A stretch of 64,000 nt of DNA from an uncultured delta proteobacterium (lineage in GTDB: Bacteria; Desulfobacterota; RBG-13-43-22): contig CAWDKY010000030.1 of NCBI GenBank assembly GCA_963802945.1, positions 241,046 through 305,045 on the forward strand. The letters run 5' to 3'. The position numbers and the translations under genes were made by a program. Positions within the stretch are counted from its first letter, which is position 1, and every line of letters starts with the position of its first letter. The notes beneath the pieces were generated by a model. It was not told the origin of the DNA and did not search any database. It worked only from the letters and a program-made list of their open reading frames with translations. Of this stretch, positions 1 to 64,000 are shown one piece after another.

Positions 1-838
1 CAAATAGCAGCAGGGCCTGAGACTGAGTGGGCAATCCCAGATGGAGGAATTCCTCGACACAAGCCATGGATGAATGATCCATAAATTCAAGGGTGGAAGG
101 GAGTATCCCGGCCTTAAAAGTTTCTATCACGGCTTGGGCGGCTAAGGTCATCCGGTCGAAAAAGGCCAGAATGGTTTGCTTGGCCTCAGGCATAGGAATC
201 AACTTCAAGACCATTTCAGTGATGATTCCCAAGGTCCCTTCGGAACCGACCATCAAACGGGTCAGATCATAACCGACTACCCCTTTGGCCGTCTGAACCC
301 CGGTTTTTAAAATTGCTCCAGTTGGAAGCACGACCTCCAGACCCAAGACATAATCCCTCGTTACACCGTATTTTACAGCCCGGCCTCCTCCGGCGCATTC
401 GGCCAGGTTTCCTCCCAAAGTGGAAAAATGGGAAGAGGATGGATCCGGAGGATAGAAAAGTCCCTTGGCCTCGACAGCCTGTTGCAGATCCCGGGTAATC
501 ACTCCCGGTTCAACGACCGCCAGAAAATTATTCGAGTCGATGGTCTTGATCCGGTTCATTCGCAACAAGACCAGGACCCATCCCCCCCAGATCGGCACCG
601 ATCCTCCGCTCATACCCGATCCTGCCCCGCGGGGGACAACGGGGAATTGATAAGCGTTGGCCAGTCTTACTATTTCGCTGATCTCTTGTGTTGTTCCGGG
701 AAAAAGCACACCATCGGGCCAGGCCTCGATCTGAGTAGCGTCATAGGCATAGCTCTGTCGATCGGTGTCCCGGTCGGTGATGTACTCTGGCCCGACGATT
801 TTCTCCAGGGCTTTGTAAATTTTTTTATCCATTTTCAT
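1..838 (-). CDS. glcD: FAD-linked oxidase, glycolate oxidase GlcD-like (runs off the window)
   Basis: Manual minus-strand translation: MKMDKKIYKALEKIVG...PRGAGSGMSGG...YPPDPSS...GGNLAECAGG..AVKYGVTRDYVLGLEVV...GYDLTRLMVGSEGTLGII. Confidence 0.85.
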   Translation of the reverse strand, partial: MKMDKKIYKALEKIVGPEYITDRDTDRQSYAYDATQIEAWPDGVLFPGTTQEISEIVRLANAYQFPVVPRGAGSGMSGGSVPIWGGWVLVLLRMNRIKTIDSNNFLAVVEPGVITRDLQQAVEAKGLFYPPDPSSSHFSTLGGNLAECAGGGRAVKYGVTRDYVLGLEVVLPTGAILKTGVQTAKGVVGYDLTRLMVGSEGTLGIITEMVLKLIPMPEAKQTILAFFDRMTLAAQAVIETFKAGILPSTLEFMDHSSMACVEEFLHLGLPTQSQALLLF

Positions 839-1128
839 TCAAGTATACCGCAGTGTTGGAAAAACCTAACACCCCACCACTCCATTACTCCAATACTCTA
901 GTACTCCAAGTGTTTTCCCCCTACCATCATAGAAAAGATGTTACTGCCAAGTCAAATAAAAAGAACCGGCTAAAAATCTATTGACAAACAGACCGAATAT
1001 TTATGATAGTGAACCTGATTTTTCCCTTGAACCCTGGTTTCAAAATCTTAACCCCTTGAATCCTTAGCATGCATCTTGGTGCTCCAATGGGGTATGTCTA
1101 TTCTCTTAGAAAGGCGGGCCGGTTTTAG

Positions 1129-2286
1129 ATGTTCCTTCATCTTAATCAGGTGCAAAGAGAGATACAGGATCGGGTGCGGTCTTTGGTTGCTTCTGAGATC
1201 GCCCCGAATGCCGAAAATATCGATGCCCGGGATGAATTTCCTCAGACCAGTTATGAGGCCTTTAAAAAGGCCGGGCTTTTAAGGCTTTCCCTTCCCTTGG
1301 GCTATAACGGCCAGGAGGCGGATTCAACCACGCTTTGCTTAGTTATTAAAGAAATAGCCAAGGCCTCTCCGGCTTCAGCCCTTCTGGTGTTCCCCACCCA
1401 AGCGGTGATCCGGACCATCCGGGAAGTGGGAACCAGCGAGCAAAAGGAGCGCTTTTTTTCCGATATGTCCCAAGGAGACAAGCTCTGCGGATTTTGTCTG
1501 ACCGAACCGAATTATGGTTCGGATGCAGCGTCCCTGCAAACCCGAGCAGTTTTGAATGGGCAATATTATCTGGTCAATGGAACAAAATCTTTCATTACCT
1601 TGGGACCTCATGCCCATTATTATCTGGTTTTTGTCAGGACGGATAACGGAAAACAAAGCAGAGGAGTCAGTGCCCTGATTGTTCCTCGCCATGCGCCCGG
1701 TTTGTCCTTTGGAAAAAAAGAAAAAAAAATGGGATTGGGAGGTTCGGTAACTACTGAGATGGTCTTTCAAAATGCCCAAGTGCCCAAAGACAATCTGCTC
1801 CTCGGCGAAGGAAGAGGATGGGAAATCCTGGCGCGCCATGCCAACATCATGCGGGTCTGGGGTGCGGCTTCCATGGCCTTGGGGATTGCTGAAGGGGCCT
1901 ATGAAGCAGCCCTGGCCTTTGCCAAAAACCGAAGCCAGTTCAAACAAGCGACAGCCTCTTTCCAAGCCGTTGGTTTTATGCTGGCAGACATGAAAATCGC
2001 TATTGAGGCAGCCAAATCTTTGATCTTTAGAACGGCGGCCATGGTTGACGCCCGGGAAGGCTCATTTCGCGATATAGAGACCCTAGTTTCCATGTGTAAA
2101 TGTTATGCCTCGGATATGGCCATGAAAATCACCATTGATGCGGTCCAGATCTTTGGTGAGGCCGGGTACATGAAAGGATCTCCAGTCGAACGGATGATGC
2201 GGGATGCCAAGGCAATCCAGATTTTCGACGGCACCAATCAGATCCAGCGGATAGTCGTCTCCAGGAATCTTTTAAGGAAAAAATAA
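1129..2286 (+). CDS. Acyl-CoA dehydrogenase
   Basis: FCLTEPNYGSDA, NGTKSFIT, KKMGLGGS, QIFGEAGY, RDAKAIQIFDGTNQIQR motifs. Confidence 0.93.
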   Translation: MFLHLNQVQREIQDRVRSLVASEIAPNAENIDARDEFPQTSYEAFKKAGLLRLSLPLGYNGQEADSTTLCLVIKEIAKASPASALLVFPTQAVIRTIREVGTSEQKERFFSDMSQGDKLCGFCLTEPNYGSDAASLQTRAVLNGQYYLVNGTKSFITLGPHAHYYLVFVRTDNGKQSRGVSALIVPRHAPGLSFGKKEKKMGLGGSVTTEMVFQNAQVPKDNLLLGEGRGWEILARHANIMRVWGAASMALGIAEGAYEAALAFAKNRSQFKQATASFQAVGFMLADMKIAIEAAKSLIFRTAAMVDAREGSFRDIETLVSMCKCYASDMAMKITIDAVQIFGEAGYMKGSPVERMMRDAKAIQIFDGTNQIQRIVVSRNLLRKK

Positions 2287-2379
2287 ACATAAGACAGTTA
2301 ACTTTTTACCTTTTACATTTTATATTTTGTATTTCACATTTTATTACCAATTATTACCAATGATCAGGAGGAATAATTC

Positions 2380-4154
2380 ATGCGACCTTATTTTGAAAAG
2401 ATGGACGATTTAGGTAAACCCATCAAACCCGCCCAGATAGAGAAGATGGCAGAAAACCGGGCACAGATTGAGGCGGTAGTCAAAGAAGTGGAAGCGGAGA
2501 TCGAGCGGGTCAAGAAGGCCGGACTGCCGGCTGAAAAAATCCATGAGCGGAAAGAGATGACCGTTTGGGACCGGATTGAATATCTGGTCGATCCGGGAAC
2601 GTTCTGCCCTCTTCATACCTTATATAATCCAAAAGATAACGAAGAAGGGACCACCGGAGTGATCGACGGCCTGGCCCGCATCAGCGGACGGTGGTGTGTC
2701 CTGATCGGTTTTGATAATAAGGTCATGGCCGGGGCCTGGATCGCCGGACAGGCGGAAAACCAGTTGCGGGTGACGGATTTGGCCAAACGTCTTCACATCC
2801 CTCTGGTCTGGCTGGTCAACTGTTCCGGGGTCAAGCTCACCGAACAGCAGGAAGTCTATGCCGATCGACGGGGAAACGGGACCACCTTCTTCCGCCATGC
2901 CGAACTGGAAAAATTGGGCATCCCGGTCCTGGCCGGGATATATGGAACCAACCCGGCCGGCGGCGGTTATCAGGGGATCAGCCCCACCATTCTGTTGGCC
3001 CATAAGAACTGCAATATCGCCGTCGGCGGCGGCGGTATCGTCAGCGGTATGAGTCCCAAAGGGACTTTTGATGAAGAGGGTGCCGAACAGATCATTGAGG
3101 CCACCCGGCACTTCAAACAGGTCCCTCCGGGCAGTGTCAAAATCCATTATGATTCCACCGGATTTTTCCGGGCCGTCTTTGAAGAAGAAACCCAGGTCCT
3201 GGATGCCTTGAAAGAGTATATGGCCGAAATACCGGCCTATCATCCTCGGTTTTTTCGGGTGGCCAAACCGGCCGACCCCAAATATCCCCTTTCGGATCTG
3301 CCTCCATTATTGCCTTTAACCAAAAAGCGGTCTATGACTTCGATAACTTCCTGGCCCGTCTGGTGGACTCAAGCGAACACCTGGAGTTTCGTCCCGGGTA
3401 TGGACCGGAGGTCTATACCGGGCTGGTCAAAGTGGATGGTTTTTTGTTGGGGGTCATCGGTAATCGACAAGGTTTTCTTGGGGCCAATTATCCGGAATAT
3501 ACCAATGAATATATCGGGATCGGCGGAAAACTTTATCGCCAGGGCCTGATCAAGCTGAATGAATTCGTCACCCAATGCGGACGGGACCGGGTGCCGATCG
3601 TCTGGTTTCAGGACACCTCGGGGATCGATGTGGGGGATATTGCCGAGAAGGCCGAACTGCTGGGTCTGGGTCAATCCCTGATCTATTCCATCGAACAGAC
3701 CGATGTGCCCATGATGTTGGTGGTCTTAAGAAAAGGCACGGCTGCGGCCCATTATATCATGGGCGGCCCGACGGCCAACAATCACAATGCCTTCACTCTG
3801 GGCACGCCGACGACCGAGATCTATGTCATGCACGGCGAGACGGCTTCCGTGGCCTCTTTTTCCCGAAGGCTGGTCAAAGAAAAGGACAGCGGCAAACCCT
3901 TACAGCCGGTGATCGATAAGATGAATGCCCTGGCCCAGCAGTATTACGATCAATCCCGGCCCATTTATTGTGCCAAACGGGGCTTTGTGGATGAAGTGGT
4001 CCGCTATGAGGCCATTCGACTTTACCTGAAGGCCTTCGCCGGCAGTGCCTACCAGAACCCCATCTCCATCTGCCCCCATCATCACATGATGCTGCCGCGA
4101 ATGATCCGTTCCCAGATCGTCAAAGGATTAGACCGACCCAAGAAGGAAGGGTAG
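2380..4154 (+). CDS. gcdA: Glutaconyl-CoA decarboxylase alpha (carboxyltransferase) subunit, split by a frameshift near 3300
   Basis: ORFs 2380-3549 and 3363-4154 join into one carboxyltransferase (NCSGVKL, GTNPAGGGY, QDTSGIDVG, RKGTAAAHY); a 1-bp insertion near 3301 restores the frame. Confidence 0.8.
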
Positions 4155-4178
4155 ATAAGAACGTTTAACTTGCAATTC

Positions 4179-4305
4179 CCCACATCTTGATGGGAGGATA
4201 CCTCTGAAGTCCTCTCCCTTGACGGGAGAGGATTTAGGTGAGGGTGAAACTGAAATAATGTTTTATCCTTTGATACCCCGCAGCTTGCTGCGGGGAGCTT
4301 CATTG
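4179..4305. repeat. REP-like palindrome cluster
   Basis: Hairpins CCTCTCCC-TTGAC-GGGAGAGG and CCCCGCAGC-TT-GCTGCGGGG. Confidence 0.55.
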
Positions 4306-4362
4306 AAACGGGCCTGAGGATTTTATTTTGGATTGGCGATAAGGAAATTTGAAAAAGAGGAT

Positions 4363-4391
4363 AAAAAAGGGAGGCTAAGCCTCCCCTTTTT
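4363..4391. terminator. Bidirectional intrinsic terminator between convergent genes
   Basis: AAAAAA-GGGAGGC-TAA-GCCTCCC-CTTTTT. Confidence 0.8.
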
Positions 4392-4461
4392 ATTTTAAAA
4401 AACAAGGTTGTTTTTCAAAGGACTACCAAAACCGTCAATTAAGTTGCAACTACTCTGACTT

Positions 4462-5307
4462 TCACCTTTTTTGTAGCCCTCCATGTGGGCTTGGTCCAGG
4501 CGCTCGGGATACACCGTGCTGTTGGAAACCAGGTCCGGGCCCTCCAGCATGCGGGTGTAATCCAGGTCCGGGTCCTCCAGCATGCGGGTGTAATCCAGGT
4601 CCGGGCCCTCCACCATGCGGGCGGAATCCACCGTGTCCTCCCCATCCATGGTCATAGGGTCTCAATCCATATCCATAAGGTGGCCTCCACCCATGTCCGT
4701 GCCAACCCCCGCCATACCATCGACCACCAGGCCCCCAATACCCTGGATACCATTCATATCCTCGAGGGTGTCGACCACGCCAGAGGCCGGGATGCCAAAT
4801 TCCGCCCTCCCAAAAACCAGGAACCCAGACCATCCCAGGAGCCACTGGTCTAATTCTCGCCCAATGAGCAGGACGCCAGCGGCCCAAGTACCAGTATCCT
4901 GGAACCCATTCATATCCAGATACGGATGGTGGAGGGGCCGGCACCCATTGGCCATTTTGCCAGACATAAGGAGCATCTGCAGGAGGGGCAGGGACCAATA
5001 TCCATCCCCCCTCAGATTGAACCCATATTTGTCCAGAAGGTGGAGCAGCCAACATCACTGGTGGTGGCGGCGGTGGAATGAACGCCAGAGGTCCTAGTGG
5101 TCCGAATCTAGGTCCGGGCCCTCGGAATCCTGGTGGCGGCGGTCGGAATCCCGGTCCGGGCGGGTGAAATACAGGTCCGGGCCCTCCAGGTCCATGCGGT
5201 CCGGGTGGCGGCGGCGGAACAGCTATTGCTAAACTGCAAAGTGAAACCAGGAAAAAGACACAAAAAAGAATTCGTACCATAGACTCTAAAAATTTTTTTC
5301 TCTTCAT
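4462..5307 (-). CDS. Secreted Pro/Gly-rich protein with WxxGxW (YXWGXW) repeats
   Basis: Signal peptide; WVPGYW, WVPGFW, WHPGLW, WYPGYW repeats; PGPG-rich ends. Confidence 0.75.
   Translation of the reverse strand: MKRKKFLESMVRILFCVFFLVSLCSLAIAVPPPPPGPHGPGGPGPVFHPPGPGFRPPPPGFRGPGPRFGPLGPLAFIPPPPPPVMLAAPPSGQIWVQSEGGWILVPAPPADAPYVWQNGQWVPAPPPSVSGYEWVPGYWYLGRWRPAHWARIRPVAPGMVWVPGFWEGGIWHPGLWRGRHPRGYEWYPGYWGPGGRWYGGGWHGHGWRPPYGYGLRPYDHGWGGHGGFRPHGGGPGPGLHPHAGGPGPGLHPHAGGPGPGFQQHGVSRAPGPSPHGGLQKR
4529..4620. repeat. 33-bp tandem repeat (about 2.8 copies) encoding GGPGPGLHPHA
   Basis: CCAGGTCCGGGCCCTCCAGCATGCGGGTGTAAT repeated. Confidence 0.9.
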
Positions 5308-5586
5308 CTGTCCCCCTTCTCCCTTGGCAATAACTACAAAAAAAATCGTTTAAGCTTGAATGCGTGTTTTTACATTAGACTCCTTTAAATTAGTTTAAAA
5401 TTATTCCCACCTCCCTCCATAAGAAATATTTTACTGTTTAATTTCATAATGTCAATAATATTGAAATCCCGATTACTGCCTCTCTCTTTTTGTGGTCTTA
5501 TTTCTCCTTCCCCCATCTAATCCTGAATGAAGCACAACTGGTTCACAACGAAGCCTTTTGATGATCCGTTCCCTCTATTTTTCCCC

Positions 5587-5615
5587 TTGACCGTATCTTT
5601 TTCCTGTCCTATATT
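5587..5615 (+). promoter_or_regulatory. sigma70-like promoter upstream of SDR; variant of the portable promoter
   Basis: TTGACC-N17-TATATT with a pyrimidine-rich spacer resembling the copies at 31945-48054. Confidence 0.5.
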
Positions 5616-5872
5616 CTTTTCGTCCAATAAAAATTCCTGATGCCGGATATCGGATTGAAGCAGGGACTACGGAAGGAAAAAATTAATCGAGGGGCCAAGG
5701 AAAGGTTTAAGGTTTAAGGCGTAAGGTCCAAAGTAAAACCTCAAACCATAGACCTTGTGCCTTTTATGAATATGGAATGTCGAAGTTAGACAGAAACCAA
5801 TCCATTCATAATTCGAAATTCGACATTCGAAATTCATTGTTCGTATTTTTAAACTAAACCAAGGAGGTCTTT

Positions 5873-6715
5873 ATGGGAAAGTTGGATGGTAAATGCGTTA
5901 TTGTAACCGGTGCCAGTCGCGGTATTGGAAAGGCGATCAGTACCCTTTTTGCCTCTGAAGGGGCAAAAGTGGTTTGTGCCGCTCGCACCCTGGAAGAAGG
6001 CGGACATGCCTTTGGGGGATCCATCAATGAAACGGTTTCCGAGATTCGAAAGGCCGGGGGCACGGCTGTGGCCGTTCAAACTGATGTGTCGTCCGAAAAT
6101 AGTTGTGAGAATCTCGTCAATACGGCCCGCAAAGAGTTCGGTCCGGTAGATGTGTTAGTCAACAATGCGGCCTTGAATTATTACATTCCCATCAAGGAAT
6201 ATCCTGTTCACCGATGGGTTAGGGCCTTTTCAGTCAATGTGCACGGTCCTTTTATGCTGGCTCAGAAGGTCTTGCCGGACATGATCGAGCGGGGCAAAGG
6301 GGCTATTGTGAATGTCGCATCCGGGGCGGCCATCGGTCCGGGACGCGGGCCCTACAAAACATTCGGCACCGGGGGAACCATGTATGGGGCTTCCAAAGCG
6401 GCCATAGAGCGCTTTACCCAGGGGTTGGCCCAAGAGGTCTATCCGTACGGGATTTCAGTCACCTGTGTCTCTCCGTCCAAGGTCGTTCCGACCCCGGGTA
6501 CGGTCTATCACAAGCTGGTAACGGGTTATGATGACCCTCGCGGCGAGCCGCCTACCATGATGGCCCGAGCCATTCTACTTTTGTCTACAGAGCCCCTGGA
6601 TAAGGTCACCGGTCGTGTCACTTACAGCCAGGCCATTCTCAAGGAGTTCGGCTGGATCGAGAAGGCCGAAGGTCGCGGCATTGATATCGTCGGAACAGGC
6701 TACAGTCAGATATAA
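5873..6715 (+). CDS. SDR family oxidoreductase
   Basis: TGASRGIG, NNAA, YGASK. Confidence 0.93.
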   Translation: MGKLDGKCVIVTGASRGIGKAISTLFASEGAKVVCAARTLEEGGHAFGGSINETVSEIRKAGGTAVAVQTDVSSENSCENLVNTARKEFGPVDVLVNNAALNYYIPIKEYPVHRWVRAFSVNVHGPFMLAQKVLPDMIERGKGAIVNVASGAAIGPGRGPYKTFGTGGTMYGASKAAIERFTQGLAQEVYPYGISVTCVSPSKVVPTPGTVYHKLVTGYDDPRGEPPTMMARAILLLSTEPLDKVTGRVTYSQAILKEFGWIEKAEGRGIDIVGTGYSQI

Positions 6716-6842
6716 GTAAGAAGGTAGCGAAGCTTCTCGAATGCCGGGAATATCCTGGCATTCGAGAAAAGTGCTTCTTTGCGTCCTTTGCACCTCTGCG
6801 GTGAATTTCTTTATTTCACTTCCTATCGCGCAGAAATATGAA

Positions 6843-7988
6843 TTAATCCTTGGGGTCAAGCAACTCATTCGCCTTTTGGATCCATTCTGAAATAGGAATC
6901 CCCTGGGGGCACTTCTCTTCACATTCTTTGCATTCCAGACATTGACTGGCCTTTTCGCCTTCCTGAATTCGGATGGTGTAAAGAAACTGAGTCCTCTTCA
7001 AATCACCATACTTGGCCGCATCATTGTATAAGCCCAATACACCTGGGATGTTCACATTATTGGGGCAGGGAAGGCAATATTTGCAATTGGTACAAGGGAT
7101 GGGAGACCGTTTCCTGTATTCTTCCCGGACCCTTTCAATCAAGAACAATTCTTCTGAGGTAAGCACACCAGGTCCGGAGCGATCCGCCGACTTGGCGTTT
7201 TCAATGACCTGTTCCATGGTGGTCATACCGCTGAGTACTACCGACACTTCCGGATGGTTCCACACCCACTGCAAGGCCCATTCAGCTGGTGATCGTTTTT
7301 CCTTTGCCGATTTCCACAATTTGATTACACTCTCCGGAGGTTTTTTAGATAACATTCCACCCCGTATGGGTTCCATAATCACCACGGCCAATCCTTTATC
7401 AGCCGCATATCGGAGTCCCTTGCTGCCGGCCTGGTATTCCGTATCCATAAAGTTGTATTGGATTTGACAGAATTCCCAGCGATCATAGTAATCGATGATC
7501 TCTTTGAAGGTTTCGAATTCATCATGAAATGAAAATCCCAGGTGGAGAAATTTCCCTTCTTTTAAGCACCCTTCCGCCCATTTAAAGATCTCCAGGTCAC
7601 GGATCTTCATCCAGGTGGTTTTATTGAGTCCGTGGAGGAGATAAAAATCCAAATGATCGGTCTGTAGCCGTTTCAATTGTTCGTTCAGAATACGATCGGA
7701 ATCTGCCGGGGTTTGAACAAGTCGGGGTAATAGTTTGGTAGCTAGTTTGACTTTTTCCCGATACCCGTCTTGGAGTGCCCTTCCAACTACCCCCTCGCTG
7801 TGACCGCCGTGATAAGGCCAGGCCGTATCCACATAGTTGACACCGTGGTCAATGGCGTAACGAATCATCCTGATCGCTTCGGGTTCATTGATTCTAGTCT
7901 GATCTCCTTCAATGACCGGTAGCCGCATAGCCCCAAAACCCAGGGCCGAAACCTGAAAATCAAGTTTGCCAAAAGGTCGATATTGCAT
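6843..7988 (-). CDS. Aldo/keto reductase with C-terminal 4Fe-4S dicluster
   Basis: LGFGAMRLP, DTAWPYH, CTNCKYCLPCP and CLECKECEEKCP. Confidence 0.92.
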   Translation of the reverse strand: MQYRPFGKLDFQVSALGFGAMRLPVIEGDQTRINEPEAIRMIRYAIDHGVNYVDTAWPYHGGHSEGVVGRALQDGYREKVKLATKLLPRLVQTPADSDRILNEQLKRLQTDHLDFYLLHGLNKTTWMKIRDLEIFKWAEGCLKEGKFLHLGFSFHDEFETFKEIIDYYDRWEFCQIQYNFMDTEYQAGSKGLRYAADKGLAVVIMEPIRGGMLSKKPPESVIKLWKSAKEKRSPAEWALQWVWNHPEVSVVLSGMTTMEQVIENAKSADRSGPGVLTSEELFLIERVREEYRKRSPIPCTNCKYCLPCPNNVNIPGVLGLYNDAAKYGDLKRTQFLYTIRIQEGEKASQCLECKECEEKCPQGIPISEWIQKANELLDPKD

Positions 7989-8097
7989 AGCGCTGTTTTC
8001 CTCCTTTTTCTTCTTGACCCTATTGCCCCTTATCTTATATTCTTTTTATCCAAAAGCAAGCACCTATCAATTTTTCACCTATAACAAGGAGGTTGTT

Positions 8098-8913
8098 ATG
8101 CCCGAGCCTTTGGTTCTCTATGAAAAAAAAGGTCCAGTCGCCATAGTTACCATAAACCGACCGGAGAAGATGAACACTTACAACGGAGAAGTCTGCCTGC
8201 TGCTGGGTGATGCCTTTTTGGATTTCAGAGACGATCCTGATCTCTTGGTGGCCATTCTTACCGGGGCCGGAGATAAGGCCTTTTGCGCTGGAGCCGATAT
8301 GAGAGGCATGGTTCCCCCGAAGGAAGGGGAGACTGCACCTATTCCTTTCCCCCGGGGAAGGATGTTTCATGAAGGAGATATTAAGATTTACAAACCGATT
8401 ATCGCTGCTATCAACGGCTACTGTCTCTCCGGAGGATTATGCCATGCCCTGCAGTGCGATATCAGGGTAGCCGCGGAACACGCCACCTTTGCCCTGCAGC
8501 AAGTCAGGTTTGGGGCCCATTCCCCGTCTTCAACCCATCTGCTGGCTCGCAACATCGGGATGTCCAATGCCATGTACCTAAGCTTAACCGGCAGCCGGAT
8601 CGACGCCAAGGAAGCCTTGCGCATGGGCATCATCCATAAAATCGTACCGATGAAAGAACTGATGGGCGCGGCCATGGAAATGGCGGAAACCCTGATGGGT
8701 AACTGCCCGTCCCATTTAAAGGCCAGGAAAGAACATCTCCTCAGGGGCTACAACCTGCCCTATGATGAGGCCAGGGCCATGGGCGGATATCTGGAAGACC
8801 AGGTCCCTGAAGAAGAAAAAAGAGAAGGAATCTCGGCCTTCTTCGAAAAAAGAAAACCGGACTGGAGCAAGGTCCGAAAGCCAAAACCTGGTCCGTCAAA
8901 AGGAATGCGCTGA
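8098..8913 (+). CDS. Enoyl-CoA hydratase/isomerase family
   Basis: RBS AAGGAGG before ATG 8098; AFCAGAD, KPIIAAING. Confidence 0.9.
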   Translation: MPEPLVLYEKKGPVAIVTINRPEKMNTYNGEVCLLLGDAFLDFRDDPDLLVAILTGAGDKAFCAGADMRGMVPPKEGETAPIPFPRGRMFHEGDIKIYKPIIAAINGYCLSGGLCHALQCDIRVAAEHATFALQQVRFGAHSPSSTHLLARNIGMSNAMYLSLTGSRIDAKEALRMGIIHKIVPMKELMGAAMEMAETLMGNCPSHLKARKEHLLRGYNLPYDEARAMGGYLEDQVPEEEKREGISAFFEKRKPDWSKVRKPKPGPSKGMR

Positions 8914-8915
8914 AA

Positions 8916-10106
8916 ATGAAAAAAAATACGGCTGAAATTATTGCCATCGGCTCCGAACTTCTACTGGGTCAGATCCAGGATACCAATACACCCTATCTGG
9001 CCGGCCGATTGCAGGAGATCGGCCTGGAAACCGCTTTTCAAACTATGGTCGGTGATGATCGAAAACGGATGAACTCCGTCATCCGCCGGGCCCTCAGTCG
9101 TTCCAAGGTCATCCTTACCACCGGGGGAATCGGTCCCACGGAAGATGATTTAACCCGAGAGGTCGTGGCCGAGGTTTGCAGAAAGAAGCTGGTCTTTCAC
9201 CCCAAACTATTTAAGCTCATAAAATCCTTTTTTGACCGGGCCGGCTTGGTGATGGCCCCCAACAATCGCAAACAAGCCTATCTGCCTGCCGGGGCCCGTC
9301 TCATTCCCAATCTCCAGGGAACAGCCCCGGGATTTATTTTGGAAACAGAGGCCAAAAAAATTATTGCCGTCCTGCCGGGAGTTCCCCGGGAAATGAAAAA
9401 GATGATGCAGGACACAGTCCTGCCCTTTTTAAAAAAGAAACTGGGGCGGGATCAGGGATTGATCGAATACCAGGTCCTCAAGGTCTGCGGCCTGGGTGAG
9501 AGCCGGGTGGATGAACAGATCGGCGATCTTATCAGAGAAAGTACCAATCCGGTCATCGGTCTGCTGGCCTCATTGGGTGAGATCCGGATTCGGATCACGG
9601 CCCACGGAAAAGATAAAAAAGAAACCCAAGCGATTATTGCCGAAATGGAGGCCAAAATTCGCGGGCGTTTGGGAACGCTGATTTTTGGTCAAGGGGAAGA
9701 GACCCTGGAAGGGGTGGTAGCCCGCCTATTGGATGAGAAAAAAACGACTCTGAGTCTGGTTGAAAACTTTACAGCCGGGAGGGTCAGTCAAAGACTCCAG
9801 ACCACAGGCAGCTCCTGGTTCATGGGCGGCCTGCTGTTGGCTTCAAGACAAAAATGGCCTTTTGCAAAACCGGCCATCGCCAAAGAGGCCATGGCTCTGT
9901 TTCTGGCTGAAAAGATCAGGGAAATGTTTTCCTCCGATCTTGGCCTTGCGGCCTGGGTGGAGGGCACAGCCGACGAACGAACCCTTTCTCTGGCCCTGGC
10001 CGGAAAAATGAAAGACGTCTTTTCATACCGAATAGGCGGTTTTGGCGACACGCTGCCCGACCGGGTGGCTGTTATGGCCTTAGATTGGCTCAGAAAGAAA
10101 TTATAA
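8916..10106 (+). CDS. cinA: CinA-like protein (molybdopterin-binding domain plus degenerate PncC-like C-terminus)
   Basis: IGSELLLG, TGGIGPTEDDLT, LPGVPREM; C-terminal VENFTAG instead of AESCTGG. Confidence 0.88.
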   Translation: MKKNTAEIIAIGSELLLGQIQDTNTPYLAGRLQEIGLETAFQTMVGDDRKRMNSVIRRALSRSKVILTTGGIGPTEDDLTREVVAEVCRKKLVFHPKLFKLIKSFFDRAGLVMAPNNRKQAYLPAGARLIPNLQGTAPGFILETEAKKIIAVLPGVPREMKKMMQDTVLPFLKKKLGRDQGLIEYQVLKVCGLGESRVDEQIGDLIRESTNPVIGLLASLGEIRIRITAHGKDKKETQAIIAEMEAKIRGRLGTLIFGQGEETLEGVVARLLDEKKTTLSLVENFTAGRVSQRLQTTGSSWFMGGLLLASRQKWPFAKPAIAKEAMALFLAEKIREMFSSDLGLAAWVEGTADERTLSLALAGKMKDVFSYRIGGFGDTLPDRVAVMALDWLRKKL

Positions 10107-10173
10107 TAGAATAAAACCAGGACAACAAATTCAACAACGTCCCTGGAATTCACACAACTTACAAGGAAATAGT

Positions 10174-11375
10174 ATGCAAAGAGTACTTGAAGACATCAGA
10201 GTTCTGGATTTTGGGCGATTCATTTCATGCCCGTATTGCGGCATGATTCTGGCGGACATGGGTGCGGAAGTTATCCGGGTTGACCGGCCCGGAGGAGAAG
10301 AAGATCGTACCCACAGCCTTATAGGGCCGGACGGCAATAACCTGTCCTTTCCAAGTTACGCCCGGAATAAAAAGGGCATTACCTTGAACCTTTCGCAAAA
10401 TAAACCGGAGGCCCGGGAGATTTTAGATTCCCTGGTGAAGCAGTGTGATGTGGTGATTCACAATTTCACACCGGCCGCTGCCGAATCCATGGGTCTGGCC
10501 TACGACCGTCTGACTGCCGTTAAACCGGATATTATTTTAACGGCCATTTCCTGTTTTGGAAGCGAAGGCCCCTATCGAAATCGAACGGGATTTGATTTCA
10601 TCGCCCAGGCTATGTCCGGGGCCATGAATTGCGGAGGATTTCGCCGACAAACCGCCTGTCAGGGCCTTCTTTAATCCCATGGATTATGGAACAGCCCTGG
10701 CTGCCGCCGTCGGTACCCTTCTGGCCCTGCGCCACCGGGACAAAACAGGAGAAGGCCAGATGGTTGATCTTGGCCCTCTTAAGGACGGCCCTTTCTTTTA
10801 CGGCCCCGATCATTGCCGAAAAGGAAGTGCTGGGCCGGGACCGGCCTATGATCGCCAACCGCGCCCCTTATCTGACGACCACGGATTTATTTGAATGTCA
10901 GGACGGCTATGTGTTCATCGCCTCCATCATGAACAGCATCTGGAGACGCCTGGCTAAACTTATCGGTCATGAGGAACTCATCCCTGATCCGGAGCTATAT
11001 AATGACTTGAGCCGGTTTGAACATAGAGACAAAATCGATCCCCTGGTAGCGGACTGGATAAGGGTGCGCACCGTGGAGCAGGTGCTGACGGAAATGGAAG
11101 CCGCCCATATCCCCTGCAGCCCCTACTACGAACTGGGCCAGGTGTCGCAAGATCCCCATATTCAGGAAACCGGCATGCTGCCTTATATCGATATGGAAGT
11201 CCCGGGTTTGAAACCATTACCCGTCAGCCCCAATCCGATCAAGCTGTCCAAAACACCCGGCAGGATAGAAACCCGTGCGCCTCGCCCTGGAGAACACAAT
11301 TTGGAAATTTACGGCAGATTACTGGGCTACAGCAAAGAAACCCTGGACGAGTTGGTTGCCAAAGGGATCATCTGA
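10174..11375 (+). CDS. CoA-transferase family III (CaiB/BaiF), frameshifted at about 10640-10780
   Basis: LADMGAEVI, RNKKGITL, GFDFIAQAMSG, APRPGEHN spread over three frames. Confidence 0.85.
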
Positions 11376-11484
11376 AAACAGAAGAACAAGGTCGAATATT
11401 ACCATTCAAATTTTTCCGAAGAACGAAATTACGTATATGAAAAGCAATAATTCATGTCCTGGGAAAGGAAAGAGGATCCTGTCC

Positions 11485-11553
11485 GGCTTTGATCTCAAGG
11501 AAAAGCAGGACCGATATTCCATAAAAGGTGCGAAAAGGGAGAAAAGGAAGTAA
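11485..11553 (+). pseudogene. ORF6N C-terminal remnant
   Basis: GFDLKEKQDRYSIKGAKREKRK* matches the end of 26644-27210. Confidence 0.8.
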
Positions 11554-11661
11554 CATCATAAGGGATTGAGAAGGGTTAGGTACTCAGAAACAGTTGGAAA
11601 GATGAGGGGGAATCAGTGAATCCAGTGGACAACGCCCCTTCCATCATGAGGAGAATTAACC

Positions 11662-12294
11662 ATGATCCAATCGACAAATCGAAGGGCAAAAAAAATTATT
11701 GTTGTGATCCTGGGGCTGGTTGCCGCCCTAGGCCTGACCTTTTGGTTGAAGTGGGTATCCGCGGAAACCAGGTCCCTCAAAAACGATAGAACTATCGAAT
11801 CCAAGGGGAACCTTGATAGGGCTTTCGAAACAGTCCGAAAGGTGCTCCAGAGTCCCCGTTGTCAGAACTGTCATATCCCGGGAGATGCCCCACTCCAGGG
11901 TGATCTCGGTAAAGTCCATGTTATGGATGTTAAACGGGGGGAAGACGGTCGAGGGAAGACGGACTTGCGGTGCACCGACTGCCATCAAAGTAAAAATGGA
12001 AGCCTGCCTCATACACCGCCGGGTGCCGTTGATTGGCGTTTACCCTCCCCTTCCACTCCCATGGTTTTTATCAAGCTGTCGGCCAATGAATTGTGCAGTA
12101 ATTTGAAGAACCCCGCCAAGAATGGGGGAAAAACGCCCGGCCAATTGATAGATCATATCTCTAAAGACCGATTGGTTCTCTGGGGATGGGCCCCCGGGCC
12201 GGGCAGGAAAAAGCCGCCTGTCTCCCATAAGGAATTTGTGGCTGCTTTTTCTAAATGGGTGCGTGCCGGTATGCCCTGTCCAAAAAACCGTTAA
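11662..12294 (+). CDS. Exported diheme c-type cytochrome-like protein
   Basis: N-terminal hydrophobic segment; two CxxCH motifs (CQNCH, CTDCH); WGWAPGPGR. Confidence 0.75.
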
Positions 12295-12337
12295 CGTTTT
12301 AGGAAATGGGGTTTTTGTTTTTGGGGAAAAAAGGAAT

Positions 12338-12893
12338 ATGGATTTTGATTTAACCGTTATCCCTGCCGAGAGAATTGAGCAGGCCATTTTTCTGATTCGT
12401 GGACTTCGGGTTATGATTGACGCCGACCTAGCTATGCTTTATGGAGTGACAACGAAGGTCCTCAATCAGGCTGTCAAACGCAACAAGGATCGTTTTCGGG
12501 AGATTTCATGTTTCAACTGACTGCGGAAGAAAAAATGGAGGCGGTCACAAATTGTGACCACCTTTCCCGGCTTCGCTTTTCACCAGTCCTCCCTTATGCC
12601 TTTACCGAGCATGGCGTCCTTATGCTTGCCAATATTTTAAACTCGGACCGCGCTGCGCGGGTTAGTGTTCAATTGTCCGTACCTTGGTACGATTGCGAGA
12701 AACATTGTCCACCCATGCTGATCTGGCCAGAAAAATCACCGAGATGGAAAAGAAGTATGATGCTCAGTTCAAAGTGGTTTTTGACGCCTTGCGGGCCTTA
12801 ATGGCTCCGCCACTGAAAACGAAACGAAAGATCGGCTTTGATCTCAAGGAAAAACAGGCACGATACAGCACAAAGAAACCTTCGCGAAAATAG
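12338..12893 (+). pseudogene. ORF6N-domain DNA-binding protein, copy 1 (two frameshifts, possibly read errors)
   Basis: [21 protein letters not shown]...NQAVKRN / FQLTAEE..VTNCDHL..PYAFTEHG / [21 protein letters not shown]. Confidence 0.85.
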
Positions 12894-13046
12894 GAGGTGT
12901 TGACTTTAACTGTTTGTTGTTTACCCTCGAAGTACCGCAACGTATGCAACAACGCCCCCCATGTCAACCTAATTTGGTTTTGTATCAGCATCCTCCTTTT
13001 ATATTTTATGTAGACTCTTGACACAGGATACGTTATAAGGCCCGCC

Positions 13047-13994
13047 ATGAGTTTGACGACAAAATTTATCATATTTCAGGCCATGATTATTGTGCCTTTT
13101 GTCCTTGGGTCATTGACCAAGGAACGCTTTTCCAATCAGACCGGTTTTAGCAAGAAGCTCGTCAGGATAAACCTTATCTGCATTGAGCCTTTAATCGTGC
13201 TCTGGAGCATTTGGGGAATCTCGCTCAAAAGTAATCTTGTGTTCTTACCCGTATTCGGCCTGGCTTTTGTCCTTACAGGAATGGCGATAGGGAAGATTTT
13301 TATCCCTGTTCTTGGCCTCTCAGGAAAGAAAAAAGCTACCTTTCTCATCAGTTCATCTCTGGCTAATCACGGGTTCACCATGGGTGGTTTTCTGTGCTAT
13401 CTGCTTTTGGGCGAGAAAGGGCTCGGGCTTTCTTTCATATTCATCTCCTACTTTATGCCCTACATATTCCTGGTCATATTTCCATATGCATCACTGGCCT
13501 CGACGCCTGCCCGATATGATAGGCGATTTGTCAAAGATTTTTTTACCAACATTCAGAACATGCCATTATATGTATTTTTCTTTGCCCTGGCTCTTCAGGG
13601 GTGCGGACTTAAAAGGCCGGAAATATTTTTCCCCATTGACATCCTGCTTATGATCGCTATTGCCTTGTATCATTTTTCCCTTGGCATCAATTTTGAGTTT
13701 AAAGAAGTCCTCTCTTCCTGTAAAGAAAATACAGCACTCGGCCTGATTAAATTTTTTATCATTCCCATGATCACCTTCCTGGTATTACGATGGGTAGCCA
13801 TTGATCCTCAGATAGAGGGAGTGATCATGCTTCAATCATTTATGCCTACGGCCGTTTATTCAGTGATGGCCCCTGTGCTCTATGATCTTGATGCCAAGCT
13901 GGCCTCATCTATGTTTGTGGTCAATACGCTCATTTTCCTCATGGTCGTGCTGCCGATAGTATTCATGCTCAAAACAAGCCTATTAGGAATGTAG
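13047..13994 (+). CDS. AEC (auxin efflux carrier) family transporter
   Basis: Multi-TM; ANHGFTMG, KFFIIP, QSFMPTAV. Confidence 0.8.
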   Translation: MSLTTKFIIFQAMIIVPFVLGSLTKERFSNQTGFSKKLVRINLICIEPLIVLWSIWGISLKSNLVFLPVFGLAFVLTGMAIGKIFIPVLGLSGKKKATFLISSSLANHGFTMGGFLCYLLLGEKGLGLSFIFISYFMPYIFLVIFPYASLASTPARYDRRFVKDFFTNIQNMPLYVFFFALALQGCGLKRPEIFFPIDILLMIAIALYHFSLGINFEFKEVLSSCKENTALGLIKFFIIPMITFLVLRWVAIDPQIEGVIMLQSFMPTAVYSVMAPVLYDLDAKLASSMFVVNTLIFLMVVLPIVFMLKTSLLGM

Positions 13995-14072
13995 AGGTAA
14001 TTCGGAAATTCCATATGGGGATTTAAGAATCTCCATGGAAAGGAAGCGGGACTGGATGCAAAGGGATTCACC

Positions 14073-14408
14073 ATGAAAAGAAAGACCAATTTTGATTTAT
14101 ACTTGGAAGAACAATTAAGAGATAAAGCCTTTGCCGCCCGTTTTAAAAAGGCCGGTGATGCCTGGGAGGTGGCCATGAAATTGGCCTCCCTGCGCAAAAA
14201 ATCAGGTTTATCCCAAAAAGAATTGGCCGAAAAAGTGGGAACATCCCAACAACAAATCAGCCGTCTGGAATCGCCGTCTTACGAAGGCCATTCTTTAAGC
14301 ATGTTGCGGCGCGTGACTGAGGCTCTGGGCGGAACGATTCATTTAGAGATTTATTACAAAAAGCAAACAAAGCCTTTGGCAGCGGCTGAAAGGAAAACAC
14401 CTTACTGA
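14073..14408 (+). CDS. XRE-family HTH protein, HigA-like antitoxin without an adjacent toxin
   Basis: LSQKELAEKVGTSQQQISRLE; N-terminus TNFDLYLEEQLRD. Confidence 0.85.
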   Translation: MKRKTNFDLYLEEQLRDKAFAARFKKAGDAWEVAMKLASLRKKSGLSQKELAEKVGTSQQQISRLESPSYEGHSLSMLRRVTEALGGTIHLEIYYKKQTKPLAAAERKTPY

Positions 14409-14444
14409 AAAAGTTGAACTCCCTCCCGGACAATCAGTATAAAA

Positions 14445-14571
14445 GAGTCATAATCCCAAGAGGATTGAAAGATTTCCGGAAAATTTTATGTTTTTCAGGC
14501 CGCCAAGGGTGAAATGGAATCTTCTTTGAAATCACAATTGGTGATTTCAAGTTAAGCAAAAGCGAAAATAG
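14445..14571 (+). pseudogene. Internally deleted ORF6N remnant retaining the palindromic segment
   Basis: RFPENFMF...SLKSQLVISS followed by GCGAAAATAGGAGTTG, the ORF6N 3' end. Confidence 0.65.
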
Positions 14572-14776
14572 GAGTTGTTGACTTTAACCAATTGATATAT
14601 TCTAAAGTATCCGTTCAAATGAAAGGCGAAGGAGTTTAACCCTTTGAATCCTCGAATCCTTGGCTCTGCTCGGCTCAGCTCGCCGCAAGCCTTGAACCCT
14701 GTTTTTCTTGAGGCTGGCCTAGGAAGCAGTCCTCTAACACCCCCATTTCTTGAAAAAAGAAATGGGGGTTCGTTTT
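14571..14776 (+). repeat. Repeat A, type-B leader plus terminator (copies also at about 19354-19563 and 22796-22998; partial 22110-22223)
   Basis: Near-identical GTTGACTT..ATATATTCTAAA.TATCCGTTCAAATGA...CTCGCCGCAAGCCTTGAACC...AGCAGTCC..CCCCATTTT..ATGGGG. Confidence 0.9.
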
Positions 14777-14899
14777 GAGGTGAATAATAAAAAGGAATAA
14801 ATCAAAAATAATCGGACCATGGGAAACGATAAGTTGTTTTAGGACCAAGGTCCCCTTCAACTATGAATTCAAAAACCATTTGGAGCAAGGAGGAAGGTA

Positions 14900-16450
14900 A
14901 TGAGTAAGCAGGCAGCTCTTAATGAGCTAAAAAGGCGTAAGGAAGTAACTCAGGCCTTAGGCGGACCAAAGGCCATTGAGAGGCACAGACAAAGAGGACA
15001 TCTGACCGCCAGGGAGCGGCTTGATAAATTGCTGGATAAGGGATCATGGCGGGAGATAGGAGAACTCGAGCAGTTTGTCGGACCGGATGGTCAGGAATAT
15101 CATGTCAATAAAATTCACGGATACGGCAAAATAAACGGTCGGATTGTCATCGTTCAGACTGATGACAGTACCATTCTGGCAGGGACAGGAGCCCCTAGTG
15201 TGTCAGGCCTGTCGCGGAAGAAAGGTCTTCACGACGATTTGCTGCCGGAAAGAAACTTCCCTTATATCAGGCTCGGTGAGAGCGGTGGTGTGCATCTACA
15301 AAGCGTCATGGGCTCCACCGGCGTGCTGGCTATAACCTACCCGGCCACGAGGTTACTCTATCCGCGACGCGTACCCAGGGTAACCGGTATTATGGGTTTA
15401 TGTTTCGGAGACCCAACCTGGCAAGCCTCCATATCCGACTTTGTGGTACAGGTTAAAGGGACCTGCATGGCTGTTTCCGGTCCACGCGTCTTGGAAGTGG
15501 CCTTAAGTGAAAAGATCTCCCCCGAAGAGCTGGGCGGCTGGAAGCTGCACGCGGAAGTGACCGGACAGGTGGATGCCTTTGCTGAGGACGATGAACACTG
15601 CCTGCAGATCATCCGGGAATATTTATCCTACATGCCCTCCCATTGCGATGAGGAGCCGCCCTACGTGACAACGGAGGATCCACCTGACCGCAAAACTGAA
15701 AAATTGATGGATATTATTCCGGATGTGTCCACCAGGGCTTATGACATGACCAGGGTAATCAAGGATATGGTGGATGACGGGAAAATTTTTATCCTGAAGC
15801 CCTTTTTCGGCAAAGCCCTTATCACCTGCCTGGCCCGCATGAACGGTCGAGTGGTAGGCATTCTGGCCAACCAGGTCCTTTATAATGTGGGTGCGGCCGG
15901 GGATCAGGAATGTGAAAAAGCCACCAGTTTTATAGTCCTTTGCGATTCCTTCAATATTCCGATCATCAATTTGTCGGACACCCCCGGTTTTTTAGTCGGC
16001 AAGGAAGCTGAACGCAATAAAATTCCATCTATGATCATGAATTGGATGGAGGCCCTGGCCCTGGCCACTGTGCCCAAGATCACGGTCATTATCCGTAAGG
16101 CCTACGGTATGGGTATTTCCAATATGGGCGGCCCGAACTGCGGGGCCGACTTTATCGCCGCCTTGACCACGGCTGAAATAAGTTTCATGTCTCCGGAAGC
16201 GGCGGCCAACGTGGTTTGGGAGCGAAAAATCGCTGAGGCTGAAGATCCGGAAAGGGAAAGAAAAAGACTGATCGAAGAAATGCAATACGGGAGTGCTCCC
16301 TGGCAGGCCGCTACTGACGGTTGGCTGGACGAGGTATTGGATCCCAGAGATTTGCGGACCTGGGTAATCGAGCGGCTGGAAATCATGCACAGCCGTAAAA
16401 ATGGTTTTATGAGTCAGAAGAAATTGCAGGATTGGCCAACCGGCTTTTAA
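14900..16450 (+). CDS. Acyl-CoA carboxylase carboxyltransferase subunit
   Basis: ARERLDKLLD, DTPGFLVG, IIRKAYG. Confidence 0.9.
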   Translation: MSKQAALNELKRRKEVTQALGGPKAIERHRQRGHLTARERLDKLLDKGSWREIGELEQFVGPDGQEYHVNKIHGYGKINGRIVIVQTDDSTILAGTGAPSVSGLSRKKGLHDDLLPERNFPYIRLGESGGVHLQSVMGSTGVLAITYPATRLLYPRRVPRVTGIMGLCFGDPTWQASISDFVVQVKGTCMAVSGPRVLEVALSEKISPEELGGWKLHAEVTGQVDAFAEDDEHCLQIIREYLSYMPSHCDEEPPYVTTEDPPDRKTEKLMDIIPDVSTRAYDMTRVIKDMVDDGKIFILKPFFGKALITCLARMNGRVVGILANQVLYNVGAAGDQECEKATSFIVLCDSFNIPIINLSDTPGFLVGKEAERNKIPSMIMNWMEALALATVPKITVIIRKAYGMGISNMGGPNCGADFIAALTTAEISFMSPEAAANVVWERKIAEAEDPERERKRLIEEMQYGSAPWQAATDGWLDEVLDPRDLRTWVIERLEIMHSRKNGFMSQKKLQDWPTGF

Positions 16451-16541
16451 ATGAATCCGCAAAGACTGAAGTCGTCGGCGTCTGGCCGATCGATCTCAGA
16501 AGATCCAGTTAATTACACGGAATCATCGTAGGAGGAGACAC

Positions 16542-17489
16542 ATGGAAAAACGCAAACTGGGAAATTCGGGATTGGAGATTGCCCCATTGGTTTTAGGTGG
16601 CAACGTATTCGGCTGGACTGCAGATGAATCCATGTCCTTTAAAATTATGGATGCCTTCATCGCGGCAGGATTCAACCTCATTGATACGGCGGATGTCTAT
16701 TCGCTGTGGGTTCCCGGTCATAAGGGCGGGGAGTCCGAAGCCGTTATTGGCAAGTGGCTGAAACAAAGAGGGAAAAGGACGGATGTGCTCATTGCCACCA
16801 AAGTCGGGATGCCGATGGGACCCGATAAGAAAGGATTATCGAAAGCCTATATTAGACGCGCCGTGGAAGATTCGCTCCAACGCCTGCAGACGGATTATAT
16901 CGATCTCTATCAGTCGCATACCGATGACCAGGACGCCCCCCAGGAAGAAACTTTAATTACTTATACACAACTGATCAAAGAAGGGAAGGTGAGGGCGATT
17001 GGCGCTTCGAATCACAGCGCAGAAAGGCTGGCCCGGGCACTGCAGATCAGTGAAGAGCATGGATTGGCCGCCCATCAGACTTTACAGCCTCTTTATAACC
17101 TCTATGACCGGGCCGGATTCGAAAAGGATCTCGATCCCCTCTGCCGTGAAAAAGGTCTGGGTGTGATCAGCTACTATTCATTGGCCAGCGGATTTCTCAC
17201 GGGCAAGTACCGATCGGAAAAGGATTTTACGAAAAGCCCCCGGGGACAGGGGATGAAACGTTTTCTTAATGACCGGGGATACAGGATTCTGGAGGCACTG
17301 GATCAAGTGGCCGGCCAGTATGGCGCTACTCCCGCGACCGTGTCGCTGGCCTGGATGCTCAAAAAGCCCGGCCTGACGGCCCCGATTGCCAGCGCCACTA
17401 GTCTGGAACAATTGAGCGAATTACTTAAAGCCCCTGGGCTTGATCTTGATAAGAATTCGATTGAATTGTTGAACCAGGCCAGTTCCTGA
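16542..17489 (+). CDS. Aldo/keto reductase
   Basis: GGNVFGWT, DTADVYS, DYIDLYQSH. Confidence 0.93.
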   Translation: MEKRKLGNSGLEIAPLVLGGNVFGWTADESMSFKIMDAFIAAGFNLIDTADVYSLWVPGHKGGESEAVIGKWLKQRGKRTDVLIATKVGMPMGPDKKGLSKAYIRRAVEDSLQRLQTDYIDLYQSHTDDQDAPQEETLITYTQLIKEGKVRAIGASNHSAERLARALQISEEHGLAAHQTLQPLYNLYDRAGFEKDLDPLCREKGLGVISYYSLASGFLTGKYRSEKDFTKSPRGQGMKRFLNDRGYRILEALDQVAGQYGATPATVSLAWMLKKPGLTAPIASATSLEQLSELLKAPGLDLDKNSIELLNQASS

Positions 17490-17648
17490 CCTCAGGTCCC
17501 GTTTTGATCTCGAAGAGAAACAAGCCCGGTATGGCTTTTCCCTAACATCTTATCACTGACATCTTCCTCTGCTTTTTATCCTAAGGGATATCAGTCAGTT
17601 ATTCACTAACATCTTTTTACTGATATCTTCTTGCTCTTTATGCGGGGG

Positions 17649-18003
17649 GTTGACTTTAATTTTTAACAGGTTTAATAAGTTATATTACCTTAGCTTCATA
17701 ACTATAAAGCGAATAGCCGTCAACAGGCCTAACCGCTGTTCGCCGAACAACGAACGATCCGGCTTCCATTCGATCGGCTTTGCCGATCTCAGGGGGAGAC
17801 TCCCTGAAGGGAGTCGGACAGGGAGCCTCTTTTGAAGCCCGGCATATCTGCTCCTAACTGGGAGCCTTTTCAAAAGCTCGACGAAGTCGAGCGGGTCCGG
17901 GCGGAACGAACTACGAACGACGAACGTTTTTAGTACCGAAAGGCGTCCATGAAGCAGTTCAACCAAACCCCATTTTTTTAAAAAAGAAATGGGGATTTTT
18001 TTT
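17649..18003 (+). repeat. Repeat A, type-A leader with a REP-like insertion, plus terminator
   Basis: TTGACTTTAA..GCTTCATA..AAAGCGAATAGCC-variable-CCGAAAGG..TCCATGAAGCAG..CCCCATTTT..ATGGGG. Confidence 0.9.
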
Positions 18004-18024
18004 ACAATCTCTCATTGAGATCTT

Positions 18025-18567
18025 ATGGAATCTTTAGTGCCAGTGGAGGTTATTGAAAAGAAAATATTTTTGATTCGAGGTCAAAAAGTTTTGCTGGATA
18101 GAGATCTTGCTGATCTCTATGATGTGGAAACCAGGGCGTTGAACCAAGCGGTTCAACGCAATATTAAGAGATTCCCGAATGATTTCATGTTTACTTTGAC
18201 CAGAGAGGAGATCATGAGGATATCACAAATTGTGACATCCTCCGACATTAAATTCTCCAAACAAGTTCGTGCTTTTACGGAGCAAGGCGTGGCTATGCTT
18301 TCCGGAATCCTGAATAGCGATCGAGCGATAGAAGTGAATATTCAAATTATGCGGGCTTTTGTAAAACTCCGGGAGATGATCGCTACTAATAAAGACCTGG
18401 CCCGGCGGCTGGATAATCTGGAAAAGAAATATGACAGCCAGTTCAAAGTGGTCTTTGACGCCCTGCGGGCTTTAATGTCCCCGCCGGCCAAAACCAAACG
18501 TAAAATAGGTTTTGATTTAAAGGAGAAGCAGGCACGGTACGGCATAAAGAAATCTTCGCGAAAATAG
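18025..18567 (+). CDS. ORF6N-domain DNA-binding protein, copy 2
   Basis: [51 protein letters not shown]. Confidence 0.92.
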   Translation: MESLVPVEVIEKKIFLIRGQKVLLDRDLADLYDVETRALNQAVQRNIKRFPNDFMFTLTREEIMRISQIVTSSDIKFSKQVRAFTEQGVAMLSGILNSDRAIEVNIQIMRAFVKLREMIATNKDLARRLDNLEKKYDSQFKVVFDALRALMSPPAKTKRKIGFDLKEKQARYGIKKSSRK

Positions 18568-18571
18568 GAGT

Positions 18572-18790
18572 TGTTGGCTTAACTGGTTAATAGGTTTATA
18601 AATAAATCACTTAAACCTGGCTTCATAAATATAAAGCGAATAGCCCTCAACAGTCAGCAGTCAGCCTAAGCCCTTTAGATTTTTCCTGACCGCCGATCGC
18701 TGATTACTGACAGCTCTAAACCAAAGGATCGTCCATGAAGCAGTCCCCCAAGACCCCATTTTTTAAAAGAGAAGATGGGGTTTTTGTTTG
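18572..18790 (+). repeat. Repeat A, type-A leader plus terminator
   Basis: Same conserved ends; heptamer-repeat middle. Confidence 0.9.
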
Positions 18791-18805
18791 CGGAGGAAAT
18801 TCTAA

Positions 18806-19354
18806 ATGGATTCTATAATCCCAGTAGAAGTGATTGGACGAAAAATTTTATTGATCCGCGGCCAAAAGGTGATGCTGGATGCCGATCTGGCAAAGCTTTA
18901 CGGGGTGACAACCAAGAGATTGAATGAACAAGTTAGGCGGAATCAGGGACGATTTCCTGAAGATTTTATGTTCCAATTGAGCTCTGATGAAAAAGCTGAG
19001 GTGGTCGCAATTTGCGACCACCTTGCCAAACTTAGATTTTCCCCTACTCTCCCCCATGCCTTCACTGAACATGGAGTTCTCATGGTTGCCAGTGTGCTTA
19101 ATACCACAAAAGCTATTGAAATTAGCGTCTTCGTTGTACGGGCTTTCGTTAAAATGCGGGAGATGGTTATCTCAAACAAAGAAATTGTCCGGCGGCTGGA
19201 TAATCTGGAAAAGAAATATGACAGCCAGTTCAAAGTGGTCTTTGATGCCCTGCGGGCATTGATGGCCCCGCCACTGAAAACGAAACGAAAGATCGGCTTC
19301 GACCTCAAAGAAAAACAGGCACGGTACGCCATAAAGAAATCTTCGCGAAAATAG
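18806..19354 (+). CDS. ORF6N-domain DNA-binding protein, copy 3
   Basis: [42 protein letters not shown]. Confidence 0.92.
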   Translation: MDSIIPVEVIGRKILLIRGQKVMLDADLAKLYGVTTKRLNEQVRRNQGRFPEDFMFQLSSDEKAEVVAICDHLAKLRFSPTLPHAFTEHGVLMVASVLNTTKAIEISVFVVRAFVKMREMVISNKEIVRRLDNLEKKYDSQFKVVFDALRALMAPPLKTKRKIGFDLKEKQARYAIKKSSRK

Positions 19355-19648
19355 GAGTTGTTGACTTAAACTAATTGATATATTCTAAATTATCCGTTCA
19401 AATGAGACGCATAGGAGTTTAACCCTATGAATCCTCGAATCCTTGACTCTGCTCGGCTGAGCTCGCCGCAAGCCTTGAACCATATTTTTTTGAGGCTGGT
19501 CCATTTAGCAGTCCGACAAGACCCCATTTTTTGAAAAAGAAGATGGGGTTTTTATTTGGAGGGAAGGTGACTCAGAAACAACGTCCCCGCCGGCAGACTA
19601 CAGAAAAAGATTGACAAAAAGATCAAATAAGTTATCATAATATTTATC

Positions 19649-19933
19649 ATGTTGATTTCGTACAAACCGCCATCTAACAAATTTGTAAAAAAACAGGCTA
19701 GGTCGTTTCAACTGGTAATCGAAGACGAGGTCGAAGCCGTCATTCAAAATCCGTTAGCCGGAGAGACCAAGAAGGGTGATTTGACCGGTTTCAGGATTCA
19801 TAAATTTTCTTTTCAGGGTCAAAAATTCCTCTTGTCTTATGTTATTCGAACCGAGGGAATCGTTTTTTTTACGATCGGCTCCCATGAAAATTTTTATCGG
19901 GAATTAAAAAAGTATTTAAAGGAGGTGGGTTAA
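19649..19933 (+). CDS. RelE/ParE-family toxin
   Basis: NPLAGETKKGDLTGFRIHKF...IGSHENFYRELK. Confidence 0.82.
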   Translation: MLISYKPPSNKFVKKQARSFQLVIEDEVEAVIQNPLAGETKKGDLTGFRIHKFSFQGQKFLLSYVIRTEGIVFFTIGSHENFYRELKKYLKEVG

Positions 19934-20242
19934 ATGATCACCGCCGAAAAAGTGTATAAAGAAATTTTGGATATGCAGGTCAAGGAGAGAGAAAAACTCT
20001 TCACCGTTATTGCCAGGAAGGGTTTTGAGAAAGATTCCTATTCCCACGAAGAGGTTTTCGGCGATATACGGGAATCTCCCTTTATACTCAGAGAAGCCGC
20101 CGAATATCTGGAAGTGGCCGAAATAACCCTGAGGCGATGGGTGCAATCCGGTCTCATTCCGTATGAAAAAGTTGGAAGGAATATCGTTTTCGATCCTGAT
20201 GAACTGAGGCGGGTTAAGAAATCAAAGACGAAAAAAAGATAA
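19934..20242 (+). CDS. Putative antitoxin with excisionase-like (HTH_17) domain
   Basis: Abuts the toxin stop codon; EAAEYLEVAEITLRRWVQSG. Confidence 0.75.
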   Translation: MITAEKVYKEILDMQVKEREKLFTVIARKGFEKDSYSHEEVFGDIRESPFILREAAEYLEVAEITLRRWVQSGLIPYEKVGRNIVFDPDELRRVKKSKTKKR

Positions 20243-20318
20243 AAAGCCAATTATCAAAAAAAAGAAGTTATCACTTCATCCCCAATTTCTTAACAAAGCA
20301 GGCAAAACCTTACCCGAA

Positions 20319-20380
20319 AGGCTGTCCATTAAGCAGTCCATCATGACCCCATTTTTTAAAAAAGAAGATGGGGTTTTGTT
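20319..20380 (+). repeat. Repeat A core (small hairpin plus terminator)
   Basis: AGGCTGTCCATTAAGCAGTCC..ACCCCATTTTTT..AGATGGGGTTTT. Confidence 0.85.
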
Positions 20381-20404
20381 TAAATAATTTTAATTGAGGT
20401 TCCT

Positions 20405-20734
20405 ATGAATTCTTTAGTGCCGGTGGAGATTATTGAAAAGAAGATTTTTTTAATCCGTGGCCTTAAAGTGATACTGGACACTGATTTGGCAGAGCTTTAT
20501 GGTGTTGAAACAAAATATCTAATTAAAGCGGTCAAGAGAAATCTTTTGCGGTTTCCTGATGATTTTATGTTCCAACTCAATAAAGAGGAATCTGAAAACT
20601 TGAGGTTCCATCTTGGCACCTCAAGTCAGTGGGGAGGACGGCGTTATTTTCCCTATGCCTTTACCGAGCAGGGGGTGGCAATGCTTTCCAGCATCCTAAG
20701 CAGTGACCAGGCTGTCAAAGCGAATAGCCTTTAG
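20405..20734 (+). pseudogene. ORF6N copy 4, 3'-truncated
   Basis: Normal N-terminal domain; sequence switches into the repeat-A leader at about 20717. Confidence 0.85.
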
Positions 20735-20875
20735 CCTTCAGCAGTCAGCCTGAGCCCTTTAGGTTTTTCCTGACCGCCGATCGCTGATTGCTGACAGCTC
20801 TAAACCAAAGGATCGTCCATGAAGCAGTCCCCCAAAACCCCATTTTTCTAAAAAAGAAATGGGGGTTTTGTTTTG
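20717..20875 (+). repeat. Repeat A, type-A leader (5'-truncated) plus terminator
   Basis: Near-identical to 18633-18790. Confidence 0.9.
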
Positions 20876-20915
20876 AAGTGGATAATAGAATGGGAGGCAG
20901 TCTTAAGATTGGGGC

Positions 20916-20960
20916 TTGATTTGTGATCCTATTTTGAGTACAATAGAACCCATTATGAGT
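20916..20960 (+). promoter_or_regulatory. MNT-HEPN promoter with a direct-repeat operator candidate
   Basis: TTGATT-N17-TACAAT; imperfect repeat CCTATTTTGAGTAC / CCCATTATGAGTAC overlapping the -10 and the ATG. Confidence 0.55.
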
Positions 20961-21551
20961 ACGAAACAAATTCGCGATAATCTCTCCATGGCCCTTTTCG
21001 GCAAGACCAAACGAGCCTTGCTGGCCTTGTTTTTTTCCAACCCGGAGGAATCCTTTTACCTACGCCAGATTGCCAGGATAACCGCTGCCGGTCAGGGATC
21101 TGTTCAGCGAGAGTTAAAAAAATTAGCCGAGGCCGGCATCATCGAGCGTATTGAACAGGGCCGACAGGTCTATTTCAGAGCCAAAAGTAACTGTCCCATT
21201 TTCGATGAGCTAAAGGGGCTGATATTAAAAACCGCCGGATTGGTGGAGGTGCTTCGATCCGCTTTATCGCCGGTGTCCGATAAGATCGATCTGGCTTTCG
21301 TATTTGGTAGTCAAGCCCGAGGGAAAGCCAAGGCTGCCAGTGACATTGATTTATTAATTGTCGGGAATGTCGATGAGCTTGAACTACATCGGTTGATCAG
21401 CCAGACAGAGGGGCAACTGAACCGCTCCATCAATTACACCTTTTTGACCGCTCAAGAGTTTAAAAAACGCAAAAAAGAAAAGGGGGGGTTTCTCTCAAGA
21501 GTCCTGGCAGGGGAGAAGATTTTCATTATAGGAGACGGGCATGGATCTTGA
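20955..21551 (+). CDS. wHTH plus minimal nucleotidyltransferase (MNT) antitoxin
   Basis: VFGSQARG..SDIDLLIVG; N-terminal HTH. Confidence 0.88.
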   Translation: MSTKQIRDNLSMALFGKTKRALLALFFSNPEESFYLRQIARITAAGQGSVQRELKKLAEAGIIERIEQGRQVYFRAKSNCPIFDELKGLILKTAGLVEVLRSALSPVSDKIDLAFVFGSQARGKAKAASDIDLLIVGNVDELELHRLISQTEGQLNRSINYTFLTAQEFKKRKKEKGGFLSRVLAGEKIFIIGDGHGS

Positions 21552-21978
21552 GACACTCCTCAAAGAGGGACGAGTTCATCAGGAAAAAATATCGTCTCAA
21601 GAGATCCATAGGGCCTTGGCTAGAGCGGAAAGGGATTTAAAAACAGCGAGAAAAATAATGGCCGAGGACTGGGATTGGGGTTTCTCGATCACCTATAATG
21701 CCGTCCTCCAAGCTTCCCGGGCTTACATGTTTGCGCAGGGCTATCGCCCATCTCATGGAGAAGGTCATAAAAATACTTTCGCCATCATGAAAATCTTCAT
21801 GGGGAAAGAGTACGAGGACTTAATTTCCTATTTTGACCGCATGAGGAATAAACGAAATCAAGCTATTTATGATGTGGCCGGATTGATTACCGAAACGGAG
21901 GCCAGAAACCTATTTTCCAAAGCGACTGAATTTATAAAATTGATCCGCCGCAGTCTGACAGATAAAAATAGCGGCTAA
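21541..21978 (+). CDS. HEPN-domain protein (partner of MNT)
   Basis: Overlaps the MNT stop; YNAVLQASRA..GYRP..H..RNKRNQAIYD. Confidence 0.85.
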   Translation: MDLETLLKEGRVHQEKISSQEIHRALARAERDLKTARKIMAEDWDWGFSITYNAVLQASRAYMFAQGYRPSHGEGHKNTFAIMKIFMGKEYEDLISYFDRMRNKRNQAIYDVAGLITETEARNLFSKATEFIKLIRRSLTDKNSG

Positions 21979-22247
21979 TTTTTAGAACTTAGCTTTATTG
22001 ATTCCGGCAAACTGTTAACTAAACCCTCAAACTTACTTGTTGCGGACACCACTAATCATGAAAATAATTAATGGGGTTAACTGCCACGCCGTTCACTCCG
22101 CCTGCGGTCCTCGAATCCTCCTAAGCTCGTCGCAGGTCCTTGAATCCTGTTTTCCTGTTAAGACTGGTCCATGAAGCAGTCCGAAAAGCCCCCATTTTTT
22201 GAAAAAGAAGATGGGGATTTTTTAACCAATCTCTCATTGAGGATCTT

Positions 22248-22820
22248 ATGGAATCTTTAGTGCTCGTTGAGATTATCGAGAAAAAAATTTTATTGATCCG
22301 CGGCCAAAAGGTGATGCTGGATGCCGATCTGGCAAAGCTTTACGGGGTGACAACCAAGAGATTGAATGAACAAGTTAGGCGGAATCAGGGACGATTTCCT
22401 GAAGATTTTATGTTCCAATTGAGTCTGATGAAAAAGCTGAGGTGGTCGCAATTTGCGACCACCTTGCCAAACTTAGATTTTCCCCTACTCTCCCCCATGC
22501 CTTCACTGAACATGGAGTCTCTCATGGTTGCCAGTGTGCTTAATACCACAAAAGCTATTGAAATTAGCGTCTTCGTTGTACGGGCTTTCGTTAAAATGCG
22601 GGAGATGGTTGTGTCAAACAAAGAAATTGTCCGGCGGCTGGATAATCTGGAAAAGAAATATGATTCCCAGTTTAAAGTGGTCTTTGACGCCCTGCGGGCT
22701 TTAATGTCCCAGCCAATAAAGCCTAAGCGAAAAATTGGTTTTGACTTGAAAGAGAAGCAGGCCCGATACAGCATAAAGAAATCTTCGCGAAAGGAGGAGT
22801 TGTTGACTTTAACTAATTAA
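22248..22820 (+). CDS. ORF6N copy 5 (near-duplicate of copy 3 with compensating -1/+1 indels)
   Basis: DNA nearly identical to 18845-19250; indels near 22424 and 22519. Confidence 0.85.
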   Translation: MESLVLVEIIEKKILLIRGQKVMLDADLAKLYGVTTKRLNEQVRRNQGRFPEDFMFQLSLMKKLRWSQFATTLPNLDFPLLSPMPSLNMESLMVASVLNTTKAIEISVFVVRAFVKMREMVVSNKEIVRRLDNLEKKYDSQFKVVFDALRALMSQPIKPKRKIGFDLKEKQARYSIKKSSRKEELLTLTN

Positions 22821-23213
22821 TATATTCTAAATTATCCGTTCAAATGAGATGCATAGGAGTTTAACCCCATGAATCCTCGAATCCTTGACTCTGCTCGGCT
22901 GAGCTCGCCGCAAGCCTTGAACCCTGTTTTTTTTGAGTCTGGTCCATGAAGCAGTCCCCCAAAACCCCATTTTAAAAAAAAGATGGGGGTTTTGTTTTGG
23001 CGTGGATGATAAAAGAGAGTAGAATGCTTGGGTCAAATCAAAAACAATCGGACAAATGGGGAGAAATAAGTTGTTTTAGAACCAACGTCCCCTCTTAATG
23101 AAGCAACCGCACTAGGCCCCATTTTAAAAGAAGATAGGTTTTTGTTTTGGTTAAGGACAAAATTTAAACTGTTTCAGACCTGACTTCCCCCTTTACAGTT
23201 TATAATACAGGCC

Positions 23214-24044
23214 ATGATAGAAACCATCTTGGTGGGCAAGGTAGATGAATCCTTTCTTCTGGAGGTCCAAAAATGGGCGGAAGAGGTTGTTGGGAAAACC
23301 GAGCCCGGGACGGTCCCGGATCGTATTTCCGTTTACCTCTGGGAGAATGGAAACGATTTTAAGGAATTTGATGCCCGAGAAAAAGCCGAGTTGGGGGTAG
23401 TCACCGGTGATGAATCCAACTTTCTGGCCACCCACGAGGCCTGGAGGGGTTACCCTAGGATTCATATATCCCTGGAAAAGATCCAGGGAATTCCTGAAGA
23501 AGTCATCCAGGGCGTAGTTCAACATGAGATCGGCCACGCCCTGGTCCATGGTAAGCCGGAATTTTATCAATTTCTTTTTTCCGAACTGCTTCAGGAAACC
23601 GCTAGGTCGGCGGGACTGGATCTACCCCAGCTCCAGCAGTTGGTTTATTTGCTTTCCGTGGCTCTGAAAGACGAAGAAGTGGTCAGGCTATTAAGTGAAA
23701 GGGGATTAGGAATTTACCAAAATCGGGTACTGGAATATTTAATAGAAGATACGGGGGAGGAGCAACAGACTTGGGAACTGATTAAGGATATGCCGGCTCT
23801 GAGAAAATTAGCCTGGGCCGCTTTTTCAAAAACCCTTCTGCCGATTGAAACTTTGGCCGGATTGGGCGATCCGGAATCCAGTCCTCTGATAGAGCAATGG
23901 GAGAAGGCCTATTCCTGGCTCACCAACCGGGAAAGGACCGACCTAAGGGCTTATGCGCGGTTGGTCATTGAATTGCCCTCTAAAAATTTCCAGGATCGAT
24001 TGGAACAAGCCGTCTTGAGATTGATCAACAGCGCTTCACTATGA
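23214..24044 (+). CDS. Hypothetical protein with HExxH zinc-metallopeptidase motif
   Basis: QHEIGHALVH. Confidence 0.6.
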   Translation: MIETILVGKVDESFLLEVQKWAEEVVGKTEPGTVPDRISVYLWENGNDFKEFDAREKAELGVVTGDESNFLATHEAWRGYPRIHISLEKIQGIPEEVIQGVVQHEIGHALVHGKPEFYQFLFSELLQETARSAGLDLPQLQQLVYLLSVALKDEEVVRLLSERGLGIYQNRVLEYLIEDTGEEQQTWELIKDMPALRKLAWAAFSKTLLPIETLAGLGDPESSPLIEQWEKAYSWLTNRERTDLRAYARLVIELPSKNFQDRLEQAVLRLINSASL

Positions 24045-24163
24045 AATGAACTGGAACTCTGTGTATATCTGAGAGTTGACCCAGGCCCGATATGGCATAA
24101 GGAAAGTACGGGGAGTTGGAAAGCGGTTGGTTTAATTAGTATAGCGTCTCCGTACTTCCATTC

Positions 24164-24646
24164 TTAGTATCCCAATTCCTTTAATATTGAAGAAAGTCTT
24201 TGTAATCGCTCGCTGAGTAGTTCATCATCATTGCTTAACGCTTGCTGAAATAATTTTATATCCTCATCTATTTTGGGGTTGTCTGTACATACTGCTATTG
24301 TCATGGAATCGCCTTGCAGACCGACTCTGTCAATTACTGTTTTTTCAGAATCATAAAGTTTTGTATGACGATAAGCCTCTGAAGCAAAATACTGTTTTGC
24401 TCTGCAAACAAAAATTGCAAGATCAAGCACACGGTGAAGGGGTAATTCTTCAGATTGCCTTGACCACTTTTCACCTGTATGTCTCCAAACTTTTGCTGAG
24501 ATATCAACGTTCCCCCTGTCATTCCATTGAGCCAAGCCTAATGAAAGCCCCTTGGCATCGGTCTTGTAAGCATATCGGCCATCAACATTTTCGTAATTTT
24601 CAGAAACAATAACAGGTTTATGTTTTAATATTGCTGGTATTTTCAT
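24164..24646 (-). CDS. Conserved hypothetical protein (DUF6530-like), AT-rich
   Basis: MKIP..LKHKPVIV..NYENVDG..DAKGLSLGLAQWNDRG..SAKVWR..EKWSRQSEELPLHRVLDL (recognised from memory). Confidence 0.65.
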   Translation of the reverse strand: MKIPAILKHKPVIVSENYENVDGRYAYKTDAKGLSLGLAQWNDRGNVDISAKVWRHTGEKWSRQSEELPLHRVLDLAIFVCRAKQYFASEAYRHTKLYDSEKTVIDRVGLQGDSMTIAVCTDNPKIDEDIKLFQQALSNDDELLSERLQRLSSILKELGY

Positions 24647-24789
24647 AATTTTAATATTCCTTTATGTAGTTATTTACTTGTGTAGTCAACTAATAGTTTA
24701 GTAAATAACTTATCATACTAATAACAAACCTGTCAAGCAAAAAAGTAATTGACTATTTTTAGGTTGCTCCCAAAAACAATTCCCTTGGG

Positions 24790-25018
24790 GTTGACTTTAA
24801 TTTTTAATAGGTTTAAATAAGTTATATTAACTTGGCTTCATAAACATAAAGCAAATAGCCTTCAGTATTCAGCAATTAGCCTGGATGTTTTTAAGGTTTC
24901 TTTGAACACCGAACTCTGAACGCTGAACGCCGAACGTTCCCAGAACCGAAAGGCTAGCCCATGAAGCAGTCCCCCAAGACCCCATTTTTTTGAAAAAGGA
25001 GATGGGGTTTTTGTTTTG
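24790..25018 (+). repeat. Repeat A, type-A leader plus terminator
   Basis: Conserved ends; middle with (C)TGAACG-type heptamers. Confidence 0.9.
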
Positions 25019-25315
25019 GGGCGGAAGCAGGGCCATTTACTTGAATGATTTTTTAGTTGGGAAATAAGGGTTGGGGTTCGACCATAGACAGCCCTATTTT
25101 CATGTCCCGGCTTCCGATCCGCTCGGTCCGCTCGACCTGGCCGACTAGTGGTGTCAAGACCTGCCTTGTGCAGGCATACGCCCCTGGCGGGGCATGACTG
25201 TTCAAAAGGCAATTTAGTCAGCAGCGTCCGGGACAGCAAGGAATCCGGCATTTTGTTTACATTTAAGATTTGCCCCCTGGATCTATGAAAGTCAACCCAA
25301 TTAAGGGAGGGAAAA

Positions 25316-25753
25316 ATGGAAAAATTGACCTTTGAATTCGTGAATCCGGGGGATGTCCTTCCTCCATTCATCCGATCCGTCAGTCAGGAAACCTTTTGGA
25401 AATACGCCGTGGCCTCTTTCGATTATAACCCTGTCCACAATGATCCTGAATGGGTCAAAACGGCCCAACCCTTTAAAATACCTTTTACGGTGGGGCATGG
25501 TATGATGACTATGTCTTTTATGACCTCTCTGGTTACCAACTGGGCCTTACCGTCCATGCTTCAGGTTCGGAAGATTGTTTCTAAATTTACTCGGCCGGTT
25601 GAGCAGGGATGGGAAATTATCTGCACCGGAGTTGTCTCGGAAAAGCACTTTATCGCCAAAGGGAAAAACTATGTGGTGGTGGATGTCAAAGCTGAAAATC
25701 GGCAGGGTGACTTGCTGGCCCTCAGTGAAATCGAAGTGGTCTTTCCCGATTGA
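25316..25753 (+). CDS. MaoC-family dehydratase
   Basis: YAVASFDYNPVHND, GHGMMT. Confidence 0.88.
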   Translation: MEKLTFEFVNPGDVLPPFIRSVSQETFWKYAVASFDYNPVHNDPEWVKTAQPFKIPFTVGHGMMTMSFMTSLVTNWALPSMLQVRKIVSKFTRPVEQGWEIICTGVVSEKHFIAKGKNYVVVDVKAENRQGDLLALSEIEVVFPD

Positions 25754-25810
25754 GACCGGGGGTTTTATCGATTGGATCAATTTCGAGATTCAAAGAAAGG
25801 AGAATGAACC

Positions 25811-26389
25811 ATGAGTCATGCCGATTTAGCCAAATATTTCAAAACAGAAAAGCAGCTCAAATTCAGCACCGATTTTTTTACCGATGCCGAAAACTATGAA
25901 GTTTGGGATGAAATTGATTTTTCCGATCTACAAGAAGTTGACGGTGAAAACACCTTTGAAATAAAGGCCGAAGACATCAAATTTTACGCCGAAGGAGGCC
26001 TTGACGACAACCCGCTGATGAATGACGAGGAATACGCCAAGAAATCATCCTACGGCGGGCTGGTGGCCCACCCGATTTTTATAACCTCCATCTGTTTTTG
26101 GTGTGTGGGCGTCAAGGGGAAGGGAAATTGGATCAGAACGCCCGGGGCGAGAAACCCTGGTCAGGTTTTGGAAATCTATGAATATTTCAAAGTCGGAGAA
26201 ACCATTCATGTAACAATGAAGCCCCATGACCGCTATATCAAACGGGGTAAATGTTATCTCCAGTATCAAATGAACGCCTTTAACCAGGATAATGTTTTGA
26301 AATGCAGAATGTTTGCCACCCTGATCCTGCCTCGGACACGCCAGGATATAGGGAAATTTCTTAAAGGCATCCGCGGTCTAAGTGATTAG
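25811..26389 (+). CDS. MaoC-like hotdog-fold dehydratase partner
   Basis: IKFYA..DDNPLMNDEEYAKKSSYGGLVAHP. Confidence 0.8.
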   Translation: MSHADLAKYFKTEKQLKFSTDFFTDAENYEVWDEIDFSDLQEVDGENTFEIKAEDIKFYAEGGLDDNPLMNDEEYAKKSSYGGLVAHPIFITSICFWCVGVKGKGNWIRTPGARNPGQVLEIYEYFKVGETIHVTMKPHDRYIKRGKCYLQYQMNAFNQDNVLKCRMFATLILPRTRQDIGKFLKGIRGLSD

Positions 26390-26402
26390 CCAAGAAACCG
26401 GA

Positions 26403-26463
26403 AGGATGGTCCTTGAAGCATCCTATAATACCCTATTTTTTGAAAAAGAAGATGAGGTTTTTT
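26403..26463 (+). repeat. Repeat A core with compensatory stem changes
   Basis: GGATG-GTCCTTGAAG-CATCC followed by a terminator-like hairpin. Confidence 0.8.
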
Positions 26464-26483
26464 AGTCACAATTGGATGATGAG

Positions 26484-26599
26484 ATTCCAATTTGGAATAC
26501 CAAAAACGAGCGATGAACCAGTCGCAATTTGCGACCGGTTCCAAAAATAAGATTAGCCTGGGAGTTTGAGTCTTTGAGATCACAAATTGTGATCTCAAA
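26484..26599. repeat. Three free ORF6N-type palindromes
   Basis: 26484-26498 (7-1-7), 26515-26541 (13-1-13, one mismatch), 26573-26599 (13-1-13). Confidence 0.9.
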
Positions 26600-26643
26600 A
26601 TTAAAAGGGGATTAGTTAAAGAAGTCATTTGAAGAGGATCTTG

Positions 26644-27210
26644 ATGGAAAAAAAGGAGTTAATCCCGCAGGAAATCATTGAGGGCAAAATCTTCCTTATC
26701 AGAGGTAAAAAGGTCATGCTCGATCGGGATCTGGCTGTTCTTTATGGAGTTGAGACAAAGGTCATAAACCAGGCGGTCAAAAGAAATTCTCAAAGGTTTC
26801 CAGAGGATTTTATGTTCCAGTTGTCCACTGAGGAGACTCAGCAATTTTTAAGGTCACAATTTGTGACCTTAAAAAGAGGACAGCATTACAAATACTTACC
26901 TTATGTTTTTACAGAGAATGGTGTGGCCATGCTCTCCAGTGTCCTTAATACCGAGAGGGCAATCCAGGTCAATATTCAAATCATGCGAACCTTTACCCGG
27001 TTAAGGGAGATCATCGCCACTCATAAAGATTTGGCGCGGCGTCTGGATGACCTGGAGAAAAAGTACGATAGCCAGTTCAAAGTGGTCTTTGACGCCCTGC
27101 GGGCTTTAATGGCCCCTCCTGTTAAGCCAAAACGAAAAATAGGTTTTGATCTCAAGGAGAAACGGGCACGGTATTCCATAAAAGGTGTTCAACGGGAGAA
27201 AAGGAAGTAA
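26644..27210 (+). CDS. ORF6N-domain DNA-binding protein, copy 6
   Basis: [52 protein letters not shown]. Confidence 0.92.
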
Positions 27211-27267
27211 CGTTTTCTTCTGCTTTTCCACCGCCATCTTGCCACTAACACCTTTATTCGGGAGGGA

Positions 27268-27457
27268 TTGACTTTAATTTTTAATAGGTTTAAATAAGTT
27301 ATATTAACTTGGCTTCATAAAGATAAAGCGAATAGCCAACCGTTGATCGCCGAACGACGAACTACGAACGACAAACGTTTTTAGTACCGAAAGGCCGATC
27401 CATGAAGCAACCTACCAAGACCCCATTTTTTGAAAAAGAAGATGGGGTTTTTGTTTT
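27268..27457 (+). repeat. Repeat A, type-A leader plus terminator
   Basis: Conserved ends; short ACGAACT/ACGAACG middle. Confidence 0.9.
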
Positions 27458-27532
27458 GGGTTTGCTGATAAAAGAGAGCATTATTTTTGTTATAAAATAA
27501 ATGGGCGCTGTCCCTATTTAAAACCGAAAAAA

Positions 27533-27781
27533 ATGCCTAACGAAGGACATCCGTATGCGAAACCAGAAATTACACATGAAGGATCTTTGTTAAAAATAAT
27601 TGATGAGCTTCAAGAAAGGAATCTGGTCGTAGAAGGAGAGTCCACATTTGAACTATCCGAAAAAGGGACCACAATAAGACAAACGGTGAAATATAAACCT
27701 CGAGAAGGGTTGGTCTCAAAGATAGTTAACAGGTTTAAGATAAATATCGATTTAAAGAGCATCTTTGGTATAGGACATTAG
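27533..27781 (+). CDS. Small hypothetical protein, possibly a wHTH fragment
   Basis: ORF only; IDELQERNLV..FELSEKG. Confidence 0.4.
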   Translation: MPNEGHPYAKPEITHEGSLLKIIDELQERNLVVEGESTFELSEKGTTIRQTVKYKPREGLVSKIVNRFKINIDLKSIFGIGH

Positions 27782-27873
27782 GGTTCAAAAAATTATCCTA
27801 TTAAGAGTATCTAAACAAACACAAGAAGCCATGCCAACAATGAATGTCGTTGAGCTTTAGCGTAAAGGGAAAT

Positions 27874-28842
27874 ATGTCACCCCAGTCCGACGATGAACTC
27901 GCTTCAAATCTTCTTGACAATCTCCACTACCTTTCGACCCTTATTGCGAGGAAACCAAAGGAGTTCACCAAAAAATGGGCGACTACGGTAGATGAGGCCT
28001 TTTCACTTTATACTCGGACTAGAACAGTAAATTTAATTCTAAGTTGGAATGATGTCTTGGCCGAGCTAGGATGGCCATTTCCATCCTATCTGAATCTCCG
28101 CAAGGAAGTTGACCTCACCGGTGACTTGTTAGCGCTACGCCGACAATTCCTTCGGTTCGTTTTTACAGGCAAGAGGTTCCTACAAGGTCCACTATTCATG
28201 TTAGCTTCCCAACGAACTCCCGAGGCGCGCGAGCAAAGCGTATCAGTGTGGATGAGATTTCTTTTTTGGCGACATTCAAAGCAAATATTCCAATTCTGGC
28301 GGAACCATCACCTCCTCAGGGGTAAAGAACCTATAGTCGATAACATACGCATTACATATAATAAGGGATTATTTGCGGCTTGCTTGCCAACTCTGCTGGG
28401 GCTTCTCGATTTTGTAATGCGGGCCTACTTTCACACTGATCGATTAACTGTTAGTCTCCAAACATTGCGAAATGCCTTTGAAAAAGCGGCTATACTCCCA
28501 AGACACCTGAAACCTGGTTATGGTGGTGTGGAGCTCATTGAAAATCCAGAATCAACCAAATTATTTCCATCACTTGAAGAGGATCTACGTCTCCCTGGGG
28601 TTTTTCTTTCATCTTTTGTTGAATTTGGGAGTAAATATTATGCGTGGTACTCAACAGCAAATTCCAATCAGATCGCGGTGCTCAATCGTCATGCTATTAT
28701 GCATTGCGCGACAGAATATTGGACAACTGGAAGCGCTATCAGGCTACTGACTTTTTTTGATTTGACCCTGCGACTAGAACGGGTGCTTAAGATTGTCATT
28801 CATGGACAGGCGGCCTATATAGAAGGTGAAGAAAATAAATGA
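27874..28842 (+). CDS. Hypothetical protein with C-terminal HEPN-like Rx4H motif
   Basis: LNRHAIMHC; RBS AAAGGGA. Confidence 0.6.
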   Translation: MSPQSDDELASNLLDNLHYLSTLIARKPKEFTKKWATTVDEAFSLYTRTRTVNLILSWNDVLAELGWPFPSYLNLRKEVDLTGDLLALRRQFLRFVFTGKRFLQGPLFMLASQRTPEAREQSVSVWMRFLFWRHSKQIFQFWRNHHLLRGKEPIVDNIRITYNKGLFAACLPTLLGLLDFVMRAYFHTDRLTVSLQTLRNAFEKAAILPRHLKPGYGGVELIENPESTKLFPSLEEDLRLPGVFLSSFVEFGSKYYAWYSTANSNQIAVLNRHAIMHCATEYWTTGSAIRLLTFFDLTLRLERVLKIVIHGQAAYIEGEENK

Positions 28843-29031
28843 ACTGATTAGGGAGATAATTATAATGTAAATTGGGGTCGGACCACGCGAAGATTTTGAT
28901 CAGACAAATTAGCAGATAACCAATCACTTCTCCACAGAGAAGAATGTTTCGTCATAAAAATTAACATTTGATCCGGCGACTTCAAATCGTCGGCATTGAT
29001 TTGAAAAGTTCTTCCTGATTAGGAGAATCAT

Positions 29032-29871
29032 ATGAAGAAATTAATTTTGCAAGGACATTCAACGTACGACGGCGCCGGAGTTAAGTTGAAGCGTATTTTC
29101 GCGCATGACCACACAAAACTTACCGATCCGTTCCTGCTCCTCGACCATTTCGGTTCAGACAATCCCGATGATTATGTAAAAGGCTTTCCCTGGCATCCTC
29201 ATCGCGGGATTGAAACAGTGACCTATATGCTCGGTGGAACGGTTGAGCATGGCGACAATATCGGTAACGCGGGCACGATCGGGCCGGGAGATATTCAATG
29301 GATGACCGCGGGCGGCGGTGTAATTCACCAGGAGATGCCGAAACCTTCAAAAGGAATGATGCACGGGTTGCAGCTGTGGGTAAATTTGCCTGCGAAAAAT
29401 AAGATGATGGAGCCGCGCTACAGGGGTATACTCGAAGATGAAGTGCCGGTCGTCAAGATACCAGGCGGAGAAGTGCGGGTCATAGCCGGCGCTTACAAAA
29501 ATGTAACCGGTCCCGTGCAGGAACTGGTAGTAGATATCGAGTACCTGGATGTCCGGTTAAAGAAGGGAATGTCTCTATCCCACACGGCTAAAAAAGGATA
29601 CACCAGCTTTTGTTATCTTATCGAAGGAACAGGCGAGTTTGATGACACGAAACTGGAACAAGCACAGCTGATTCTCTTCACGGAAGCCGGTAGCATTGCC
29701 ATAAAGGCGATTGAAGATATCCGTTACATATTTGTTACCGGCAAGCAGCTCAACGAACCGATTGCCTGGGGCGGCCCAATTGTTATGAATACGCAGGAAG
29801 AGCTTGAAATTGCTTTCAGAGAGCTTGACGAAGGTACGTTTATCAAGAAAAAACAGGAGACAAACGGCTAG
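29032..29871 (+). CDS. Pirin family protein
   Basis: DPFLLLDHF, GFPWHPHRGIETVTY, WMTAGGGVIHQE. Confidence 0.95.
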   Translation: MKKLILQGHSTYDGAGVKLKRIFAHDHTKLTDPFLLLDHFGSDNPDDYVKGFPWHPHRGIETVTYMLGGTVEHGDNIGNAGTIGPGDIQWMTAGGGVIHQEMPKPSKGMMHGLQLWVNLPAKNKMMEPRYRGILEDEVPVVKIPGGEVRVIAGAYKNVTGPVQELVVDIEYLDVRLKKGMSLSHTAKKGYTSFCYLIEGTGEFDDTKLEQAQLILFTEAGSIAIKAIEDIRYIFVTGKQLNEPIAWGGPIVMNTQEELEIAFRELDEGTFIKKKQETNG

Positions 29872-30073
29872 AGGGTCGGGAATCAGGTCTCCGTTTGACT
29901 TATAAAAATAGCCAGGAACGCCTAACGGGATCAGGCACGTTAGGTATTTGATCCAACAGAGCGGCAGAAAACCAATTACTTCACCAAAGAGAAGAATTTT
30001 TCGGCCTAGTATGAATGGAAGACCTGATCCCATGAAGTGCTTCCCAGATAAGTAACGCCGGAGCAGGAGGATT

Positions 30074-30418
30074 GTGATGAGTAAAATCATAGAAAGTAAA
30101 TCTGATCTTGATAAGATGTTGAATGAATGCCCGCGCCTATTGGTTCTTTTTTATGCTTCCTGGTGTCCTCATTCGCGAAGGTTTCTGCCGATTTTCGAAA
30201 AATATTCCGAGAATAATGAAAATAATTTGTGTCGTGTTTTAACGGATGAAATTGAAAGTTGTGTAAAAAACTATTCTATCAAGGTAGTACCAACGGTGAT
30301 TTTCTTTAAGAATGGTAAGATTGCAAAACGTTTAAATGGGATTGCTGGAATAGGATTGAATGAAAAACAGTTGGTGGAAATGATAGATTCATGTAAGATT
30401 TCAGAAGATCTGAACTGA
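30074..30418 (+). CDS. Thioredoxin-fold protein (CxxS)
   Basis: FYASWCPHS, VVPT. Confidence 0.85.
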   Translation: MMSKIIESKSDLDKMLNECPRLLVLFYASWCPHSRRFLPIFEKYSENNENNLCRVLTDEIESCVKNYSIKVVPTVIFFKNGKIAKRLNGIAGIGLNEKQLVEMIDSCKISEDLN

Positions 30419-30470
30419 TATTTTAATTCATATGGAAATAAGGAAGATGGTGAAAAAAGATACCGAGTGA

Positions 30471-31108
30471 ATGTTGGGGTCGGACCGGGCCAAGGGATTA
30501 AATCCTCAAAGAATTATGCAAGAAATGATGGGTAAAAAAGGCCTTAAAGCCAACTTTTTACCCCCAAAAAGTAGCTTCTAAACGTAAGATTTTTTACATT
30601 TGGCGAGACATTGTTGAATGTTTGCATTGGCATTTTATGGCCCGAACAGGCCTCGAAGAAATCGAACCGTTTTGAATTCGAAGTAGGTTAAAGGCCAAAC
30701 GGATAAAAGTAAGGAGGAATGATGTCCATTCGCATTGTCAGACTCGGCTCTCCCCGGGAAGCCGGAGAAGGGATTCGTCTCGGGACGGTTCGGCGGCCAC
30801 CGCGGGGGGTCCCTAAATCAGAGTATGCCAAACGCGATTTTTATGATGCCTGGCTGCCCCTTCTTTCTCCAAGCGAAGAGTTGTTAAAAGAAGGAAAGCT
30901 ATCCCTTGAAGGTCGGGCCTGGGCTGTTTTTAAGAGGAAGTTCCTGGCGGAAATGAACCGACCTGATCCGCGCAAGGTCTTGGACCTTTTAGCAGCTTTT
31001 TCTCAGCAAACCCATTTTTCGTTGGGATGCTATTGCGAGAATGAACACCGCTGCCACCGATCGATCTTGAGAGAGTTGCTTTTGGAGCGCGGAGCGAAGG
31101 TGGTTTAG
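30471..31108 (+). repeat. 638-bp direct repeat (spacer plus DUF488 gene); second copy 36028-36665
   Basis: Constant 5557-bp offset from the spacer start to the stop codon. Confidence 0.95.
30719..31108 (+). CDS. DUF488 (YeaO-like) protein, copy 1
   Basis: GTVRRPPRGV, WLPLLSPS, CYCENE..CHRS. Confidence 0.85.
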   Translation: MMSIRIVRLGSPREAGEGIRLGTVRRPPRGVPKSEYAKRDFYDAWLPLLSPSEELLKEGKLSLEGRAWAVFKRKFLAEMNRPDPRKVLDLLAAFSQQTHFSLGCYCENEHRCHRSILRELLLERGAKVV

Positions 31109-31274
31109 TAAGTGAAAAGTCGGGGGCGCCGTTAACTTATCAGAATTTAACAGCGCCCCCTAAAACACGATAGAATGGAAAAACAAGAATTAGAGGAAGT
31201 AGTTGACAGTTGCCCCCGATTAAGCGAGTGCTTATATTAACCATTAGAATTCTTTAGTTCGTAGGGAGGAGAAC

Positions 31275-31631
31275 ATGGTGAAATATCTGCTATACGTATT
31301 GAGATGGGTTGTTCTCGCCATACCGGGAGCGTTGTTTTTTAACAAAGCGAAAGAATTGCTGGGTATTGATAATGTGTACATGGTTATGATAATTAGCCAG
31401 GGCGTGATGGGCGCTATGGTCTATTTTCTCGACAGGCTGATTTTTACATCTGGCGCAATACCCATACCATGGGAAATAAAACCCCGCGGCGTCTGTGCCG
31501 ACTGCGGACGTGTGGGGAAATGCTACAGAGTGGCTGGAGAGAGATGCTGCGAGGTACGTGATAAGGCAACCGAAGAAGGATTTATATGCGAAAAATGCGC
31601 TGTAAAAAAGATACAGTACATAAATGATTAA
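31275..31631 (+). CDS. Small membrane protein with Cys-rich C-terminus
   Basis: Two TM segments; CADC..CEKC. Confidence 0.65.
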   Translation: MVKYLLYVLRWVVLAIPGALFFNKAKELLGIDNVYMVMIISQGVMGAMVYFLDRLIFTSGAIPIPWEIKPRGVCADCGRVGKCYRVAGERCCEVRDKATEEGFICEKCAVKKIQYIND

Positions 31632-31944
31632 TCGTGTTGAGGTTGGTGTCGCGTAATGCCAAGGGCGCATAGTTCAAAGCTGATAGCTCAAAGTAAAGAA
31701 TAGCTGAAGCGTCTTGGAAAGGAACCTTTTCGGCCTCTGAAGTTGATGTTGGTGTCGGACCAGGCCAAGGAATTCAATTTTCCAAGAATTATAAAAGAAA
31801 TGATGGGGAAAAACAGGCCTTAAACCGGTCTTTTTGGCCTCCAAAAGCAGCTTATAAGCAAACGCTCACCATACCGAAACCATCGAATTGTTAGACCTCG
31901 CAAGCAGCGGCCTAAAGTTGGCCTTTCGGTTTCTGCTTTTCCCC

Positions 31945-31973
31945 TTGCCCCGGTCTTTTTCTTGCCTTATACT
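31945..31973 (+). promoter_or_regulatory. Portable sigma70 promoter M3 (copies also at 35320, 42235, 44260, 46277, 47082, 48026)
   Basis: TTGCCC-CGGTCTTTTTCTTGCCT(17)-TATACT, each upstream of a + strand ORF. Confidence 0.8.
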
Positions 31974-32035
31974 TATTCTATCAAAAAGCAATTCTTATCA
32001 AATTTGGAAGAGGAATTGTAAAAAGGTAGGTTAGT

Positions 32036-33112
32036 ATGATGAAAATGGAACCCGGTTTCAGGACCAATTTTGAAACAGGCATGTACCGGCCGCCCAGTGA
32101 GGGAGGGAGTTATTCCCTGCTGATCCGGTTTACGCGAAACTGCCCCTGGAACCAGTGCACTTTTTGCAGTATGTATAAAAATGAAAAGTTTTCCTTTCGG
32201 TCTGCAGAGGAAATAAAGAGAGACATCGAGGCCATAAACGCCCTTTGTGCCGGTTTGATGACCATTTCTTTGGAACTTGGCTTCAAAGGAGAAATCAACA
32301 GGGCCGTGGTCATCGAGATGGTCAATAGAGACCCGGAGCTGACGAACAGCCATGGATTTTACATGGTCTTAAATTGGATCCAGGCCGGAGGAAAAACTGC
32401 CTTTCTCCAGGATGCCAACAGCCCAACCATGCCAACCGAAACACTGGCCGGGGTACTGAAAACCTTAAGGGAAACCTTTCCATCCCTGGAAAGAGTGACC
32501 TCTTATGCCCGGTCTAAAACCCTGGCCCGCAAAAGCTTGGATGATTTGAAAGCCATTCGGGCAGCGGGTTTGGACCGGCTGCATGTCGGTTTGGAAACCG
32601 GAGATGATGTCCTCTTGAAAATGGTTAAAAAAGGCGTTACCAGCCAGGAGCATATCGAAGGAGGAAGAAAGGCCATGGAAGCCGGGTTTCAACTATCCGA
32701 ATACTGGATGCCGGGACTTGGAGGAAAAGCATTATGGGAAGGACACGCCCGTAATACGGCCCGCGTTCTCAATGCCATCAACCCCCATTACATACGATCC
32801 CGCCCTTTCGTCCCGTCCCCGGGAAGCCCCATCTGGGAGGATATTGAAAGCGGTGCTTTGCAAATCCTGACTATTGAAGAACAACTGAAAGAACTCTCAG
32901 TGATGATCGAGAAACTGGAAGTCACCTCCAATGTTTGCTTTGACCATGTCGGCAATTACTGGCGAAATCGAAGGGGGCATCTATTGTTCACCCAGGATTA
33001 TGAGGGGTATCGGTTCCCGGCAGAAAAATCCAAAGTCCTGGCCTTGATCCAGGAAGGCATCGAGGCTCAAAAAAAAGTTCCCCACAACATTGGTAAAGGC
33101 TTGTCTCTCTGA
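32036..33112 (+). CDS. Radical SAM protein
   Basis: YRPPSE, CPWNQCTFC (CxxxCxxC), GLETG. Confidence 0.9.
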   Translation: MMKMEPGFRTNFETGMYRPPSEGGSYSLLIRFTRNCPWNQCTFCSMYKNEKFSFRSAEEIKRDIEAINALCAGLMTISLELGFKGEINRAVVIEMVNRDPELTNSHGFYMVLNWIQAGGKTAFLQDANSPTMPTETLAGVLKTLRETFPSLERVTSYARSKTLARKSLDDLKAIRAAGLDRLHVGLETGDDVLLKMVKKGVTSQEHIEGGRKAMEAGFQLSEYWMPGLGGKALWEGHARNTARVLNAINPHYIRSRPFVPSPGSPIWEDIESGALQILTIEEQLKELSVMIEKLEVTSNVCFDHVGNYWRNRRGHLLFTQDYEGYRFPAEKSKVLALIQEGIEAQKKVPHNIGKGLSL

Positions 33113-33314
33113 AAATCAGATGTTGGGGTCGGACCTAGCCAAGGGGTTAAATTTTCAAATAATTATGCGAGAAAGGATGAGTAAAAAGGCCCTAAACCGG
33201 CCTTTTTGGCCTCAAAAAGAAGCTTATAAGCAGACAGGCCGGGGGACAGGTCTATAATCTTGCATATTACTGGATAACCATTCATCTTTGCCCCGATTTA
33301 GGGAGGTAAACAAA

Positions 33315-34160
33315 ATGCTAAAAAAGTTAAAACAAAACAGTGAAAGCACAATCACTATTTATTTAGTTTCGGATGGAAGTGGCGAAACAGCTAAAAGGAT
33401 CGTTAACTCTGTACTGACACAATTTAAAAGTAAACCATTATTAGAGGTCAAGCCAAATATTATTACAACTAAAGAGGCAAGGCAAGTAGTGAATTTAGCA
33501 AAGCGGGATGGTGCGCCAATTTTCTTTACGATGGTTAAATCAGATATCAGAGCAATTATAAAAAGTGAGACGCAAAAAAGAGGGATTATTTCTGTCGATT
33601 TGCTTGGATCTTCACTTAAGGTATTACATAAAATAATAAAGAGTGCGCCGTCTGAAACCCCCGGCTTATCTCAAGAGTTTGAAAAAGAACGTATAAGGCG
33701 AATGCGTGCCATAGACTTTACACTAGAGCATGATGATGGGAAAGATCCAAATGGTTATAAAGATGCTGATGTCGTTCTTGTAGGTGTTTCTCGTGCTTCT
33801 AAAAGTTGTACTGCATTTTATTTAGGTTATTGCGGTATAAAAGCAGCCAATGTTCCAATCCATTATGCTACACCGATCTCCCACGAATTATTGAAATTAG
33901 ATAAAGAGAAGCTTGTGGCACTAACAATAACACCAAGCAGACTTGAAAGTGTTCGAACTATAAGAGCCAAGCAGTTTAAATTTGACATTAAAGATCCCTA
34001 TACTGACAAACGTGAAATTGCAAAGGAGATAAGACATATTAATTTTTTAATCAATAAATATAAGTGGAAGACGGTTGAAGTTTCTTATAAGGCAATTGAG
34101 GAGGTCGCTTGGGAAGTTGGTCGTCGCGTAGGCTTAAATGTGTCATACTTTCCTTTATAA
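33315..34160 (+). CDS. Pyruvate,water/phosphate dikinase regulatory kinase-pyrophosphorylase (DUF299)
   Basis: VSDGSGETA, HDDG, ADVVLVGVSRASK, AANVP; visibly AT-rich. Confidence 0.9.
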   Translation: MLKKLKQNSESTITIYLVSDGSGETAKRIVNSVLTQFKSKPLLEVKPNIITTKEARQVVNLAKRDGAPIFFTMVKSDIRAIIKSETQKRGIISVDLLGSSLKVLHKIIKSAPSETPGLSQEFEKERIRRMRAIDFTLEHDDGKDPNGYKDADVVLVGVSRASKSCTAFYLGYCGIKAANVPIHYATPISHELLKLDKEKLVALTITPSRLESVRTIRAKQFKFDIKDPYTDKREIAKEIRHINFLINKYKWKTVEVSYKAIEEVAWEVGRRVGLNVSYFPL

Positions 34161-34650
34161 AGGTGACTGGCATTGGGGTCACCCATTAAAAGGCCCTGTC
34201 AAGAGAAATAGATTCTCCGTATGCAAGAATGGTCATTTTTTCTTGCCTTTTTATGAGGTCGGACCAGGCCAAGGGGGTGTTTGGGAAATGGGTTGGACAA
34301 GCCCAACGGAATAAATTTTCAAAGAACAATATAAGAAATTATGGGCAAAAAAGGCCTTAAACCGGCCTTTTTGGCCTCAAAAAGAAGCTTTTAAGCAGAC
34401 GGGCCTGAGGTCAGGTCTATCATCTTGCACATTACAGATGGAGAGACGTTGTTGAATTAATTGAATTGGTCTGTTGGGGCCCGAATAGACCAGACAACCA
34501 ACGGCCCAAAGAAGGTTTTTCCTGTGAGGAAGAAATTGGATGATCTTTAATGCCAAAGCACTTATTATCTGCCGGGTAATCCATGAATCGACAAAGATTG
34601 CCTGATTAACTATACTCACCACAAAAACTGATCGTAGAGGAGGTTATCCC

Positions 34651-35208
34651 ATGGACAAGAACGAGAGAGACTCACGGAAGAAAAAAGTCATTGAAGTGCT
34701 GAATAAGGCGCGATCCCTGGAGTTGCGGGCCATCCACCAGTATATGGTCCAGCACTACAACCTCGATGCCCTGGATTATGGGGAGATGGCGGTCAATCTT
34801 AAACTGATCGGCATTGACGAGATGCGCCACGCCGAGATGTTTGCCGACAGAGTCAAGCAGCTTGGTGGTGAGCCTACGACCGATCTGGCGGGAAAGGTAG
34901 AAAAAGGTCAGACCGTAGAGAAGGTGTTCTCCTTTGACGCCGCCCTCGAAGACAATGCCATTGCAGAATACAACCGGTTTGCCGCCGTCTGTCGGGAGAA
35001 TGGCGATGCCATCAGCATGAAGCTCTTTGAGACGATTATCGAGGAGGAGCAGGCACATCTCGACTACTTCGATAACGTAACAGACCACATCAAGAATTTG
35101 GGGCAGGTTTATCTCGCCCAGATTGCGGGCACACCCTCAAGCACGGGCCTCGCACACCAGGGTTTCGTGATTCGTCAGGCAGGCGGGGGATCGCCGAAAG
35201 TGGTATAG
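34651..35208 (+). CDS. Bacterioferritin / ferritin-like protein
   Basis: ELRAIHQY, DEMRHAE, EEEQAH. Confidence 0.88.
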   Translation: MDKNERDSRKKKVIEVLNKARSLELRAIHQYMVQHYNLDALDYGEMAVNLKLIGIDEMRHAEMFADRVKQLGGEPTTDLAGKVEKGQTVEKVFSFDAALEDNAIAEYNRFAAVCRENGDAISMKLFETIIEEEQAHLDYFDNVTDHIKNLGQVYLAQIAGTPSSTGLAHQGFVIRQAGGGSPKVV

Positions 35209-35418
35209 GCATTAAGAAGATCGTGTTATGGATTGGCCGACGTTTATCCCGGGCACACCATACTTATATGCTAAGCAACTAACGGCCTAAAGAAGGTTTT
35301 TCGGTTTCTGCTTTTCTCCTTGCCCCGGTCTTTTTCTTGCCTTATACTCTTCCCATCAACAAGTCAATTCTTATAAAATCATCGGTTTTAAATAATAAAA
35401 GAAGGAGGGAGGGCAAGG

Positions 35419-35964
35419 ATGGGCAAATCATCACCTAAGGAGGTTTTCAAAGAACTATTAAAGAGTGAGACAGTGTCTCTGGTCGTCGAACATAAGTTAC
35501 GCGGTGTCACTCCTGAAATGCTGGACTGGTGGTGGGACAACATGGACAACGATAATTATAAGTTATGGAATCCCAAGGACCACATTGCTCTTGAATGGCA
35601 AATCCCACCAAACCAGGTGGGACATGTCGGTGCTATTCATATGGCCTGCGAGAGCATAAGCGACATACCCCCTCAAATCATACGTATCCGATGGGAGGAC
35701 CCAAGTGCGGCGCTCATTACCCCCATTTACAGCCATGTCAATGTGGGCAGTTCCCTTGCCCCCGGCACTGACGACACCCCGCTGGGCAGTGTTGTCCACG
35801 AATATGAAGAGACATCTTACGGGACACAAATGCGCTCCACATTTATTCTTCCCGCGATTGTACCTCAATTTTTCATTGATTTTTTACGTCAGCACAACAT
35901 AGCCGAAATGGGACAATTTCCCGAATTTCTGCCACAACTATATAAGCAGAAAACCGGCCCATGA
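35419..35964 (+). CDS. DAPG hydrolase PhlG-like domain protein
   Basis: GVTPEMLDWWW..YKLWNPKDH..HNIAEM..FLPQLY. Confidence 0.7.
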   Translation: MGKSSPKEVFKELLKSETVSLVVEHKLRGVTPEMLDWWWDNMDNDNYKLWNPKDHIALEWQIPPNQVGHVGAIHMACESISDIPPQIIRIRWEDPSAALITPIYSHVNVGSSLAPGTDDTPLGSVVHEYEETSYGTQMRSTFILPAIVPQFFIDFLRQHNIAEMGQFPEFLPQLYKQKTGP

Positions 35965-36275
35965 TGAAACATGCCATTTGGCCTAAGGTAGTTACGGATC
36001 GGAATAGAAGGGCCGGTTCTCTTTTACATGTTGAGGTCGGGCCTGGCCAAGGGAATTAATCCTCAAAGAATTATCCAAGAAATGATGGGTAAAAAAGGCC
36101 TCATAGCCAACTTTTTACCCCCAAAAAGTAGCTTCTAAACATAAGATTTTTTACATTTGGCGAGACATTGTTGAATGTTTGTATTGGCATTTTATGGCCC
36201 GAACAGGCCTCGAAGAAATCGAACCGTTTTGAATTCGAAGTAGGCTAAAGGCCAAACGGATAAGAGTAAGGAGGA

Positions 36276-36665
36276 ATGATGTCCATTCGCATTGTCAGAC
36301 TCGGCTCTCCCCGGGAAGCCGGAGAAGGGATTCGTCTCGGGACGGTTCGGCGGCCACCGCGGGGGGTCCCTAAATCAGAGTATGCCAAACGCGATTTTTA
36401 TGATGTCTGGCTGCCCCTTCTTTCTCCAAGCGAAGAGTTGTTAAAAGAAGGAAAGCTATCCCTTGAAGATCGGGCCTGGGCTGTTTTTAAGAGGAAGTTC
36501 CTGGCGGAAATGAACCGACCTGATCCGCGCAAGGTCTTGGACCTTTTAGCAGCTTTTTCTCAGCAAACCCATTTTTCGTTGGGATGCTATTGCGAGAATG
36601 AACACCGATGTCACCGATCTATCTTGAGAGAGTTGCTTTTGGAGCACGGAGCAAAGGTCGTTTAG
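36276..36665 (+). CDS. DUF488 protein, copy 2
   Basis: Three amino-acid differences from copy 1. Confidence 0.85.
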   Translation: MMSIRIVRLGSPREAGEGIRLGTVRRPPRGVPKSEYAKRDFYDVWLPLLSPSEELLKEGKLSLEDRAWAVFKRKFLAEMNRPDPRKVLDLLAAFSQQTHFSLGCYCENEHRCHRSILRELLLEHGAKVV

Positions 36666-36731
36666 TCGGGCATAGAAGCCCTGGTCCTTTGGACCAGGGC
36701 ATAGTTCAGTGAATGGGGAGGTTTAATTAAG

Positions 36732-37511
36732 ATGAAAGTTACAGATAAAGTCGTTGTTGTTACGGGTGGCGCTAATGGCATAGGCGCGGCTTTGGGCCGG
36801 CGGTTTGCTCAGGAAGGCGCTAAAAATGTTGTCGTGGCGGATATCGATGAGACTTCAGCAAAAGTCGTGGCCGATGAAATACATGGGGCGGCTTTCAAGT
36901 GCGATGTCAGCCGGGAAGAAGATGTGAAACGGTTAATCCGCTTTACGGAAGAGAAGTACGGACTTATAGATCTTTTTTGCTCGAATGCCGGTATTGGTGT
37001 TATCGGTGGCCTCGAATGTCCCAATGATCAATGGCAACGGATTTGGGAGGTCAATGTGATGTCCCATGTGTATGTGGGACGGGCGATTATTCCAGGAATG
37101 ATCAAACGGGGCGGCGGTGCGCTCATGATCACGTCTTCGGCCGCAGGGCTTCTCAGCCAGATTGGTTCGGCGCCTTATTCCGTTACCAAGCATGCGGCTG
37201 TGGGGCTGGCTGAAAATATCGCCATCACCTACGGCGACCAAGGAATCAAAGTATTCGCTCTCTGTCCCCAAGCCGTGCGCACAGCCATGGCCGGGCCAGA
37301 TGGAGGCGTAGCGGCGGTTGATGGGCTGATGGAACCGGAACAACTCGCCGAAGCTGTTATCGAGGGTTTAAATAAAGAAGAGTTTCTGATTCTGCCTCAC
37401 CCCGAGGTAAAAACTTACATGCAGAGAAAAACAAGCGATTATGAGCGCTGGCTTCAAGGCATGCGACGACTTCAGGCACGTTTTATTGCGGGTGAATCTC
37501 TTAAGAAATAG
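36732..37511 (+). CDS. SDR family oxidoreductase
   Basis: [17 protein letters not shown]. Confidence 0.93.
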
Positions 37512-37593
37512 GTTTTTGTCGCAAAGGGGGACCTTGTTGAATTCGTTGTATGAAAAATGTTGAATTCATAAGTGGGCGGAAAGGAGTGGAAAA

Positions 37594-38733
37594 ATGAATT
37601 TTGATTTAACGGAAGAACAACAAATGTTGAAAGAAATGGCCTACAAGTTTGCGGTCACCGAGTTCAAACCGGTTTCACAGGAATGCGATGAGCATGAGAA
37701 ATACACGCCGGAGATCCGAAAGAAGGCGGCCGAAAACGGTCTGGTCGGTTCCTGGATTCCGGAAGAGTACGGCGGCGCCGGGGCTGGTATTATGGGAAAC
37801 TCCATCATTTCGGAAGAATTTTCCAAAATCGACATGGGAATCGGACTGAATATCGTGGCCGCCAGTTTCGGCTGCGAATCCATTCTTCAGTATGGAACGG
37901 AAGAACAAAAGAAGACCTATCTGCCCTTAGTCTGTGCAGGCGAAAAGGTCAGTGCCGGGGCTTTCACGGAACCTAATGCCGGCACCGATGTGGCGGGATA
38001 CAAGACCCGGGCGGTCAAGGACGGCCGTGATTATGTGATTAACGGCAATAAAATGTTTATCACCAATGGATCGGTTTGCGATTTCATGCTGGCTCAGTGC
38101 ATCACTAATCCGGAGGAAAAAAAGCACAACAGTTTCAGCCTGATCATTGTTCCTGCCGACGCTAAAGGCATTACCAGAAACAAGATCAAAGGGAAGCTGG
38201 GGATCCGCTCCAGCGATACGGCCGAGATCGCTTTCGAAGATGTAAGGGTTCCCCAGAGCAATCTGGTAGGTAAAGAAGGACGCGGTTTTATTGAATTGAT
38301 GCATTTCTTCGATACTACCCGGATCATGATAGCCGCCCAGGGTCTGGGTCTCAGTGAAGCTTGTTTGGAAGCGAGTATCCGATATGTGAAAGAAAGGACC
38401 GCATTCGGCTCGACCTTGGGGTCCTTTCAACTCACCCAGAAGAAGCTTACGGAAATGGCCATCATGATCGAAGCCCTGCGAGGTCTGGTTTATAAGTCCG
38501 CCTGGCTGATTGACGAAGGTCGTCCCGATTACTATTTAGCCGCCATGGCAAAATTCTACGGCGGTCAGACGGCGGTCTTTTGTGCCAATTATGCTGTGGA
38601 GCTTCACGGCGGCTATGGGTATATCGAAGAATATCCCGTTCAAAAGTGGTATCGCGACGCCAAGATTTTAGAGCTTTACGAAGGGACCAAGGAAGCGGAA
38701 ATCATGACCATCGGCCGGAAATTACAAACCTAA
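37594..38733 (+). CDS. Acyl-CoA dehydrogenase
   Basis: FTEPNAGTD, NKMFITN, HGGYGY, RDAKILELYEGT. Confidence 0.93.
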   Translation: MNFDLTEEQQMLKEMAYKFAVTEFKPVSQECDEHEKYTPEIRKKAAENGLVGSWIPEEYGGAGAGIMGNSIISEEFSKIDMGIGLNIVAASFGCESILQYGTEEQKKTYLPLVCAGEKVSAGAFTEPNAGTDVAGYKTRAVKDGRDYVINGNKMFITNGSVCDFMLAQCITNPEEKKHNSFSLIIVPADAKGITRNKIKGKLGIRSSDTAEIAFEDVRVPQSNLVGKEGRGFIELMHFFDTTRIMIAAQGLGLSEACLEASIRYVKERTAFGSTLGSFQLTQKKLTEMAIMIEALRGLVYKSAWLIDEGRPDYYLAAMAKFYGGQTAVFCANYAVELHGGYGYIEEYPVQKWYRDAKILELYEGTKEAEIMTIGRKLQT

Positions 38734-38957
38734 AAGGATTGTTGAGTCGTGACCTGCGTTAATTGGGGTCGGGCCATGCGAACGGATTGAAAGCATAAAG
38801 AAAAAGATAAAAACTGAGGGTTGAAAATGGCCTTAAAGCTACCGTTTTACCCATCAAAAAGAAGATTCTAAACGGTTCGATAAATAGTGTTAGCCAGTCG
38901 AAAGTCAGGATTGACCCCAACTTCATGGAGGTTTGAAGCAAAAGAAGGAGGCTGTAA

Positions 38958-40121
38958 ATGGCCGTCGAAATTACACCTATCACGGCAAAACCGTCCCGAG
39001 AAGAACTACAGTCGCGCATCAATGCCGTTCGCTCCCTGATGGCGCAGGAAAACCTCGATTACTACATCTGCACCAATACTGAAAATGTATATTACCTGAC
39101 GAATTTTGCCTACATCCCCTTTGAAAGACCATTTTTCCTGATTATTCCAGCGAACAAGAACCTCCTGATGATCGTACCTGATCTGGAAATCAGCCATGCG
39201 AAGGATCGCCTGCTGATCGATGTCGAATATCACACCTATTATGAGTACCCTGCACCCCAGGGCAGTACTTACGTGGACACCTTAAAAAAACTGATCCCCT
39301 CTGAAAGCATCGTCGGCATTGAGTCCTCTATTTCTCTGGCGTTAAAGGAGATTCTGCCGGGCAGGTTGAAGGTCATCGATATCGTCGATGACCTCCGCCT
39401 GGTCAAAAGCGACTATGAGATCGGCCGTATCGCCCACGCCAGCAGCATTGCAGGAACAGGGATAAAAACCGTTCTGGATATGAGTCAGCCGGGGACGCAA
39501 GAGTTCGCCATCAACTCGGAGGGAACCAGGCAGATGATGGCCAGAGTCGTCTTTGAAATACAGAACCCGAATTTACTGATGACCAGGGCTGTCTGCGCTG
39601 TATGGCCGAAAACGCTATCCAATCAGCCCCATTCCGTACCGGGCATTTTTGATTCGCTTGAGGAGGGGGGACCGAATGTCGTGATTATAACCATTCAGGC
39701 GGACGGCTACTCCGCAGAACTCGAACGGACCTACTTTATCAAATCGGTCCCGCCTGCCGCGCGCGATCCTTTTGAGGCCATGATGGAGGCCAGGGCCCTG
39801 GCTTTTCGGCTGGTGAAACCAGGGGTGCCCGCGGCCTCGGTGGACGAAGAAGTGTTGAACGTCATTAAAAGGTACGGGTATGGACCAAACATTTTGCATC
39901 GCACCGGCCATGGCTTTGGCATTACGGGACACGAACCGCCCTGGTTGGCCCTGGGCAGCGAAACGGTCCTGAAGAAGAACATGGTCATCAGTATTGAACC
40001 GGGAATCTATATCCCAGGACTGGGAGGCTTCCGGCACTCCGACACCGTCCTGGTGACGGATGACGGCTGCGTCTCTTTGACGGACTGGCCTGCCGGTCTG
40101 GAGGATTTGACCTTGCCATAA
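38958..40121 (+). CDS. M24 Xaa-Pro peptidase family
   Basis: HRTGHGFG..HEPP, IEPGIY, GFRHSDT. Confidence 0.92.
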   Translation: MAVEITPITAKPSREELQSRINAVRSLMAQENLDYYICTNTENVYYLTNFAYIPFERPFFLIIPANKNLLMIVPDLEISHAKDRLLIDVEYHTYYEYPAPQGSTYVDTLKKLIPSESIVGIESSISLALKEILPGRLKVIDIVDDLRLVKSDYEIGRIAHASSIAGTGIKTVLDMSQPGTQEFAINSEGTRQMMARVVFEIQNPNLLMTRAVCAVWPKTLSNQPHSVPGIFDSLEEGGPNVVIITIQADGYSAELERTYFIKSVPPAARDPFEAMMEARALAFRLVKPGVPAASVDEEVLNVIKRYGYGPNILHRTGHGFGITGHEPPWLALGSETVLKKNMVISIEPGIYIPGLGGFRHSDTVLVTDDGCVSLTDWPAGLEDLTLP

Positions 40122-40547
40122 TCATCCGTACGGAAACTAGGGACAACAGCGCCCGTTTTTTTCACCAAATCAATTCGTTGGACAATTTGGGGTTCAATGA
40201 TTAAAATGAATTATTATGGATAAGTCGAACCCCCGATCTTTCTTTACCAATCTTAGAGTCACCATGCTATGGCAGAAAAAAATATGGCTTCTTCTTAGAA
40301 ATAATTGGATCAAAATACGGCATGTTCAATCCTGCTGCGGCTATCCGGGTGAGCCCGGCTGTTGACAAACAGAAGAGCATCAGCCTCGGTGAGGCTGAAA
40401 CAGCGTGAGGTCGGTGATCAGGCCTATAATCTTGTACATTACAGAAGGTATGACGTTCTTAAATTAGTTGAATCGGTTTTTTATGGCCCGGAAAAACCAC
40501 GAAAAGGTTTTGCCTGCCTTGTATTAAAAAAAGGAGGATGAGATTCA

Positions 40548-41543
40548 ATGGGAAAGCGATTTTATGTTGTTATCTCTTTATTAGTGGCTATCACCTTTCT
40601 GACCAGCGGGTGCTTAGGGCTGAAGATCAACCTTGGGGGTGGTTCGAAAGAGCCGCTCAAGCAATTCACGCTCCAGGGCAATGAAAGAGGAAAGGTCCTC
40701 ATCATTCCCATAAGGGGGTTTCTCTCCGACGTTCCCAAGAAAGGTCTCCTGGGCGACCGGGCCAGCGTGGTCCAGGAAGTCGTCTCCCAACTCCGGCTGG
40801 CTGAAAAGGATAAAGAGGTCAAGGCAGTGCTTCTGGAAATCAACTCGCCCGGCGGCACGATTACGGCCAGTGATATCCTGTATCATGAAATCATGGACTT
40901 TAAAGAACGGACCAAAACAAAAATTGTGGCCGTTCTGATGGATGTGGCTGCCTCGGGAGGCTATTACGTCGCCCTGCCAGCCGATCGAATCGTGGCCCAC
41001 CCCACCACCATCACGGGGTCTGTGGGGGTGATTTTTATGACCCCCAAGGTAACCGGGCTCATGGATAAACTCGGCTTGTCCGTGGAGGTCAATAAATCCG
41101 GCAGAGAGAAAGACATCGGCTCCTCCTTCCGCCCATCCACCCCGGAGGAACAGAAGATATTCCAGGAACTGACCGATAAGCTGGCTGGGAGATTCCTGGA
41201 TCTGGTGGCCAAGCACCGCAAGATGGACCCCAAGGCCATGACCAGTATCTCCACCGCCCGCATCTACCTGGCCGAAGAGGCCTTGCAACTAAAGCTTATA
41301 GACAGCATAGGGTATTTGGATAACGCCATTTCTGAGGCCAAAGGGCTGGCGAGTCTTTCTAAAGAAGCCAAGGTCGTGATCTATCGCCGCAGCGAATATC
41401 CGAACGACAACCCCTACAACACCTCCCTCTCCTGGTCCAACGAACCAGGGCTGCCTCTAATTGATGTAAACCTACGGGAGTTCATTCCCACCCTTGCTCC
41501 CGGCTTCTACTACCTCTGGACACCAGGGACTATGGGCAATTAA
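40548..41543 (+). CDS. sppA: Signal peptide peptidase SppA (S49), lipoprotein
   Basis: Lipobox TSGC; INSPGG, AASGGYY, TGSVGV. Confidence 0.92.
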   Translation: MGKRFYVVISLLVAITFLTSGCLGLKINLGGGSKEPLKQFTLQGNERGKVLIIPIRGFLSDVPKKGLLGDRASVVQEVVSQLRLAEKDKEVKAVLLEINSPGGTITASDILYHEIMDFKERTKTKIVAVLMDVAASGGYYVALPADRIVAHPTTITGSVGVIFMTPKVTGLMDKLGLSVEVNKSGREKDIGSSFRPSTPEEQKIFQELTDKLAGRFLDLVAKHRKMDPKAMTSISTARIYLAEEALQLKLIDSIGYLDNAISEAKGLASLSKEAKVVIYRRSEYPNDNPYNTSLSWSNEPGLPLIDVNLREFIPTLAPGFYYLWTPGTMGN

Positions 41544-41597
41544 ACTTCCTTCCCAAGCGCCAATGATACCTAAACGGGGGGCATTTAACTTAAGGAG

Positions 41598-42104
41598 ATG
41601 ACAATGAAAGATTTAAATTACCTGACCATTGCTGAGGAGAACATCAAGAAAATCAAAAAAGGAGCTTTTTTAACAGTAAAAGCCGGCCAGGCGCTCAACA
41701 CCATGGCCATTGGCTGGGCTACTTTCGGATTTATCTGGCAAAAACCGATCATGATGGTAGCGGTGCGGTCTTCGAGGCATACCTTTGGTCTTATGGAAGC
41801 AGCAGAGGATTTTACCGTTACCGTACCGACGGGTGATATGGCTAAAGAAATTGCTTTTTGCGGTTCGAAATCCGGCCGGGACCTGGACAAGTTTAAAATG
41901 TGCAACCTGAAAATCATGAACGGCAGGAAGGTGGTTTCACCCCTCATCAAAACCCCAGGGCATCATTACGAGTGTAAAATAATCTACAAGTCTGCTATGA
42001 ACCCGGCCTATCTGGACAAAAAGTTTGATACGACTCTTTATCCACAAAAGGATTACCATACCCTTTACTTTGGCGAGATACTGGCCTGCTACGAAACCGG
42101 CTGA
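41598..42104 (+). CDS. Flavin reductase-like family protein
   Basis: NTMAIGW, VAVRSSRHT, CGSKSGRD, HTLYFGEI. Confidence 0.88.
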   Translation: MTMKDLNYLTIAEENIKKIKKGAFLTVKAGQALNTMAIGWATFGFIWQKPIMMVAVRSSRHTFGLMEAAEDFTVTVPTGDMAKEIAFCGSKSGRDLDKFKMCNLKIMNGRKVVSPLIKTPGHHYECKIIYKSAMNPAYLDKKFDTTLYPQKDYHTLYFGEILACYETG

Positions 42105-42315
42105 TATTCAAAAGGTCACCTACGGACACATGCGCAAGGCGTGACGTTATTGGATTAGTTGCGTAGGTATTGTATGGCCCGAATAGACTACGCCACCAAC
42201 GGCCCAAAGAAAATTTCTCGATTTGCTTTTCTCCTTGCCCCGGTCTTTTTCTTGCCTTATACTCTTCCCATCAAAAAGAGAATTCTTCAAAAAATAGGAC
42301 CTTGATGGAGGAAGT

Positions 42316-42909
42316 ATGGAATTTGATCAGGTAATCCAAACGCGACGAAGCATCCGAAATTTCAAGCCGGACCCGGTATCGGACAAGGCCATTCTCGATA
42401 TATTGGAAGCCGCCCGCCTGGCAGCTTCCGGCTCGAATATCCAACCCTGGCGGTTCATCATCATCCGGTCTCCGGAAATGAAGGAAAAACTTAAAAAGGC
42501 TACCGTCTTCAGTTTTGCCTTAAAAGCGCCGGTCGTCATCGCCTGCTGTACCGACCTTTCGGCTCTGGACAGCAGACCGGACCGGTCTCTCGAATTGTTA
42601 CAGGCCGGCGTGTTTGACGATGTTGAAGTAGACGGCGATTATACTCCACCGGAAAGGAACCGAGAACAGGTTTTGACCTATTTGAACATGAACGTCGGGA
42701 TAGCCATTACCCATATGATGCTCAAAGCGGTTGATTTAGGCTTGGGAACCTGCTGGATCGGAGGATTTGACCCTCTAAAAACAAAAGAAATCCTTGCACT
42801 GGATGATAATCTTCACGTTGTGGCCTTATTGCCCATCGGGTATCCGAAACGAATCCCGGCACAGCGTCCCAGGTTTCCCTTAGAGAGGTTGATCGTCAAG
42901 ACGGTTTGA
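42316..42909 (+). CDS. Nitroreductase
   Basis: RRSIR, AASGSNIQPW, LGLGTCWIG. Confidence 0.93.
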   Translation: MEFDQVIQTRRSIRNFKPDPVSDKAILDILEAARLAASGSNIQPWRFIIIRSPEMKEKLKKATVFSFALKAPVVIACCTDLSALDSRPDRSLELLQAGVFDDVEVDGDYTPPERNREQVLTYLNMNVGIAITHMMLKAVDLGLGTCWIGGFDPLKTKEILALDDNLHVVALLPIGYPKRIPAQRPRFPLERLIVKTV

Positions 42910-43113
42910 TGAGAATTTCAACAAGATGATTGATTGGGAAGAAGGTCAAAACTTCAATGTTGACATGCCTTGCAAATGATAGCTCATAGGTGATAGGGAC
43001 AGATAATAGATGTTAGATATTAGATGCTGGATACTGGATACCTAATGCAAGATGAGAGATGCAAACTCAAAACTAAAATGGGATGAGGGAAAGGGGAAAA
43101 GGAGAGATTAACC

Positions 43114-44199
43114 ATGCCTGACAAGGATTATGAAGCCTTACGCGATTTCCTGCACCAATTTCCAAGGGGCTTTCTAAAAATGGAGTCAGGGGTCGAGATA
43201 AAGATCCTGAAGAGGCTTTTTACCGAGGATGAGGCCCGGCTCACGATCCAGCTTTCAACCCTGCCCGAGGAACTCACCAAGATCGCCGAGCGCCTGGACC
43301 TGAAGGCCGATGACCTGGAAAAAAAATTGGATGCCCTGGCCCAAAAGGGCCTGACCTTTCGTTTTAGACGTGGAGGCGTCCCCTTTTACCGGGCCGCACC
43401 CTTTATGATCGGGCTCTATGAATACTCGGTTAAGAAGATCGACCGGGAACTGGCCGCCCTCTTCAAGGAATATTATGAGGCCGCCTATATCAAGGAACTT
43501 GGGAACCATGATATCCCCGGATTCAAAGTGATTCCCATGGAGAAAAATATTGATGTCCAAAAAGTCCTCCTGCCCTATCAGCGGCTGGAGGAAAGTGTGC
43601 GCGCAGCCAGGAAGATCTCCGTAACCGATTGTGTCTGCCGCAAAGAGGCGGTCCTGCTCGGCGAGGGTTGTCATCATCCCCTGGAAACCTGTCTCAGTTT
43701 CGGTGTGGCCGCCGAATATTACATTGATTCCGGCCTGGGTCGTGAAATACAGGCCGATGAAGCCATCAGAATCCTGGAGGAGGCCGATCAATCAGGCCTG
43801 GTCCATGCCGGGGCCAACTCCATGCATCTATCGAACATCTGCAATTGCTGCCCCTGCTGCTGTGCGGCCTTAAAGGCCATAACCAAATGGGGGAGCTACC
43901 GGCAAAGGCATTTCAACGCCGTCTATGAGGCCGTGGTCGATAAGGAGGAATGTACCGCCTGTGAAGCCTGCCTGGATCGTTGTCCGGTAGGGGCCATTCA
44001 GGTGGAGGAGAAGGCCCTAATCGATCGGGATAAGTGCCTGGGCTGTGGACTTTGCGCCACCACCTGCCCGATGGAGTCCATCACCCTCATCCTCAGGCCT
44101 GACCGGCAAGAACCTTTTGACACCGTAGGTGAATTGGGAAGCAGGGTACTTAAGGGCAAGGGCAAAGCGCCCCTTATGATTAGAATGAAAAACGACTGA
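43114..44199 (+). CDS. 4Fe-4S dicluster domain protein
   Basis: CVCR, CNCCPCCC, CTACEACLDRCP, CLGCGLCATTCP. Confidence 0.9.
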   Translation: MPDKDYEALRDFLHQFPRGFLKMESGVEIKILKRLFTEDEARLTIQLSTLPEELTKIAERLDLKADDLEKKLDALAQKGLTFRFRRGGVPFYRAAPFMIGLYEYSVKKIDRELAALFKEYYEAAYIKELGNHDIPGFKVIPMEKNIDVQKVLLPYQRLEESVRAARKISVTDCVCRKEAVLLGEGCHHPLETCLSFGVAAEYYIDSGLGREIQADEAIRILEEADQSGLVHAGANSMHLSNICNCCPCCCAALKAITKWGSYRQRHFNAVYEAVVDKEECTACEACLDRCPVGAIQVEEKALIDRDKCLGCGLCATTCPMESITLILRPDRQEPFDTVGELGSRVLKGKGKAPLMIRMKND

Positions 44200-44383
44200 T
44201 GCCTCGTTTAACAATGGATCGGGGGCAGGTCTTGAATCTGGCACCCTCTGCTTTTCTCCTTGCCCCGGTCTTGTTCTTGCCTTATACTCTTTCCAGCCAA
44301 AAGAAAAGTCTTATCATGTAATATATTCTTCAAAGCTGGTCACTCCGGGGAATATCGGTTATACTTCCTTCTGGGAAATCGCC

Positions 44384-44971
44384 ATGGACCTACTCAATCA
44401 ATTCTTAATCTGCCTCATTCCCATCATGGTCGCGCTGGACGCACCGGGCGTGCTGCCGCTCTACATGGCCATGACGGAAGGAATGAAAAAAAACGAACGC
44501 AAGATCATCGTCCGGCAATCCATCCTCACGGCCTTCCTGATCACCATCGGTTTTGTGCTGATCGGCAGGGCGGTATTTACTGCCCTCGGCATCAAGGTCG
44601 AGGACTTCATGATCGCGGGTGGGATCGTGCTCATGATCATCGCGGTCCTCGATATGGTGCGCGCAGGCGAGCCGAGGGTAACTATCAGCCCAACGCTTGG
44701 CGTGGTCCCGCTCGGCACACCGCTCATCGCGGGGCCAGCCACGCTCACAACGACCTTGGTTCTCGTCGGCAGCTACGGATATGCACCCGTCATCCAGTCA
44801 CTCGTGGTGAACATTCTCCTGGCCTGGCTCATTTTTTCCCAGGCGGACCGGATCATAAAACTCATCGGCATCAACGGATCGCGCGCCTTTGCCAAGGTCG
44901 CGTCCCTGATTCTGGCGGCCATTGCCGTGAAGATGATCAGAAGCGGTATCGTCAAGATTATTGAGGGGTGA
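44384..44971 (+). CDS. MarC family membrane protein
   Basis: VVPLGTPLIAGPA; six TM segments; visibly GC-rich. Confidence 0.92.
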   Translation: MDLLNQFLICLIPIMVALDAPGVLPLYMAMTEGMKKNERKIIVRQSILTAFLITIGFVLIGRAVFTALGIKVEDFMIAGGIVLMIIAVLDMVRAGEPRVTISPTLGVVPLGTPLIAGPATLTTTLVLVGSYGYAPVIQSLVVNILLAWLIFSQADRIIKLIGINGSRAFAKVASLILAAIAVKMIRSGIVKIIEG

Positions 44972-45105
44972 CGTCATGCAAGTTGTTGGTAGGGGGTCGG
45001 ACCTAGCCAACGGGTTAAATTCGAGGTCGGGGGTCAGGACTTGAATCTTGCACACTGCGGCCTATTAAAGCAGGCTTCGCACTTAAACTTAATGAAAGGG
45101 AAAAG

Positions 45106-46128
45106 ATGAATACAGCAGAAGAAAGCTCCTTGATCGGTGTCGATGGCCGGCCTCGTTTCGGCATCTACGGTAAGCCTCTGGCCTCTCTCAATCTGGACGA
45201 ATTCCGTCCTTACGGCGCAAAAGACCGTGCCTCATGGACTAAGAGCTGGATTTTGAATTACCGGATCAAGCGATGGGAATACCTCGGTGTCTGCAACAAG
45301 GCCATCATCTTTGGGATGGCCGTCGTCCGACTCGGCTATATGTGCAACCTGTTCACCTATCTCTTTGACCGTCAAAGCGGACGAATCAGCGAATATAATA
45401 TTCTCACCCCTGGCGGGGGCGATGCGATCTTCAAGGGAACTTCGCTGACAGGTGAAATCCATTTCAAGAGCGGGAAAACAACGGTCCGCATGGTGTCCGA
45501 TCCCGAAACCATCATGGTCAAAGGATCCATCAAGAGAGAGCTTTCCGTCAACCTTTCTTTCCATAAGGTTGAGGAACCCCTTGTCTGCCTGACCCGAGTG
45601 GGTCTGAAAGGCTTTAACTACACTCACAAGGAAGCCGGCCTCCCCGTCCGGGGGACGATAGGCCACAAGGATGTTTCCTGGGCTATTCAAGAAGACCAAA
45701 CTTTCGGTGTCCGGGACTATACGCTGGGTTACCTTGCCCGCCAAACGTTCTGGAACTGGGCCGCCGGCGGCGGCCTAGACCAGACAGGAAACCGCATCGG
45801 CTTCAATCTTGTTCAGGGGGTCAACGAAACGGGATTTACGGAAAACGTATTCTGGGTCAATGGCCGTCTGGTCAAGACGGATGTTGTGGATTTCCGATAT
45901 GACGACCTGGACCTCCTGAAGCCGTGGCGCATCGAATCGAACGACGGCCGGGTCCGGCTGCGGTTCCTGCCGGAGGGCAAACGTTCGGCGAATACTAATA
46001 TCGGCCTCATCGTGAGCAAATTTCACCAGCCCTTCGGCCGGTTTGAAGGGACCCTACGGAACGGGGGTCAGGTCTGCGAACTGCAAAATGTTTCCGGCTT
46101 TGCGGAGGAGCACTATGCCAAGTGGTAA
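45106..46128 (+). CDS. DUF2804-like protein
   Basis: KRWEY, FNYTHK, TFWNWA, NETGFTEN, FHQPFGRFEG, EEHYAKW. Confidence 0.75.
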   Translation: MNTAEESSLIGVDGRPRFGIYGKPLASLNLDEFRPYGAKDRASWTKSWILNYRIKRWEYLGVCNKAIIFGMAVVRLGYMCNLFTYLFDRQSGRISEYNILTPGGGDAIFKGTSLTGEIHFKSGKTTVRMVSDPETIMVKGSIKRELSVNLSFHKVEEPLVCLTRVGLKGFNYTHKEAGLPVRGTIGHKDVSWAIQEDQTFGVRDYTLGYLARQTFWNWAAGGGLDQTGNRIGFNLVQGVNETGFTENVFWVNGRLVKTDVVDFRYDDLDLLKPWRIESNDGRVRLRFLPEGKRSANTNIGLIVSKFHQPFGRFEGTLRNGGQVCELQNVSGFAEEHYAKW

Positions 46129-46365
46129 TTCAAAACAGCGTTCCGTAATCTGGGGAGGCGATATTAGGGGGACATAACACCGATATTCTATGCCACCACT
46201 GGTCTAAAGAAGGCCTTTCGTTTCTTGCCTGAAGTAAGAAGACGCCCTCCTCTTCCATTCCGCCCTGCTTTTCTCCTTGCCCCGGTCTTTTTCTTGCCTT
46301 ATACTCTTCCCAGAAAAAAGGAATTCTTATCAAGAAAATGCGTTACGAAGGAGAGTTTTTTAATA

Positions 46366-46935
46366 ATGCTTAAGATGATGGCTGTGGGACCGATTCAGGC
46401 CAATTGCTATATATTGGGTTGTAACAAAACAAGGGAGGGAACTGTCATTGACCCTGGTGGCGATGCATTTAAAATAGTCAGGGAGGTGTCTAGCGCTAGG
46501 CTTAAGGTCAAATATATACTTATTACTCATGGTCATTTTGATCATACAGGTGCGGCTAAAGAATTAAAAGGGATTATAAAGGCGCCTGTATGGATTCACA
46601 GGCTGGATTCCTCCGGGCTTGGTTTTCCGCCTGACGGGACCCTCGTTGATGGACAGGAGATTGAAGTCGGGTCATACAAGATAAAGGTAATCCATACGCC
46701 AGGGCATTCCCCAGGCGGTGTATGTTTCTATGCACCAGGCGCTGTCTTTACCGGGGACACACTCTTTGCCGGTTCTATCGGACGCACGGACTTCCCGGGA
46801 GGTGATTATCAGGGATTGATTAAGAACGTGAAGGAAAAGATATTTCCACTCGGAGATGATTTGCGCGTTTATCCTGGCCACGGTCCTGTCTCTACCATAG
46901 GGCAAGAGAGATTGAGGAACCCTTTTTTCAGATAG
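46366..46935 (+). CDS. MBL-fold metallo-hydrolase (glyoxalase II-like)
   Basis: THGHFDH, TPGHSPG, TGDTLF. Confidence 0.92.
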   Translation: MLKMMAVGPIQANCYILGCNKTREGTVIDPGGDAFKIVREVSSARLKVKYILITHGHFDHTGAAKELKGIIKAPVWIHRLDSSGLGFPPDGTLVDGQEIEVGSYKIKVIHTPGHSPGGVCFYAPGAVFTGDTLFAGSIGRTDFPGGDYQGLIKNVKEKIFPLGDDLRVYPGHGPVSTIGQERLRNPFFR

Positions 46936-47178
46936 CCCACCCCCCTTGAAGGGTACACCATAAGAGGTGACATTGGTTCTAAAAAAGGTAATTAAGGTAT
47001 GCGGGGTCATAATATCAAGATTAAGCAACTAACGGCCTAAAGAAGGTCTTTCGATTCCTGCCTTCCGCCCTGCTTTTCTCCTTGCCCCGGTCTTTTTCTT
47101 GCCTTATACTCTTCCCATTAAAAAGAATATTATTATCAAAAAAACCAAAAGGTGAAGGAGAGGATAGGATACTATAAT

Positions 47179-47316
47179 ATGAATTGGATAAAAACAGCCG
47201 TTTTAATGGGGGCCGTTACCTTGGTCTTGTTAGTTGCCGGCGTAAGGAAGCTGGATCGAGAAGAGGAGGGCAAGAGAAGATCCAGGTCAGAAGATAAAGA
47301 GCCTTCAGCCGCTTAA
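47179..47316 (+). pseudogene. 45-aa ORF resembling an HtpX N-terminal remnant
   Basis: MNWIKTAVLMGAVTLVLLVAG then unrelated tail; follows promoter M3 and an RBS. Confidence 0.45.
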
Positions 47317-47321
47317 TCATC

Positions 47322-47456
47322 TTTTTGCCTGGTTCGGTGAACTTTAACGCTGACGGTTACCCTACCTGCTTTCCGTAAGCTGCATGGACGAACTGCCCAA
47401 CTCCCACGGCTGGACTTTAACCAACAAGTCCAAACAGGGCAAGCACGGACTCGCAC
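47322..47456 (-). mobile_element. Group II intron 5' fragment (domain I)
   Basis: Minus strand begins GTGCG..GACTTGTTGGTTAAAGTCCAGCCGTGGGAGTTG..GTAGGGTAACCGTCAGCGTT; no RT ORF or domain V. Confidence 0.7.
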
Positions 47457-47507
47457 AAATTTTAAAACCTAACTTAATACACTATTTCTATCGGAGGAGG
47501 AAACTGA

Positions 47508-47885
47508 ATGAATATTAAATCTAAGATCAACGTGGAAAATCAGAAGAAGAGTGCCCTGAAAAATCTCGACGCCCAGCAGGCTTTTCTGAAAGAGAAAGGG
47601 CTCAAGGACGACGCAATCCAGAAAAATGTTATAGTTCGAAAGCTGAAAGCTGAAGTGAGAAAAGCCGATTTTCGGCTGGCCCGCATTGCCGATCAGGAGA
47701 AACAAGACCAGGATCTCGCCCGAGCGAAGGCTGAAAAACTGGTCTCTGGGAAGAAGGCCACGGAAGGATCTAAGAAAGAGGCCAAAGTAGAAGTTCAGGG
47801 GAAAAAAGAGGAAAAAGAAAAATCGGAGAAGAAGGTCAAACCCGAGGGAAAGAAAGAGAAGAATACAACTCCATCAGACACGTAA
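47508..47885 (+). CDS. Lys/Glu-rich hypothetical protein
   Basis: RBS GGAGGAGG; coiled-coil-like. Confidence 0.7.
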   Translation: MNIKSKINVENQKKSALKNLDAQQAFLKEKGLKDDAIQKNVIVRKLKAEVRKADFRLARIADQEKQDQDLARAKAEKLVSGKKATEGSKKEAKVEVQGKKEEKEKSEKKVKPEGKKEKNTTPSDT

Positions 47886-48182
47886 ACAACCTTTTGATTT
47901 CCTAAGATGAATCGGGTAATTGCTGTTTTGTGTGGCTATGTCTTTTTAGGTATTCCGGGTACACAATACTTATATTCTAAGCAACGAATGGCCTAAAGAA
48001 GGTCTTTCAATTCGTGCTTTTCTCCTTGCCCCGGTCTTTTTCTTGCCTTATACTCTTACCCAGAAAAGGAATTTCTTATCAAAAATACTGATAGATGATG
48101 ACGCCTATCTGTCTTGGCCTGAGGGCGATAAATGAGGTCAGTTTCCTTTTTATAAATAAGCATGAAATTATCGGGGGGTATT

Positions 48183-48842
48183 ATGCTGAAAAAAATACTA
48201 TTAAGCATCGTTGTTTTAGTTGGTTTCGTTTCCACATCCATCGCTTCTGAACTTGCTCCGATTAAACTGCCTGCACCGGATAAAAAAGGCGGAAAGCCTT
48301 TGATGCAGTGCCTGTCTGAGCGCCAAACAAACCGGTCGATCAGCCCCAAGAAATTACCCGTTGAAGTACTTTCCAATCTGTTGTGGGCGGCCTGCGGCAT
48401 CAACCGAGCTGACAGCGGCAAACGCACCGCACCGTCCGCCATTAACCGACAGGAAGTCGACATTTATGTTGCTATGGAAGAAGGCCTTTATATTTACAAC
48501 CCAAAAGCTCATGTGCTCGAACCTATATTGAAAATGGATCTACGCAAGAAAACGACCATGTTCCTGCAACCATCAAGAAGCTCGGTAGCAGGTGCACCAC
48601 TGCAATTGATCTATGTGGCGGACTATTCAAAGACGAGCTTTTTAACGAACGAAGAGGAGAATAAATTTTATTCGGCTGCGGATACCGGTTTTATTGCCCA
48701 GAATGTATATCTCTATTGCGCTTCTGAAGGGCTGGCCACGGTTGTCCGAGGTATGGTCGACCGGGATTCCCTGGGCCCGGAAATGAAACTTCGCGACAAG
48801 CAAAAAATCATGCTGGTCCAGGCGGTGGGTTATCCACAATGA
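48183..48842 (+). CDS. Exported nitroreductase (SagB/ThcOx-like)
   Basis: Signal peptide; LLWAACGINR..RTAPSA, AQNVYLYCASEGL. Confidence 0.9.
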   Translation: MLKKILLSIVVLVGFVSTSIASELAPIKLPAPDKKGGKPLMQCLSERQTNRSISPKKLPVEVLSNLLWAACGINRADSGKRTAPSAINRQEVDIYVAMEEGLYIYNPKAHVLEPILKMDLRKKTTMFLQPSRSSVAGAPLQLIYVADYSKTSFLTNEEENKFYSAADTGFIAQNVYLYCASEGLATVVRGMVDRDSLGPEMKLRDKQKIMLVQAVGYPQ

Positions 48843-48997
48843 AAAGGTAGTTAAAAGGGGATGCTGTTCATTTATTAAGTTGACGGTTGGGAATGGGTAA
48901 GAAGGTCAAAGCTTCAATAAGGACATGCCTTAATCTGATAAGCACCATTCTTCGTGGGAAGTTTGAAGGGATTAAATGGCCTTTGAAAAGAGAGCCC

Positions 48998-49501
48998 ATG
49001 AAACACGTTTCTATTTTCCTCATCTTCCTCATGCTCTTCACCACCAGCGCTGTCTGGAGCAAAACCGAGACCACCTGGCGGGATCCGAAGGGGAACTACA
49101 CACTCACCTACCCGGAAGGCTACGAAGCACGTATTGACCCGAAGGACGGCAGCCTGAACCTATTCCATTCTTCCACAGCCTCCACCATTAACTTCCTACA
49201 ACTGGCGGAAAAGGTTCCCTTCAAGGATCTGGCCATCATAGAAAAGAATACCGTAAGGCGGTTCGAGTCAAAGAGATACACCATTCTGGCCCGCACTCAG
49301 GAAAAGTTCCAAGGGAATCCTGGTTTTAGGATTGACCTCGGCAAGAAAAGAAAGGGCCCAGCAGTGCGCTTGGAAGTGCATCTCTTTTTCTGGAAGGCCG
49401 CTGTGTACATGTTCATGGGAATATGGAAAGGAGACAGCTATACAGCCCAGAGGGAGGATTTCCAGAAAATAATGGGCAGCCTTCGTTTCACCGATCGGTA
49501 A
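48998..49501 (+). CDS. Exported PsbP/DcrB-like protein
   Basis: Signal peptide; YTLTYPEGY..FQKIMGSLRF. Confidence 0.6.
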   Translation: MKHVSIFLIFLMLFTTSAVWSKTETTWRDPKGNYTLTYPEGYEARIDPKDGSLNLFHSSTASTINFLQLAEKVPFKDLAIIEKNTVRRFESKRYTILARTQEKFQGNPGFRIDLGKKRKGPAVRLEVHLFFWKAAVYMFMGIWKGDSYTAQREDFQKIMGSLRFTDR

Positions 49502-49834
49502 GACCGTACCCCGCAGTGTCGTTGGGGTCGGACCAGGCCAAGGGATTAAATGCTCAAAGAATTAGAAAAGAAATAATGCCTAAAGGCCGGGGTGCAGGTC
49601 TTGAATCTTGCACATTACCCGATAACCATTCATCTTTGCCCCATGGCTTGATCTGAGAAATTCTTCCTGAAATTCTCGACCCTACTCTTTTTGAAAAAGA
49701 CAAGAATTCAAACGGCAATCAACCCAAAGGCCATTAGGAGTCCGTTATTCTTTAAAACCGCCTTTTGAACACTTTTTATTTGCTTAACTGTAAACAAAGA
49801 CTTATAATATACCCCATCATAGTAGGGGAAAAAA

Positions 49835-50770
49835 ATGGCCAAGCCCCCAACTACAACTGCCTCAACCAGGGGAAAAAATAACCTTCTTCTTTTTCCGGTG
49901 TTGGATCTGAAGGGCAATCTCATTGCCCAAGAGGGTGCCCCGCTTTCCAAGCGATTTTTCTGGAAGATTGTCGGGGTTGCCCCCCAACCCAAACCTTTCA
50001 TTCCTGTCGAGGGACTTCCCACCCTCTGGTCAGACTTAAACCAAGCCATTTCCGATCTGCCATACCGGGAACTTTTCAAAAATACTAAAGCCAAAACTAA
50101 CCTGGTAGATATGTTAAAAAATGCCCGGCTTTCTCCCTTTATCATAGATGGTCTCGCCTTTTTTAAAGAGAAAGACTCCTATACCTACTGGCATTCCCTT
50201 CATGTCTTTGTTCTTACCGGTTACCTGGCGATGGAATTGATCCGCCTACCGGAGTGGGAACGACATTTTGCCGTCATGGGACCTCTCCATGATATCGGCA
50301 AGATCAATGTACCCGTGGAAATCCTGCAAAAGAAGACCCCGCTAACCCGGAGTGAACTTCAACGTCTTCATCATCACACGGTGGCAGGGGCCATTCTCCT
50401 CAATCATTTCCACGGTGAAAAGGATCTATTGGGTCCCCTCGTTGCCCTGGAGCATCACGAGCGGCTGGACGGCTCCGGATACCCCTCTGGAGTCCCGATC
50501 TCCAACCCTATTGTGGAAATGGTGGCCGTTTGTGACGTTTATGATGCCTTGATATCGCCACGTCCCTACCGCAACCGACCTTTTGATTTACGCACCGGGC
50601 TTGAGGTCTTGACTCAATTAGCTATAGAGGGAAAATTCTCCAAAGATACGCTCCGATTTATGATTTCCTTACACCGAAAGGGTAAACCCGATTACAAAAA
50701 AGTTGCCTTTTCCCTGGAAACAAGAGGTACCCCTCCAGAGGAAAATTTTTACGGCCTCTTGGATTATTAA
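49835..50770 (+). CDS. HD-GYP domain phosphodiesterase
   Basis: HDIGK, HHERLDGSGYP, DVYDAL..RPYR. Confidence 0.92.
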   Translation: MAKPPTTTASTRGKNNLLLFPVLDLKGNLIAQEGAPLSKRFFWKIVGVAPQPKPFIPVEGLPTLWSDLNQAISDLPYRELFKNTKAKTNLVDMLKNARLSPFIIDGLAFFKEKDSYTYWHSLHVFVLTGYLAMELIRLPEWERHFAVMGPLHDIGKINVPVEILQKKTPLTRSELQRLHHHTVAGAILLNHFHGEKDLLGPLVALEHHERLDGSGYPSGVPISNPIVEMVAVCDVYDALISPRPYRNRPFDLRTGLEVLTQLAIEGKFSKDTLRFMISLHRKGKPDYKKVAFSLETRGTPPEENFYGLLDY

Positions 50771-51146
50771 CCAAGGCGCAAACTATTTCTCAAAACCCGT
50801 TGGCTTTTTTCTGTGTTGAAAGGAATCCGGGGATACCATTCTAGTTATTTCTTGACAAGGGAGGTTTAAGGAAAAACGTAGACCATACACCTTAGGCCTT
50901 ATACCGTTAAATCATTTGAATCCTTGACCCCTTTCTTCCAGCTCATTGGGAAAAGGACCCTATTTAGTTACCCGAATAGACTGACCTACCAACGACACAA
51001 CGAAGCTCTTTCGATGACCTGTTCTAGGGGATCATCCTGCCCCGGCTTTGATTTATTTTAAGGCCTAAAAAAAATCAATAAAACTTGAAATGATGGTTGC
51101 CGACATGGTAAGGTCATGAAAATATTTTTGATGGAGGGATGTAGTC

Positions 51147-53015
51147 ATGGCATTAAATCCGTTAGTTGATTCGAGAGACTTAAGGTTTGCCCTGTTTGAG
51201 GTTCTGGAGGCGGACAAACTCAACCAGTATGAAAAGTTTGCTGATTTCGACAAGGATACCTTTGAGGCAACCCTGGAACTGGCCGAACAGATTGCCGTCG
51301 AACAGGTCTATCCGGCCAACATCGAAGCTGACAAAACCGGGGCCAAATATGAGCCCGAAACCAAGACCGTGAAGGTGCCCCAGGGATTCCATACGGCCAT
51401 GGACCTTTACCGGGAATCCGGCTTTTCCGGTTTGAGCAACGGCACTGAATTCGGAGGCATGGGCATGCCGGAAACCATTTATCGGGCCGTCATGGAGTAT
51501 TTCAGCGCTGCCGGTGTCGCCTTCAGCTCTTATGATACCCTGAAAGTCGGCGCCTGTAATCTGATTATCCATCACGGCACTGATGAGCTTAAAAAGACCT
51601 ATGTTGAGAAAATGGTGGCCGGTCAATGGGGCGGCACGATGTGTTTGACTGAACCGACGGCAGGTTCCGATGTCGGGGCCTTAAAGACCAAAGCCGTTAA
51701 ACAGGCCGACGGCACCTACCGTATCATTGGTCAAAAGATTTTTATCACGGCCGGCGATAATGATTTGTATGAAAATATCATCCATCCGGTCCTGGCCAGG
51801 ATTGAAGGCGATCCTCCCGGAACCAAGGGGATATCGATTTTTATCGTTCCCAAATATCTGGTCAACCCCGACGGCAGTATCGGCTGGCGAAATGACATTA
51901 TCACCACCGGCATTGAGCACAAAATGGGCATCAAGGGCTCGGCCACCTGTTCCCTTTCTTTCGGCGACAACAACCAGTGCGTCGGCTATCTGCTGGGACA
52001 GGAACGGCAGGGGATAGAAATCATGTTCCAGATGATGAACGAAGCGCGTCTGGATGTGGCCCAGCAGGCCATGGGTACGGCCAGTGGCGCTTATATGCAC
52101 GCCGTGACCTATGCCAAAAACAGAATCCAGGGCGCGGATCCGGCGGCCAAGAAGGGTGATTATACCTCGGTGCCGATCATCAAACATCCCGATGTCCGCA
52201 GGATGCTTCTGTGGATGAAATCGCAGGTGGAAGCCATGAGAATGCTGACCCTGCTGGCCGCTTATTCCGCCGATATGAGCCATGTCCAGGAAGGCGACGC
52301 AGCCCAGGAAGCCCAGGCGCTGCTGGATTTTCTGATCCCGCTTTGTAAAGCCGGCAATTCCGATCTGGCCTGGCTGATTACCTCCGAGGCCATGCAGGTT
52401 TACGGCGGATACGGCTACTGCTCGGAATATCCGGTGGAGCAACTGGCCCGGGACTGCAAGATCCTGGCCATCTATGAAGGCACCAACGGTATCCAGTCGG
52501 CGGATCTGATTAATAGAAAATTGCTTTTGAATCCGGGCATGTTTAATTACAATGTTTTTAAAAAGAGGATTTCCGAAACGATGGCCAAGGCCAAAGGGGT
52601 TGTTGAGGATAAGTATCTTTTGGCTATGAAGACGGCCGTTGAAAAAATGGAGGCCACCGTGCAGAAGCTGATCGAACTCCGAAACCAGGAGAAGAAACTG
52701 GATATCTTGGCCGTGGCCACGCCCCTGCAACAGGCCATGCGCATGGTGGCCCATGCCTGGATGCATCTGTGGTCCCTGTCGATTGCCGTTCCCAAACTCA
52801 AAGCCCTGGCCGGAGACATCGCCGGGGAAAAGGTCGTGGCCAAAGTCAAGGATAACGCCGAGGCGGCTTTCTATTACGGCAAAATCCTGTCGGACAGGTT
52901 TTATCTGGGTACCGAGTTAAAGCATCTGCCGGGGTATCTGGATTACATTACCTCCGAAGAGACAGCCCTTGGGGATTCTTTTGAAGAGGTATTTACAGGC
53001 GCTTTAACGCAGTAA
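51147..53015 (+). CDS. Long-type acyl-CoA dehydrogenase (FadE5/DmdC-like)
   Basis: GTMCLTEPTAGSD, EHKMGIKG, YEGTNGIQ. Confidence 0.93.
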   Translation: MALNPLVDSRDLRFALFEVLEADKLNQYEKFADFDKDTFEATLELAEQIAVEQVYPANIEADKTGAKYEPETKTVKVPQGFHTAMDLYRESGFSGLSNGTEFGGMGMPETIYRAVMEYFSAAGVAFSSYDTLKVGACNLIIHHGTDELKKTYVEKMVAGQWGGTMCLTEPTAGSDVGALKTKAVKQADGTYRIIGQKIFITAGDNDLYENIIHPVLARIEGDPPGTKGISIFIVPKYLVNPDGSIGWRNDIITTGIEHKMGIKGSATCSLSFGDNNQCVGYLLGQERQGIEIMFQMMNEARLDVAQQAMGTASGAYMHAVTYAKNRIQGADPAAKKGDYTSVPIIKHPDVRRMLLWMKSQVEAMRMLTLLAAYSADMSHVQEGDAAQEAQALLDFLIPLCKAGNSDLAWLITSEAMQVYGGYGYCSEYPVEQLARDCKILAIYEGTNGIQSADLINRKLLLNPGMFNYNVFKKRISETMAKAKGVVEDKYLLAMKTAVEKMEATVQKLIELRNQEKKLDILAVATPLQQAMRMVAHAWMHLWSLSIAVPKLKALAGDIAGEKVVAKVKDNAEAAFYYGKILSDRFYLGTELKHLPGYLDYITSEETALGDSFEEVFTGALTQ

Positions 53016-53175
53016 ACCCCACAGCACAGGTCAGATGTTACAGATGTTAGTGTACAGATTTAGGGTCGGCCCGAGCCAAGGGGTGAATCCTTCGGGTTCA
53101 GGCAGGGGTTAATTTTAAAAGAATGATAATAAAAAACAGCGGTTCTGCGGAAAAATCGGTTGAGGAAGCAAAGAG

Positions 53176-53210
53176 ATGCCGCCGTCCCTTAGTGCCTGAG
53201 ACGGCGGCAT
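53176..53210 (-). terminator. Intrinsic terminator hairpin
   Basis: ATGCCGCCGTC...GACGGCGGCAT between convergent genes. Confidence 0.7.
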
Positions 53211-53237
53211 TTGACGTGGTTCGATAGGGATATAGGA

Positions 53238-55097
53238 TTAGGCGAAATTGGCCAGTTCTACATTAGCCACCGCCGGTTCATTATTCATGATGCAGTCCAC
53301 CCGGCCAAAGAATTTCGGATATTCTGCGCCGATGAAAAACTGCGCCGACAGCACGCGGCCGTAATAGTAAGCGGCTTCAGCATTACTCTCGAGAAGCTTT
53401 TTGAGGTCGTCACCCTTAGCGCCGCCTACCAGGGCCTGGCACTTCGGCCCCGTGACGGTGAGGCTCCAGAGGTGCAGCCAAGCCAGGATCAAGAGAAACA
53501 TGGCCTGCTGGAGCGGCGTCGCGTTGGCAGCGAGTTCTACCAGCTGGCCACCCATAAGCTGCCCGGCCATCATATTGACGATCTCGTCAAGTTGCTCCAT
53601 GCCCTTGGCGACCGGGGCAATGTACTTGTCGTCCACGACGCCTTTGGCCTTAGCAACGGTCTCGGCCATATACTTCTTGAGCATCTTGTAGTTGTACATG
53701 TCGGGATTCAAGAGCATTTTGCGCATCAGCAAATCCATCGACTGAATGGCATTGGTGCCTTCATAGATGGAGAAAACCTTGACGTCGCGGGCATACTGCT
53801 CGGCGGGATATTCCTGGCAGTAACCATAGCCTCCGTAAACCTGCATGGCTTCAGCCGTAACCAGCCAACCGGCGTCGGAGATGCCGGCCTTGACGATGGG
53901 CGTAAGAATTTCCACGATGCCCGTCGACTCCATTCTCTCTTCTTCCGACGGCGAGGCCTGCTCGACATCTTCGTGATAAGACAGGAAATAGCAGAGCATC
54001 CTCATGCCTTCGATGGTACTCTTCATATAAAGCAGCATGCGTTTGACGTCGGGATGCTCGATAATGGCCACGCGCGGCGCGGCTTTGTTCATTGATTGCG
54101 AGATATGGGTGCCTTGAATGCGCTCTTTGGCATAATCGACGGCATGCATATAGGCGGCACTGGATACTGCTTCCGCCTGAAGCCCGGTATGGATGCGGGC
54201 GGCGTTCATGAGCATGAACATGACCTTCATGCCTTTTCGTTCCTGGCCCAGCAGGTAGCCGACGCATTTGCCGTTTTCGCCGAAATTCAGCGTTGAGGTG
54301 GCATTGCCTTTGATTCCCATTTTATGTTCGACGCCGGCGCAAAATACATCGTTGCGCGCGCCCAGCGTTCCATCGGGATTCACCAGGAACTTCGGCACCA
54401 CGAAAATCGAAATGCCTTTCGTCCCTTCCGGGTCGCCTTCAATGCGGGCCAGCACCGGATGAATGATATTTTCCGTCAGGTCGTGTTCGCCGTTGGAAAT
54501 GAAGATCTTCTGACCCGTAATGAGATAGGTGCCGTCCGCCTGCTTGACCGCCTTGGTCTTCAGCACGCCGAGATCGGAACCCGCGGTGGGCTCTGTGAGA
54601 CACATGGTGCCGCCCCATTTACCTTCCATCATTTTGGGGACAAACATGTTCTTGACCTCTTCCGAACCAAAAGTCTCAATAATTGAGATGGCGCCGCTGA
54701 TGGCACCGCAATACATGGTCAAGGCCGTGTTGCCGGCGTTGAAATATTCGGCGGCCGCTGTGGCAATTGCGTTCGGAAGACCCATTCCTCCTATATCCTG
54801 AGGAAACTGCAGGATATGGAAGCCGGCCTCCAAATAGGCGTTAAAGGCCTTGTGAAAGGATTCGGGGACCTTGACTTCATTTTTTGCGGCGTCGAACTTC
54901 AGCCCGATTCTGTCGCCATCGACGTTCGACGGGAAAAACTGCTCAAAGGCAATTTCTTCGGCCAGCTTGAGCGTATCTTCATAGACGCTCCGGTCAAAAT
55001 CCTTGAATGGCTCGAGGCGGTTGAGTTTCTCAATCTCGAGCATTTCAAACAGAGTAAAACGAACATCACGTGAATCTACCAATTGACTTACAGCCAT
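53238..55097 (-). CDS. Long-type acyl-CoA dehydrogenase, paralog of 51147-53015
   Basis: Same motifs; convergent orientation. Confidence 0.93.
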   Translation of the reverse strand: MAVSQLVDSRDVRFTLFEMLEIEKLNRLEPFKDFDRSVYEDTLKLAEEIAFEQFFPSNVDGDRIGLKFDAAKNEVKVPESFHKAFNAYLEAGFHILQFPQDIGGMGLPNAIATAAAEYFNAGNTALTMYCGAISGAISIIETFGSEEVKNMFVPKMMEGKWGGTMCLTEPTAGSDLGVLKTKAVKQADGTYLITGQKIFISNGEHDLTENIIHPVLARIEGDPEGTKGISIFVVPKFLVNPDGTLGARNDVFCAGVEHKMGIKGNATSTLNFGENGKCVGYLLGQERKGMKVMFMLMNAARIHTGLQAEAVSSAAYMHAVDYAKERIQGTHISQSMNKAAPRVAIIEHPDVKRMLLYMKSTIEGMRMLCYFLSYHEDVEQASPSEEERMESTGIVEILTPIVKAGISDAGWLVTAEAMQVYGGYGYCQEYPAEQYARDVKVFSIYEGTNAIQSMDLLMRKMLLNPDMYNYKMLKKYMAETVAKAKGVVDDKYIAPVAKGMEQLDEIVNMMAGQLMGGQLVELAANATPLQQAMFLLILAWLHLWSLTVTGPKCQALVGGAKGDDLKKLLESNAEAAYYYGRVLSAQFFIGAEYPKFFGRVDCIMNNEPAVANVELANFA

Positions 55098-55477
55098 AAA
55101 TTCCTCCTTTGAAAAATAAATAAGGTGGTTGCCAAATTCGAGGCCGGCCAGGGGAGAGTTTACTTTTATTTCAGGGGGTTAACTATTTCTATTGCCTGTC
55201 GGTAATCCCAAACCGGTTTCATCCGAAAACCTATGGACATTAACTTTTTTCAAGCGGCATTCTATCTAAGATTTAAATTAAGTCAATTGATATTTATGGA
55301 TTGAGTATTGGCCAATTGTGTATTTTGAATTGGGGTCGGACCAGGCCAGGGGATTAAATTCGAGGTCTAGGGTCAGGTCTATAATCTTGCACATTACGTG
55401 GTCAAAGCAGAACACTGCGGCAGGGTTTTTTATAAGCAGGCCATAGTTGATGTCGGTTGGCTTGACATCAAAGGGTC

Positions 55478-56335
55478 CTACCTATGTTCACAAAATCCAC
55501 CGTCGATCGTAATGACCTTACCGGTCACATAATCGGATAGATCGGTCACCAGGAACTCCACAACCTTGGCGCAATCTTCAATCGTTCCTTCCCTTCGGAG
55601 GGGGATTTGGGCAGCCATCCGGCTTCGGTCTCCGAGTCGGCCGGTGCGTATTATGCCCGGAGCAATACTATTGACATTGATATTATACGGCCCCAGCTCC
55701 TGAGCGAGGGATCGGGTATAATGAATGATGGCTGCCTTAGCCATCCCATAGGGATGATAGAAGGCCGTGGCGCGAATACCGGCCCCGGAAGAAGAGGTAA
55801 CGATTTTTCCCCATCGCTGCGCTTTCATATAGGGCGCAACGGCCATGCAAGTGTACATACAGGACATCAGGTTAATGTCCAATACTCTCACTAACATTTG
55901 CTGGGGACAATTCGCCGGGGTTCCGGTCAGGCCGATGTCTTTTATCTTTCCCTCTGAAAGCTTGCCGTAAGGATTTTTCTCCGCTTCAACCTCATCGGCA
56001 AAGGTGACTGTGCCGCCCCCGGCGTTACAGACGGCAATATCGATTCGTTCCAGCTGATCGACAATATCGGCCACCGCCTTTTCCGTTGCTGGCCGGTCCG
56101 TTAAATCCACCTGGATGCCGATCGACCGAACCCCAAGGGCTCGGCACTCTTCCATGACGGTAGAGGCCGTCATCTGTTCCTTTTCAAAATCATACACATC
56201 TGCGGAATGGAGATTTCTATCCACAATAGCGATATCAGCCCCTAATCCCGCCAAGCGCAGTGCATAACCTCTTCCCAGGCCACGGGCTCCGCCTGTGATC
56301 ATGGCCACTTTACCGGTCAATTTTTTTTCGCCCAT
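55478..56335 (-). CDS. SDR family oxidoreductase
   Basis: TGGARGLG, CNAG, YGMAK. Confidence 0.92.
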   Translation of the reverse strand: MGEKKLTGKVAMITGGARGLGRGYALRLAGLGADIAIVDRNLHSADVYDFEKEQMTASTVMEECRALGVRSIGIQVDLTDRPATEKAVADIVDQLERIDIAVCNAGGGTVTFADEVEAEKNPYGKLSEGKIKDIGLTGTPANCPQQMLVRVLDINLMSCMYTCMAVAPYMKAQRWGKIVTSSSGAGIRATAFYHPYGMAKAAIIHYTRSLAQELGPYNINVNSIAPGIIRTGRLGDRSRMAAQIPLRREGTIEDCAKVVEFLVTDLSDYVTGKVITIDGGFCEHR

Positions 56336-56491
56336 AGGCTATCTCCTAATAAAAATGATTGATAAGGTTCAAAAGTTGTGTGTGGCCGCCATAAGAAAAA
56401 TTTTTGATTTGTTTTTCTCCTCGACCCGGTCTTTTCCCTGTCTTAATATTTAACCACCAAAGAAAAAATTATTATCAACTTACTGTTCTGC

Positions 56492-58225
56492 TCAGGGACC
56501 GGCCAGGGGTGAGGTCACATCCTGGAATGAAGTTTTGAACGATGTGACTACATCCACCACTGTGGGCCTTTCACCCTTTAGGGCCTCGGCCAGGGCTGCG
56601 GAGATCTGACCCGGCTCTTCAACTCGAATACCCTGGCAACCCATGGCCTTGGCGATTTCAGCGTAATTCATATTTTTAAAATCACTGGCAATGACCCTTT
56701 TCCCCTGTCCGTGCTTGACCCAGCCCAGGGCCGAGTTGTTGAAGATCACTACGCCAATGGGGATATTTTGTTCAAAGGCCGTCATCAGCCCGTTCATGGC
56801 CATGCCGAAACCGCCGTCTCCGCAGACCGCCAGGACCTGGCGGTCGGGATAGATGAGCTTGGCAGCCATGGCCGCCGGAATGGCGTAGCCCATGGCCCCG
56901 ATACCCGGCATGATTAAGGTCCCGGCCCCTTTGGTCTGGAACAGATGGGTCATGAAGAGCCGGTTCTCGCCTGCGTCACAGGCAATAAAGGCGTCATCGG
57001 CAATCGCTTTATGGATTTCAGCAATCAGCCTTTCAGGCAGGATGGGCCTTTCTTCGGATCTGTAAGCCGGTACATTGAAAAAGTGGTACTCCTCTTTCAA
57101 TTTTTTCAAGGCCTCTTTCCTATGGCTAATGGTTTCTACCGAAGGCCGGCCGTTTTTTTGGATGGCTGCGGTTAACTGCGACATGACTATGGCCGCATCA
57201 CCGATAATCCGGTGTTCACAGGGGAAAGACCATCCGGCGTTTTTTGGCTCGATATCGACCTGAATAAGGTTCTGTCGCTGAGGATCAATAAGCTCAGGGT
57301 TTTCCCTGGCCGTGTCTACAGGACCGAGTCGGGTCCCAACGCAAAAAACCCAATCGGCCTGGCCGATAAAGGCATTGGCCGTGGCTTGGCCGTAGTTGCC
57401 AAAGGCGCCGAGGGCCAGTTCATGGGTTTCGGGGAAAACCCCTTTGCCGGCAGCCGTGGTCCCCACCGGGGCTCCCAGGATTTCAGACAGTGCCTTAAGT
57501 TCTTTATAGGCCTGACTGAGACGGACCCCGTTCCCGGCCAGGATCACGGGATTTTTTGCTTCCAGCAGTGACTTAGCGGCGGCCTCAATCAGGGTGGGAT
57601 CTCCGGCGAGTTTTGGCGGCAGATAGAACCGGGTGGGGTACAGGACCGGGGTGCTGTTCGGGCCGACCCGGCCCCGGAAGGCCGCGCTGTGGCAGATGAC
57701 CGCCACCGGACCCTGTTCCCCGCTTAAAGCGTGTTTCATAGCCAGCTGGACCATCTGAACAGCCTGCACAGGTTCCTGGGGCACCATGGTCAACTTAGTT
57801 ACGCCGCTAAAGCTTTGTTTGGCATCCCAGGCGCCGTATTCCCCCGTTCCGGACTGATAGGGGGCATGCTGTGAAAAGGGTGATTGATCAGAAAGATCAG
57901 TTAGTATCAGCATCGGCGAACTGCCGAGATGAGCCTCGACCACGCCCAAGAGCCCGTTGGAAATCATAAAGGTCCCCTGTCCGATGGCCACGCCTGGTTT
58001 CCCGGTCAGGCGCCCGTAAACCTCGGCCATGACACCGGCCAGGGATTCGTGGCGCACCAGGACTGTCCTGATGGTGGATTGATGAAAATAGAGGGCATGG
58101 AAAAACCTCCCGGTATTTCCTCCGGCTATGCCGAAGACCATATCGATGCCCATCTCCTCCAGTACACGCATAATGGCTTCAGGAGCCGAAACATCTTCCT
58201 GTAGTAACTTTTCCGTAGTCGTCAT
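56492..58225 (-). CDS. Thiamine-pyrophosphate-binding enzyme (acetolactate synthase-like)
   Basis: VRHE, GDGGF..NN; RBS AAGGAGG before ATG 58225. Confidence 0.92.
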   Translation of the reverse strand: MTTTEKLLQEDVSAPEAIMRVLEEMGIDMVFGIAGGNTGRFFHALYFHQSTIRTVLVRHESLAGVMAEVYGRLTGKPGVAIGQGTFMISNGLLGVVEAHLGSSPMLILTDLSDQSPFSQHAPYQSGTGEYGAWDAKQSFSGVTKLTMVPQEPVQAVQMVQLAMKHALSGEQGPVAVICHSAAFRGRVGPNSTPVLYPTRFYLPPKLAGDPTLIEAAAKSLLEAKNPVILAGNGVRLSQAYKELKALSEILGAPVGTTAAGKGVFPETHELALGAFGNYGQATANAFIGQADWVFCVGTRLGPVDTARENPELIDPQRQNLIQVDIEPKNAGWSFPCEHRIIGDAAIVMSQLTAAIQKNGRPSVETISHRKEALKKLKEEYHFFNVPAYRSEERPILPERLIAEIHKAIADDAFIACDAGENRLFMTHLFQTKGAGTLIMPGIGAMGYAIPAAMAAKLIYPDRQVLAVCGDGGFGMAMNGLMTAFEQNIPIGVVIFNNSALGWVKHGQGKRVIASDFKNMNYAEIAKAMGCQGIRVEEPGQISAALAEALKGERPTVVDVVTSFKTSFQDVTSPLAGP

Positions 58226-58240
58226 ATATTCCTCCTTTAA

Positions 58241-58525
58241 CAGGTTGCTGAAACCGGGTACCGTCCGAAAGGACGGGAGTGAGCCGAGACTTGGGGCGAA
58301 CAAAAAGGCCCTTCTATCCCGCCATCGGCGGGATTGCCCTCATCTCTCCCGCCTTTCGCTGGGGCAGGCTATGCGGCGTACTTCGATGTACGCCTCATGC
58401 CTCGAGATTTCTTCGCGTAAAGGACAACGCTCAGTCCCACCCCTTCGGGGCGGGTTCCCGGTTTTGGGCGCCTTGAATCTATACCTTTTTGAGCAACCTG
58501 TAAAAAATATTTTTTCAACATCCTG
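58241..58525. mobile_element. MITE with terminal inverted repeats, flanked by TTAA
   Basis: ttaa-CAGGTTGCTGAAA...TTTCAACATCCTG-ttaa; internal GGCGTAC/GTACGCC hairpin. Confidence 0.75.
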
Positions 58526-58983
58526 TTAATGATAATGGCTCCCCGCACCGTGATGGGGGAATCTTCCAGGCAAGGAAAATTTTTGCTTTGGTAGTTCGCC
58601 CATTAACCCCCCGCAGTCACGCCTTTGGAGTAACAGGGCAGGACGTTTATTTAGATTGGCATAGGCCATCTATTTAGACAGTGTTTAATAAGGTTGTCAA
58701 TCTCTAAAAAGTTTTGTTTTGGCACGTTTTTTATGGGGGTCTTGAACCTTGTACCGTACCGGATAACCATTAAGATTTCCCCTGAGGGTTGATTTGAGAA
58801 GTTCTTCCTGAAATGTTGATTTTAAATTTTGGCTCTTTTTACTATAATACAACAGTAATCAACAAAAATGACTTGCAATTTATTGACTTTTTAGTTAGTA
58901 AAGAATAATAAATCATAAATAATTTAAACAAGTTTCCTTTTTAGCAACCTTTTACCAAGGTCGTGTCAAAGGAGGCAAATAAA

Positions 58984-59547
58984 GTGCTACACAATTTTTG
59001 GAGCAGTTCTATATTTGGGTTTATCGTGTTAAATGTAGTGGGTTTTATTTTAGGTTATTTTGCTGGCTTATCTAAGAGTATGAGAAATAATTCTTTCAAA
59101 TTGCCTAAAATCGTTCATAAAGCCTATGTGATTATCTTATTTGTTCTGCCCATATGTATTTTGCCATTTCTTCCCCAACCTAGATTTGATTTTCACCTCT
59201 GGACATTAATAATCGGAATTGCATTAACAGTTATCGGTATAACTATTGAAATTTTTGCTTTTTGTAAGATTGGTATCATCCCCGGTGGTAAAGCAGGAAA
59301 TAAAGTTATAAATGCAGGCATTTATAGTTTGGTAAGACATCCTATATATTCTGGTACCATTTTATGGTCTTTAGGAATAGTTTTAATTTTAAGGGCTAAA
59401 TACGCTTTAATATACGTACCAATTTTTATTATCCTTTCTATGTTTTTGACATTAGCTGAGGAGAACGGATTGATAGAAGATTTTGGGGGAAACTATAAAG
59501 AATATAAGAAAAAGACTAAATGGAGACTTTTCCCCTATTTATTTTGA
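58984..59547 (+). CDS. Isoprenylcysteine carboxylmethyltransferase / PEMT family membrane protein
   Basis: GIYSLVRHPIYSG, EENGL..FG..YKEY; AT-rich. Confidence 0.88.
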   Translation: MLHNFWSSSIFGFIVLNVVGFILGYFAGLSKSMRNNSFKLPKIVHKAYVIILFVLPICILPFLPQPRFDFHLWTLIIGIALTVIGITIEIFAFCKIGIIPGGKAGNKVINAGIYSLVRHPIYSGTILWSLGIVLILRAKYALIYVPIFIILSMFLTLAEENGLIEDFGGNYKEYKKKTKWRLFPYLF

Positions 59548-59824
59548 AAATATAGAAGTTCGGGACTTCATATAACAGCGGGCTGGCGGGCTCGCTTGAA
59601 CGGCGAAGGAACTATCAGATTTCACAAACGGGAGAACGTAGACGTGAGAATGACTGCGATTGAGAAGCATTTCATCAATAGTCCGGAGCATACACTCCGA
59701 TGGTTCAGGGAATAGCCATCGGCTATCCCGACTGGGACACGCCGGTCAATAAACTTCGCACGGCAAGAGAGCCTCTGGATAAGATGGCGAAAGTTTACTA
59801 ACCTAAAACAAATGCAAAACCCAA

Positions 59825-59855
59825 TTGGAATGGGCGAGATTGATTCAAAAATTTA
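59825..59855 (+). mobile_element. Tiny IS91-family transposase C-terminal remnant
   Basis: Encodes WARLIQK. Confidence 0.4.
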
Positions 59856-59936
59856 TTAGGTTGAGCTTTTCTTCACCTACTCATCCTCTCAACCTAGTAA
59901 TATTGTTTCTGGTCAGCCCTAAGAAAGGAACCCTCG

Positions 59937-61063
59937 ATGAAATTATTCGAACCGATTACTATCCGTGGTATGGTCGTACCGAACCGCATTGTCTATCCGG
60001 CCATTCAATTGAATATGGGCATGAATAGCCGGCGGGCTCGAGCTTTTACAGCGAGCACGCCAAAGGGGGCGCCGGTCTTATTCTAACTGCCAATACCGCA
60101 ATCGATAACTTTGCCTGCGAGGACCTCTGGGGCGGCACCGCAGGCCTGAACGATTTTATCAAAAGGCTGCGTGTTTTTACCGGTGATGTCCACGCCGCCG
60201 GCGGCAAAATCGGGGTGCAGTTATGGCAGGCAAACCGCTTTCCACAAGGTAAAGGGGTGCAAGCTGCCGGCAAAGAAATGTACCCGGACAGCGGAGAACG
60301 TATTGCGCCGTCCACGGTAGAGGATATGCGGGCTTTGACCCTTCCCGAAATCGATGCCATCATTTACCGTTTTGCCAAAGGCGCCCGTAACGTGCGTGAC
60401 GCCGGCTTTGACTGCGTGGAAATCCATGGCGCCCATAGATACTTACTGGCACAATTTTCCAACCTGGCGACCAATCAGCGGACTGACCAGTTCGGTAGCG
60501 ATTTGACCGGCAGGATGAAAATGGGAGTAGACATCGTTAAAGCCATGCGGGCTTTTGTGGGTCCGGATTTCCCCATTTTGTTCCGGCTGGGGGCTTTGGA
60601 GGAAAGCGGCCAAATACATCAAGATAGTTTGATATACGCTAGGAATTAGAAAAAGCCGGGGTGGATTGCCTGGATATTTCTACTGGCGGCTGGGGCCGAA
60701 TCCTGTCACGCCCCCAAACATCGCCCGATGGGTACATTTGTCTATCTCGCGGAACCGATTAAAAAAGTGGTTAAAATACCGGTGATTGCCGTGGGTAAAA
60801 TCAACAGCCCCGAGGTAGCGGAATCAATTCTGGAAAAAGGACAGGCGGATATGGTCGCCATCGGTAGACAATTAATAGCCGACCCTTACTGGCCTTTAAA
60901 AGTAAAGGAAAATCGGTTTAAAGATGTGGTGGCTTGCGAGTCTTGTAATATCAACTGTTCCGCACCGGCATTCGAGCGTAAATTAGCTCCGGATGCGCCT
61001 ATCTGTAAAAACAACCCATTCGTGGGAAAAGAATGGGAAGTAAAAGCTTCGAGTAGTTTGTAA
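59937..61063 (+). pseudogene. NADH:flavin oxidoreductase (Old Yellow Enzyme family), several frameshifts
   Basis: MKLFEPITIRGMVVPNRIV..; AGFDCVEIHGAH; DMVAIGRQLIADP. Confidence 0.85.
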
Positions 61064-61394
61064 TTTTTAATTGAAAAATAGAATGTAAGTAACGAGCAAA
61101 AAACTTTTATGTGAGATTAAGGAGTTCTTCCTCTAAATTCAAATTTTAAAAAAACGGAGGAGTTCAAATAGTAATCGATAATTTTTAAGGTTATGTTTTT
61201 CGTGGATTTTTAGGTGGAAGCGAAAAATTTAAAGGCAGTGAGTCGGATTTATAGTATTCCGAAGAGTAGGTACCAGTTTTTTTCAGATAATCTTAATTTG
61301 ATTTGTTGTCATCCTCGCCTATTGAAATAATAGGCGTTTTTCCCAATGGCATTTTGCATCATCCTGAGCCAGATCCCTTTTTCTCATAAAAAGT

Positions 61395-61527
61395 GGGGAT
61401 GATGTGGTTTGTTCCATCCCTATTTCAATGATCCAGGCCGCCCTGGGAACCGAAATGGATGTGCCTACGTTAAACAGCTCAAAAAAATTGACCATCCCCA
61501 AAGGGACCCAAAACGGTCAAACCTTTA
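61395..61527 (+). pseudogene. DnaJ C-terminal fragment
   Basis: GDDVVCSIPISMIQAALGTEMDVPTL..LTIPKGTQNG. Confidence 0.7.
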
Positions 61528-61767
61528 TTCCCGTTCCTTCCGCAGTAAGCGGACTGGTTGGGTAAGGGCTGTACCCTGATGAAATTAACCAAAGATCACC
61601 AATTTATTGGCTGCAAGATAGGCGTTTTGAAAAATGCAAACTAAGGGATTAGGCAGTCACGTCCGCCCCAGGAAAAGAGCGGACGCATCTGCCGTTAGAT
61701 TATTCTGCCAACTTTTTAATGCGAAGGATCGTCTGAAGCTTCGTAGGCGGCCGGAGCAGCCGGGGGA

Positions 61768-62148
61768 TCACAAATTCGCCTTAACATATTTAGCCTTCCA
61801 GTTCCCCCAGGAGATTAAAAGAGAGGAAGTGAAATTCGCGTATTCGCCCCCGATCACAGTAGGTGCGATGAATTCCCCAAAATCGGCTGTGGAAAAGATG
61901 TTTGCAAAACCGGTCCATCTAATTCTTTCGCCTTTTTGCTCCCAGTATCCGCTCCAGCTACTATAGGTTGTCGAATCAAATGTGCCGTTGGAGTTGAAGC
62001 AGATGCCCTGCGTCAAGCCCGTAGTCAGGTTTGGCTCAATATAGAATGTCACATCCCATTGACCCACCGGCGATGGCGATCCTGCCATGGCGGCACCGGC
62101 TGCAACAAACACTGTAAGTATACTTAAAATAATTATTTTAACTTTCAT
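61768..62148 (-). CDS. Secreted hypothetical protein
   Basis: Signal peptide; RBS GAGGAGG; beta-rich. Confidence 0.75.
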   Translation of the reverse strand: MKVKIIILSILTVFVAAGAAMAGSPSPVGQWDVTFYIEPNLTTGLTQGICFNSNGTFDSTTYSSWSGYWEQKGERIRWTGFANIFSTADFGEFIAPTVIGGEYANFTSSLLISWGNWKAKYVKANL

Positions 62149-62289
62149 TGTATCCTCCTCTAAAAGTTGCGATCACGAAATTCTTTCTTTTTCGCGCCTT
62201 CTCCTGACCTCATCACCCCTTCTGTCAGCGCTCTCTTTTTTGACCCTATAAAAAAATGTTAGTAAGAAAATTTCCGAAAGTCAATGAAA

Positions 62290-62545
62290 AATCAGGTTTT
62301 CTGCGGTCCCTGAATCCATCCCCGTGAAAAAGAGGCCATGGAAAACCTGGCCCGCTATATCATCCAAGCCTCTTTTTCTCATGAACGAATGACCTATCTC
62401 CCGGAACCTGTCGAGAGCCTCAAGGTCGAACGAGAGTCCCGGATTATCTACCGCTCCAAGGACAACCGGCAAGAAAAAGATTTTGACGCCTTAGATTGGT
62501 CCCGCCTCTGGCGGGATAACGTCTCTCGGGGCTTCGTCAAAAAAA
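62290..62545 (+). mobile_element. IS91-family (Y2 HUH) transposase fragment
   Basis: EAMENLARYIIQASFSHERMTY..IIYRSKD..FDALDW; NVSRG. Confidence 0.75.
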
Positions 62546-62759
62546 TAAGAAAACCTACTTCCCTTACATATTTGAATATGCTCTTTGATCCGCTGCATAA
62601 AGACACAGGGCAGACCGTTGAGTTCAAATAGTAATCGTTAATTTTCGTTGCTATGGTTTTTGAGGACTTGTAGATGTAAGCCGCAAGAAGAGTTATCTGG
62701 ACACTATCCGTCAGCCCAAACTACTGGTCAGGACAACTTAGGGTAGTGATACAGGGCCT

Positions 62760-63010
62760 CTACCAAATGTCCTTGATCACCTGGGCCAAGCCCAATGCTT
62801 TCAATGTCTCTGGCAGGGGTTTTCCCCTCTGCTTATCCCACCCCATCCGTTGATAGTAATCATCCAGCATCTCATCCAACTTCGGCATGATAGTTTTTCC
62901 GGCAAAAGGCCCGCCAACAGGGGTTGAACCGTAACGGGTAGAAGGGGCCTCCGACGTCGAGTATGTCCTTCTCTGAAGTTATAAACACGCACCAACTTCA
63001 CAATACGTCT
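62760..63010 (-). pseudogene. Aldehyde ferredoxin oxidoreductase C-terminal fragment
   Basis: YNFREG..DEMLDDYYQRMGWD..GKPLPETLKALGL. Confidence 0.75.
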
Positions 63011-63243
63011 TTCAATTATAAATGAACCGGCAAAAAAAACATTTCTCAAAAACAGATCTGCCTTTTTCATCCGGGAAGAATTACAGGGGTCGGTCTTGGA
63101 AATATAAGTTTTTAAATTTGTGATTCAGATATGTTCGCTTAAACTTATTCTGAAAAAGATTGTGATTTGTTGGAGAAATCTCTATATTATAATTAAAGAG
63201 GTGATTTTTGATCTTAGTGCCCAAGGCAAAAGAAGGAGAGTCA

Positions 63244-63705
63244 ATGCCTAGAAATGTCAGAAGAAAAGACAGGGAAATAAGTATTGAATCGGCGACCCAG
63301 TTACTCGCCGAAGGGGAATACGGGGTTTTGTCCACAGCGGGTACGGATGGGCAGGCCTATGGGGTTCCCTTGAATTATGTTTATAAAAACAATTGCCTGT
63401 ACTTCCATTGCGCCCTGGAGGGCCATAAACTGGACAATATCAAGGCCAATAATAAGGTCTCTTTTTGTGTGGTCGGCCGGGCCAGGGTCCTTCCGGACAA
63501 ATTTACAACCAATATGAGAGTGCCGTTGCCTTTGGGACGGCTTCCGAGGTGCAGGGGAGCGAGAGGCATGAGGCCCTTTTAAGTATTGTAGAAAAATACT
63601 CCCGGATTTCATGGAAGAAGGCAAAAAGACCATTGCCAAATATAATGACAAGACCAGGGTTATAAAAATAGCCATTAATCAATAACCGGAAAAGCCAGGA
63701 AATAA
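63244..63705 (+). pseudogene. Pyridoxamine-5'-phosphate oxidase / NimA-like protein, frameshifted
   Basis: RRKDREI, YGVPLNY, YFHCALEGHKLDNI..VSFCV. Confidence 0.85.
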
Positions 63706-63899
63706 ATTGCACTATTAAAGGGCTGACCAAAGCCCTTATCTTATTATTAACACACCGGCCAGACTGGCCTATGAGAAGCACGGATTTAAATTTGATAGTG
63801 AAAAAAGAAATCCTGAGTTCGAAGCTGTTTTCGGCACTCCGGGGATAACCAAGCTTCTGCTTGATCTTTAGAGCAATACTGACAAAGGAGAAAAGAAAA

Positions 63900-64000
63900 A
63901 TGGATATCCGATTTTATCAGATTGATGCATTCACCGATAAGGTTTTTTCCGGAAACCCGGCCGGGGTGTGCTTTCTGGATCGATGGCTGGATAAGACCCA
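63900..64000 (+). CDS. PhzF-family isomerase (partial)
   Basis: MDIRFYQIDAFTDKVFSGNPAGV. Confidence 0.88.
   Translation, partial: MDIRFYQIDAFTDKVFSGNPAGVCFLDRWLDKT

Follow-up and report, generated by a model that had tools for sequence, protein, structure and literature searches.

Recombination-prone regulatory cassettes may organise an ORF6N-rich defence island after cinA in an uncultured delta proteobacterium

Genes and units of the array

The window, that is, the whole stretch of DNA analysed here, comprises 64,000 nt of an uncultured delta proteobacterium (RBG-13-43-22; GCA_963802945.1, contig CAWDKY010000030.1, positions 241,046-305,045 of the forward strand). Positions 11,485-27,457 of the window hold an array of about 16 kb in which six ORF6N genes (Pfam PF10543), along with toxin-antitoxin pairs and a small number of metabolic genes, are set among copies of a repeated unit. 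All ORF6N genes, their 3'-end remnants and all copies of the unit's core lie on the plus strand, as do the units, modules, predicted promoters and cargo described below, with the exception of the DUF6530 gene. The window comes from a single assembly (72 contigs, estimated contamination 6.7%) with probable indel errors and several genes split by frame breaks, and each public sequencing run contains at most 13% of the sampled words.

The left edge of the array is an ORF6N 3'-tail remnant (11485-11554), directly after a split CoA-transferase gene; found by profile (tail positions 156-202), it is 84% identical to the end of the ORF6N gene at 26629 (D17). At 12301-12906 follow a terminator half-remnant, an ORF6N gene split over two frames (12340-12893) and a promoter-like block, TTGACTTTAAC, a stretch 88% identical over 603 nt to locus L157 of the nearest relative. 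A Mem_trans permease and an HTH_3 protein (13047-14408; Pfam) precede a decayed ORF6N gene, of which a palindrome and the last codons can be read from the sequence (14528-14575), and unit U1, which ends at 14790 and consists of a type B leader, core and terminator (14739-14769). A copy of the second module, M2 (14769-14857; M2 profile match C30:255814-255902), stands before the carboxyltransferase gene, which together with an aldo-keto reductase gene fills 14900-17489 (Pfam); between these two, 40 nt (16462-16500) are left over from the 3' end of another gene and match the end of a gene in locus L013. The next block (17487-18000) joins a long-tail variant of the ORF6N-tail remnant, matched by profile at 17501-17536, to U2, a type A unit of about 327 nt with heptamer repeats, core and terminator (17968-17994).

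The middle of the array begins with an ORF6N gene of 180 aa (18025-18567; Pfam 1.2e-30), the type A unit U3 (18580-18790, core profile), an ORF6N gene of 182 aa (18806-19354; Pfam and PADLOC) that is 94.5% identical in nucleotides to locus L152 of the nearest relative, and the type B unit U4 (19345-19560, core profile) with the core variant ATTTAG. A ParE-like toxin cassette (19604-20381; Pfam) comprises the toxin, an HTH_17 protein, a short leader, a core and a terminator, and has a predicted promoter of its own (19611-19638, 11 of 12 positions matching). A truncated ORF6N gene (20405-20734; D10, Pfam), which ends after the domain, is fused at 20714 to U5, whose type A leader, core (by profile) and terminator run to 20875. 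The MNT-HEPN pair (20916-21978; Pfam), 91% identical in nucleotides to locus L019, is followed by U6 (21985-22225), whose leader type is shared with the site after the pantothenate kinase gene, and by an ORF6N gene (22248-22820; D8, Pfam) with an internal stretch in another frame and a match to domain positions 1-62 of 86 only.

Further to the right, the block at 22787-23150 combines U7, a type B unit, with an M2 copy (22990-23095) with a promoter-like TTGGCG-17-TAGAAT found by scan (22997-23025), and a degenerate core and terminator (23098-23150). The cargo at 23214-24646 consists of a 276-aa protein without a Pfam family, an ORF6N-tail remnant read from the sequence at about 24060-24100 and DUF6530 (24164-24646, minus strand); it is 91.3% identical in nucleotides to L019, where this block stands before the MNT-HEPN pair and not after it as here. 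U8 (24787-25020) is of type A with heptamer repeats. A MaoC-like pair (25316-26466) has a core and terminator directly after its genes (26395-26466), two leftover ORF6N palindromes (26520-26600) lie ahead of the last ORF6N gene (193 aa, 26629-27210; Pfam), and the type A unit U9 (27264-27466) forms the right edge.

The ORF6N proteins match the PADLOC candidate defence family PDC-S05 at 1e-54 to 1e-61 (3.3e-54 for the gene at 18025, 1.3e-61 for that at 26629), and the MNT-HEPN pair matches PDC-M05A/B at 8.7e-69 and 5e-28. In one preprint, a representative of PDC-S05 and one of PDC-M05 are reported to have protected E. coli from phages.

Anatomy of the repeated unit

The backbone unit runs from an ORF6N 3' tail through a promoter-like block, a leader and a core to a terminator, and within a cassette the promoter-like block overlaps the ORF6N end. 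Units are 150-330 nt long. The leader is variable, with several distinct 5' types joined to a common 3' box, and in type A it contains repeats with a period of 7 nt. The main promoter candidate of the unit, TTGACT-17-TAAATA, fails the -10 rule of the scan. The core consists of a conserved 45-nt box and a predicted strong intrinsic terminator, and a profile built from this genome's own copies places it, by nhmmer, at 14699, 17934, 18713, 19483, 20309, 20797, 22149, 22925, 23098, 24941, 26395 and 27383; the partial copy at 12301 retains just the terminator's 3' half (repeat family D9). Eight of the 12 cores are intrinsic-terminator-like in a consensus scan (14739, 17968, 20345, 20838, 22190, 22965, 24976 and 27417). 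The 16-mer GTCCATGAAGCAGTCC, allowing up to three mismatches, has 11 matches in the window (nine of them within 14717-24972) against 0.50 expected by chance, and none of 100 shuffles reaches 11.

Much of this had been set out in a preliminary description of the window. All 12 places that it had listed for about 12 cores, beside the partial copy at 12301, are matched by the profile, and its six ORF6N genes with several 3'-end remnants, the ORF6N or unrelated cargo after the copies (types as described, by Pfam) and the lack of any integrase or transposase, which in Pfam terms extends to all 73 ORFs scanned in the window, were all recovered. Moreover, the backbone that it proposed, an ORF6N 3' end with leader and terminator, is real and recurs across the genus.

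Box and terminator are conserved across species in sequence, not in shape alone, which suggests a sequence-specific partner; the analysis found none. M2, which often follows a unit, is a post-terminator module of a promoter-like block and a hairpin that ends, in the copy at 14769-14857, in GTCCCCT. In an alignment of 40 distinct copies before unrelated genes, its right edge is constant within a few bases. The left borders are ragged: the ORF6N-tail remnants start at various positions, a pattern to be expected from decay and general recombination.

Distribution and turnover among relatives

The core profile has 25 matches in the genome, 12 in the array and 13 outside, and is found in 22 of the 61 genomes searched (13/13 in the genus, 18/20 in the family and, weakly, 3/40 elsewhere); three of the genus members with cores have no ORF6N match. 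Viral contigs gave no match to the unit. At 23 of the 25 matches the terminator lies 7-290 nt upstream of the next same-strand gene. Outside the array the core precedes or brackets ORF6N, type I and III restriction, cas, toxin-antitoxin and Fic genes: elsewhere in the genome it is followed by PLD nuclease and helicase, hsdR-hsdM, hsdM-YhcG-AAA_14, ORF6N, HigBA and MazEF genes; in relatives Fic, hsdMSR, type III mod-res, HepT/MNT and HigB lie near it; and in 24 metagenome contigs, where 70 scanned ORFs held no integrase or transposase family, its neighbours include SocA/Panacea, RadC, a type I-C cas3-cas5d-csd1 operon and SNF2 with AAA_15. Tandem ORF6N-unit arrays of like kind are present in other genomes and metagenome contigs.

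Synteny with five relatives stops directly after cinA. Cargo turnover between close genomes, for which the preliminary description had suggested looking, is evident. The carboxyltransferase cassette has other neighbours in the nearest relative, which carries that gene (95.4% nt) without the aldo-keto reductase, and relative to L019 the order of the 276-aa/DUF6530 and MNT-HEPN blocks is reversed. The ParE cassette is 93.2% identical over 781 nt to that of a more distant genus member, while the genes on either side show 78-84% identity. At the pantothenate kinase gene, which is followed by an insert of 0.17 to 9.4 kb in nine genomes, the two closest genomes stay collinear (94%) until the terminator's final bases, beyond which they diverge. 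Between these two genomes, as a simple tally, eight homology-block ends lie no farther than 45 nt from a core edge. The combination of a repeat scattered genome-wide and invariant cargo, named beforehand as speaking against a capture platform, is present in its first half and absent in its second.

How the array may have formed

With confidence that is evenly balanced, we read the array as a set of recombination-prone regulatory cassettes that organises a defence island after cinA, a chromosomal analogue of the promoter-early stem-loops (PeSLs) of T4-type phages. PeSLs lie between non-essential genes in hyperplastic regions, and insertions, deletions and replacements among close relatives map to them without a dedicated recombinase (Arbiol et al. 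2010, PMC2839356; Comeau et al. 2014, PMC4122927). Both systems are short composite promoter/terminator repeats, the signals of the array being predicted ones, at which relatives' breakpoints fall, with no recombinase; the array differs in its chromosomal setting, its longer units of 150-330 nt with a 45-nt box and variable leader, the junction with the ORF6N 3' end and the mostly defence or toxin-antitoxin cargo. The island, with its ORF6N paralogues, MNT-HEPN and ParE-type pairs and metabolic genes, would occupy a variable hotspot immediately following cinA. Lineage-specific cassettes separate the genes, and each would stop the transcription of one block and start that of the next one. Near-identical DNA of 60-300 nt is repeated some 25 times in each genome and is shared by all relatives; general recombination, homologous or by template switch, between these cassette copies would therefore delete, swap and reorder the intervening blocks, be it inside the array, from one locus to another or with DNA taken up from relatives, and would leave ORF6N tails and the ends of other genes behind as scars. 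Against this reading stand the failure of the main promoter candidate at the -10 rule, the sequence conservation of box and terminator, with the specific partner that it suggests, and the exact common right edge of M2 before unrelated genes: general recombination alone offers no account of how unrelated DNA came to be joined there.

That edge would fit a new type of site-specific cassette system, in which the units or the hairpin end of M2, GTCCCCTC, are recombination sites and the recombinase is elsewhere or lost, comparable to integron cassette clusters without an integrase (CALINs). Such clusters likewise hold co-oriented, unrelated small genes, toxin-antitoxin cargo included, between repeated structured elements with no integrase nearby; the core-terminator edge is the exact point of divergence after the pantothenate kinase gene, and integron enzymes circulate in the lineage, since 6 of 21 family genomes hold integrases above the TIGR02249 cut-off. 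However, neither the genome nor its nearest relative has an integron integrase, and the relatives' intI genes have no core or M2 copy within 1.5 kb and lie in DNA that shares nothing with the arrays here. By a crude test, attC-like R''/R' pairs number 0 against 0.04 expected; the M2 stem (GTTG...CAAC) is opposite in polarity to attC; and the ragged left borders and the predicted promoters and terminators carried by units and cassettes are unlike integron arrays. We consider this reading quite unlikely, and the gene-capture platform proposed earlier is supported only in part: cargo turnover is real, while the absence of an attC signature and of an adjacent recombinase, together with the ragged left borders, argues against it. 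Nor does the window encode a recombinase; a search of the genome for the recombinase or HUH gene that the platform had led one to expect gave four tyrosine-recombinase and ten Y1-transposase matches, all on other contigs or far off. The latter ten, the many dispersed copies and the defined ends of M2 could indicate a MITE-like, non-autonomous element that inserts before genes with its own promoter and terminator. Such an element is highly improbable: neither terminal inverted repeats nor target duplications were seen, no transposase adjoins any unit examined, and no pair of filled and empty sites differs by the unit alone, the cargo always differing too.

A functional RNA, either a family of small RNAs or a conditional leader-terminator, might instead be the common control of ORF6N and defence genes, dispersal being secondary. 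The short distance from terminator to next gene, the several leader types on one 3' box, the type A heptamers and folds whose stability exceeds that of shuffles (z -3.0 to -5.4, terminator included) would suit it. The nearest known RNA circuit is the c4 antisense RNA/antirepressor of phage P1 (RF01695), likewise a terminator-ended small RNA unit before an ORF6N-family gene. Yet no Rfam family, RF01695 included, matches at E up to 5; the RNAfold helix 5' CUUCAU / 3' AUGAAG is without covariation in 88 copies; and complementarity to ORF6N starts shows no excess (mean -13.8 kcal/mol against -18.4 in 400 control starts). These three results also set the unit apart from c4. Cores also occur in the genus members without an ORF6N match, and downstream genes need not rely on read-through, because a promoter-like module often trails the terminator. 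This reading seems to us unlikely. That repeats were collapsed or misjoined in a metagenome-derived genome is scarcely credible: the contig number, the contamination estimate, the frame-broken genes and the poor coverage by public runs leave room for error, but independent assemblies share junctions, for instance carboxyltransferase, unit and ORF6N at 94-95% identity, and comparable arrays occur in other genomes and metagenome contigs.

Exchange of cassettes by general recombination has a further parallel in Neisseria, where minimal mobile elements are varied whole-gene cassettes between the same flanks, swapped by homologous recombination, and where mosaic intergenic repeat arrays occur at variable loci. 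Gene cassettes that vary by strain and repeats at variable loci are common to both; in the array, unlike Neisseria, the repeats are part of the variable region itself, where they separate the cassettes, and they bear putative expression signals and a link to ORF6N. Three array paralogues were tested, and each has a closer counterpart in the nearest relative (87-94% nt) than in its own array. They are thus old, shuffled paralogues, not recent duplicates, and the earlier view of an expanding array is not upheld.

The ORF6N and MNT-HEPN matches to PDC-S05 and PDC-M05 link the array to defence islands, to the PADLOC PDC candidates and to defence genes embedded in restriction systems (Payne et al., 10.1101/2024.01.29.577857). 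Six paralogues in one row and a shared repeated regulatory unit set the array apart from such islands, and neither feature was found for these PDC candidates in the literature searched. Elsewhere in the genome, an ORF6N gene stands between hsdM and hsdS.

Content of the array and anatomy of its unit

The array at 11.4-27.5 kb of the window is best read as a defence island whose organising elements are recombination-prone cassettes of promoter, leader and terminator. The window forms the end 64 kb of a 305-kb contig in a genome of 4.37 Mb (72 contigs, 47% G+C). Nearly all genes of the array lie on the + strand, and its cassettes are co-oriented with the exception of a DUF6530 gene on the - strand. 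The twelve core copies (45-nt box and terminator) of the preliminary description were all recovered at the named places by a profile built from the genome's own copies, and the partial copy at 12301 proved in a direct-repeat search to be the terminator half. The same search of the window returned one element as repeat families of 10 and 11 copies. At three or fewer mismatches the window contains 11 occurrences of the central 16-mer of this element, where 0.5 are expected and none of 100 shuffles reaches 11. Pfam searches likewise agreed with the account of the genes: the ORF6N domain (PF10543, E 1e-21 to 5e-35) is found in six genes, two of them in pieces and one truncated, the cargo genes are as described, and neither an integrase nor a transposase family is present in the 73 ORFs scanned across the whole window. 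Single frame breaks split the CoA-transferase, carboxyltransferase, FMN oxidoreductase, phosphoglucomutase and ArsA genes (window 10174-11375, 2380-4154 and 60215-61063; locus L165 10388-11739 and locus L171 5457-6495). Such breaks in several ordinary genes suggest indel errors in the assembly, and those of ORF6N 12340 and 22248 may therefore not be real.

Copies of the unit compared side by side share one order, namely ORF6N 3' end, promoter-like block, leader, 45-nt box and hairpin. The last 70-230 nt of ORF6N are far more alike among paralogues than the remainder of the gene, and a conserved block abuts the stop codon, with TTGACT as -35 hexamer, 17 nt, and then TAAATA or a similar hexamer. 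The leader spans 60-260 nt, its 5' part falling into at least three types, A, B and the short type C, the box has the consensus AAGGcTGGTCCATgaAGCAgtCC..CAAgA, and the hairpin consists of an 11-16 bp stem and a U-run, with a terminator-like call by consensus scan at 8 of the 12 core hairpins of the window. When 85 distinct copies from the genome and its relatives are aligned, box and hairpin prove conserved in sequence and leaders do not. Type A leaders contain 7-nt periodic repeats (ACGAACG, TCAGCAG, TGAACGC, CGAACGA; 2.7-4.9 copies; window 17906-17926, 18647-18665, 24903-24936 and 27351-27377), which pair with a complementary upstream run in predicted folds. Among public sequencing runs no RNA run is listed, and the best DNA run contains 13% of the sampled words.

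Behind many unit copies stands M2, another module some 105 nt long. It starts within the T-run of the terminator, has a promoter-like site of the form TTGGGG/TTGGCG-17-TAGAAT and terminates in a two-part hairpin. Similarity among 40 distinct M2 copies ends at a common right edge, GTCCCCTC. The consensus scan called an M2 example at 22997-23025 and a further putative cassette promoter at 19611-19638 (11 of 12 positions matching). M2 has 15 matches in the genome, some of them between genes and without a core: five lone copies cluster within 16 kb on contig C15 (about 501900-517600), adjoining a carboxyltransferase paralogue, and further core-less copies lie at C15:455276, at C34:108571 and on contigs C49, C72 and C14.

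The ORF6N genes themselves contain a palindrome with an 11-bp stem, of the TCGCAATTTGCGA or TCACAATTTGTGA type, at 18998-19023, 22439-22464, 12538-12563 and 26855-26880 of the window, with leftovers at 14528-14550 and 26520-26600. It reads V-A-I-C-D in ORF6N 18806 and S-Q-F-V-T in ORF6N 26629, so that one DNA shape is kept in two reading frames, and it scores terminator-like on the - strand by consensus scan.

Several RNA readings of the core were considered. No Rfam family reached the gathering score in the window, none appeared at E up to 5 in the array, and none was found in four further unit-bearing loci. A closing helix CUUCAU/AUGAAG folded in three type A copies (RNAfold), yet it was dropped because upstream and core variants are not associated across copies (CTTCAT/CTAAAT against ATGAAG/ATTTAG: 16, 4, 12 and 2, in the 34 of 88 copies with one clear upstream motif and one core form). 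RNAalifold returned no structure for 85 cores, which was taken as an alignment problem in the loop. The core was judged non-coding because T-run indels alter frame and stop from copy to copy, a complementarity test ruled out an antisense to ORF6N start regions, and an origin from the 3' end of a housekeeping RNA is without support, all 25 profile matches being intergenic units. The unit differs from the P1 C4-type antisense RNA in having neither a match to Rfam RF01695 nor excess complementarity at the ORF6N start. Type III toxin-antitoxin systems combine tandem RNA units of tens of nucleotides with a terminator and a toxin, whereas here only 7-nt repeats are present and the unit stands before unrelated genes.

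Distribution and defence neighbours of the unit

As a DNA query, the unit matched 22 of 61 genomes, including 13 of 13 in the genus and 18 of 20 in the family, with only three weak matches among 40 genomes of other families; genomes of the genus mostly hold at least about a dozen matches each. Viral contigs gave no match, metagenome contigs gave 27 matching stretches, and the public records in which a true core occurs bear titles naming Thermodesulfobacteriota or 'delta proteobacterium' genomes. A scan of the genome collection with a 16-nt pattern was too unspecific, returning 119 stretches, with a real core by profile at seven loci. Strict co-occurrence of ORF6N and core fails on both sides, as three genus members have cores without an ORF6N match and the ORF6N subfamily occurs in nine other families that lack the core. 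L186, a locus in a genome from another family of the phylum, carries three tandem ORF6N genes with 3' ends 96% identical over 204 nt and no promoter-terminator unit between them; tandem ORF6N rows are thus not confined to the family of the window's genome.

Elsewhere in the same genome, cores precede or bracket a PLD nuclease with a helicase, hsdR-hsdM, hsdM with a YhcG nuclease and an AAA_14 ATPase, ORF6N, HigBA and MazEF; an ORF6N gene is also found flanked by hsdM and hsdS. The cores of relatives adjoin AbiEii, Fic, hsdMSR, type III mod-res, HepT/MNT and HigB, as well as some metabolic genes. On 24 metagenome contigs the neighbours are SocA/Panacea, RadC, DUF4062, SNF2 with AAA_15, a type I-C cas3-cas5d-csd1 operon, HigBA, ParE, MaoC and cinA, with no integrase or transposase family in the 70 ORFs scanned. 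The three intact ORF6N proteins examined match the PADLOC candidate defence family PDC-S05 at E 1e-54 to 1e-61 (models PDLC04856, 04869 and 04849, E 1e-38 to 1e-61), and the MNT-HEPN pair of the array matches PDC-M05. According to one preprint, the PDC candidates were defined by embedding in known defence systems (10.1101/2024.01.29.577857). In another, a PDC-S05 representative is reported to have cut T7 and T5 plating about 1,000-fold in E. coli, and a PDC-M05 representative was likewise protective (10.1101/2024.09.26.614923). The active PDC-S05 representative is described there with a RhuM domain (10.1101/2024.09.26.614923), and an anti-phage role of the ORF6N proteins of the array is accordingly something we infer. 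Among the ORF6N papers listed, titles and abstract openings mention no such arrays, and searches on defence islands with conserved intergenic sequences or terminators, toxin-antitoxin, restriction-modification and KilA-N returned nothing on them.

Cassette turnover and the search for a mechanism

The cargo turnover expected among relatives is indeed seen, cassette order and neighbours differing from those of the nearest relative. Synteny of SDR, AKR, ECH and cinA with five relatives stops directly after cinA, and in a metagenome contig cinA is followed by a core. The carboxyltransferase cassette of the nearest relative is 95% identical to that of the window; in that genome a different unit, holding a toxin-antitoxin pair between its promoter and 3' part, stands before the cassette, and directly behind the cassette come the unit and ORF6N that are found 2 kb further on in the window. 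The order of the 276-aa gene and the MNT-HEPN pair is reversed in the same relative. Measured from its own promoter through the terminator, the ParE cassette is 93% identical to that of a genus member whose flanking genes stand at 78-84%. Downstream of the pantothenate kinase gene, collinearity of the genome with its nearest relative (at 94%) extends to the final bases of the terminator, beyond which an ORF6N stands in one of the two and a different gene in the other; this gap measures 0.17 to 9.4 kb in the nine genomes with both flanks found and holds a core in 5 of 12 examined. Eight homology-block ends between the two closest genomes lie within 45 nt of a core edge, which is a list and not a test. 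Scars are common, among them leftover ORF6N tails, 40 nt from the end of an unrelated gene (16462-16500) and a leader to which a truncated ORF6N is fused. In the nearest relative, toxin-antitoxin pairs lie inside units, between promoter and 3' box (L152 1-1110 and L019 1500-2680), and the HigBA pair inserted in L019 is flanked by a direct duplication of the leader of about 70 nt.

A dedicated capture machine was not borne out, as no recombinase adjoins any unit looked at in the window, the genome, the relatives or the metagenome contigs. The genome's four tyrosine-recombinase matches (PF00589, on C29, C17 and C15) adjoin no core copy, and its ten Y1-transposase matches also lie elsewhere. An integron holds promoterless, co-oriented cassettes beside an IntI-type tyrosine recombinase, and a CALIN holds attC sites alone. 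The cassettes of the array are co-oriented save for DUF6530 and carry putative promoter-like sites. PF00589 is absent from the 73 window ORFs, the best TIGR02249 score in the genome is about 80 bits against a cut-off of 265, and this model finds no integron integrase in the genome or its nearest relative. True integron integrases (above that cut-off) occur in 6 of 21 family genomes (G001, G002, G004, G007, G009 and G010; loci L219-L224), with two copies each in G004 and G007, and the DNA adjoining them is without core, M2 or window repeat. An attC site is an inverted core pair, RYYYAAC ... GTTRRRY, 40-130 nt apart and with a paired stem; a crude search by regular expression and complementarity, not the covariance model of IntegronFinder, found none at 11.4-27.6 kb and none at 27.6-51 kb, with 0-0.04 expected. 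A 'left junction motif', TCCTGACyTCAkGTCCC, was dropped as a recombination signal, being a 27-nt (9-codon) in-frame variant of the ORF6N tail; tail remnants begin at several positions. As for a MITE, neither terminal inverted repeats nor target-site duplications nor filled and empty pairs were seen at the sites compared. Each of three array paralogues compared is more similar to a counterpart in the nearest relative than to any copy in the array, which therefore is not growing by recent duplication. Of the expanding gene-capture platform first proposed, the units and the cargo turnover are supported, and the expansion and the dedicated mechanism are not.

The array cassettes are best compared to the promoter/stem-loop cassettes (PeSLs) of T4-type phages, of which they would be a chromosomal analogue. 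Both combine a sigma-70-like promoter with a terminator stem-loop and lie between accessory genes, here by sequence only, and in both, the points at which close relatives differ fall at the repeats (PeSLs: PMC2839356; PMC4122927). PeSLs reside in phage genomes, with circular products and measured promoter and terminator activity, whereas the present unit is chromosomal and read from its sequence; not being found in viral contigs, it is an analogue of PeSLs rather than a member. It seems improbable, by contrast with this preferred reading of recombination-prone cassettes, that the units serve as the sites at which an undescribed system exchanges defence-gene cassettes in this family of Thermodesulfobacteriota. 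Under that reading, a trans-acting protein would recognise the 45-nt box with the terminator hairpin, and the M2 hairpin with its base-exact edge; it might be the ORF6N DNA-binding proteins, whose genes hold the palindrome conserved in two frames; and, with no integron integrase involved, promoter-equipped defence cassettes would be swapped between some 25 docking points in each genome. The base-exact edge of M2, the conservation of box and hairpin, the heptamers and the ORF6N palindrome leave a low probability to a reading that is site-specific or guided by a protein.

Defence islands are known as mosaics, and the exchange of their parts without mobile-element genes is mostly unexplained. The unit constitutes a concrete, sequence-defined and family-wide candidate for the joints of such islands, with breakpoints of close relatives at its edges, and occurs at ORF6N (PDC-S05), restriction systems, a cas operon and toxin-antitoxin pairs. 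It yields a testable model, recA-dependent shuffling versus site-specific exchange, and could be leveraged as a marker, new defence genes being sought behind units in these uncultured anaerobes. One candidate defence protein is present as six diverged paralogues, which offer material for specificity studies.

A second repeat-punctuated row

A different row of co-oriented, unrelated genes punctuated by repeats occupies 28870-51000 of the window, with Pirin, thioredoxin, DUF488 (twice), radical SAM, ferritin and nitroreductase (twice) genes among others. Its repeat families include GGGGTCGGACC... in 8-9 copies and TGCTTTTCTCCTTGCCCCGG... in 7 copies, and one repeat includes CAACCAACGGCCC, which resembles the end of the M2 hairpin. 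The two DUF488 genes with their upstream repeat (30471-30770 and 36028-36327) are 96% identical over 300 nt at a distance of 5.6 kb.

Follow-up and report, generated by a model that had tools for sequence, protein, structure and literature searches.

A near-perfect DNA palindrome at one place in the coding sequence of ORF6N genes, a candidate cis-acting site of their own products

Genes of ORF6N, a widespread family of small DNA-binding proteins, carry a near-perfect DNA palindrome, near-fixed at one place in the coding sequence, which keeps its position and symmetry independently of what it encodes. Our literature search found no description of a palindrome within ORF6N genes. In our preferred reading, to which we give a probability of about one half, the ORF6N protein is the predicted binder of the palindrome in its own gene, which would serve it as a cis-acting DNA site. 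Palindromes of the same kind also stand free upstream of ORF6N genes; these are new relative to the earlier inspection of this DNA from its letters (hereafter, the sequence-only reading).

The window is a 64,000-nucleotide stretch of contig CAWDKY010000030.1, from an uncultured delta proteobacterium. Six ORFs on its forward strand match the Pfam ORF6N profile (PF10543) with 54.9–120 bits, against a gathering cut-off of 27.8 bits. When the letters were rechecked, the six palindromes of the sequence-only reading proved accurate in coordinates, arms, mismatches, and codon phases, and all of them are contained in ORFs with an ORF6N match. Specifically, the gene at 12236–12893 is broken by frameshifts (ORFs 12236–12520, 12508–12801, and 12684–12893, with one internal stop in the Pfam match) and holds a 12-1-12 palindrome with one mismatch at 12539–12563, centred on codon position 2. 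The intact gene at 18025–18567 (180 aa) holds a 13-1-13 palindrome with one mismatch at 18216–18242, and the gene at 20405–20734, truncated past the domain (109 aa), a 14-1-14 palindrome with two mismatches at 20598–20626. Both are centred on codon position 1, as is the perfect 15-1-15 palindrome at 26845–26875, which encodes residues 68–77 of the product of the intact gene at 26644–27210 (188 aa from the ATG at 26644; the listed ORF begins at a TTG at 26629). The intact gene at 18806–19354 (182 aa) belongs to the second-frame class, its perfect 12-1-12 palindrome at 18999–19023 being centred on codon position 2. An identical palindrome occupies 22440–22464 in a near-copy of that gene at 22248–22820 (190 aa, ORF open). 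Relative to the 18806 gene, the near-copy has one base fewer before the palindrome and one more after it, 96 nt apart, which puts the segment into the other frame. Four further ORF6N copies lie elsewhere in the genome, and all ten copies have an odd-centred palindrome at the same site, one of them having two.

The homologues were collected by peptide patterns flanking the segment, and the sample thus represents one subfamily, within which 124 of 145 unique ORF6N genes from many phyla contain the in-gene palindrome and 21 have none above threshold. It is present in all six plasmid-borne genes from named bacteria; tandem pairs of palindromes occur in some genes, and a gut-virus group of copies has arms of only 6–7 nt. 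When the whole domain is searched for its best odd-centred palindrome, this lies 30–46 nt past the conserved motif in 134 of 154 unique homologous domains, and 60–88 nt past it in 8 further ones. The palindrome background does not exceed 0.03 per 50-nt bin, and other genes in the flanks show background only. Given the fixed site and these flanks, we rejected an in-frame mobile palindromic insertion of the Rickettsia RPE type.

The proposal of the sequence-only reading that the constraint acts on DNA symmetry and not on the peptide is upheld by synonymous shuffles, by amino-acid covariation, by the use of two frames, and by non-coding copies. In the shuffle control it had suggested (100 synonymous-codon shuffles for each of 154 genes), 12.53 of 15 positions at the site are paired in the observed genes versus 6.71 of 15 in the shuffled ones, and in 117 of the genes no shuffle ever reached the observed pairing. 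The arms do differ while remaining self-complementary, as had been claimed: at 12 of 14 paired positions, both partners vary. Among 120 distinct 35-nt rows, 89.1 per cent of cells are paired (65.1 per cent in shuffles) and 409 cells are changed on both sides (136.7 ± 9.3 in shuffles). The covariation score is 0.609 (0.179 shuffled), a value that none of 500 shuffles reached and that falls to 0.172 or less in slid registers. Amino acids encoded by one arm vary together with those of the other, in just the way that pairing between their codons demands. Additionally, related genes read the palindrome in different frames, and the frame was switched more than once (AU p = 0.009). Shuffles, covariation, and the two frames together place the constraint at the nucleic-acid level, which favours a site of the gene's own product.

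These results bear on the possibility that the palindrome has no function, a conserved peptide being encodable as a quasi-palindrome that arm-to-arm template-switch correction then perfects and maintains. The peptide alone does yield 6.7 of 15 pairs where 3.75 are expected at random, mismatches between arms are mostly transitions without strand bias, and the palindrome is kept in frameshifted copies. We nevertheless find this explanation highly improbable, given that the palindrome sits at one site across phyla in different frames and that RhuM and Bro-N genes have such a palindrome too, built from different sequences. Moreover, copies of the ORF6N palindromes are found outside coding DNA, in a favoured position upstream of ORF6N genes, and 9 of the 66 perfect palindromes with arms of at least 11 nt in the genome come from this one family.

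Three such non-coding palindromes precede the gene at 26644: a 7-1-7 palindrome at 26484–26498, a 13-1-13 palindrome with one mismatch at 26515–26541, and a perfect 13-1-13 palindrome at 26573–26599, whose centre is 58 nt before the ATG and which overlaps a promoter-like match (−35 and −10) at 26574–26601. Elsewhere in the genome, upstream sites were found at the copy on contig C12. At least one upstream palindrome, 20–150 nt before the start, is present in 32 of the 145 ORF6N genes, and none above threshold in 113. Over 149 unique genes, the sites form two position peaks, with 128 at +150 to +250 and 36 at −150 to −1. Upstream arrays comprise 2–4 sites spaced 31–58 nt apart. Three ORF6N genes without an in-gene site at threshold carry an upstream one, and a RhuM gene without an in-gene palindrome has one 38 nt before its start. 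The concentration of the same palindromes outside coding DNA upstream of ORF6N genes, the overlapped promoter-like match, and these four genes all favour a cis-acting site of the gene's own product.

Among the options raised by the sequence-only reading (an intragenic operator co-evolving with the segment that it encodes, a hairpin-templated diversification hotspot, or a recombination site), the operator gains most, through the free-standing copies clustered upstream of ORF6N starts. Its co-evolution with the encoded segment fared less well: arm likeness between upstream and in-gene sites is 0.519 within the same gene and 0.482 between different genes, a slight difference that is not significant (185 of 3000 permutations reach the same-gene value). 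The upstream and in-gene sites of one gene are usually different variants, which counts against the preferred reading. In Butyrivibrio pCY186, however, the upstream (−29) and in-gene (+222) sites share the same unusual arm (match 0.94), which argues for it; at L108 the two sites match at 0.89. Simple autoregulation would predict the reverse of what is seen, the in-gene site being far commoner than the upstream one (124 versus 32 genes), and this too counts against the preferred reading.

Both sets of sites could also be seen as hairpins of the mRNA, in coding sequence and leader, that act in ribosome pausing, RNA processing, or protein-bound translational autoregulation. The stems are stable as RNA too, several upstream copies, 18–70 nt ahead of the start codon, could be part of the transcript, and the in-gene copy is always at the same distance from the start. 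Yet G·U is not favoured: of 1606 cells within stems, 26 are G·T and 49 are A·C, the opposite-strand wobble. The loop also occurs in both orientations (57 versus 44 and 20 versus 9). From the lack of a G·U preference and the use of both orientations we conclude that the constraint is on DNA rather than mRNA. One upstream site, moreover, covers promoter-like −35 and −10 elements, and a search of positions 11000–28500 gave no Rfam match at E values up to 1. We therefore consider an RNA hairpin quite unlikely, and the wobble counts, centre orientations, and Rfam result favour instead a DNA site for the encoded protein.

The N-terminal domain of ORF6N proteins is helix-turn-helix-like, and a long helix comes after it. 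If the proteins bind these sites, they would do so as dimers, each dimer recognizing a site of ~27 bp with an A/T-rich centre. One copy of the site would be embedded ~200 nt past the start codon, with further copies often in the promoter or leader, and binding would regulate the gene through promoter occlusion, as a roadblock, or by forming a loop of ~270 bp. With the site inside the gene, the two would be inseparable when the gene moves; and with the palindrome in a change-tolerant loop of the domain, the DNA requirement would dictate the local peptide and could be read in more than one frame. Co-occurrence is what points to ORF6N as the putative binder: it is the sole factor common to all compared genomes, which favours this reading. 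So does the structure predicted for the 26644 product, in which the palindrome-encoded residues fall at the end of a helix and in a loop of pLDDT below 50, and a long helix (residues 104–140) follows the ORF6N domain. Weak fold matches of the ORF6N protein to solved DNA-binding proteins (best E 0.1) argue against it. Additionally, a dimer on duplex DNA needs no perfect symmetry over 13–17 bp, so that arm correction or cruciform extrusion must be assumed; the symmetry at freely varying positions probably reflects arm-to-arm correction (template switching in quasi-palindromes), a need for cruciform extrusion, or both.

Folded DNA may itself be the functional form, either as a hairpin formed by single-stranded DNA or as an extruded cruciform, and serve replication, transfer, recombination, or infection sensing. 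The ORF6N gene and its palindrome would then be a self-contained selfish or defence module and not a simple autoregulated gene, and ORF6N may be a structure-specific binder. Such a role is possible, though we think it rather unlikely. Covariation keeps up to four Watson–Crick pair types per position of a ~13 bp stem, free-standing copies are perfect over arms of 15–17 bp, the centre is always A/T-rich, predicted DNA hairpins reach −7.9 to −13.9 kcal/mol (z −3 to −8), and the tandem second palindromes of some genes fit as well. The genes are solitary and multi-copy, with most copies chromosomal, and adjoin unrelated genes (119 Pfam families over 148 flanking ORFs, none occurring more than twice), while ORF6N identity across phyla reaches 53–71 per cent. 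Two Segatella copri plasmids (2955 and 4140 bp) are annotated with only rep and an ORF6N gene. A defence role is also suggested by matches of the window proteins to three PADLOC defence-candidate models, PDC-S05, with E values down to 1e-61 over the whole model (1.2e-61, 1.7e-55, and 2.1e-126 for three proteins of the genome). On the other side, a profile search of the ~190-aa proteins found no nuclease, recombinase, HUH, or recognizable initiator domain, only ORF6N and a weak Rha or PLD-like match. The family has only about 18 sites in the genome, and in this genus gene movement appears to involve cassettes with a different repeat at their borders. A REP/RAYT-like or IS200/IS605-like hairpin element was rejected on that site count and on finding no HUH/tyrosine transposase.

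The palindrome apparently extends to relatives of ORF6N, being present at a fixed site in 21 of 30 RhuM and 10 of 21 Bro-N genes, with sequences other than those of ORF6N. An hhalign comparison of ORF6N with the N-terminal part of RhuM gave a weak match (probability 2.85 per cent, E 0.016) in which the palindrome-encoded segments are aligned in register, and both fall under the PDC-S05 models. The window proteins also match phage anti-repressor PHROGs (PHROG 4792), with Rha as a compared family. In the available text of a preprint (10.1101/2024.09.26.614923), one PDC-S05 representative gives about 1000-fold protection against T7 and T5; it is described there with a RhuM domain, whereas the window proteins are of the short ORF6N type. 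The available texts of the sources on PDC-S05 (this preprint included), the anti-repressor PHROGs, and Rha do not mention the palindrome.

As for a diversification hotspot, the repeated frame switches and the one copy with a compensated double frameshift around its palindrome are indirect hints. In its fullest form, the palindrome would encode the variable loop within the same DNA-binding domain by which it is recognized, so that arm-to-arm copying by hairpin-templated correction would alter site and reader in one step. We hold this to be improbable. If true, the family would be a built-in generator of mutually orthogonal protein–site pairs, and frame switching would add further variants. It would also explain why co-resident paralogues have different palindromes (the near-copies 18806 and 22248 share one), why more genes have the in-gene site than the promoter site, and why the palindrome is kept in the ORF6N, RhuM, and Bro-N branches of this phage and defence-island superfamily.

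Few poorly understood proteins are as common in phages, plasmids, and defence islands as those of the ORF6N, RhuM, and Bro-N families. If the palindrome is a conserved cis site, the sequence of each such gene directly gives a testable DNA target for its protein. The palindrome would equally be a clear example from nature of a DNA-level requirement overriding coding, with amino-acid covariation and different frames as the result, and annotation and evolutionary models that treat the segment as ordinary protein would be misled.

Several known systems resemble parts of this arrangement. The Bro-N-type protein Roi of phage HK022 reportedly binds within its own gene; it would be a superfamily relative that binds DNA inside its own coding region, as proposed here for ORF6N, and we know of no report of a palindrome or of family-wide conservation in that case. 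Rickettsia palindromic elements are palindromic repeats inserted in frame into protein genes and, as here, are palindromic DNA translated in a tolerant surface segment. They are mobile, spread over unrelated genes, and found in some orthologues but not in others, whereas the ORF6N palindrome is short, keeps to one homologous position, and occurs only in one DNA-binding superfamily and its upstream regions. In the pT181 family, the replication origin lies inside the initiator gene, with a cruciform-forming repeat within repC. The likeness is a structure-forming inverted repeat inside the gene of the acting product, with specificity diverging among relatives; unlike repC, ORF6N has no recognizable initiator or nuclease domain, and its copies are mostly chromosomal and solitary. 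Binding sites of a DNA-binding protein inside its own or a regulated coding sequence are known from parS within parB/spo0J, lacO2 in lacZ, and galOI in galE, which are coding-embedded palindromic protein-binding sites that cooperate with sites near the promoter or are where the protein loads, and that travel with the gene. Unlike these, the ORF6N site is at one codon-level position family-wide, and apparently in related families, and as a candidate site it is 27–35 bp long and near-perfect, has covarying arms, and dictates the peptide in different frames.

Six ORFs between 12.2 and 27.2 kb of the window score as Pfam ORF6N. Three are intact (18025–18567, 18806–19354 and 26644–27210), one is truncated after the domain (20405–20734), one is broken by frameshifts (12236–12893), and one is a near-copy of the gene at 18806 (22248–22820). 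The sequence-only reading had located an odd-centred palindrome in each of these ORFs, and it is indeed present there in all six. Genome-wide (4.37 Mb in 72 contigs) there are 10 ORF6N copies, and the four outside the window carry the palindrome at the same place (4/4), one of them as a tandem pair. The ORF6N-type family accounts for 9 of the genome's 66 perfect palindromes with arms ≥ 11 nt and a gap ≤ 5. Three perfect 11-1-11 palindromes that lie within 350 nt on another contig (C16:110006, 110282 and 110354) and differ at one symmetric position are a second covarying family, unrelated to the ORF6N type. Upstream of the first ORF6N copy, a 70-nt remnant of an ORF6N 3′ end (11485–11554, 84 per cent identical to 27142–27211) sits within a spurious ORF.

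Homologues were drawn from two pools: species-representative genomes spanning many phyla, with 595 confirmed relatives, and viral contigs, with 184; the best 80 were taken from each. Because peptide patterns flanking the segment were used for retrieval, this set samples a single subfamily. With an HMM built on the window's proteins, 194 ORFs were obtained, 163 of them unique and 154 unique with a full domain. The domain's best odd-centred palindrome is located 30–46 nt past a conserved motif in 134 of these 154 genes and 60–88 nt past it in 8 more, and its score is at least 10 in 110 of the 154. When compared with synonymous-codon shuffles (100 per gene), a control that the sequence-only reading had called for, pairing at the site is well in excess: 12.53 of 15 pairs are observed versus 6.71 of 15 in the shuffles. 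The peptide alone therefore pairs more than random sequence does, but far less than is observed. No shuffle matches the observed pairing in 117 of the 154 genes, whereas at least 10 shuffles do so in 5 genes.

Per-position pairing was assessed on 146 rows, after removal of 8 of the 154 that have no site at the expected place. Watson–Crick pairing is found in at least 115 of the 146 rows at each position 2–13 from the centre and declines past positions 13–15. Among 120 distinct 35-nt rows, pair counting gives 89.1 per cent of cells paired (65.1 per cent in shuffles), and changes on both sides occur at 12 of 14 pairs, in 409 cells versus 136.7 ± 9.3 in shuffles. Covariation of the two arms, also named beforehand as a test, is strong across homologues, with a score of 0.609 versus 0.179 for shuffles; none of 500 shuffles scores as high, and slid registers reach at most 0.172. 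Footprinting in approximately 19 near-identical viral contigs was uninformative, the variation among them being too small.

At the palindrome, the DNA dictates the local peptide. The centre coincides with codon position 1 in the majority of genes, so that the second codon before the centre pairs with the first codon after it. The residue pairs at those two codons (Ser/Val, Ser/Ala, Phe/Gly, Cys/Gly and Tyr/Gly) are precisely the pairs expected from complementary codons, and the outer codons behave likewise (e.g. Arg or Lys versus Thr or Ile). Translation of the palindrome core in two frames, first noticed in the window's copies, extends to the homologues: the core is read one base out of phase, with its centre on codon position 2, in 12 of 154 genes (9 of the 146 kept rows), and this reading gives an unrelated peptide. 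On a segment-masked tree, which has few columns and on which recombination could also yield a scattered pattern, the nine second-frame rows require eight state changes, at least three of them forced by well-supported branches. A tree uniting the nine rows is rejected (AU test; log-likelihood 149.6 lower, P-value = 0.009).

The copy at 22248 illustrates how a frame switch can happen. Relative to the copy at 18806, to which it is otherwise identical over approximately 330 nt, a one-base deletion precedes the palindrome and a one-base insertion follows it at a distance of 96 nt. These indels shift DNA of the second-frame class into the first frame over the palindrome without closing the ORF. The indel pair may reflect either a genuine compensated frameshift or an assembly artefact involving near-identical paralogues. 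In a look-up of sequencing runs, the 24 rows listed have small shares of at most 0.12, and no RNA run is among them.

An AlphaFold2 model built from 105 sequences (mean pLDDT 78.9) has a long helix (residues 104–140) after the ORF6N domain. Mapping the segment onto this model, as had been suggested, places residues 68–77, encoded by 26845–26875, at a helix end and in the sole stretch with pLDDT below 50 (residues 73–80), so that the palindrome would sit where the domain is least constrained. The dimer prediction (score 0.19 versus a mark of 0.42) counts neither way. A sequence search of solved structures returned coiled-coil noise only, and a fold search gave no match at E ≤ 0.001, the best being a Ski/Dachshund-type domain (E = 0.1), with weak MerR/MarR-like rows.

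The symmetry could in principle reside in the transcript or in the gene. In the stems, 26 G·T versus 49 A·C cells were counted among 1606, so wobble pairs of the transcribed strand are not favoured. Both orientations of the centre are used (57 versus 44 for one-base centres; 20 versus 9 for the commonest three-base centre), and an Rfam search found no family match for the palindrome. A role in mRNA is therefore improbable. By wobble counts and orientations alike the constraint is strand-symmetric and thus acts on the DNA; the sequence-only reading had proposed DNA symmetry as the target in contrast to the peptide.

The main new result of our analysis is that palindromes of the same family also occur outside coding sequence. 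Upstream of the gene at 26644, three such free-standing palindromes are found in non-coding DNA (26484–26498, 26515–26541 and 26573–26599); the last overlaps a promoter-like match (26574–26601) that on its own is no better than shuffles. On contig C12, one lies approximately 60 nt before the start of that contig's ORF6N copy and another is flanked by a HigA-like gene and a small gene. Others are situated inside a 150–250-nt repeat on further contigs of the genome (C14:31367, C14:129564, C15:516627, C19 at approximately 1500 and C27 at approximately 60850). The flanks of the palindrome in this repeat translate like a decayed ORF6N segment, and the C14:31367 copy precedes an IS110-like transposase gene by approximately 200 nt.

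Across 149 unique homologues, family palindromes form two sharp peaks, with 128 sites at +150 to +250 (mostly at approximately +198) and 36 sites at −150 to −1, while all other 50-nt bins over approximately 3.5 kb hold at most 0.03 family palindromes per gene. At the threshold used, the 145 genes with enough upstream sequence divide into 95 with an in-gene site only, 29 with both, 3 with an upstream site only and 18 with neither. Where upstream sites are present they often occur as arrays of 2–4 (spacing 31–58 nt, with 36 nt recurring in two loci), and upstream arms reach a perfect 17 nt. The arm types of upstream sites are those of in-gene sites, second-frame types included, even though upstream sites are free of coding constraint. 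By eye, the distances from upstream to in-gene sites, which bear on a possible helical phasing, include approximately 269–271 bp in several unrelated loci. In a group of viral contigs (L110–L147) and a Bacteroides ovatus plasmid (L175), a tyrosine integrase gene comes immediately before the ORF6N gene; the gap from integrase stop codon to ORF6N start holds a palindrome in the viral contigs.

The flanks of 80 genome loci contain 119 Pfam families over 148 ORFs, each at most twice and many of them housekeeping. With no conserved partner in the flanks, the ORF6N protein is the only common candidate reader. Given where the sites lie, that the constraint is strand-symmetric and that no other factor is common to the loci, we put at roughly 0.5 the probability that the palindrome is a cis-acting DNA site recognized by the protein that the gene encodes, the putative binder being suggested by co-occurrence. 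Palindromes of co-resident paralogues differ in all eight loci with more than one copy. Were every protein specific for its own variant, a gene's upstream site would be expected to resemble its in-gene site. In 33 genes (dereplicated from 43), similarity is 0.519 within the same gene and 0.482 between different genes, a result reached by 185 of 3000 permutations in a scan that also lets in unrelated upstream palindromes. A striking match is nevertheless seen in some genes, such as that of Butyrivibrio pCY186, where the sites at −29 and +222 have an unusual arm in common.

Simple autoregulation on duplex DNA is a poor fit, because in-gene sites are more widespread than upstream ones and symmetry is perfect at freely varying positions. 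In view of these two observations, we regard a role as folded DNA, of which the ORF6N protein may still be the binder, as possible, if unlikely. As single-stranded DNA, the window sites have predicted folding energies of −7.9 to −13.9 kcal/mol (z −3.0 to −8.4), which makes a hairpin or cruciform physically plausible. Arm-to-arm correction occurs in quasi-palindromes and would explain the perfection of the arms both for a cis-acting site and for folded DNA; that the palindrome is purely a mutational by-product is very improbable.

A set of 151 genomes from the window's phylum was searched for RhuM (PF13310) and Bro-N (PF02498) genes. RhuM is present in 52 of them, and in 21 of 30 fetched loci a palindrome (score at least 8) is centred 11–15 nt into the Pfam match, approximately 150–275 nt past the inferred start codon and with its centre on codon position 3. 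In 29 RhuM genes, the site has 10.76 of 12 pairs; synonymous shuffles, scored at whichever of the same 13 centres is best, give 7.96. For 18 of the 29, none of 50 shuffles equals the observed pairing, and positions 3–8 from the centre have 2–4 pair types. The one locus left out of this set has a later match start and no in-gene site; its palindrome is 38 nt before its start. Bro-N is present in 15 of the 151 genomes, and 10 of 21 loci have a palindrome (score at least 7) at 130–154 nt past model position 1, which is a raw palindrome count, the synonymous-shuffle controls covering ORF6N and RhuM. Profile–profile similarity between ORF6N and the RhuM N-terminus is weak (probability 2.85 per cent, E = 0.016), and the alignment puts the palindrome-encoded segments opposite each other. 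The palindrome thus seems to be shared by a broader set of related DNA-binding domains, whether or not the sites descend from a common ancestor. Two Bro-N loci (L232 and L233) have upstream palindromes with arms of the RhuM type, 156 and 103 nt from the start of the Bro-N domain, which hints at sites of one family next to genes of another.

Within the window, 14716–27451 looks like an array of single-gene cassettes, and it contains ORF6N copies, toxin–antitoxin-like pairs and a nucleotidyltransferase/HEPN-like pair (20916–21978). Between nearly all of its genes there is a repeat of approximately 64 nt on the + strand (at 17935, 18721, 19489, 20314, 20805, 22157, 22932, 24947, 26398 and 27388, with weaker + strand copies at 1896 and 14716), in which a terminator-like hairpin with a T run follows a conserved box. 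On contig C27, part of the intergenic repeat that precedes another ORF6N copy recurs at many places in same-genus genomes. In an empty-site comparison with relatives, only the neighbouring 405-aa gene was common and both flanks differed, leaving no definable insertion boundary.

Plasmids of Legionella pneumophila, Bacteroides ovatus, Sulfuricurvum kujiense, Butyrivibrio proteoclasticus and Segatella copri also carry ORF6N genes (41–53 per cent identity to the window's protein), and all six plasmid genes examined have the in-gene palindrome at the expected place, the two Segatella genes with a different core. A replication initiator and ORF6N are the only annotated genes of two Segatella copri plasmids, L172 (NZ_CP152354.1, 2955 bp) and L173 (NZ_CP152486.1, 4140 bp), which suggests that the ORF6N function is useful to a minimal replicon. 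A 9-1-9 A/T-centred palindrome is located just after the rep gene of L172 (1151–1169). The window proteins match anti-repressor PHROGs as well as the PADLOC defence-candidate models PDC-S05 (E down to 1e-61); in a preprint, one PDC-S05 representative, described there as a RhuM-domain protein, is reported to lower T7 and T5 plating approximately 1000-fold (10.1101/2024.09.26.614923).

The sequence-only reading knew of no description of the ORF6N in-gene palindrome, and our literature search, which had most subscription journals outside its reach, likewise found none. The finding is directly testable and hence of high interest. Binding sites embedded in coding sequence are known, among them parS in parB and the auxiliary lac and gal operators, and the ORF6N case is like these in that its palindrome is embedded in coding sequence. 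What is new is that the position is fixed across the family, that near-perfect arms covary and so impose covariation on the amino acids, that the site is read in different frames, and that matching arrays lie upstream.

Follow-up and report, generated by a model that had tools for sequence, protein, structure and literature searches.

Solo copies of an ORF6N in-gene palindrome stacked upstream of an ORF6N gene and at the borders of ORF6N genes in other bacteria

Described palindrome and cassette systems

Short, near-perfect intergenic palindromes that often lie between convergent genes, form small stacks of variable number and flank one gene family are known from the REP/BIME elements and the RAYT genes, and the free (solo) palindromes described here, which lie beside ORF6N genes, resemble them in all of these respects. 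REP/BIME elements, however, number tens to hundreds per genome, whereas we counted 17 sites in the 4.37 Mb of the present genome, all of them at ORF6N loci or their remnants. Likewise, the 5.4-Mb genome of F. ginsenosidimutans contained six core sites, four of them at its ORF6N locus, which is below the copy number of REP elements. RAYT is a Y1 transposase, whereas ORF6N has no recognisable nuclease domain and carries one copy of the palindrome within its own codons.

A palindrome in coding sequence with further copies near the gene start is also known from the operators lac O2 in lacZ and gal OI in galE. Unlike these operators, the solos are putative sites; one in three follows a stop codon, and their copy number is unstable between orthologous loci. 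In the pilS/pilE system of Neisseria and the vls system of Borrelia, promoter-less partial copies of the variable part likewise lie beside an expressed copy, but those cassettes have a greater length, occur in large numbers and lie between conserved blocks that the expression site shares, whereas the locus described here contains three unframed scraps of 33-60 nt, which are partly decayed. Finally, quasipalindrome template-switch mutation, which is described for single sites, corrects imperfect palindromes to perfect ones during replication. In this way arm complementarity would persist even if it were not selected, and short patches could be copied from one hairpin-prone site to another, but the process is not described as a source of stacks at gene borders.

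The stack upstream of copy 6

We analyzed a 64,000-nt stretch of DNA (the window) from an uncultured delta proteobacterium, in which three palindromes were placed between a copy of a dispersed repeat, repeat A, and the start codon (ATG 26644) of an intact ORF6N gene, copy 6 (Table 1). Sequence inspection and a repeat search agreed on the three palindromes, and translation gave the peptides that the first-pass annotation had read from them, MMRFQFGIP from 26476, MNQSQFATGS from 26513 and EFESLRSQIVISK from 26562. All three palindromes were of odd length and had the common centre CAA-W-TTG. Palindromes 2 and 3 fell into the class defined by this centre and by arms paired at 11 or more of 13 positions; palindrome 1 matched the class in its inner 7 nt only, and 6 of its 10 outer positions were paired.

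Table 1. Features of the copy-6 locus, in window coordinates
Feature	Position	Strand	Description and basis
Repeat A, upstream copy	26395-26465	+	Dispersed terminator-like hairpin repeat, stem weakened in this copy; repeat search
Piece 1	26480-26512	+	Scrap of 'LKFQFGISKTSGRGGRRY'-type ORF6N gene, holds palindrome 1, outer left arm lost; congener matches
Palindrome 1	26484-26498, centre 26491	+	ATTCCAA-T-TTGGAAT; perfect arms of 7 nt
Piece 2	26513-26547	+	Scrap of 'ELVTICDRFQK'-type ORF6N gene, holds palindrome 2; C27 gene match and congener matches
Palindrome 2	26515-26541, centre 26528	+	GAACCAGTCGCAA-T-TTGCGACCGGTTC; 12/13 pairs
Piece 3	about 26552-26612	+	About 20 codons of 'EEFESLRSQIVISKGKGG'-type ORF6N gene, holds palindrome 3; congener matches
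Palindrome 3	26573-26599, centre 26586	+	TTTGAGATCACAA-A-TTGTGATCTCAAA; 13/13 pairs
5' leader of copy 6	26618-26643	+	Common to the genes in G211:C6 and G207:C164; 84-87%
Copy 6	26644-27210	+	Intact ORF6N gene, 188 aa; PF10543 and PDC-S05 profiles
In-gene palindrome of copy 6	26845-26875, centre 26860	+	15-nt arms; encodes residues 68-78 (11 protein letters not shown)
Repeat A, downstream copy	27417-27451	+	Terminator-like; repeat search and terminator scan

The genome contained 693 CAA-W-TTG cores, and since only 17 of them reached at least 8 of 10 outer pairs, the palindrome stack is beyond chance. Ten of these 17 well-paired cores were located within ORF6N genes and seven were free, palindromes 2 and 3 being two of the free ones. 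A consensus scan found a sigma-70 match (TTGAGA-16-CAAAAT) inside palindrome 3, which carries no weight because shuffled sequences averaged 2.0 such matches.

Copy 6 matched PF10543 with 120.1 bits (cut-off 27.8; E 5e-35) over profile positions 2-86 of 86, and it matched the PADLOC candidate PDC-S05 over residues 1-165 (E 1.2e-61). One PDC-S05 representative is reported in a preprint to lower the plating of T7 and T5 about 1000-fold (10.1101/2024.09.26.614923). The preprint describes the protective representative as having a RhuM domain (10.1101/2024.09.26.614923), and because of that description it is not the copy-6 protein. Six ORF6N copies, all oriented alike and including broken ones, were present in the window, and the genome contained eleven profile matches. 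The ORF6N copies alternated with a ParE-like toxin and its HTH partner and with a nucleotidyltransferase (NTase)/HEPN pair (19649-20242 and 20916-21978). Broken copy 1 (12383-12636) had a TGA in one frame and its domain went on in another, and its palindrome at 12551 still had 12 of 13 pairs. Elsewhere in the window, a family III CoA-transferase was spread over two overlapping frames (10174-10674 and 10629-11375; profile positions 1-153 and 185-366), and this split gene (10174-11375) is either a frameshifted gene or an assembly error.

Repeat A was an approximately 70-nt hairpin repeat with a T run, of which the + strand of the window carries all seven copies found there; many more occur in congeners. 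The other window copies lie at about 18753, 19521, 20346, 22194 and 24986, and in four of these other copies an ORF6N ATG followed 20-35 nt further on. Since this is the distance between repeat A and the ORF6N start elsewhere in the window, the stack amounts to ~150 extra bases. The annotation had called the upstream copy a terminator; a repeat-A copy is indeed present before the stack, but its stem at 26431-26464 is weakened, and of the two copies the terminator scan picked up the downstream one alone. Repeat A may be a REP-like element or a promoter- or terminator-carrying element tied to ORF6N units. Upstream of the locus, a MaoC-like gene pair (25811-26400) was 92-95% conserved in three congeners (L042-L044), and right after the MaoC-like stop codon each of the three differed, marking a synteny break point. 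Because all three MaoC-sharing congeners diverge after that gene, their comparison yielded no insertion borders for the ORF6N locus.

Matches in congeners delimited three separate scraps and thereby bore out the earlier proposal that the palindromes stem from the variable segments of other ORF6N paralogue types whose genes are otherwise lost. The pieces are 33-60 nt long, have the same orientation as copy 6 and each derive from a different ORF6N paralogue type. Six other genomes contained a counterpart of piece 1, matching over 33 nt at 88-91%; in G209:C1 this stretch is the head of a 5'-truncated ORF6N fragment (KFQFGISKTSGRGGRRY; 26 protein letters not shown), and in G211:C6 it aligned with a homologous solo whose core is mutated. 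Piece 2 matched 23 nt of a gene on contig C27 of the same genome at 96%, the C27 gene using another frame across the palindrome. Piece 3 was identical over 39 of 39 nt to G138:C129:4064-4102, which falls within the ORF6N domain of a 99-codon frame, and the identity then ended abruptly; piece 3 also aligned with a 5'-truncated gene in G213:C179. Pieces 1 and 3 kept flanking codons of their parent types, and piece 2 matches the type of the C27 gene. Among congeners, the types to which pieces 1 and 3 belong were seen mainly in broken genes, and no intact gene holding any of the three pieces was found in the genome itself. The best own-genome matches were 17 nt for piece 1, the 23 nt mentioned above for piece 2 and at most 14 perfect nt for piece 3, in agreement with the annotation's statement that none of the peptides is identical to an intact copy. 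We also considered palindromes 1 and 2 as one frameshifted gene piece, with MRFQF as the FMFQL motif; this was rejected, since the G209 fragment makes piece 1 a variable segment of its own.

Three tandem ORF6N genes could have decayed in place, with the palindromes spared by chance. Such decay would account for the shared orientation of the pieces and of the six window copies, some of them broken, and for the abundance of ORF6N fragments in the genus. However, it would need at least four independent deletions of ~500 nt, each ending within about 25 nt of a palindrome, and it predicts palindromes at least ~265 nt from the neighbouring gene, whereas they were seen at 11-150 nt. The abrupt end of the 39-nt identity of piece 3 to a congener gene also speaks against it, as do the compact stacks of a genome that has only one ORF6N gene, which are absent from the orthologous locus of a relative. 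We regard decay in place as highly improbable.

The in-gene palindrome and solo copies at gene borders

We surveyed 165 distinct ORF6N domain stretches, those of the present genome included, for the in-gene palindrome (at least 11 of 13 arm pairs). It was present in 125 of them and perfect in 74. In 116 of the 125, the palindrome was read in the frame that encodes R-S-Q-[FI]-V-T, and in the other nine it was read in another frame. Among the arm mismatches, G.T (20), A.C (19) and other combinations (24) showed no sense-strand wobble bias. Random synonymous recoding of 99 genes, which had been preselected as palindrome carriers, left a mean of 5.4 pairs and gave 11 or more pairs in 0.14% of 19,800 trials. 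As judged from these sequence counts, the in-gene palindrome is a DNA-level feature of ORF6N genes. In an AlphaFold model of copy 6 (73-row alignment; mean pLDDT 81), the palindrome-encoded residues 68-78 were placed at the end of a helix running into a loop, residues 70-86 had no secondary structure and residues 71-80 had a mean pLDDT of 52. The predicted loop fits a permissive spot in the protein.

Two in-frame palindromes 39 nt apart (RSQFVTLAGETNLKSQIVTSS) were observed in a 313-codon ORF6N gene of the same genome (C53:86873-87163; palindromes at 87044 and 87083), and similar in-frame doublets were present at L127, L130 and L146 and in metagenome contigs. Window copies 5 (22248-22820) and 3 (18806-19354) have the N-terminus and the palindrome in common; in copy 5, about 35 codons around the palindrome are in a shifted frame (RWSQFATT versus VAICDH), after which the gene is back in frame. 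At the sequence level, this pair shows a route by which the two reading frames of the palindrome could arise. We found no description of the in-gene palindrome in the literature. A PDB sequence search with the ORF6N protein gave coiled-coil noise only (E 0.07-0.09), and a Foldseek search against the PDB gave no match at E ≤0.001, the best being Ski/Dachshund-homology and MarR-type winged-helix proteins at E ≥0.26. In a phage collection, relatives were found in 5 of 50,697 records, all of them unannotated faecal 'Bacteriophage sp.' contigs.

For the census of solos, we used 109 loci from other genomes, comprising 29 of the same phylum and, from a wide range of phyla, the best 80 of 597 confirmed loci. 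These loci, which are biased towards relatives of copy 6, comprised 352,780 nt outside ORF6N matches with 102 cores; palindromes with other centres, for example CCAT-N-TTGG (copy 4, L014), were left out of the count. Solos with at least 8 of 10 outer pairs numbered 31, against 0.1 expected from random arm pairing, and cores with 6-7 outer pairs numbered 9, against 2.5 expected; few cores had intermediate scores. Twelve of the 31 solos were located within 150 nt upstream of an ORF6N start (17,594 nt; 0.68 per kb), ten within 200 nt after the stop codon (22,458 nt; 0.45 per kb), one in an N-terminal extension and eight elsewhere (280,315 nt; 0.029 per kb). The density was thus ~20-fold higher within 150-200 nt of an ORF6N gene than further off. 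New here are the clustering of free copies along the borders of ORF6N genes, their counts and their turnover in congeners, together with the loop position of the encoded peptide and a dispersed gene-less repeat described below.

One or more solos were present in 23 of the 109 loci, and two or more in seven (L014, L029, L099, L126, L143, L165 and L166), three of which are not independent because they are orthologous Flavobacterium loci. Stacks therefore recur at ORF6N genes in other taxa, a test that had been proposed for this locus. Solos beside a gene were often unlike that gene's own in-gene palindrome. Flanking codons were retained at L029, L036 and L108, and the palindromes at L126, L109, L165 and L166 were bare, with no gene-like flanks. 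The 3' solos at the three loci checked (L109, L165 and L166) lay between convergent genes. Perfect outer arms (10/10 pairs) were seen in 10 of 31 solos versus 62 of 107 in-gene cores scoring at least 8. A half-site scan found 7-mers at chance level (61 half-only matches) and spotted additional solos with a mutated centre at L013, L015, L040, L118, L142 and L154. We also observed a type II palindrome (GAACYGGTCRCAA arms) that recurs as a solo at distances of 11-116 nt before type I genes, in which the in-gene palindrome is of the AAGGTCRCAA type (L119:1022, L137:2643, L143:233, L094:2546 and window position 26528; the distant groups Omnitrophota, Prevotella and the present genus). At L143, the type II palindrome is in frame, in an N-terminal extension.

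Comparison of related loci revealed turnover of the solos. In the present genome (G000), copy 6 is preceded by palindromes 1, 2 and 3 between repeat A and the gene. The region upstream of the gene in G211:C6 contained solo 1 with a mutated core and a different second solo, likewise mutated, and the corresponding region in G207:C164 contained only the right half of a second solo of the G211:C6 type. A perfect copy of that second solo was present on contig C12 of the present genome, and palindrome 2 was absent from the homologous upstream regions of both G211 and G207. Four syntenic orthologous Flavobacterium loci had 0, 1, 2 and 4 units directly after the stop codon, with the next gene convergent at both loci checked (L165 and L166), and the differences between orthologous solos were paired, compensating changes. 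The complete genome of F. ginsenosidimutans has one ORF6N gene, with 3-4 differing solos at that locus; its two core sites away from the locus were chance-like matches in unrelated coding sequence. These comparisons of sequence show repeated emergence of solos beside ORF6N genes, followed by their loss.

The solos might be working cis-sites, such as auxiliary operators or decoys, in which case ORF6N dimers would bind the palindrome, each gene would have one site within its coding sequence, and additional border sites would tune or cross-wire the expression of paralogues, for example by looping or as a roadblock. The enrichment at gene borders and the 12 of 31 solos within 150 nt upstream of a start are consistent with such sites, as are the many solos that are perfect without gene flanks and the compensating changes between orthologous solos. 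Within the genes, the palindrome is kept at the DNA level, as its occurrence in different reading frames (9 of 125 genes) and the recoding result (0.14%) show, and the near-equal G.T and A.C mismatches fit double-stranded DNA over mRNA. The complete Flavobacterium genome, too, has the core pattern at its ORF6N locus only, besides the two chance-like matches, and the modelled N-terminal domain bears a weak resemblance to winged-helix-type DNA binders, with no significant match. However, 10 of 31 solos follow stop codons, three checked loci have them between convergent genes, homologous solos decay in congeners, orthologous loci hold anywhere from none to four copies, and solos often differ from the palindrome of the neighbouring gene. 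We consider cis-sites of this kind the main rival explanation, possible though on the unlikely side. It is also rather unlikely, in our judgement, that the ORF6N (PDC-S05) candidate defence family uses the palindrome as its working DNA site. Each gene would then encode its own site within a permissive loop, and the border copies, the present stack of three foreign types among them, would be live sites for the sensing or regulation of paralogues or for the exchange of small defence cassettes. If this were true, gene and site would together form a self-referential module that is conserved among bacterial phyla and has no published description.

The solos could instead function at the RNA level, as hairpins of the 5' leader or of the 3' tail, with effects on mRNA stability, termination or insulation. 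Folded as RNA, the stack forms three hairpins (-46.1 kcal/mol; z -2.7), and 2 of 200 shuffles folded equally well; T runs follow some 3' solos (L165), and positions at both the 5' and 3' borders would suit insulators. Against this role, the in-gene mismatches have no G.U-type bias and most 3' solos have no T run. No terminator-like site (G+C-rich hairpin followed by a T run) was flagged in 26466-26643, the scan reporting 26828-26841 and 27417-27451 only, and a search of the stack against Rfam 15 gave nothing at threshold, with rivX as the sole match (15.2 bits versus a gathering score of 100; E 0.34). A role as RNA hairpins thus appears quite improbable.

Recombination signs and the origin of the stack

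Signs of recombination were found around the palindrome. Copy 6 is a mosaic, in which the first 90 nt and columns 390-420 were nearest to G211:C6 or G138:C8, and columns 120-300, which include the palindrome at about 216, were nearest to G210:C10; this mosaic is suggestive only, because the compared genes are 72-77% identical overall. The genus is rich in broken ORF6N genes and fragments. A dispersed repeat of ~280 nt in the present genome consists of a left arm, a 70-nt central ORF6N remnant with the palindrome, and a right arm. Its four gene-less copies (C14:31367, C14:129564, C15:516627 and C19:about 1400-1655) have one and the same junction, and at C27:60016-60919 the same arms surround an intact ORF6N gene that lies ~25 nt before a degenerate solo. 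From its structure, the ~280-nt repeat looks like a non-autonomous derivative of the gene-bearing unit. In G209:C1:48259-49400 (L054), a higB-higA pair lies between a decayed 5' ORF6N fragment and a 3' fragment, whose palindromes are of different types, and the solo at C12:21611 of the present genome lies directly behind a HigA-like gene.

These arrangements raise the question of whether the palindromes are att-like crossover sites, at which small cargo such as toxin-antitoxin pairs would be exchanged between ORF6N units, leaving solos as remnants of half-completed events. The palindromes have inverted arms and a 7-bp centre that is asymmetric at the middle base only, a layout that resembles recombinase core sites. 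The higBA pair between two palindrome-bearing fragments, the solo behind the HigA-like gene and the alternation of the window ORF6N copies with ParE-like/HTH and NTase/HEPN pairs are in line with such an exchange, and what separates the gene-less from the gene-bearing repeats is a clean indel of the size of a gene, located ~25 nt from a solo. However, the breakpoints lie 10-30 nt outside the palindromes, and site-specific exchange would yield full-length chimeras rather than scraps of 33-60 nt. None of the genome's four tyrosine recombinase genes (PF00589) was located at the ORF6N loci on C30, C53, C12 and C27, the four lying on C29, C17 (two) and C15; the search covered tyrosine recombinases. 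Crossover sites of this type are improbable.

The first-pass annotation had proposed, as one of two options, a silent-cassette library. On this reading, programmed gene conversion would overwrite the variable segment of copy 6, with the pieces as donors. The pieces are indeed promoter-less partial copies of exactly the variable segment beside an expressed copy, and the copy-6 mosaic suggests that ORF6N centres do swap between paralogues. The proposal is nevertheless not supported, given the size, number and state of the pieces: there are only three, of 33-60 nt, one of them decayed, and beyond the 7-nt core no homology blocks, such as a donor would require, are common to the pieces and copy 6 on either side. 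Homologous stacks are decaying in two congeners, and stacks also occur downstream of genes and, in one case, in a genome with a single ORF6N gene. We consider a cassette library extremely unlikely. In public sequencing runs, the share of the sampled words present was 21% at most, and contigs from these runs covered mainly the palindromes, which are conserved across organisms. The alternative proposal, a collection of operator sites kept from earlier paralogues as a spacer-like record, stood in so far as the pieces are relics of paralogues; ordered accretion was not seen, and a role as operators is weakened by the solos that follow stop codons, which are about as numerous as those before starts.

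Our best explanation, which is tentative and to which we assign a probability of roughly 45%, is that the stack consists of recombination scars left by palindrome-centred short-patch recombination in a fast-changing gene family. The stack would then be three solo copies of the palindrome that ORF6N genes carry in the codons of a predicted permissive loop. The congener matches and locus comparisons establish that the pieces came from ORF6N genes, that solos recur and that they turn over; from these we infer the copying step, in which the hairpin-prone palindrome would be the starting point of short-patch copying or gene conversion. Centres of ORF6N genes would be exchanged between paralogues in the same manner, and patches left at a gene border would subsequently decay, in keeping with a fast turnover of the gene family. 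Because such scars retain the family palindrome, they may still be recognised, or fold, as the in-gene element does; the stack could therefore, speculatively, affect the expression of copy 6.

Recombination scars fit the data better than promoter operators because 10 of 31 solos lie after stops and the solos at three checked loci lie between convergent genes. However, many solos of other phyla are perfect and have no trace of gene flanks (the bare palindromes listed above), and the border enrichment, the scarcity of intermediate scores, the compensating changes and the recurrent type II solos would also fit a selected working site. Moreover, paralogue donors cannot account for every stack, because F. 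ginsenosidimutans has a single ORF6N gene and differing solos.

ORF6N genes are abundant and multi-copy, and they match a candidate anti-phage family, PDC-S05, of which a relative is reported to protect E. coli from phages (10.1101/2024.09.26.614923). For annotation, short 'ORF6N-like' peptides read from intergenic DNA are to be taken as scars rather than genes. A palindrome embedded in codons across phyla, together with copies at gene borders, points to either an undescribed cis-element or a recombination hot spot that drives the shuffling of the family, and either answer would explain ORF6N genes as markers of variable islands.

Follow-up and report, generated by a model that had tools for sequence, protein, structure and literature searches.

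Gene Content of the Locus

The analysed stretch of 64,000 nt (the window) is located within the 305-kb contig C30 of a metagenome-assembled genome (MAG) from an uncultured member of the Thermodesulfobacteriota, the old 'Deltaproteobacteria' (G000; 4.37 Mb, 72 contigs, 6.7% contamination). All genomes compared in this work are MAGs. On the + strand, 24 open reading frames (ORFs) follow each other from 29032 to 53015, and three ORFs on the − strand, extending to 58303, end the module-bearing stretch (Table 1). The first-pass annotation had described more than 20 unrelated, mostly monocistronic genes of heterogeneous GC content. The co-oriented row is indeed present, but four gene junctions measure 44–82 nt each, and therefore the transcription units are probably fewer than the genes. 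Similarly, the Pfam families are diverse, but DUF488 proteins and nitroreductases each occur twice and acyl-CoA dehydrogenases (ACAD) three times. The genes at 30074-30418, 33288-34160 and 44384-44971 are true GC outliers (0.342, 0.364 and 0.570; 1st, 2nd and 98th genome percentiles, respectively), while the array as a whole (mean 0.491, sd 0.052) matches the genome (0.484, sd 0.048). A 639-nt unit consisting of M1, M2b and a DUF488 gene is present in two copies with 96.9% identity (self-blast); it starts exactly at the M1/M1a 5' end and ends with the stop codon.

Table 1. Genes and spacer modules of the array, in window coordinates.
Feature	Position	Strand	Basis and remarks
M1a box only (TTGGGGTCGGACC..GCGAAG), weak	28872..28899	+	repeat family D4, 75%; below nhmmer threshold
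Pirin	29032-29871	+	ORF list, Pfam
Thioredoxin	30074-30418	+	ORF list, Pfam
Duplicated unit, copy 1	30471..31109	+	self-blast vs 36028-36666
M1, full 3' module	30472..30587	+	nhmmer E=1.8e-34; hairpin from alignment fold
M2b	30602..30664	+	nhmmer E=2.4e-17
DUF488 (first)	30719-31108	+	ORF list, Pfam
Hypothetical	31275-31631	+	ORF list
M1	31747..31864	+	nhmmer E=9e-32
M3 (M3a hairpin + M3b promoter-like/leader), upstream of radical SAM	31899..32002	+	nhmmer E=3.9e-28; TTGCCC-17-TATACT at 31945-31973; matches IS right end
Radical SAM	32036-33112	+	ORF list, Pfam
M1	33121..33236	+	nhmmer E=2.9e-31
M2	33236..33270	+	nhmmer E=1.7e-9
PEP-synthase regulatory kinase/PPase	33288-34160	+	ORF list, Pfam
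Extra M1a box, tandem with following M1	34253..34280	+	repeat family D4; sequence
M1	34289..34402	+	nhmmer E=1.1e-30
M2	34401..34435	+	nhmmer E=1e-8
M2b	34440..34503	+	nhmmer E=3.5e-16
M3a only, without M3b	34495..34521	+	nhmmer E=0.027, model positions 5-31
Ferritin-like	34651-35208	+	ORF list, Pfam
M3	35273..35378	+	nhmmer E=3.8e-31; promoter-like site 35320-35348
DAPG-hydrolase-like	35419-35964	+	ORF list, Pfam
M1, within duplicated unit copy 2 (36028-36666)	36029..36145	+	nhmmer E=1.1e-32
M2b	36159..36221	+	nhmmer E=4.8e-17
DUF488 (second)	36276-36665	+	ORF list, Pfam
SDR	36732-37511	+	ORF list, Pfam
ACAD	37594-38733	+	ORF list, Pfam
M1	38762..38877	+	nhmmer E=2.4e-26
M24 peptidase	38958-40121	+	ORF list, Pfam
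M2	40407..40442	+	nhmmer E=1.7e-8
M2b	40447..40507	+	nhmmer E=3.9e-15
S49 peptidase	40548-41543	+	ORF list, Pfam
Flavin reductase	41598-42104	+	ORF list, Pfam
M2b	42138..42201	+	nhmmer E=1.1e-16
M3, upstream of first nitroreductase	42190..42293	+	nhmmer E=1.5e-27; linkage kept in G005 and G008
Nitroreductase (first)	42316-42909	+	ORF list, Pfam
Fer4 protein	43114-44199	+	ORF list, Pfam
M2 fragment, rearrangement breakpoint vs G005	44221..44244	+	nhmmer E=0.05
M3b only	44247..44316	+	nhmmer E=3.3e-15; match to IS end
MarC	44384-44971	+	ORF list, Pfam
M1a short form, directly joined to M2	44993..45022	+	nhmmer E=0.019; repeat family D13
M2	45024..45058	+	nhmmer E=2e-8
DUF2804	45106-46128	+	ORF list, Pfam
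Long M3 (M3a + palindrome stretch + M3b)	46190..46333	+	nhmmer E=2.2e-23; aligns with last 105-110 nt of IS91-family element; blastn to IS positions 2465-2566
MBL hydrolase	about 46366-46935	+	ORF list, Pfam; listed TTG start 46225 overlaps M3, in-frame ATG candidates at 46366-46378
M3	47023..47140	+	nhmmer E=2.3e-29; followed by 45-codon ORF from 47179 with hydrophobic stretch (translation)
Hypothetical	47508-47885	+	ORF list
M3, upstream of second nitroreductase	47979..48083	+	nhmmer E=2.3e-29
Nitroreductase (second)	48162-48842	+	ORF list, Pfam
Hypothetical	48887-49501	+	ORF list
M1, truncated (model positions 3-72), joined to M2	49521..49587	+	nhmmer E=2.2e-12
M2	49584..49618	+	nhmmer E=5.4e-9
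HD	49835-50770	+	ORF list, Pfam
Long ACAD	51147-53015	+	ORF list, Pfam
M1a-containing fragment	53060..53138	+	nhmmer E=0.066; repeat family D4, 86%
Long ACAD	53238-55097	−
M1a short form	55329..55361	+	nhmmer E=0.01
M2	55362..55397	+	nhmmer E=1.9e-9
SDR	55478-56335	−
Divergent M3b between two minus-strand genes	56386..56478	+	nhmmer E=3e-8; orthologous copy in G005
TPP enzyme	56492-58303	−

Modular Composition of the Spacers

The spacers are mosaics of 130–570 nt, in which the modules keep the constant order M1 > M2 > M2b > M3a > M3b. The fixed-order spacer of the first-pass annotation was thus confirmed with regard to order, but while 18/27 spacers contain M1, M2, M2b or M3, the other 9/27 gave no module match (nhmmer). 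Between 28860 and 56460, nhmmer (E ≤ 0.1) gave 31 module matches, all of them on the + strand. The modules are joined at variable positions, and most copies are 60–90% identical according to the repeat search. M1 is built from the M1a box, an A-rich tract and a GGGTAAAA/TTTTACCC hairpin. This hairpin is weak and AT-rich, with a consensus of −4.4 kcal/mol and little covariation in the alignment fold, and a simple terminator scan did not call it. The hairpin lies between an A-tract and a T-tract, and M1 is probably a terminator or a stabiliser of the 3' end. M2 and M2b each form a conserved block. By eye, M1 to M3 showed no inverted termini. Inverted ends are present in a 295-nt element at 58237-58530, which is unrelated to the modules.

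The consensus of 56 M3b copies comprises TTGACC-17-TATACT and a conserved leader, with conservation spanning about 95 nt, and the promoter scan found TTGCCC-17-TATACT at 7 array copies. M3b is therefore predicted to be an outward sigma70-type promoter with leader that would drive the next gene, in agreement with the earlier proposal that the spacers carry portable expression signals. Of the 47 M3b copies outside the window that have a neighbour, 37 are directly followed by a gene on the same strand. In repeat family D2 (8 copies of 70 nt, 5 of them matching the reference at 83% identity or more), the copies precede unrelated genes. The divergent M3b between the − strand genes at the end of the array is flanked in such a way that it drives no co-oriented gene.

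M3b Is the Right End of an IS91-Family Element

M3b is the right (oriIS-side) terminus, i.e., the terminal ~95–125 nt, of an IS91-family element, situated downstream of tnpA. In five element copies from four genomes, homology runs continuously from tnpA into M3b and stops at about the same point. Two of these elements, in G000 (contig C25) and G010 (C24), are intact and each encode a TnpA of 444 aa; the two proteins reach 174.1 and 176.4 bits with NF033538 (IS91 family; cut-off 125). The G000 transposase contains the Zn_Tnp_IS91 and Y2_Tnp domains (PF14319 and PF04986). M3b is co-oriented with tnpA and located +505 and +502 nt past the end of the Y2 domain, respectively. The right end of both elements reads ...TTCTTATCAAA, with unrelated flanks beyond, and the last ~105–110 nt align with the long solo M3 copies (alignment A3). 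On the left, the two elements become homologous at ..AAAAGTyCCAAT.., about 130 nt before tnpA. Their left and right ends are unlike each other and lack inverted repeats; they would act as terIS and oriIS. In the decayed copies, two in G007 (C165) and one in G004 (C7), homology extends from tnpA to positions 2562-2567. A AAGAATTCTT-like palindrome lies subterminally in M3b near the right end and is joined in some copies by another (GAATGGAG..CTCCATTC).

In G000, blastn located tnpA running towards the right end at 8 places including the intact copy, 9 right ends starting after the tnpA stop codon, and 31 consisting of the terminal ~125 nt only. The right ends thus form a graded left-truncation series, with one intact copy beside about 47 truncated ones, and 79 further places hold internal tnpA relics. 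No such relics were found in the array spacers, and M1, M2 and M2b showed no similarity to the IS. Among the 56 aligned M3b copies, no conserved tetranucleotide of the GTTC/CTTG target type follows the terminal ..ATCAAA, and GTTC/nTTC sits 8 nt inside the conserved end.

IS91-family elements use HUH rolling-circle chemistry, and ISCR elements are related to them. Besides the transposase, the M3b parent shares further traits with these groups. The ends of the IS91 family are not inverted repeats and carry subterminal palindromes (PMC13181058). In ISCR1, the promoter-bearing end likewise lies downstream of tnpA and points outward into the next gene; its 232-bp oriIS region contains PCR1-1 and PCR1-2, which raise downstream expression (PMC6218425). 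In contrast to these systems, one chromosome here combines a single intact copy with some 47 truncated right ends and about 79 relics of internal tnpA, the ends precede metabolic genes of an environmental anaerobe rather than resistance genes, and the M3b terminus displays no evident GTTC/CTTG target.

Dispersal of the Modules and Gene Order in Relatives

The modules belong to repeat families dispersed throughout the genome and do not constitute cassette sites dedicated to this locus. At E ≤ 1e-3 (nhmmer), the region contains 7/22 genome matches of M1 (0.14 expected), 6/16 of M2 (0.10), 5/13 of M2b (0.08) and 8/56 of M3 (0.35), an enrichment far above chance for all four families. At E ≤ 1, genome-wide counts (window in brackets) were 39 (10) for M1, 32 (7) for M2, 18 (5) for M2b and 102 (10) for M3. 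For every family, the majority of copies is outside the array on many contigs, and shorter runs of co-oriented genes on C17, C29, C12 and C15 repeat the order M2 > M2b > M3. The M3b core pattern was found at 26 loci of the species collection, 25/26 of them in related uncultured MAGs.

The relative G005, whose genes are 92–97% identical, possesses the same genes in other orders, and the conserved blocks end at module edges or inside M2 or M3. For example, on its contig C103 the Fer4 gene is connected via M2 to the counterpart of window 55370-58237. The window flanks are likewise scrambled, in operon-sized blocks, so scrambled gene order is not peculiar to the array. The linkage of M3b to its downstream gene is kept across G000, G005 and G008, unlike what is predicted for a capture unit ending at oriIS. 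Of four G000/G005 blocks with M3b, three extend past the M3b 3' terminus and one ends inside M3, so that no block stops at the terminus itself. In 3/4 G000/G005 orthologous pairs, the 47-nt M3b core has 4–6 differences to its ortholog and 0–2 to copies in the same genome. On the basis of these four pairs and this one core, M3b copies look homogenised within the genome.

No integrase was found in the array, as the first-pass annotation had stated, nor anywhere on C30: none of the 58 window ORFs matched Phage_integrase, and the 4 PF00589 matches in G000 are all elsewhere. The best IntI (TIGR02249) score in G000 was 79.6 bits, with a cut-off of 265. Neither integrase nor transposase was found among the 58 window ORFs and the 94 ORFs of 10 other module clusters. 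The 'different chemistry' previously suggested for the array is supported insofar as the promoter module stems from an HUH rolling-circle element, but no recombinase or transposase accompanies the 11 clusters examined. A crude scan for RYYYAAC..GTTRRRY with arm complementarity yielded 0 hits in the window and also 0 in 14 congener intI/relic loci.

Interpretation of the Array

Taken together, these observations suggest a patchwork prone to recombination rather than a novel integron-like machinery for capturing genes. We favour, with a probability of about 0.68, a flexible chromosome stretch in which dispersed promoter- and terminator-bearing repeats are reshuffled by homologous recombination. 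About two dozen mostly stand-alone accessory genes would have their intergenic spaces filled with a mosaic of such repeats. Left-truncated IS right ends upstream of dozens of unrelated genes may drive them, comparable to POUT of ISCR1, and a composite spacer that was copied and then lost or exchanged parts would account for both the constant order and the nested deletions. Through homologous recombination and gene conversion, the repeats could then bring about duplication of units, deletion of stretches and reshuffling of gene order between relatives without any site-specific recombinase. Two points count against this explanation. Some exchanged repeats, such as M2 (24–36 nt), are short and near the lower length limit for RecA-type recombination, and the strikingly neat unit boundaries, which coincide with the M1 5' end or lie only a few nt from a stop codon, could point to a site-specific process. 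Of the two findings which, together, the first-pass annotation held to speak against gene capture, one was made: the repeats are dispersed, but gene order is not conserved.

It is also conceivable, though unlikely, that solo M3b copies serve as oriIS for an IS91-family TnpA acting in trans. Rolling-circle replication stopping early or late would seed the ends as promoters and move neighbouring single genes, with the array as a hotspot. The intact tnpA in G000 and the M3b palindromes are in line with this, and a graded series of left-truncated right ends would be expected from early termination after a start at oriIS. Termination of IS91-family elements fails in 1–14% of events and then mobilises adjacent DNA (PMC13181058), and the oriIS side of ISCR1 is variable with outward promoters (PMC6218425). 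However, one-ended transposition moves terIS-side DNA, upstream of M3b, while M3b here is linked to the gene downstream. The block ends that avoid the M3b terminus, the missing GTTC/CTTG directly after it, the spacers devoid of tnpA-internal relics and the unrelated M1, M2 and M2b argue against it as well. A chromosomal shuffling and expression system of the ISCR type, whose products repeat recombination then builds into co-oriented gene rows, is equally doubtful.

Improbable, too, are site-specific integron-analogous cassettes with M1a and/or M2 as the site and a recombinase elsewhere or lost, i.e., a CALIN-like relic. Integron integrases exceed the curated cut-off in 6/21 family genomes, the units are co-oriented with the duplicated one beginning exactly at the M1a 5' end, and M2-like cores (..ACAGGTCTTGAA..) lie inside one integron-linked array of G004. 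M1a is present at 0–8 copies in the 20 other family genomes (reversed-pattern controls, 0–2), and its conservation in sister genera at low copy number suggests a sequence-specific function. On the other hand, a search at nine loci in six genomes (nhmmer E ≤ 5) gave no significant or consistently placed module match beside intI, the best placed being M2 (E = 0.002) at a distance of 7.6 kb. M1a is commonest in G000 (10 copies) and G005 (8), both without IntI, versus 0–4 copies in IntI-bearing genomes, and its consensus ATTGGGG does not conserve the G of the GTT core. Outside the array, M1 occurs in either orientation relative to the gene (9 same, 6 opposite). Moreover, each unit has its own predicted promoter, unlike promoterless cassettes. 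The capture system initially envisaged is thus not supported, as the modules are dispersed genome-wide and their junctions vary, with no single crossover point. Marginally harder still to accept is a metagenome chimera stitched at shared repeats. Such an artefact would fit the 72 contigs and 6.7% contamination, the exact stretches of about 43 nt shared by array M3b copies, the contigs of the closest relative breaking at module repeats, and the alternative joins at module positions in related populations. Nevertheless, most module copies are, at 60–90% identity, too divergent to collapse in the assembly graph, the window is inside a 305-kb contig, the same module orders appear on other contigs, and copies exist on megabase contigs of G008; assemblers also usually break at repeats rather than misjoin. 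The least probable reading is a pure regulon, in which one regulator or sigma factor controls stress and redox genes through modules that neither move nor recombine. The candidate genes driven by M3b include SOD, AhpC, Usp, AFOR, nitroreductases, ferritin and thioredoxin, but also O-antigen ligase, PagL, MBOAT, GH1, HpaB and MatE. Given this genome-wide diversity, the redox and stress bias of the cargo claimed in the first-pass annotation is weak. A conserved length of about 95 nt goes beyond an operator, M3b is physically part of an IS, and its copies are closer within the genome than to orthologs, all of which disagrees with a regulon.

Relation to Known Systems and Significance

Among known arrangements, the BIMEs and REP mosaics of enterobacteria and the BOX elements of pneumococcus resemble the present spacers in their ordered modules, variable presence, hairpins and intergenic location. 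The modules described here differ in being longer, without a REP-type palindrome, equipped with a promoter-like unit and strictly co-oriented in the array. As for a RAYT link, G000 contains 10 Y1_Tnp (PF01797) matches, none of which is near the module clusters. With integrons and CALINs, the array shares co-oriented, mostly single-gene units separated by repeats, no integrase nearby and genus relatives with IntI; its 130–570-nt mosaic spacers with their own promoter-like sites are, in contrast, dispersed genome-wide, and the modules are missing from the congener arrays next to intI. Putative mobile promoters (PMPs) are defined as sequences of 50 nt or more that share 80% identity or more and precede non-homologous genes, and 210 of them are known insertion sequences (Matus-Garcia, Nijveen and van Passel 2012; PMC3575422). 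M3b falls under this definition, but its family far exceeds the usual PMP pair in size, the element it comes from is identified, and it is embedded in a fixed-order mosaic with 3' modules.

For scans of genomes, this locus is a caution that repeat-separated, co-oriented genes can mimic an integron array even where the genus has integrons. If the ISCR-like mechanism were true, the array would be an integrase-less functional counterpart of the integron in an environmental anaerobe. Under the favoured reading of reshuffled repeats, an IS91-type end can come to serve dozens of unrelated genes as their standard 'plug-in' promoter, here across a clade of uncultured bacteria from soil, peat and groundwater. 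'Promoter propagation' is known from statistical descriptions but has seldom been attributed to a particular element, and M3b provides a concrete source and a testable mechanism. Together with the 3' modules, these repeats may make part of the chromosome a patchwork in which close relatives differ in gene order.

Gene content and spacer structure of the array

The array comprises 24 ORFs on the + strand at 29032–53015, and three further ORFs on the − strand follow, ending at 58303. The Pfam families encoded by the array are pirin, thioredoxin, DUF488 (twice), radical SAM, a PEP-synthase regulatory kinase, ferritin, SDR, acyl-CoA dehydrogenases, M24 and S49 peptidases, a flavin reductase, two nitroreductases, a Fer4 protein, MarC, DUF2804, a metallo-beta-lactamase-fold hydrolase and an HD protein. 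The visible GC heterogeneity described in the first-pass annotation holds for three outlier genes, which lie at the 1st, 2nd and 98th percentiles of the genome, but not for the array overall, whose GC spread equals that of the genome. A 639-nt unit that begins at the 5′ end of M1 and includes DUF488 up to its stop codon is present twice, the copies being 96.9% identical, and four junctions of only 44–82 nt occur within the array.

The spacer repeats were divided into four modules, M1, M2, M2b and M3. With nhmmer profiles, at least one module was found in 18 of the 27 spacers and none in the other nine. At E ≤ 0.1, all 31 module matches at 28860–56460 lie on the + strand, and their order is invariably M1 > M2 > M2b > M3. 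This bears out the fixed-order repeated spacer that had been proposed from the sequence. The enrichment in this region is about 20- to 60-fold compared with an even spread; for M1, 7 of 22 genome matches fall within 0.63% of the genome, where 0.14 would be expected. The observation of the array and its spacers is therefore real and well above chance.

M1 is predicted from its sequence to act as a terminator or to stabilise 3′ ends. An Rfam scan of 26000–60000 (E ≤ 1) returned no matches. Several other readings of the modules were discarded. As sigma-54 sites, M2 and M2b each have a GG..GC spacing that is one off, as judged by eye. An ATG-initiated small ORF is present in some M1 copies only and is absent from those at 38760 and 49521. 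The M2b alignment forms a conserved block without clear compensatory arms, and the M1 hairpin contains few and weak pairs, only 8 in the alignment fold. An additional module was observed 3′ of M2 in some spacers and also directly after a 295-nt element.

Positions of the repeat modules and other features (window positions unless a contig is named)
Feature	Length	Position	Description
M1	~115 nt		box TTGGGGTCGGACC..GCCAAGGG, A-rich tract, GGGTAAAA/TTTTACCC hairpin
M2	36 nt		..AGGTCTaTAATCTTGCACATTAC
M2b	64 nt		..TATGGCCCGAATAGACC..
M3	M3b ~70–95 nt		M3a, small hairpin AACGGCCTAAAGAAGGTC; M3b, TTGCCC-17-TATACT and conserved leader
Additional module		49619–49722, 58738–58814, 33271–33294, 28905–28960	..GATAACCATTcAtcTTtCCCC..GAGAAgTTCTTCCTGAAAT
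295-nt element	~295 nt	58237–58530	inverted ends TTTAACAGGTTGCTGAAA / TTTGAGCAACCTGTAAAA
Small ORF	45 codons	47179–47316	MNWIKTAVLMGAVTLVLLVAG..., hydrophobic stretch
Matching stretches	39 nt	42933–42971, 48893–48931	85% identical
ORF6N region		18025–27210	short repeats e.g. at 26427–26462 and 27417–27452
Split carboxyl transferase		2380–4154	two overlapping or adjacent ORFs
Split family III CoA-transferase		10174–11375	two overlapping or adjacent ORFs
Split Oxidored_FMN		60215–61063	two overlapping or adjacent ORFs
tnpA relics		62292–62499, 59805–59864	76–79% identical to element positions 1737–1917 and 2057–2114
intI loci L066–L071, L076–L080		G002:C47, G004:C14, G004:C29, G001:C166, G009:C5, G007:C210, G007:C174, G010:C28	integron integrase genes
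Alternative joins		45073>47470	3 runs
Alternative joins		38731>47956, 34518>42218, 40166>44225	2 runs each

Two smaller features of the array were also noted. The first of the matching 39-nt stretches lies directly 3′ of the first nitroreductase gene, and the other is the start of the ORF at 48887–49501, the next one after the second nitroreductase gene; the match looks like the remnant of a duplicated two-gene unit. The small ORF adjoins the M3b copy at 47023–47140 on its downstream side and may encode a putative small membrane protein under this promoter. Elsewhere in the window, the ORF6N region contains five ORF6N-domain genes, an NTase/HEPN pair and a DUF6530 gene, and the three split genes may represent frameshifts, pseudogenes or assembly errors.

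Genome-wide dispersal of the modules

Searches of the source genome (G000) at E ≤ 1 yielded 39 matches for M1 (10 in the window), 32 for M2 (7), 18 for M2b (5) and 102 for M3 (10), spread over many contigs. The modules are thus genome-wide repeats which are not specific to the array, and the spacers are a mosaic of them. Since most copies of all four modules lie elsewhere in the genome, the idea of a spacer dedicated to the cassettes of this locus does not hold. Outside the window, none of 15 M1 copies falls within a crude ORF; relative to the upstream gene, nine have the same and six the opposite orientation. Among the 47 M3 copies outside the window with a neighbour, 37 have a same-strand downstream gene, with its start mostly within 150 nt. 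The order M2 > M2b > M3 is repeated in smaller co-oriented gene runs on four other contigs (C17, C29, C12 and C15). No recombinase or transposase was detected by Pfam among the 94 ORFs of 10 other module clusters. Their cargo is an accessory mix similar to that of the array, including FMN reductases, Fer4, SDR, enoyl-CoA hydratases, DinB, Usp, glyoxalase and old yellow enzyme as well as toxin-antitoxin pairs and a type I restriction system.

M3b is predicted from its sequence to function as a promoter. Downstream of the M3b copies outside the window, 31 ORFs were found, including Cu/Zn SOD, AhpC, Usp and two AFORs, as well as O-antigen ligase, PagL, MBOAT, MatE, GH1, HpaB, a BadF/BcrA-type ATPase, a histone-deacetylase-family protein, and aminotransferase and carboxyltransferase fragments. 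Given this diversity, the proposed bias of the cargo to redox and stress functions is at most mild, and the genes downstream of M3b are neither a single regulon nor a set of housekeeping genes.

In the species collection, the M3b core pattern occurs at 26 loci, 25 of which belong to MAGs named uncultured delta proteobacterium, Deltaproteobacteria bacterium or Thermodesulfobacteriota bacterium; the remaining one belongs to a Lachnospiraceae MAG and may be due to chance. The M1a box, allowing up to 3 mismatches, was found 10 times in G000 (8 in the array), 8 times in its closest relative (G005) and 0–4 times in each of the other 19 family genomes, compared with 0–2 matches for the reversed pattern. 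The box is found in sister genera too.

Origin of M3b from an IS91-family right end

One intact Y2 transposase gene (on contig C25) and two fragments are present in G000, and 21 Y2 loci of the genus were scanned for the modules. A co-oriented M3b follows both intact tnpA genes of a subfamily with 444-aa proteins; its distance from the domain end is +505 nt in G000:C25 and +502 nt in G010:C24. Two decayed Y2 copies (G007:C165 and G002:C78) likewise have M3b on their 3′ side. The two intact elements share 85% identity over a stretch that begins about 130 nt before tnpA and extends 77 nt beyond its stop codon; they are collinear until ..TTCTTATCAAA, beyond which their flanks are unrelated. In three decayed copies (two on G007:C165, one on G004:C7), blastn homology starts within tnpA and continues unbroken to positions 2562–2567, the end of M3b. 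In the MAFFT alignment, the last ~105–110 nt of both intact elements align with long M3 copies that stand alone in G000 and G005; M3a lies outside the IS. The two TnpA proteins score 174 and 176 bits with the NCBIfam IS91-family model (cut-off 125), and the G000 copy, the one scanned with Pfam, contains the Zn_Tnp_IS91 and Y2_Tnp domains. Using both intact elements as blastn queries, the matching places in G000 were divided into four classes: 8 run from tnpA towards the right end (intact copy included), 9 begin past the stop codon, 31 are limited to the terminal ~125 nt, and 79 are internal tnpA fragments. The position 3′ of tnpA, the common terminus, the alignment, the TnpA scores and the graded truncations together demonstrate that the M3b copies are left-truncated right ends of one IS91-family element.

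A description of the IS91 family (PMC13181058) reports unlike ends, with oriIS downstream and terIS upstream of tnpA, subterminal palindromes and GTTC/CTTG targets. For ISCR1, a published study (PMC6218425) describes two outward promoters in the oriIS region which raise the expression of a variable downstream gene. M3b has the same geometry. No conserved target tetranucleotide was seen directly after the M3b terminus. M3a resembles an IS left end by eye (CCAAyGG..AAAG), but nhmmer (E ≤ 10) and blastn gave no match; M1 adjoins an apparent IS left end in G007, but the IS is truncated at that place and there is no real association.

A second, integrase-linked Y2 subfamily has modules at its ends in none of nine loci. 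It scores 186–222 bits, occurs in G013, G004 and G008 (loci L116–L118, L124–L126, L128 and L131), is preceded by a tyrosine-recombinase gene, is multicopy in G013 and carries none of the modules. The tnpA relics in the window are remnants of the IS91-family tnpA of the M3b source element. They lie near the right end of the window, which covers 241046–305045 of contig C30 and ends with it, and no M3b follows them downstream.

Relation to integrons

As the first-pass annotation had stated, the array has no intI, and no integrase was found in the window or on C30. Of the 21 family genomes, six (G001, G002, G004, G007, G009 and G010) encode integron integrases that exceed the curated TIGR02249 cut-off, with scores of 296–387 bits; G000, G005 and G008 encode none. 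Both integrons of G004 consist of intI, 1–2 genes, a ~270-nt element homologous to 58237–58528 of the window, and then co-oriented ORFs; at these two loci, the ORFs after intI are co-oriented with it, which is an unusual layout. The modules are essentially absent from both, with M2-like cores present in one of the arrays, and no significant or consistently placed match was found near intI at nine loci (nhmmer, E ≤ 5). Crude attC scans, strict and relaxed, gave no matches anywhere, genuine intI neighbourhoods included, and are hence uninformative. A RAYT/REP reading was also discarded, as Y1 transposases exist but none lies near the modules. Without an integrase, and with modules that are dispersed and not consistently beside the intI of congeners, the proposed integron-analogous capture system is not supported as a mechanism.

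The 295-nt element has a GC-rich, structured-looking interior and no Rfam match. It has inverted ends, and over 60 copies, full or partial, occur on both strands of G000; it therefore looks like a MITE. Both G004 integrons have a copy at 0.8–1.4 kb on the downstream side of intI, and the copy in the window points away from the array.

Gene order in relatives and probable reshuffling of the array

In congeners, homologs of the array genes show 75–97% nucleotide identity and occur singly at scattered places. G005 (92–97% identity) contains the same genes and modules in another arrangement: the Fer4 gene is followed by M2 and directly by the block 55370–58237, the ACAD gene at 37594 by M3 instead of M1 and the M24 peptidase, and DUF488 by M3b and the second nitroreductase. 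The conserved, vertically inherited gene order that the first-pass annotation had named, along with spacers being dispersed MITEs, as speaking against its reading was thus not found, even in G005. Between G000 and G005, blocks end at the edges of modules, within M2 or M3, or no more than a few nt from stop codons. As a synteny control, the left flank (1–19900) and the right part (44100–64000) were compared with the same five relatives. These flanks are scattered as well, but in operon-sized blocks of up to 3–4 kb. The genus as a whole therefore has low synteny, and the distinguishing trait of the array is its single-gene blocks. The homologs in G008, a genome with megabase contigs, have ordinary neighbourhoods with genes on both strands; some loci have kept M3 (nitroreductase) or M2b, and M1 is present in none of the seven examined.

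For three of four orthologous M3b pairs between G000 and G005, the 47-nt core differs from its ortholog at 4–6 positions but from other array copies of the same genome at only 0–2. All seven array copies read TTGCCCCGG, while most G005 copies read TTGCCCCAG. This closer similarity within a genome points to gene conversion among M3b copies; the fourth pair behaves as vertically inherited. Homologous recombination between dispersed repeats would reshuffle the genes, and it is the most economical mechanism, since breakpoints lie inside modules, junctions are variable, a unit is duplicated and no enzyme is encoded nearby. Rolling-circle gene capture as the builder of the array fits poorly, because M3b remains with its downstream gene in three genomes (G000, G005 and G008) and the M3b terminus is not the end of any of four blocks. 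All genomes compared are MAGs, and the array joins are known from assembly. No public sequencing run matches more than 0.17 of the sampled words, and the runs listed include no RNA run. Contigs of 4 sequencing runs contain alternative joins at module positions, a weak hint, as the sides are only 23–72 nt long and the populations 90–99% alike.

Taken together, the promoter module of the spacers is an IS91-family end within a mosaic of genome-wide repeats. The kinds involved, portable promoters derived from IS ends and mosaic intergenic repeats, are already known, and the array is a variation on both.
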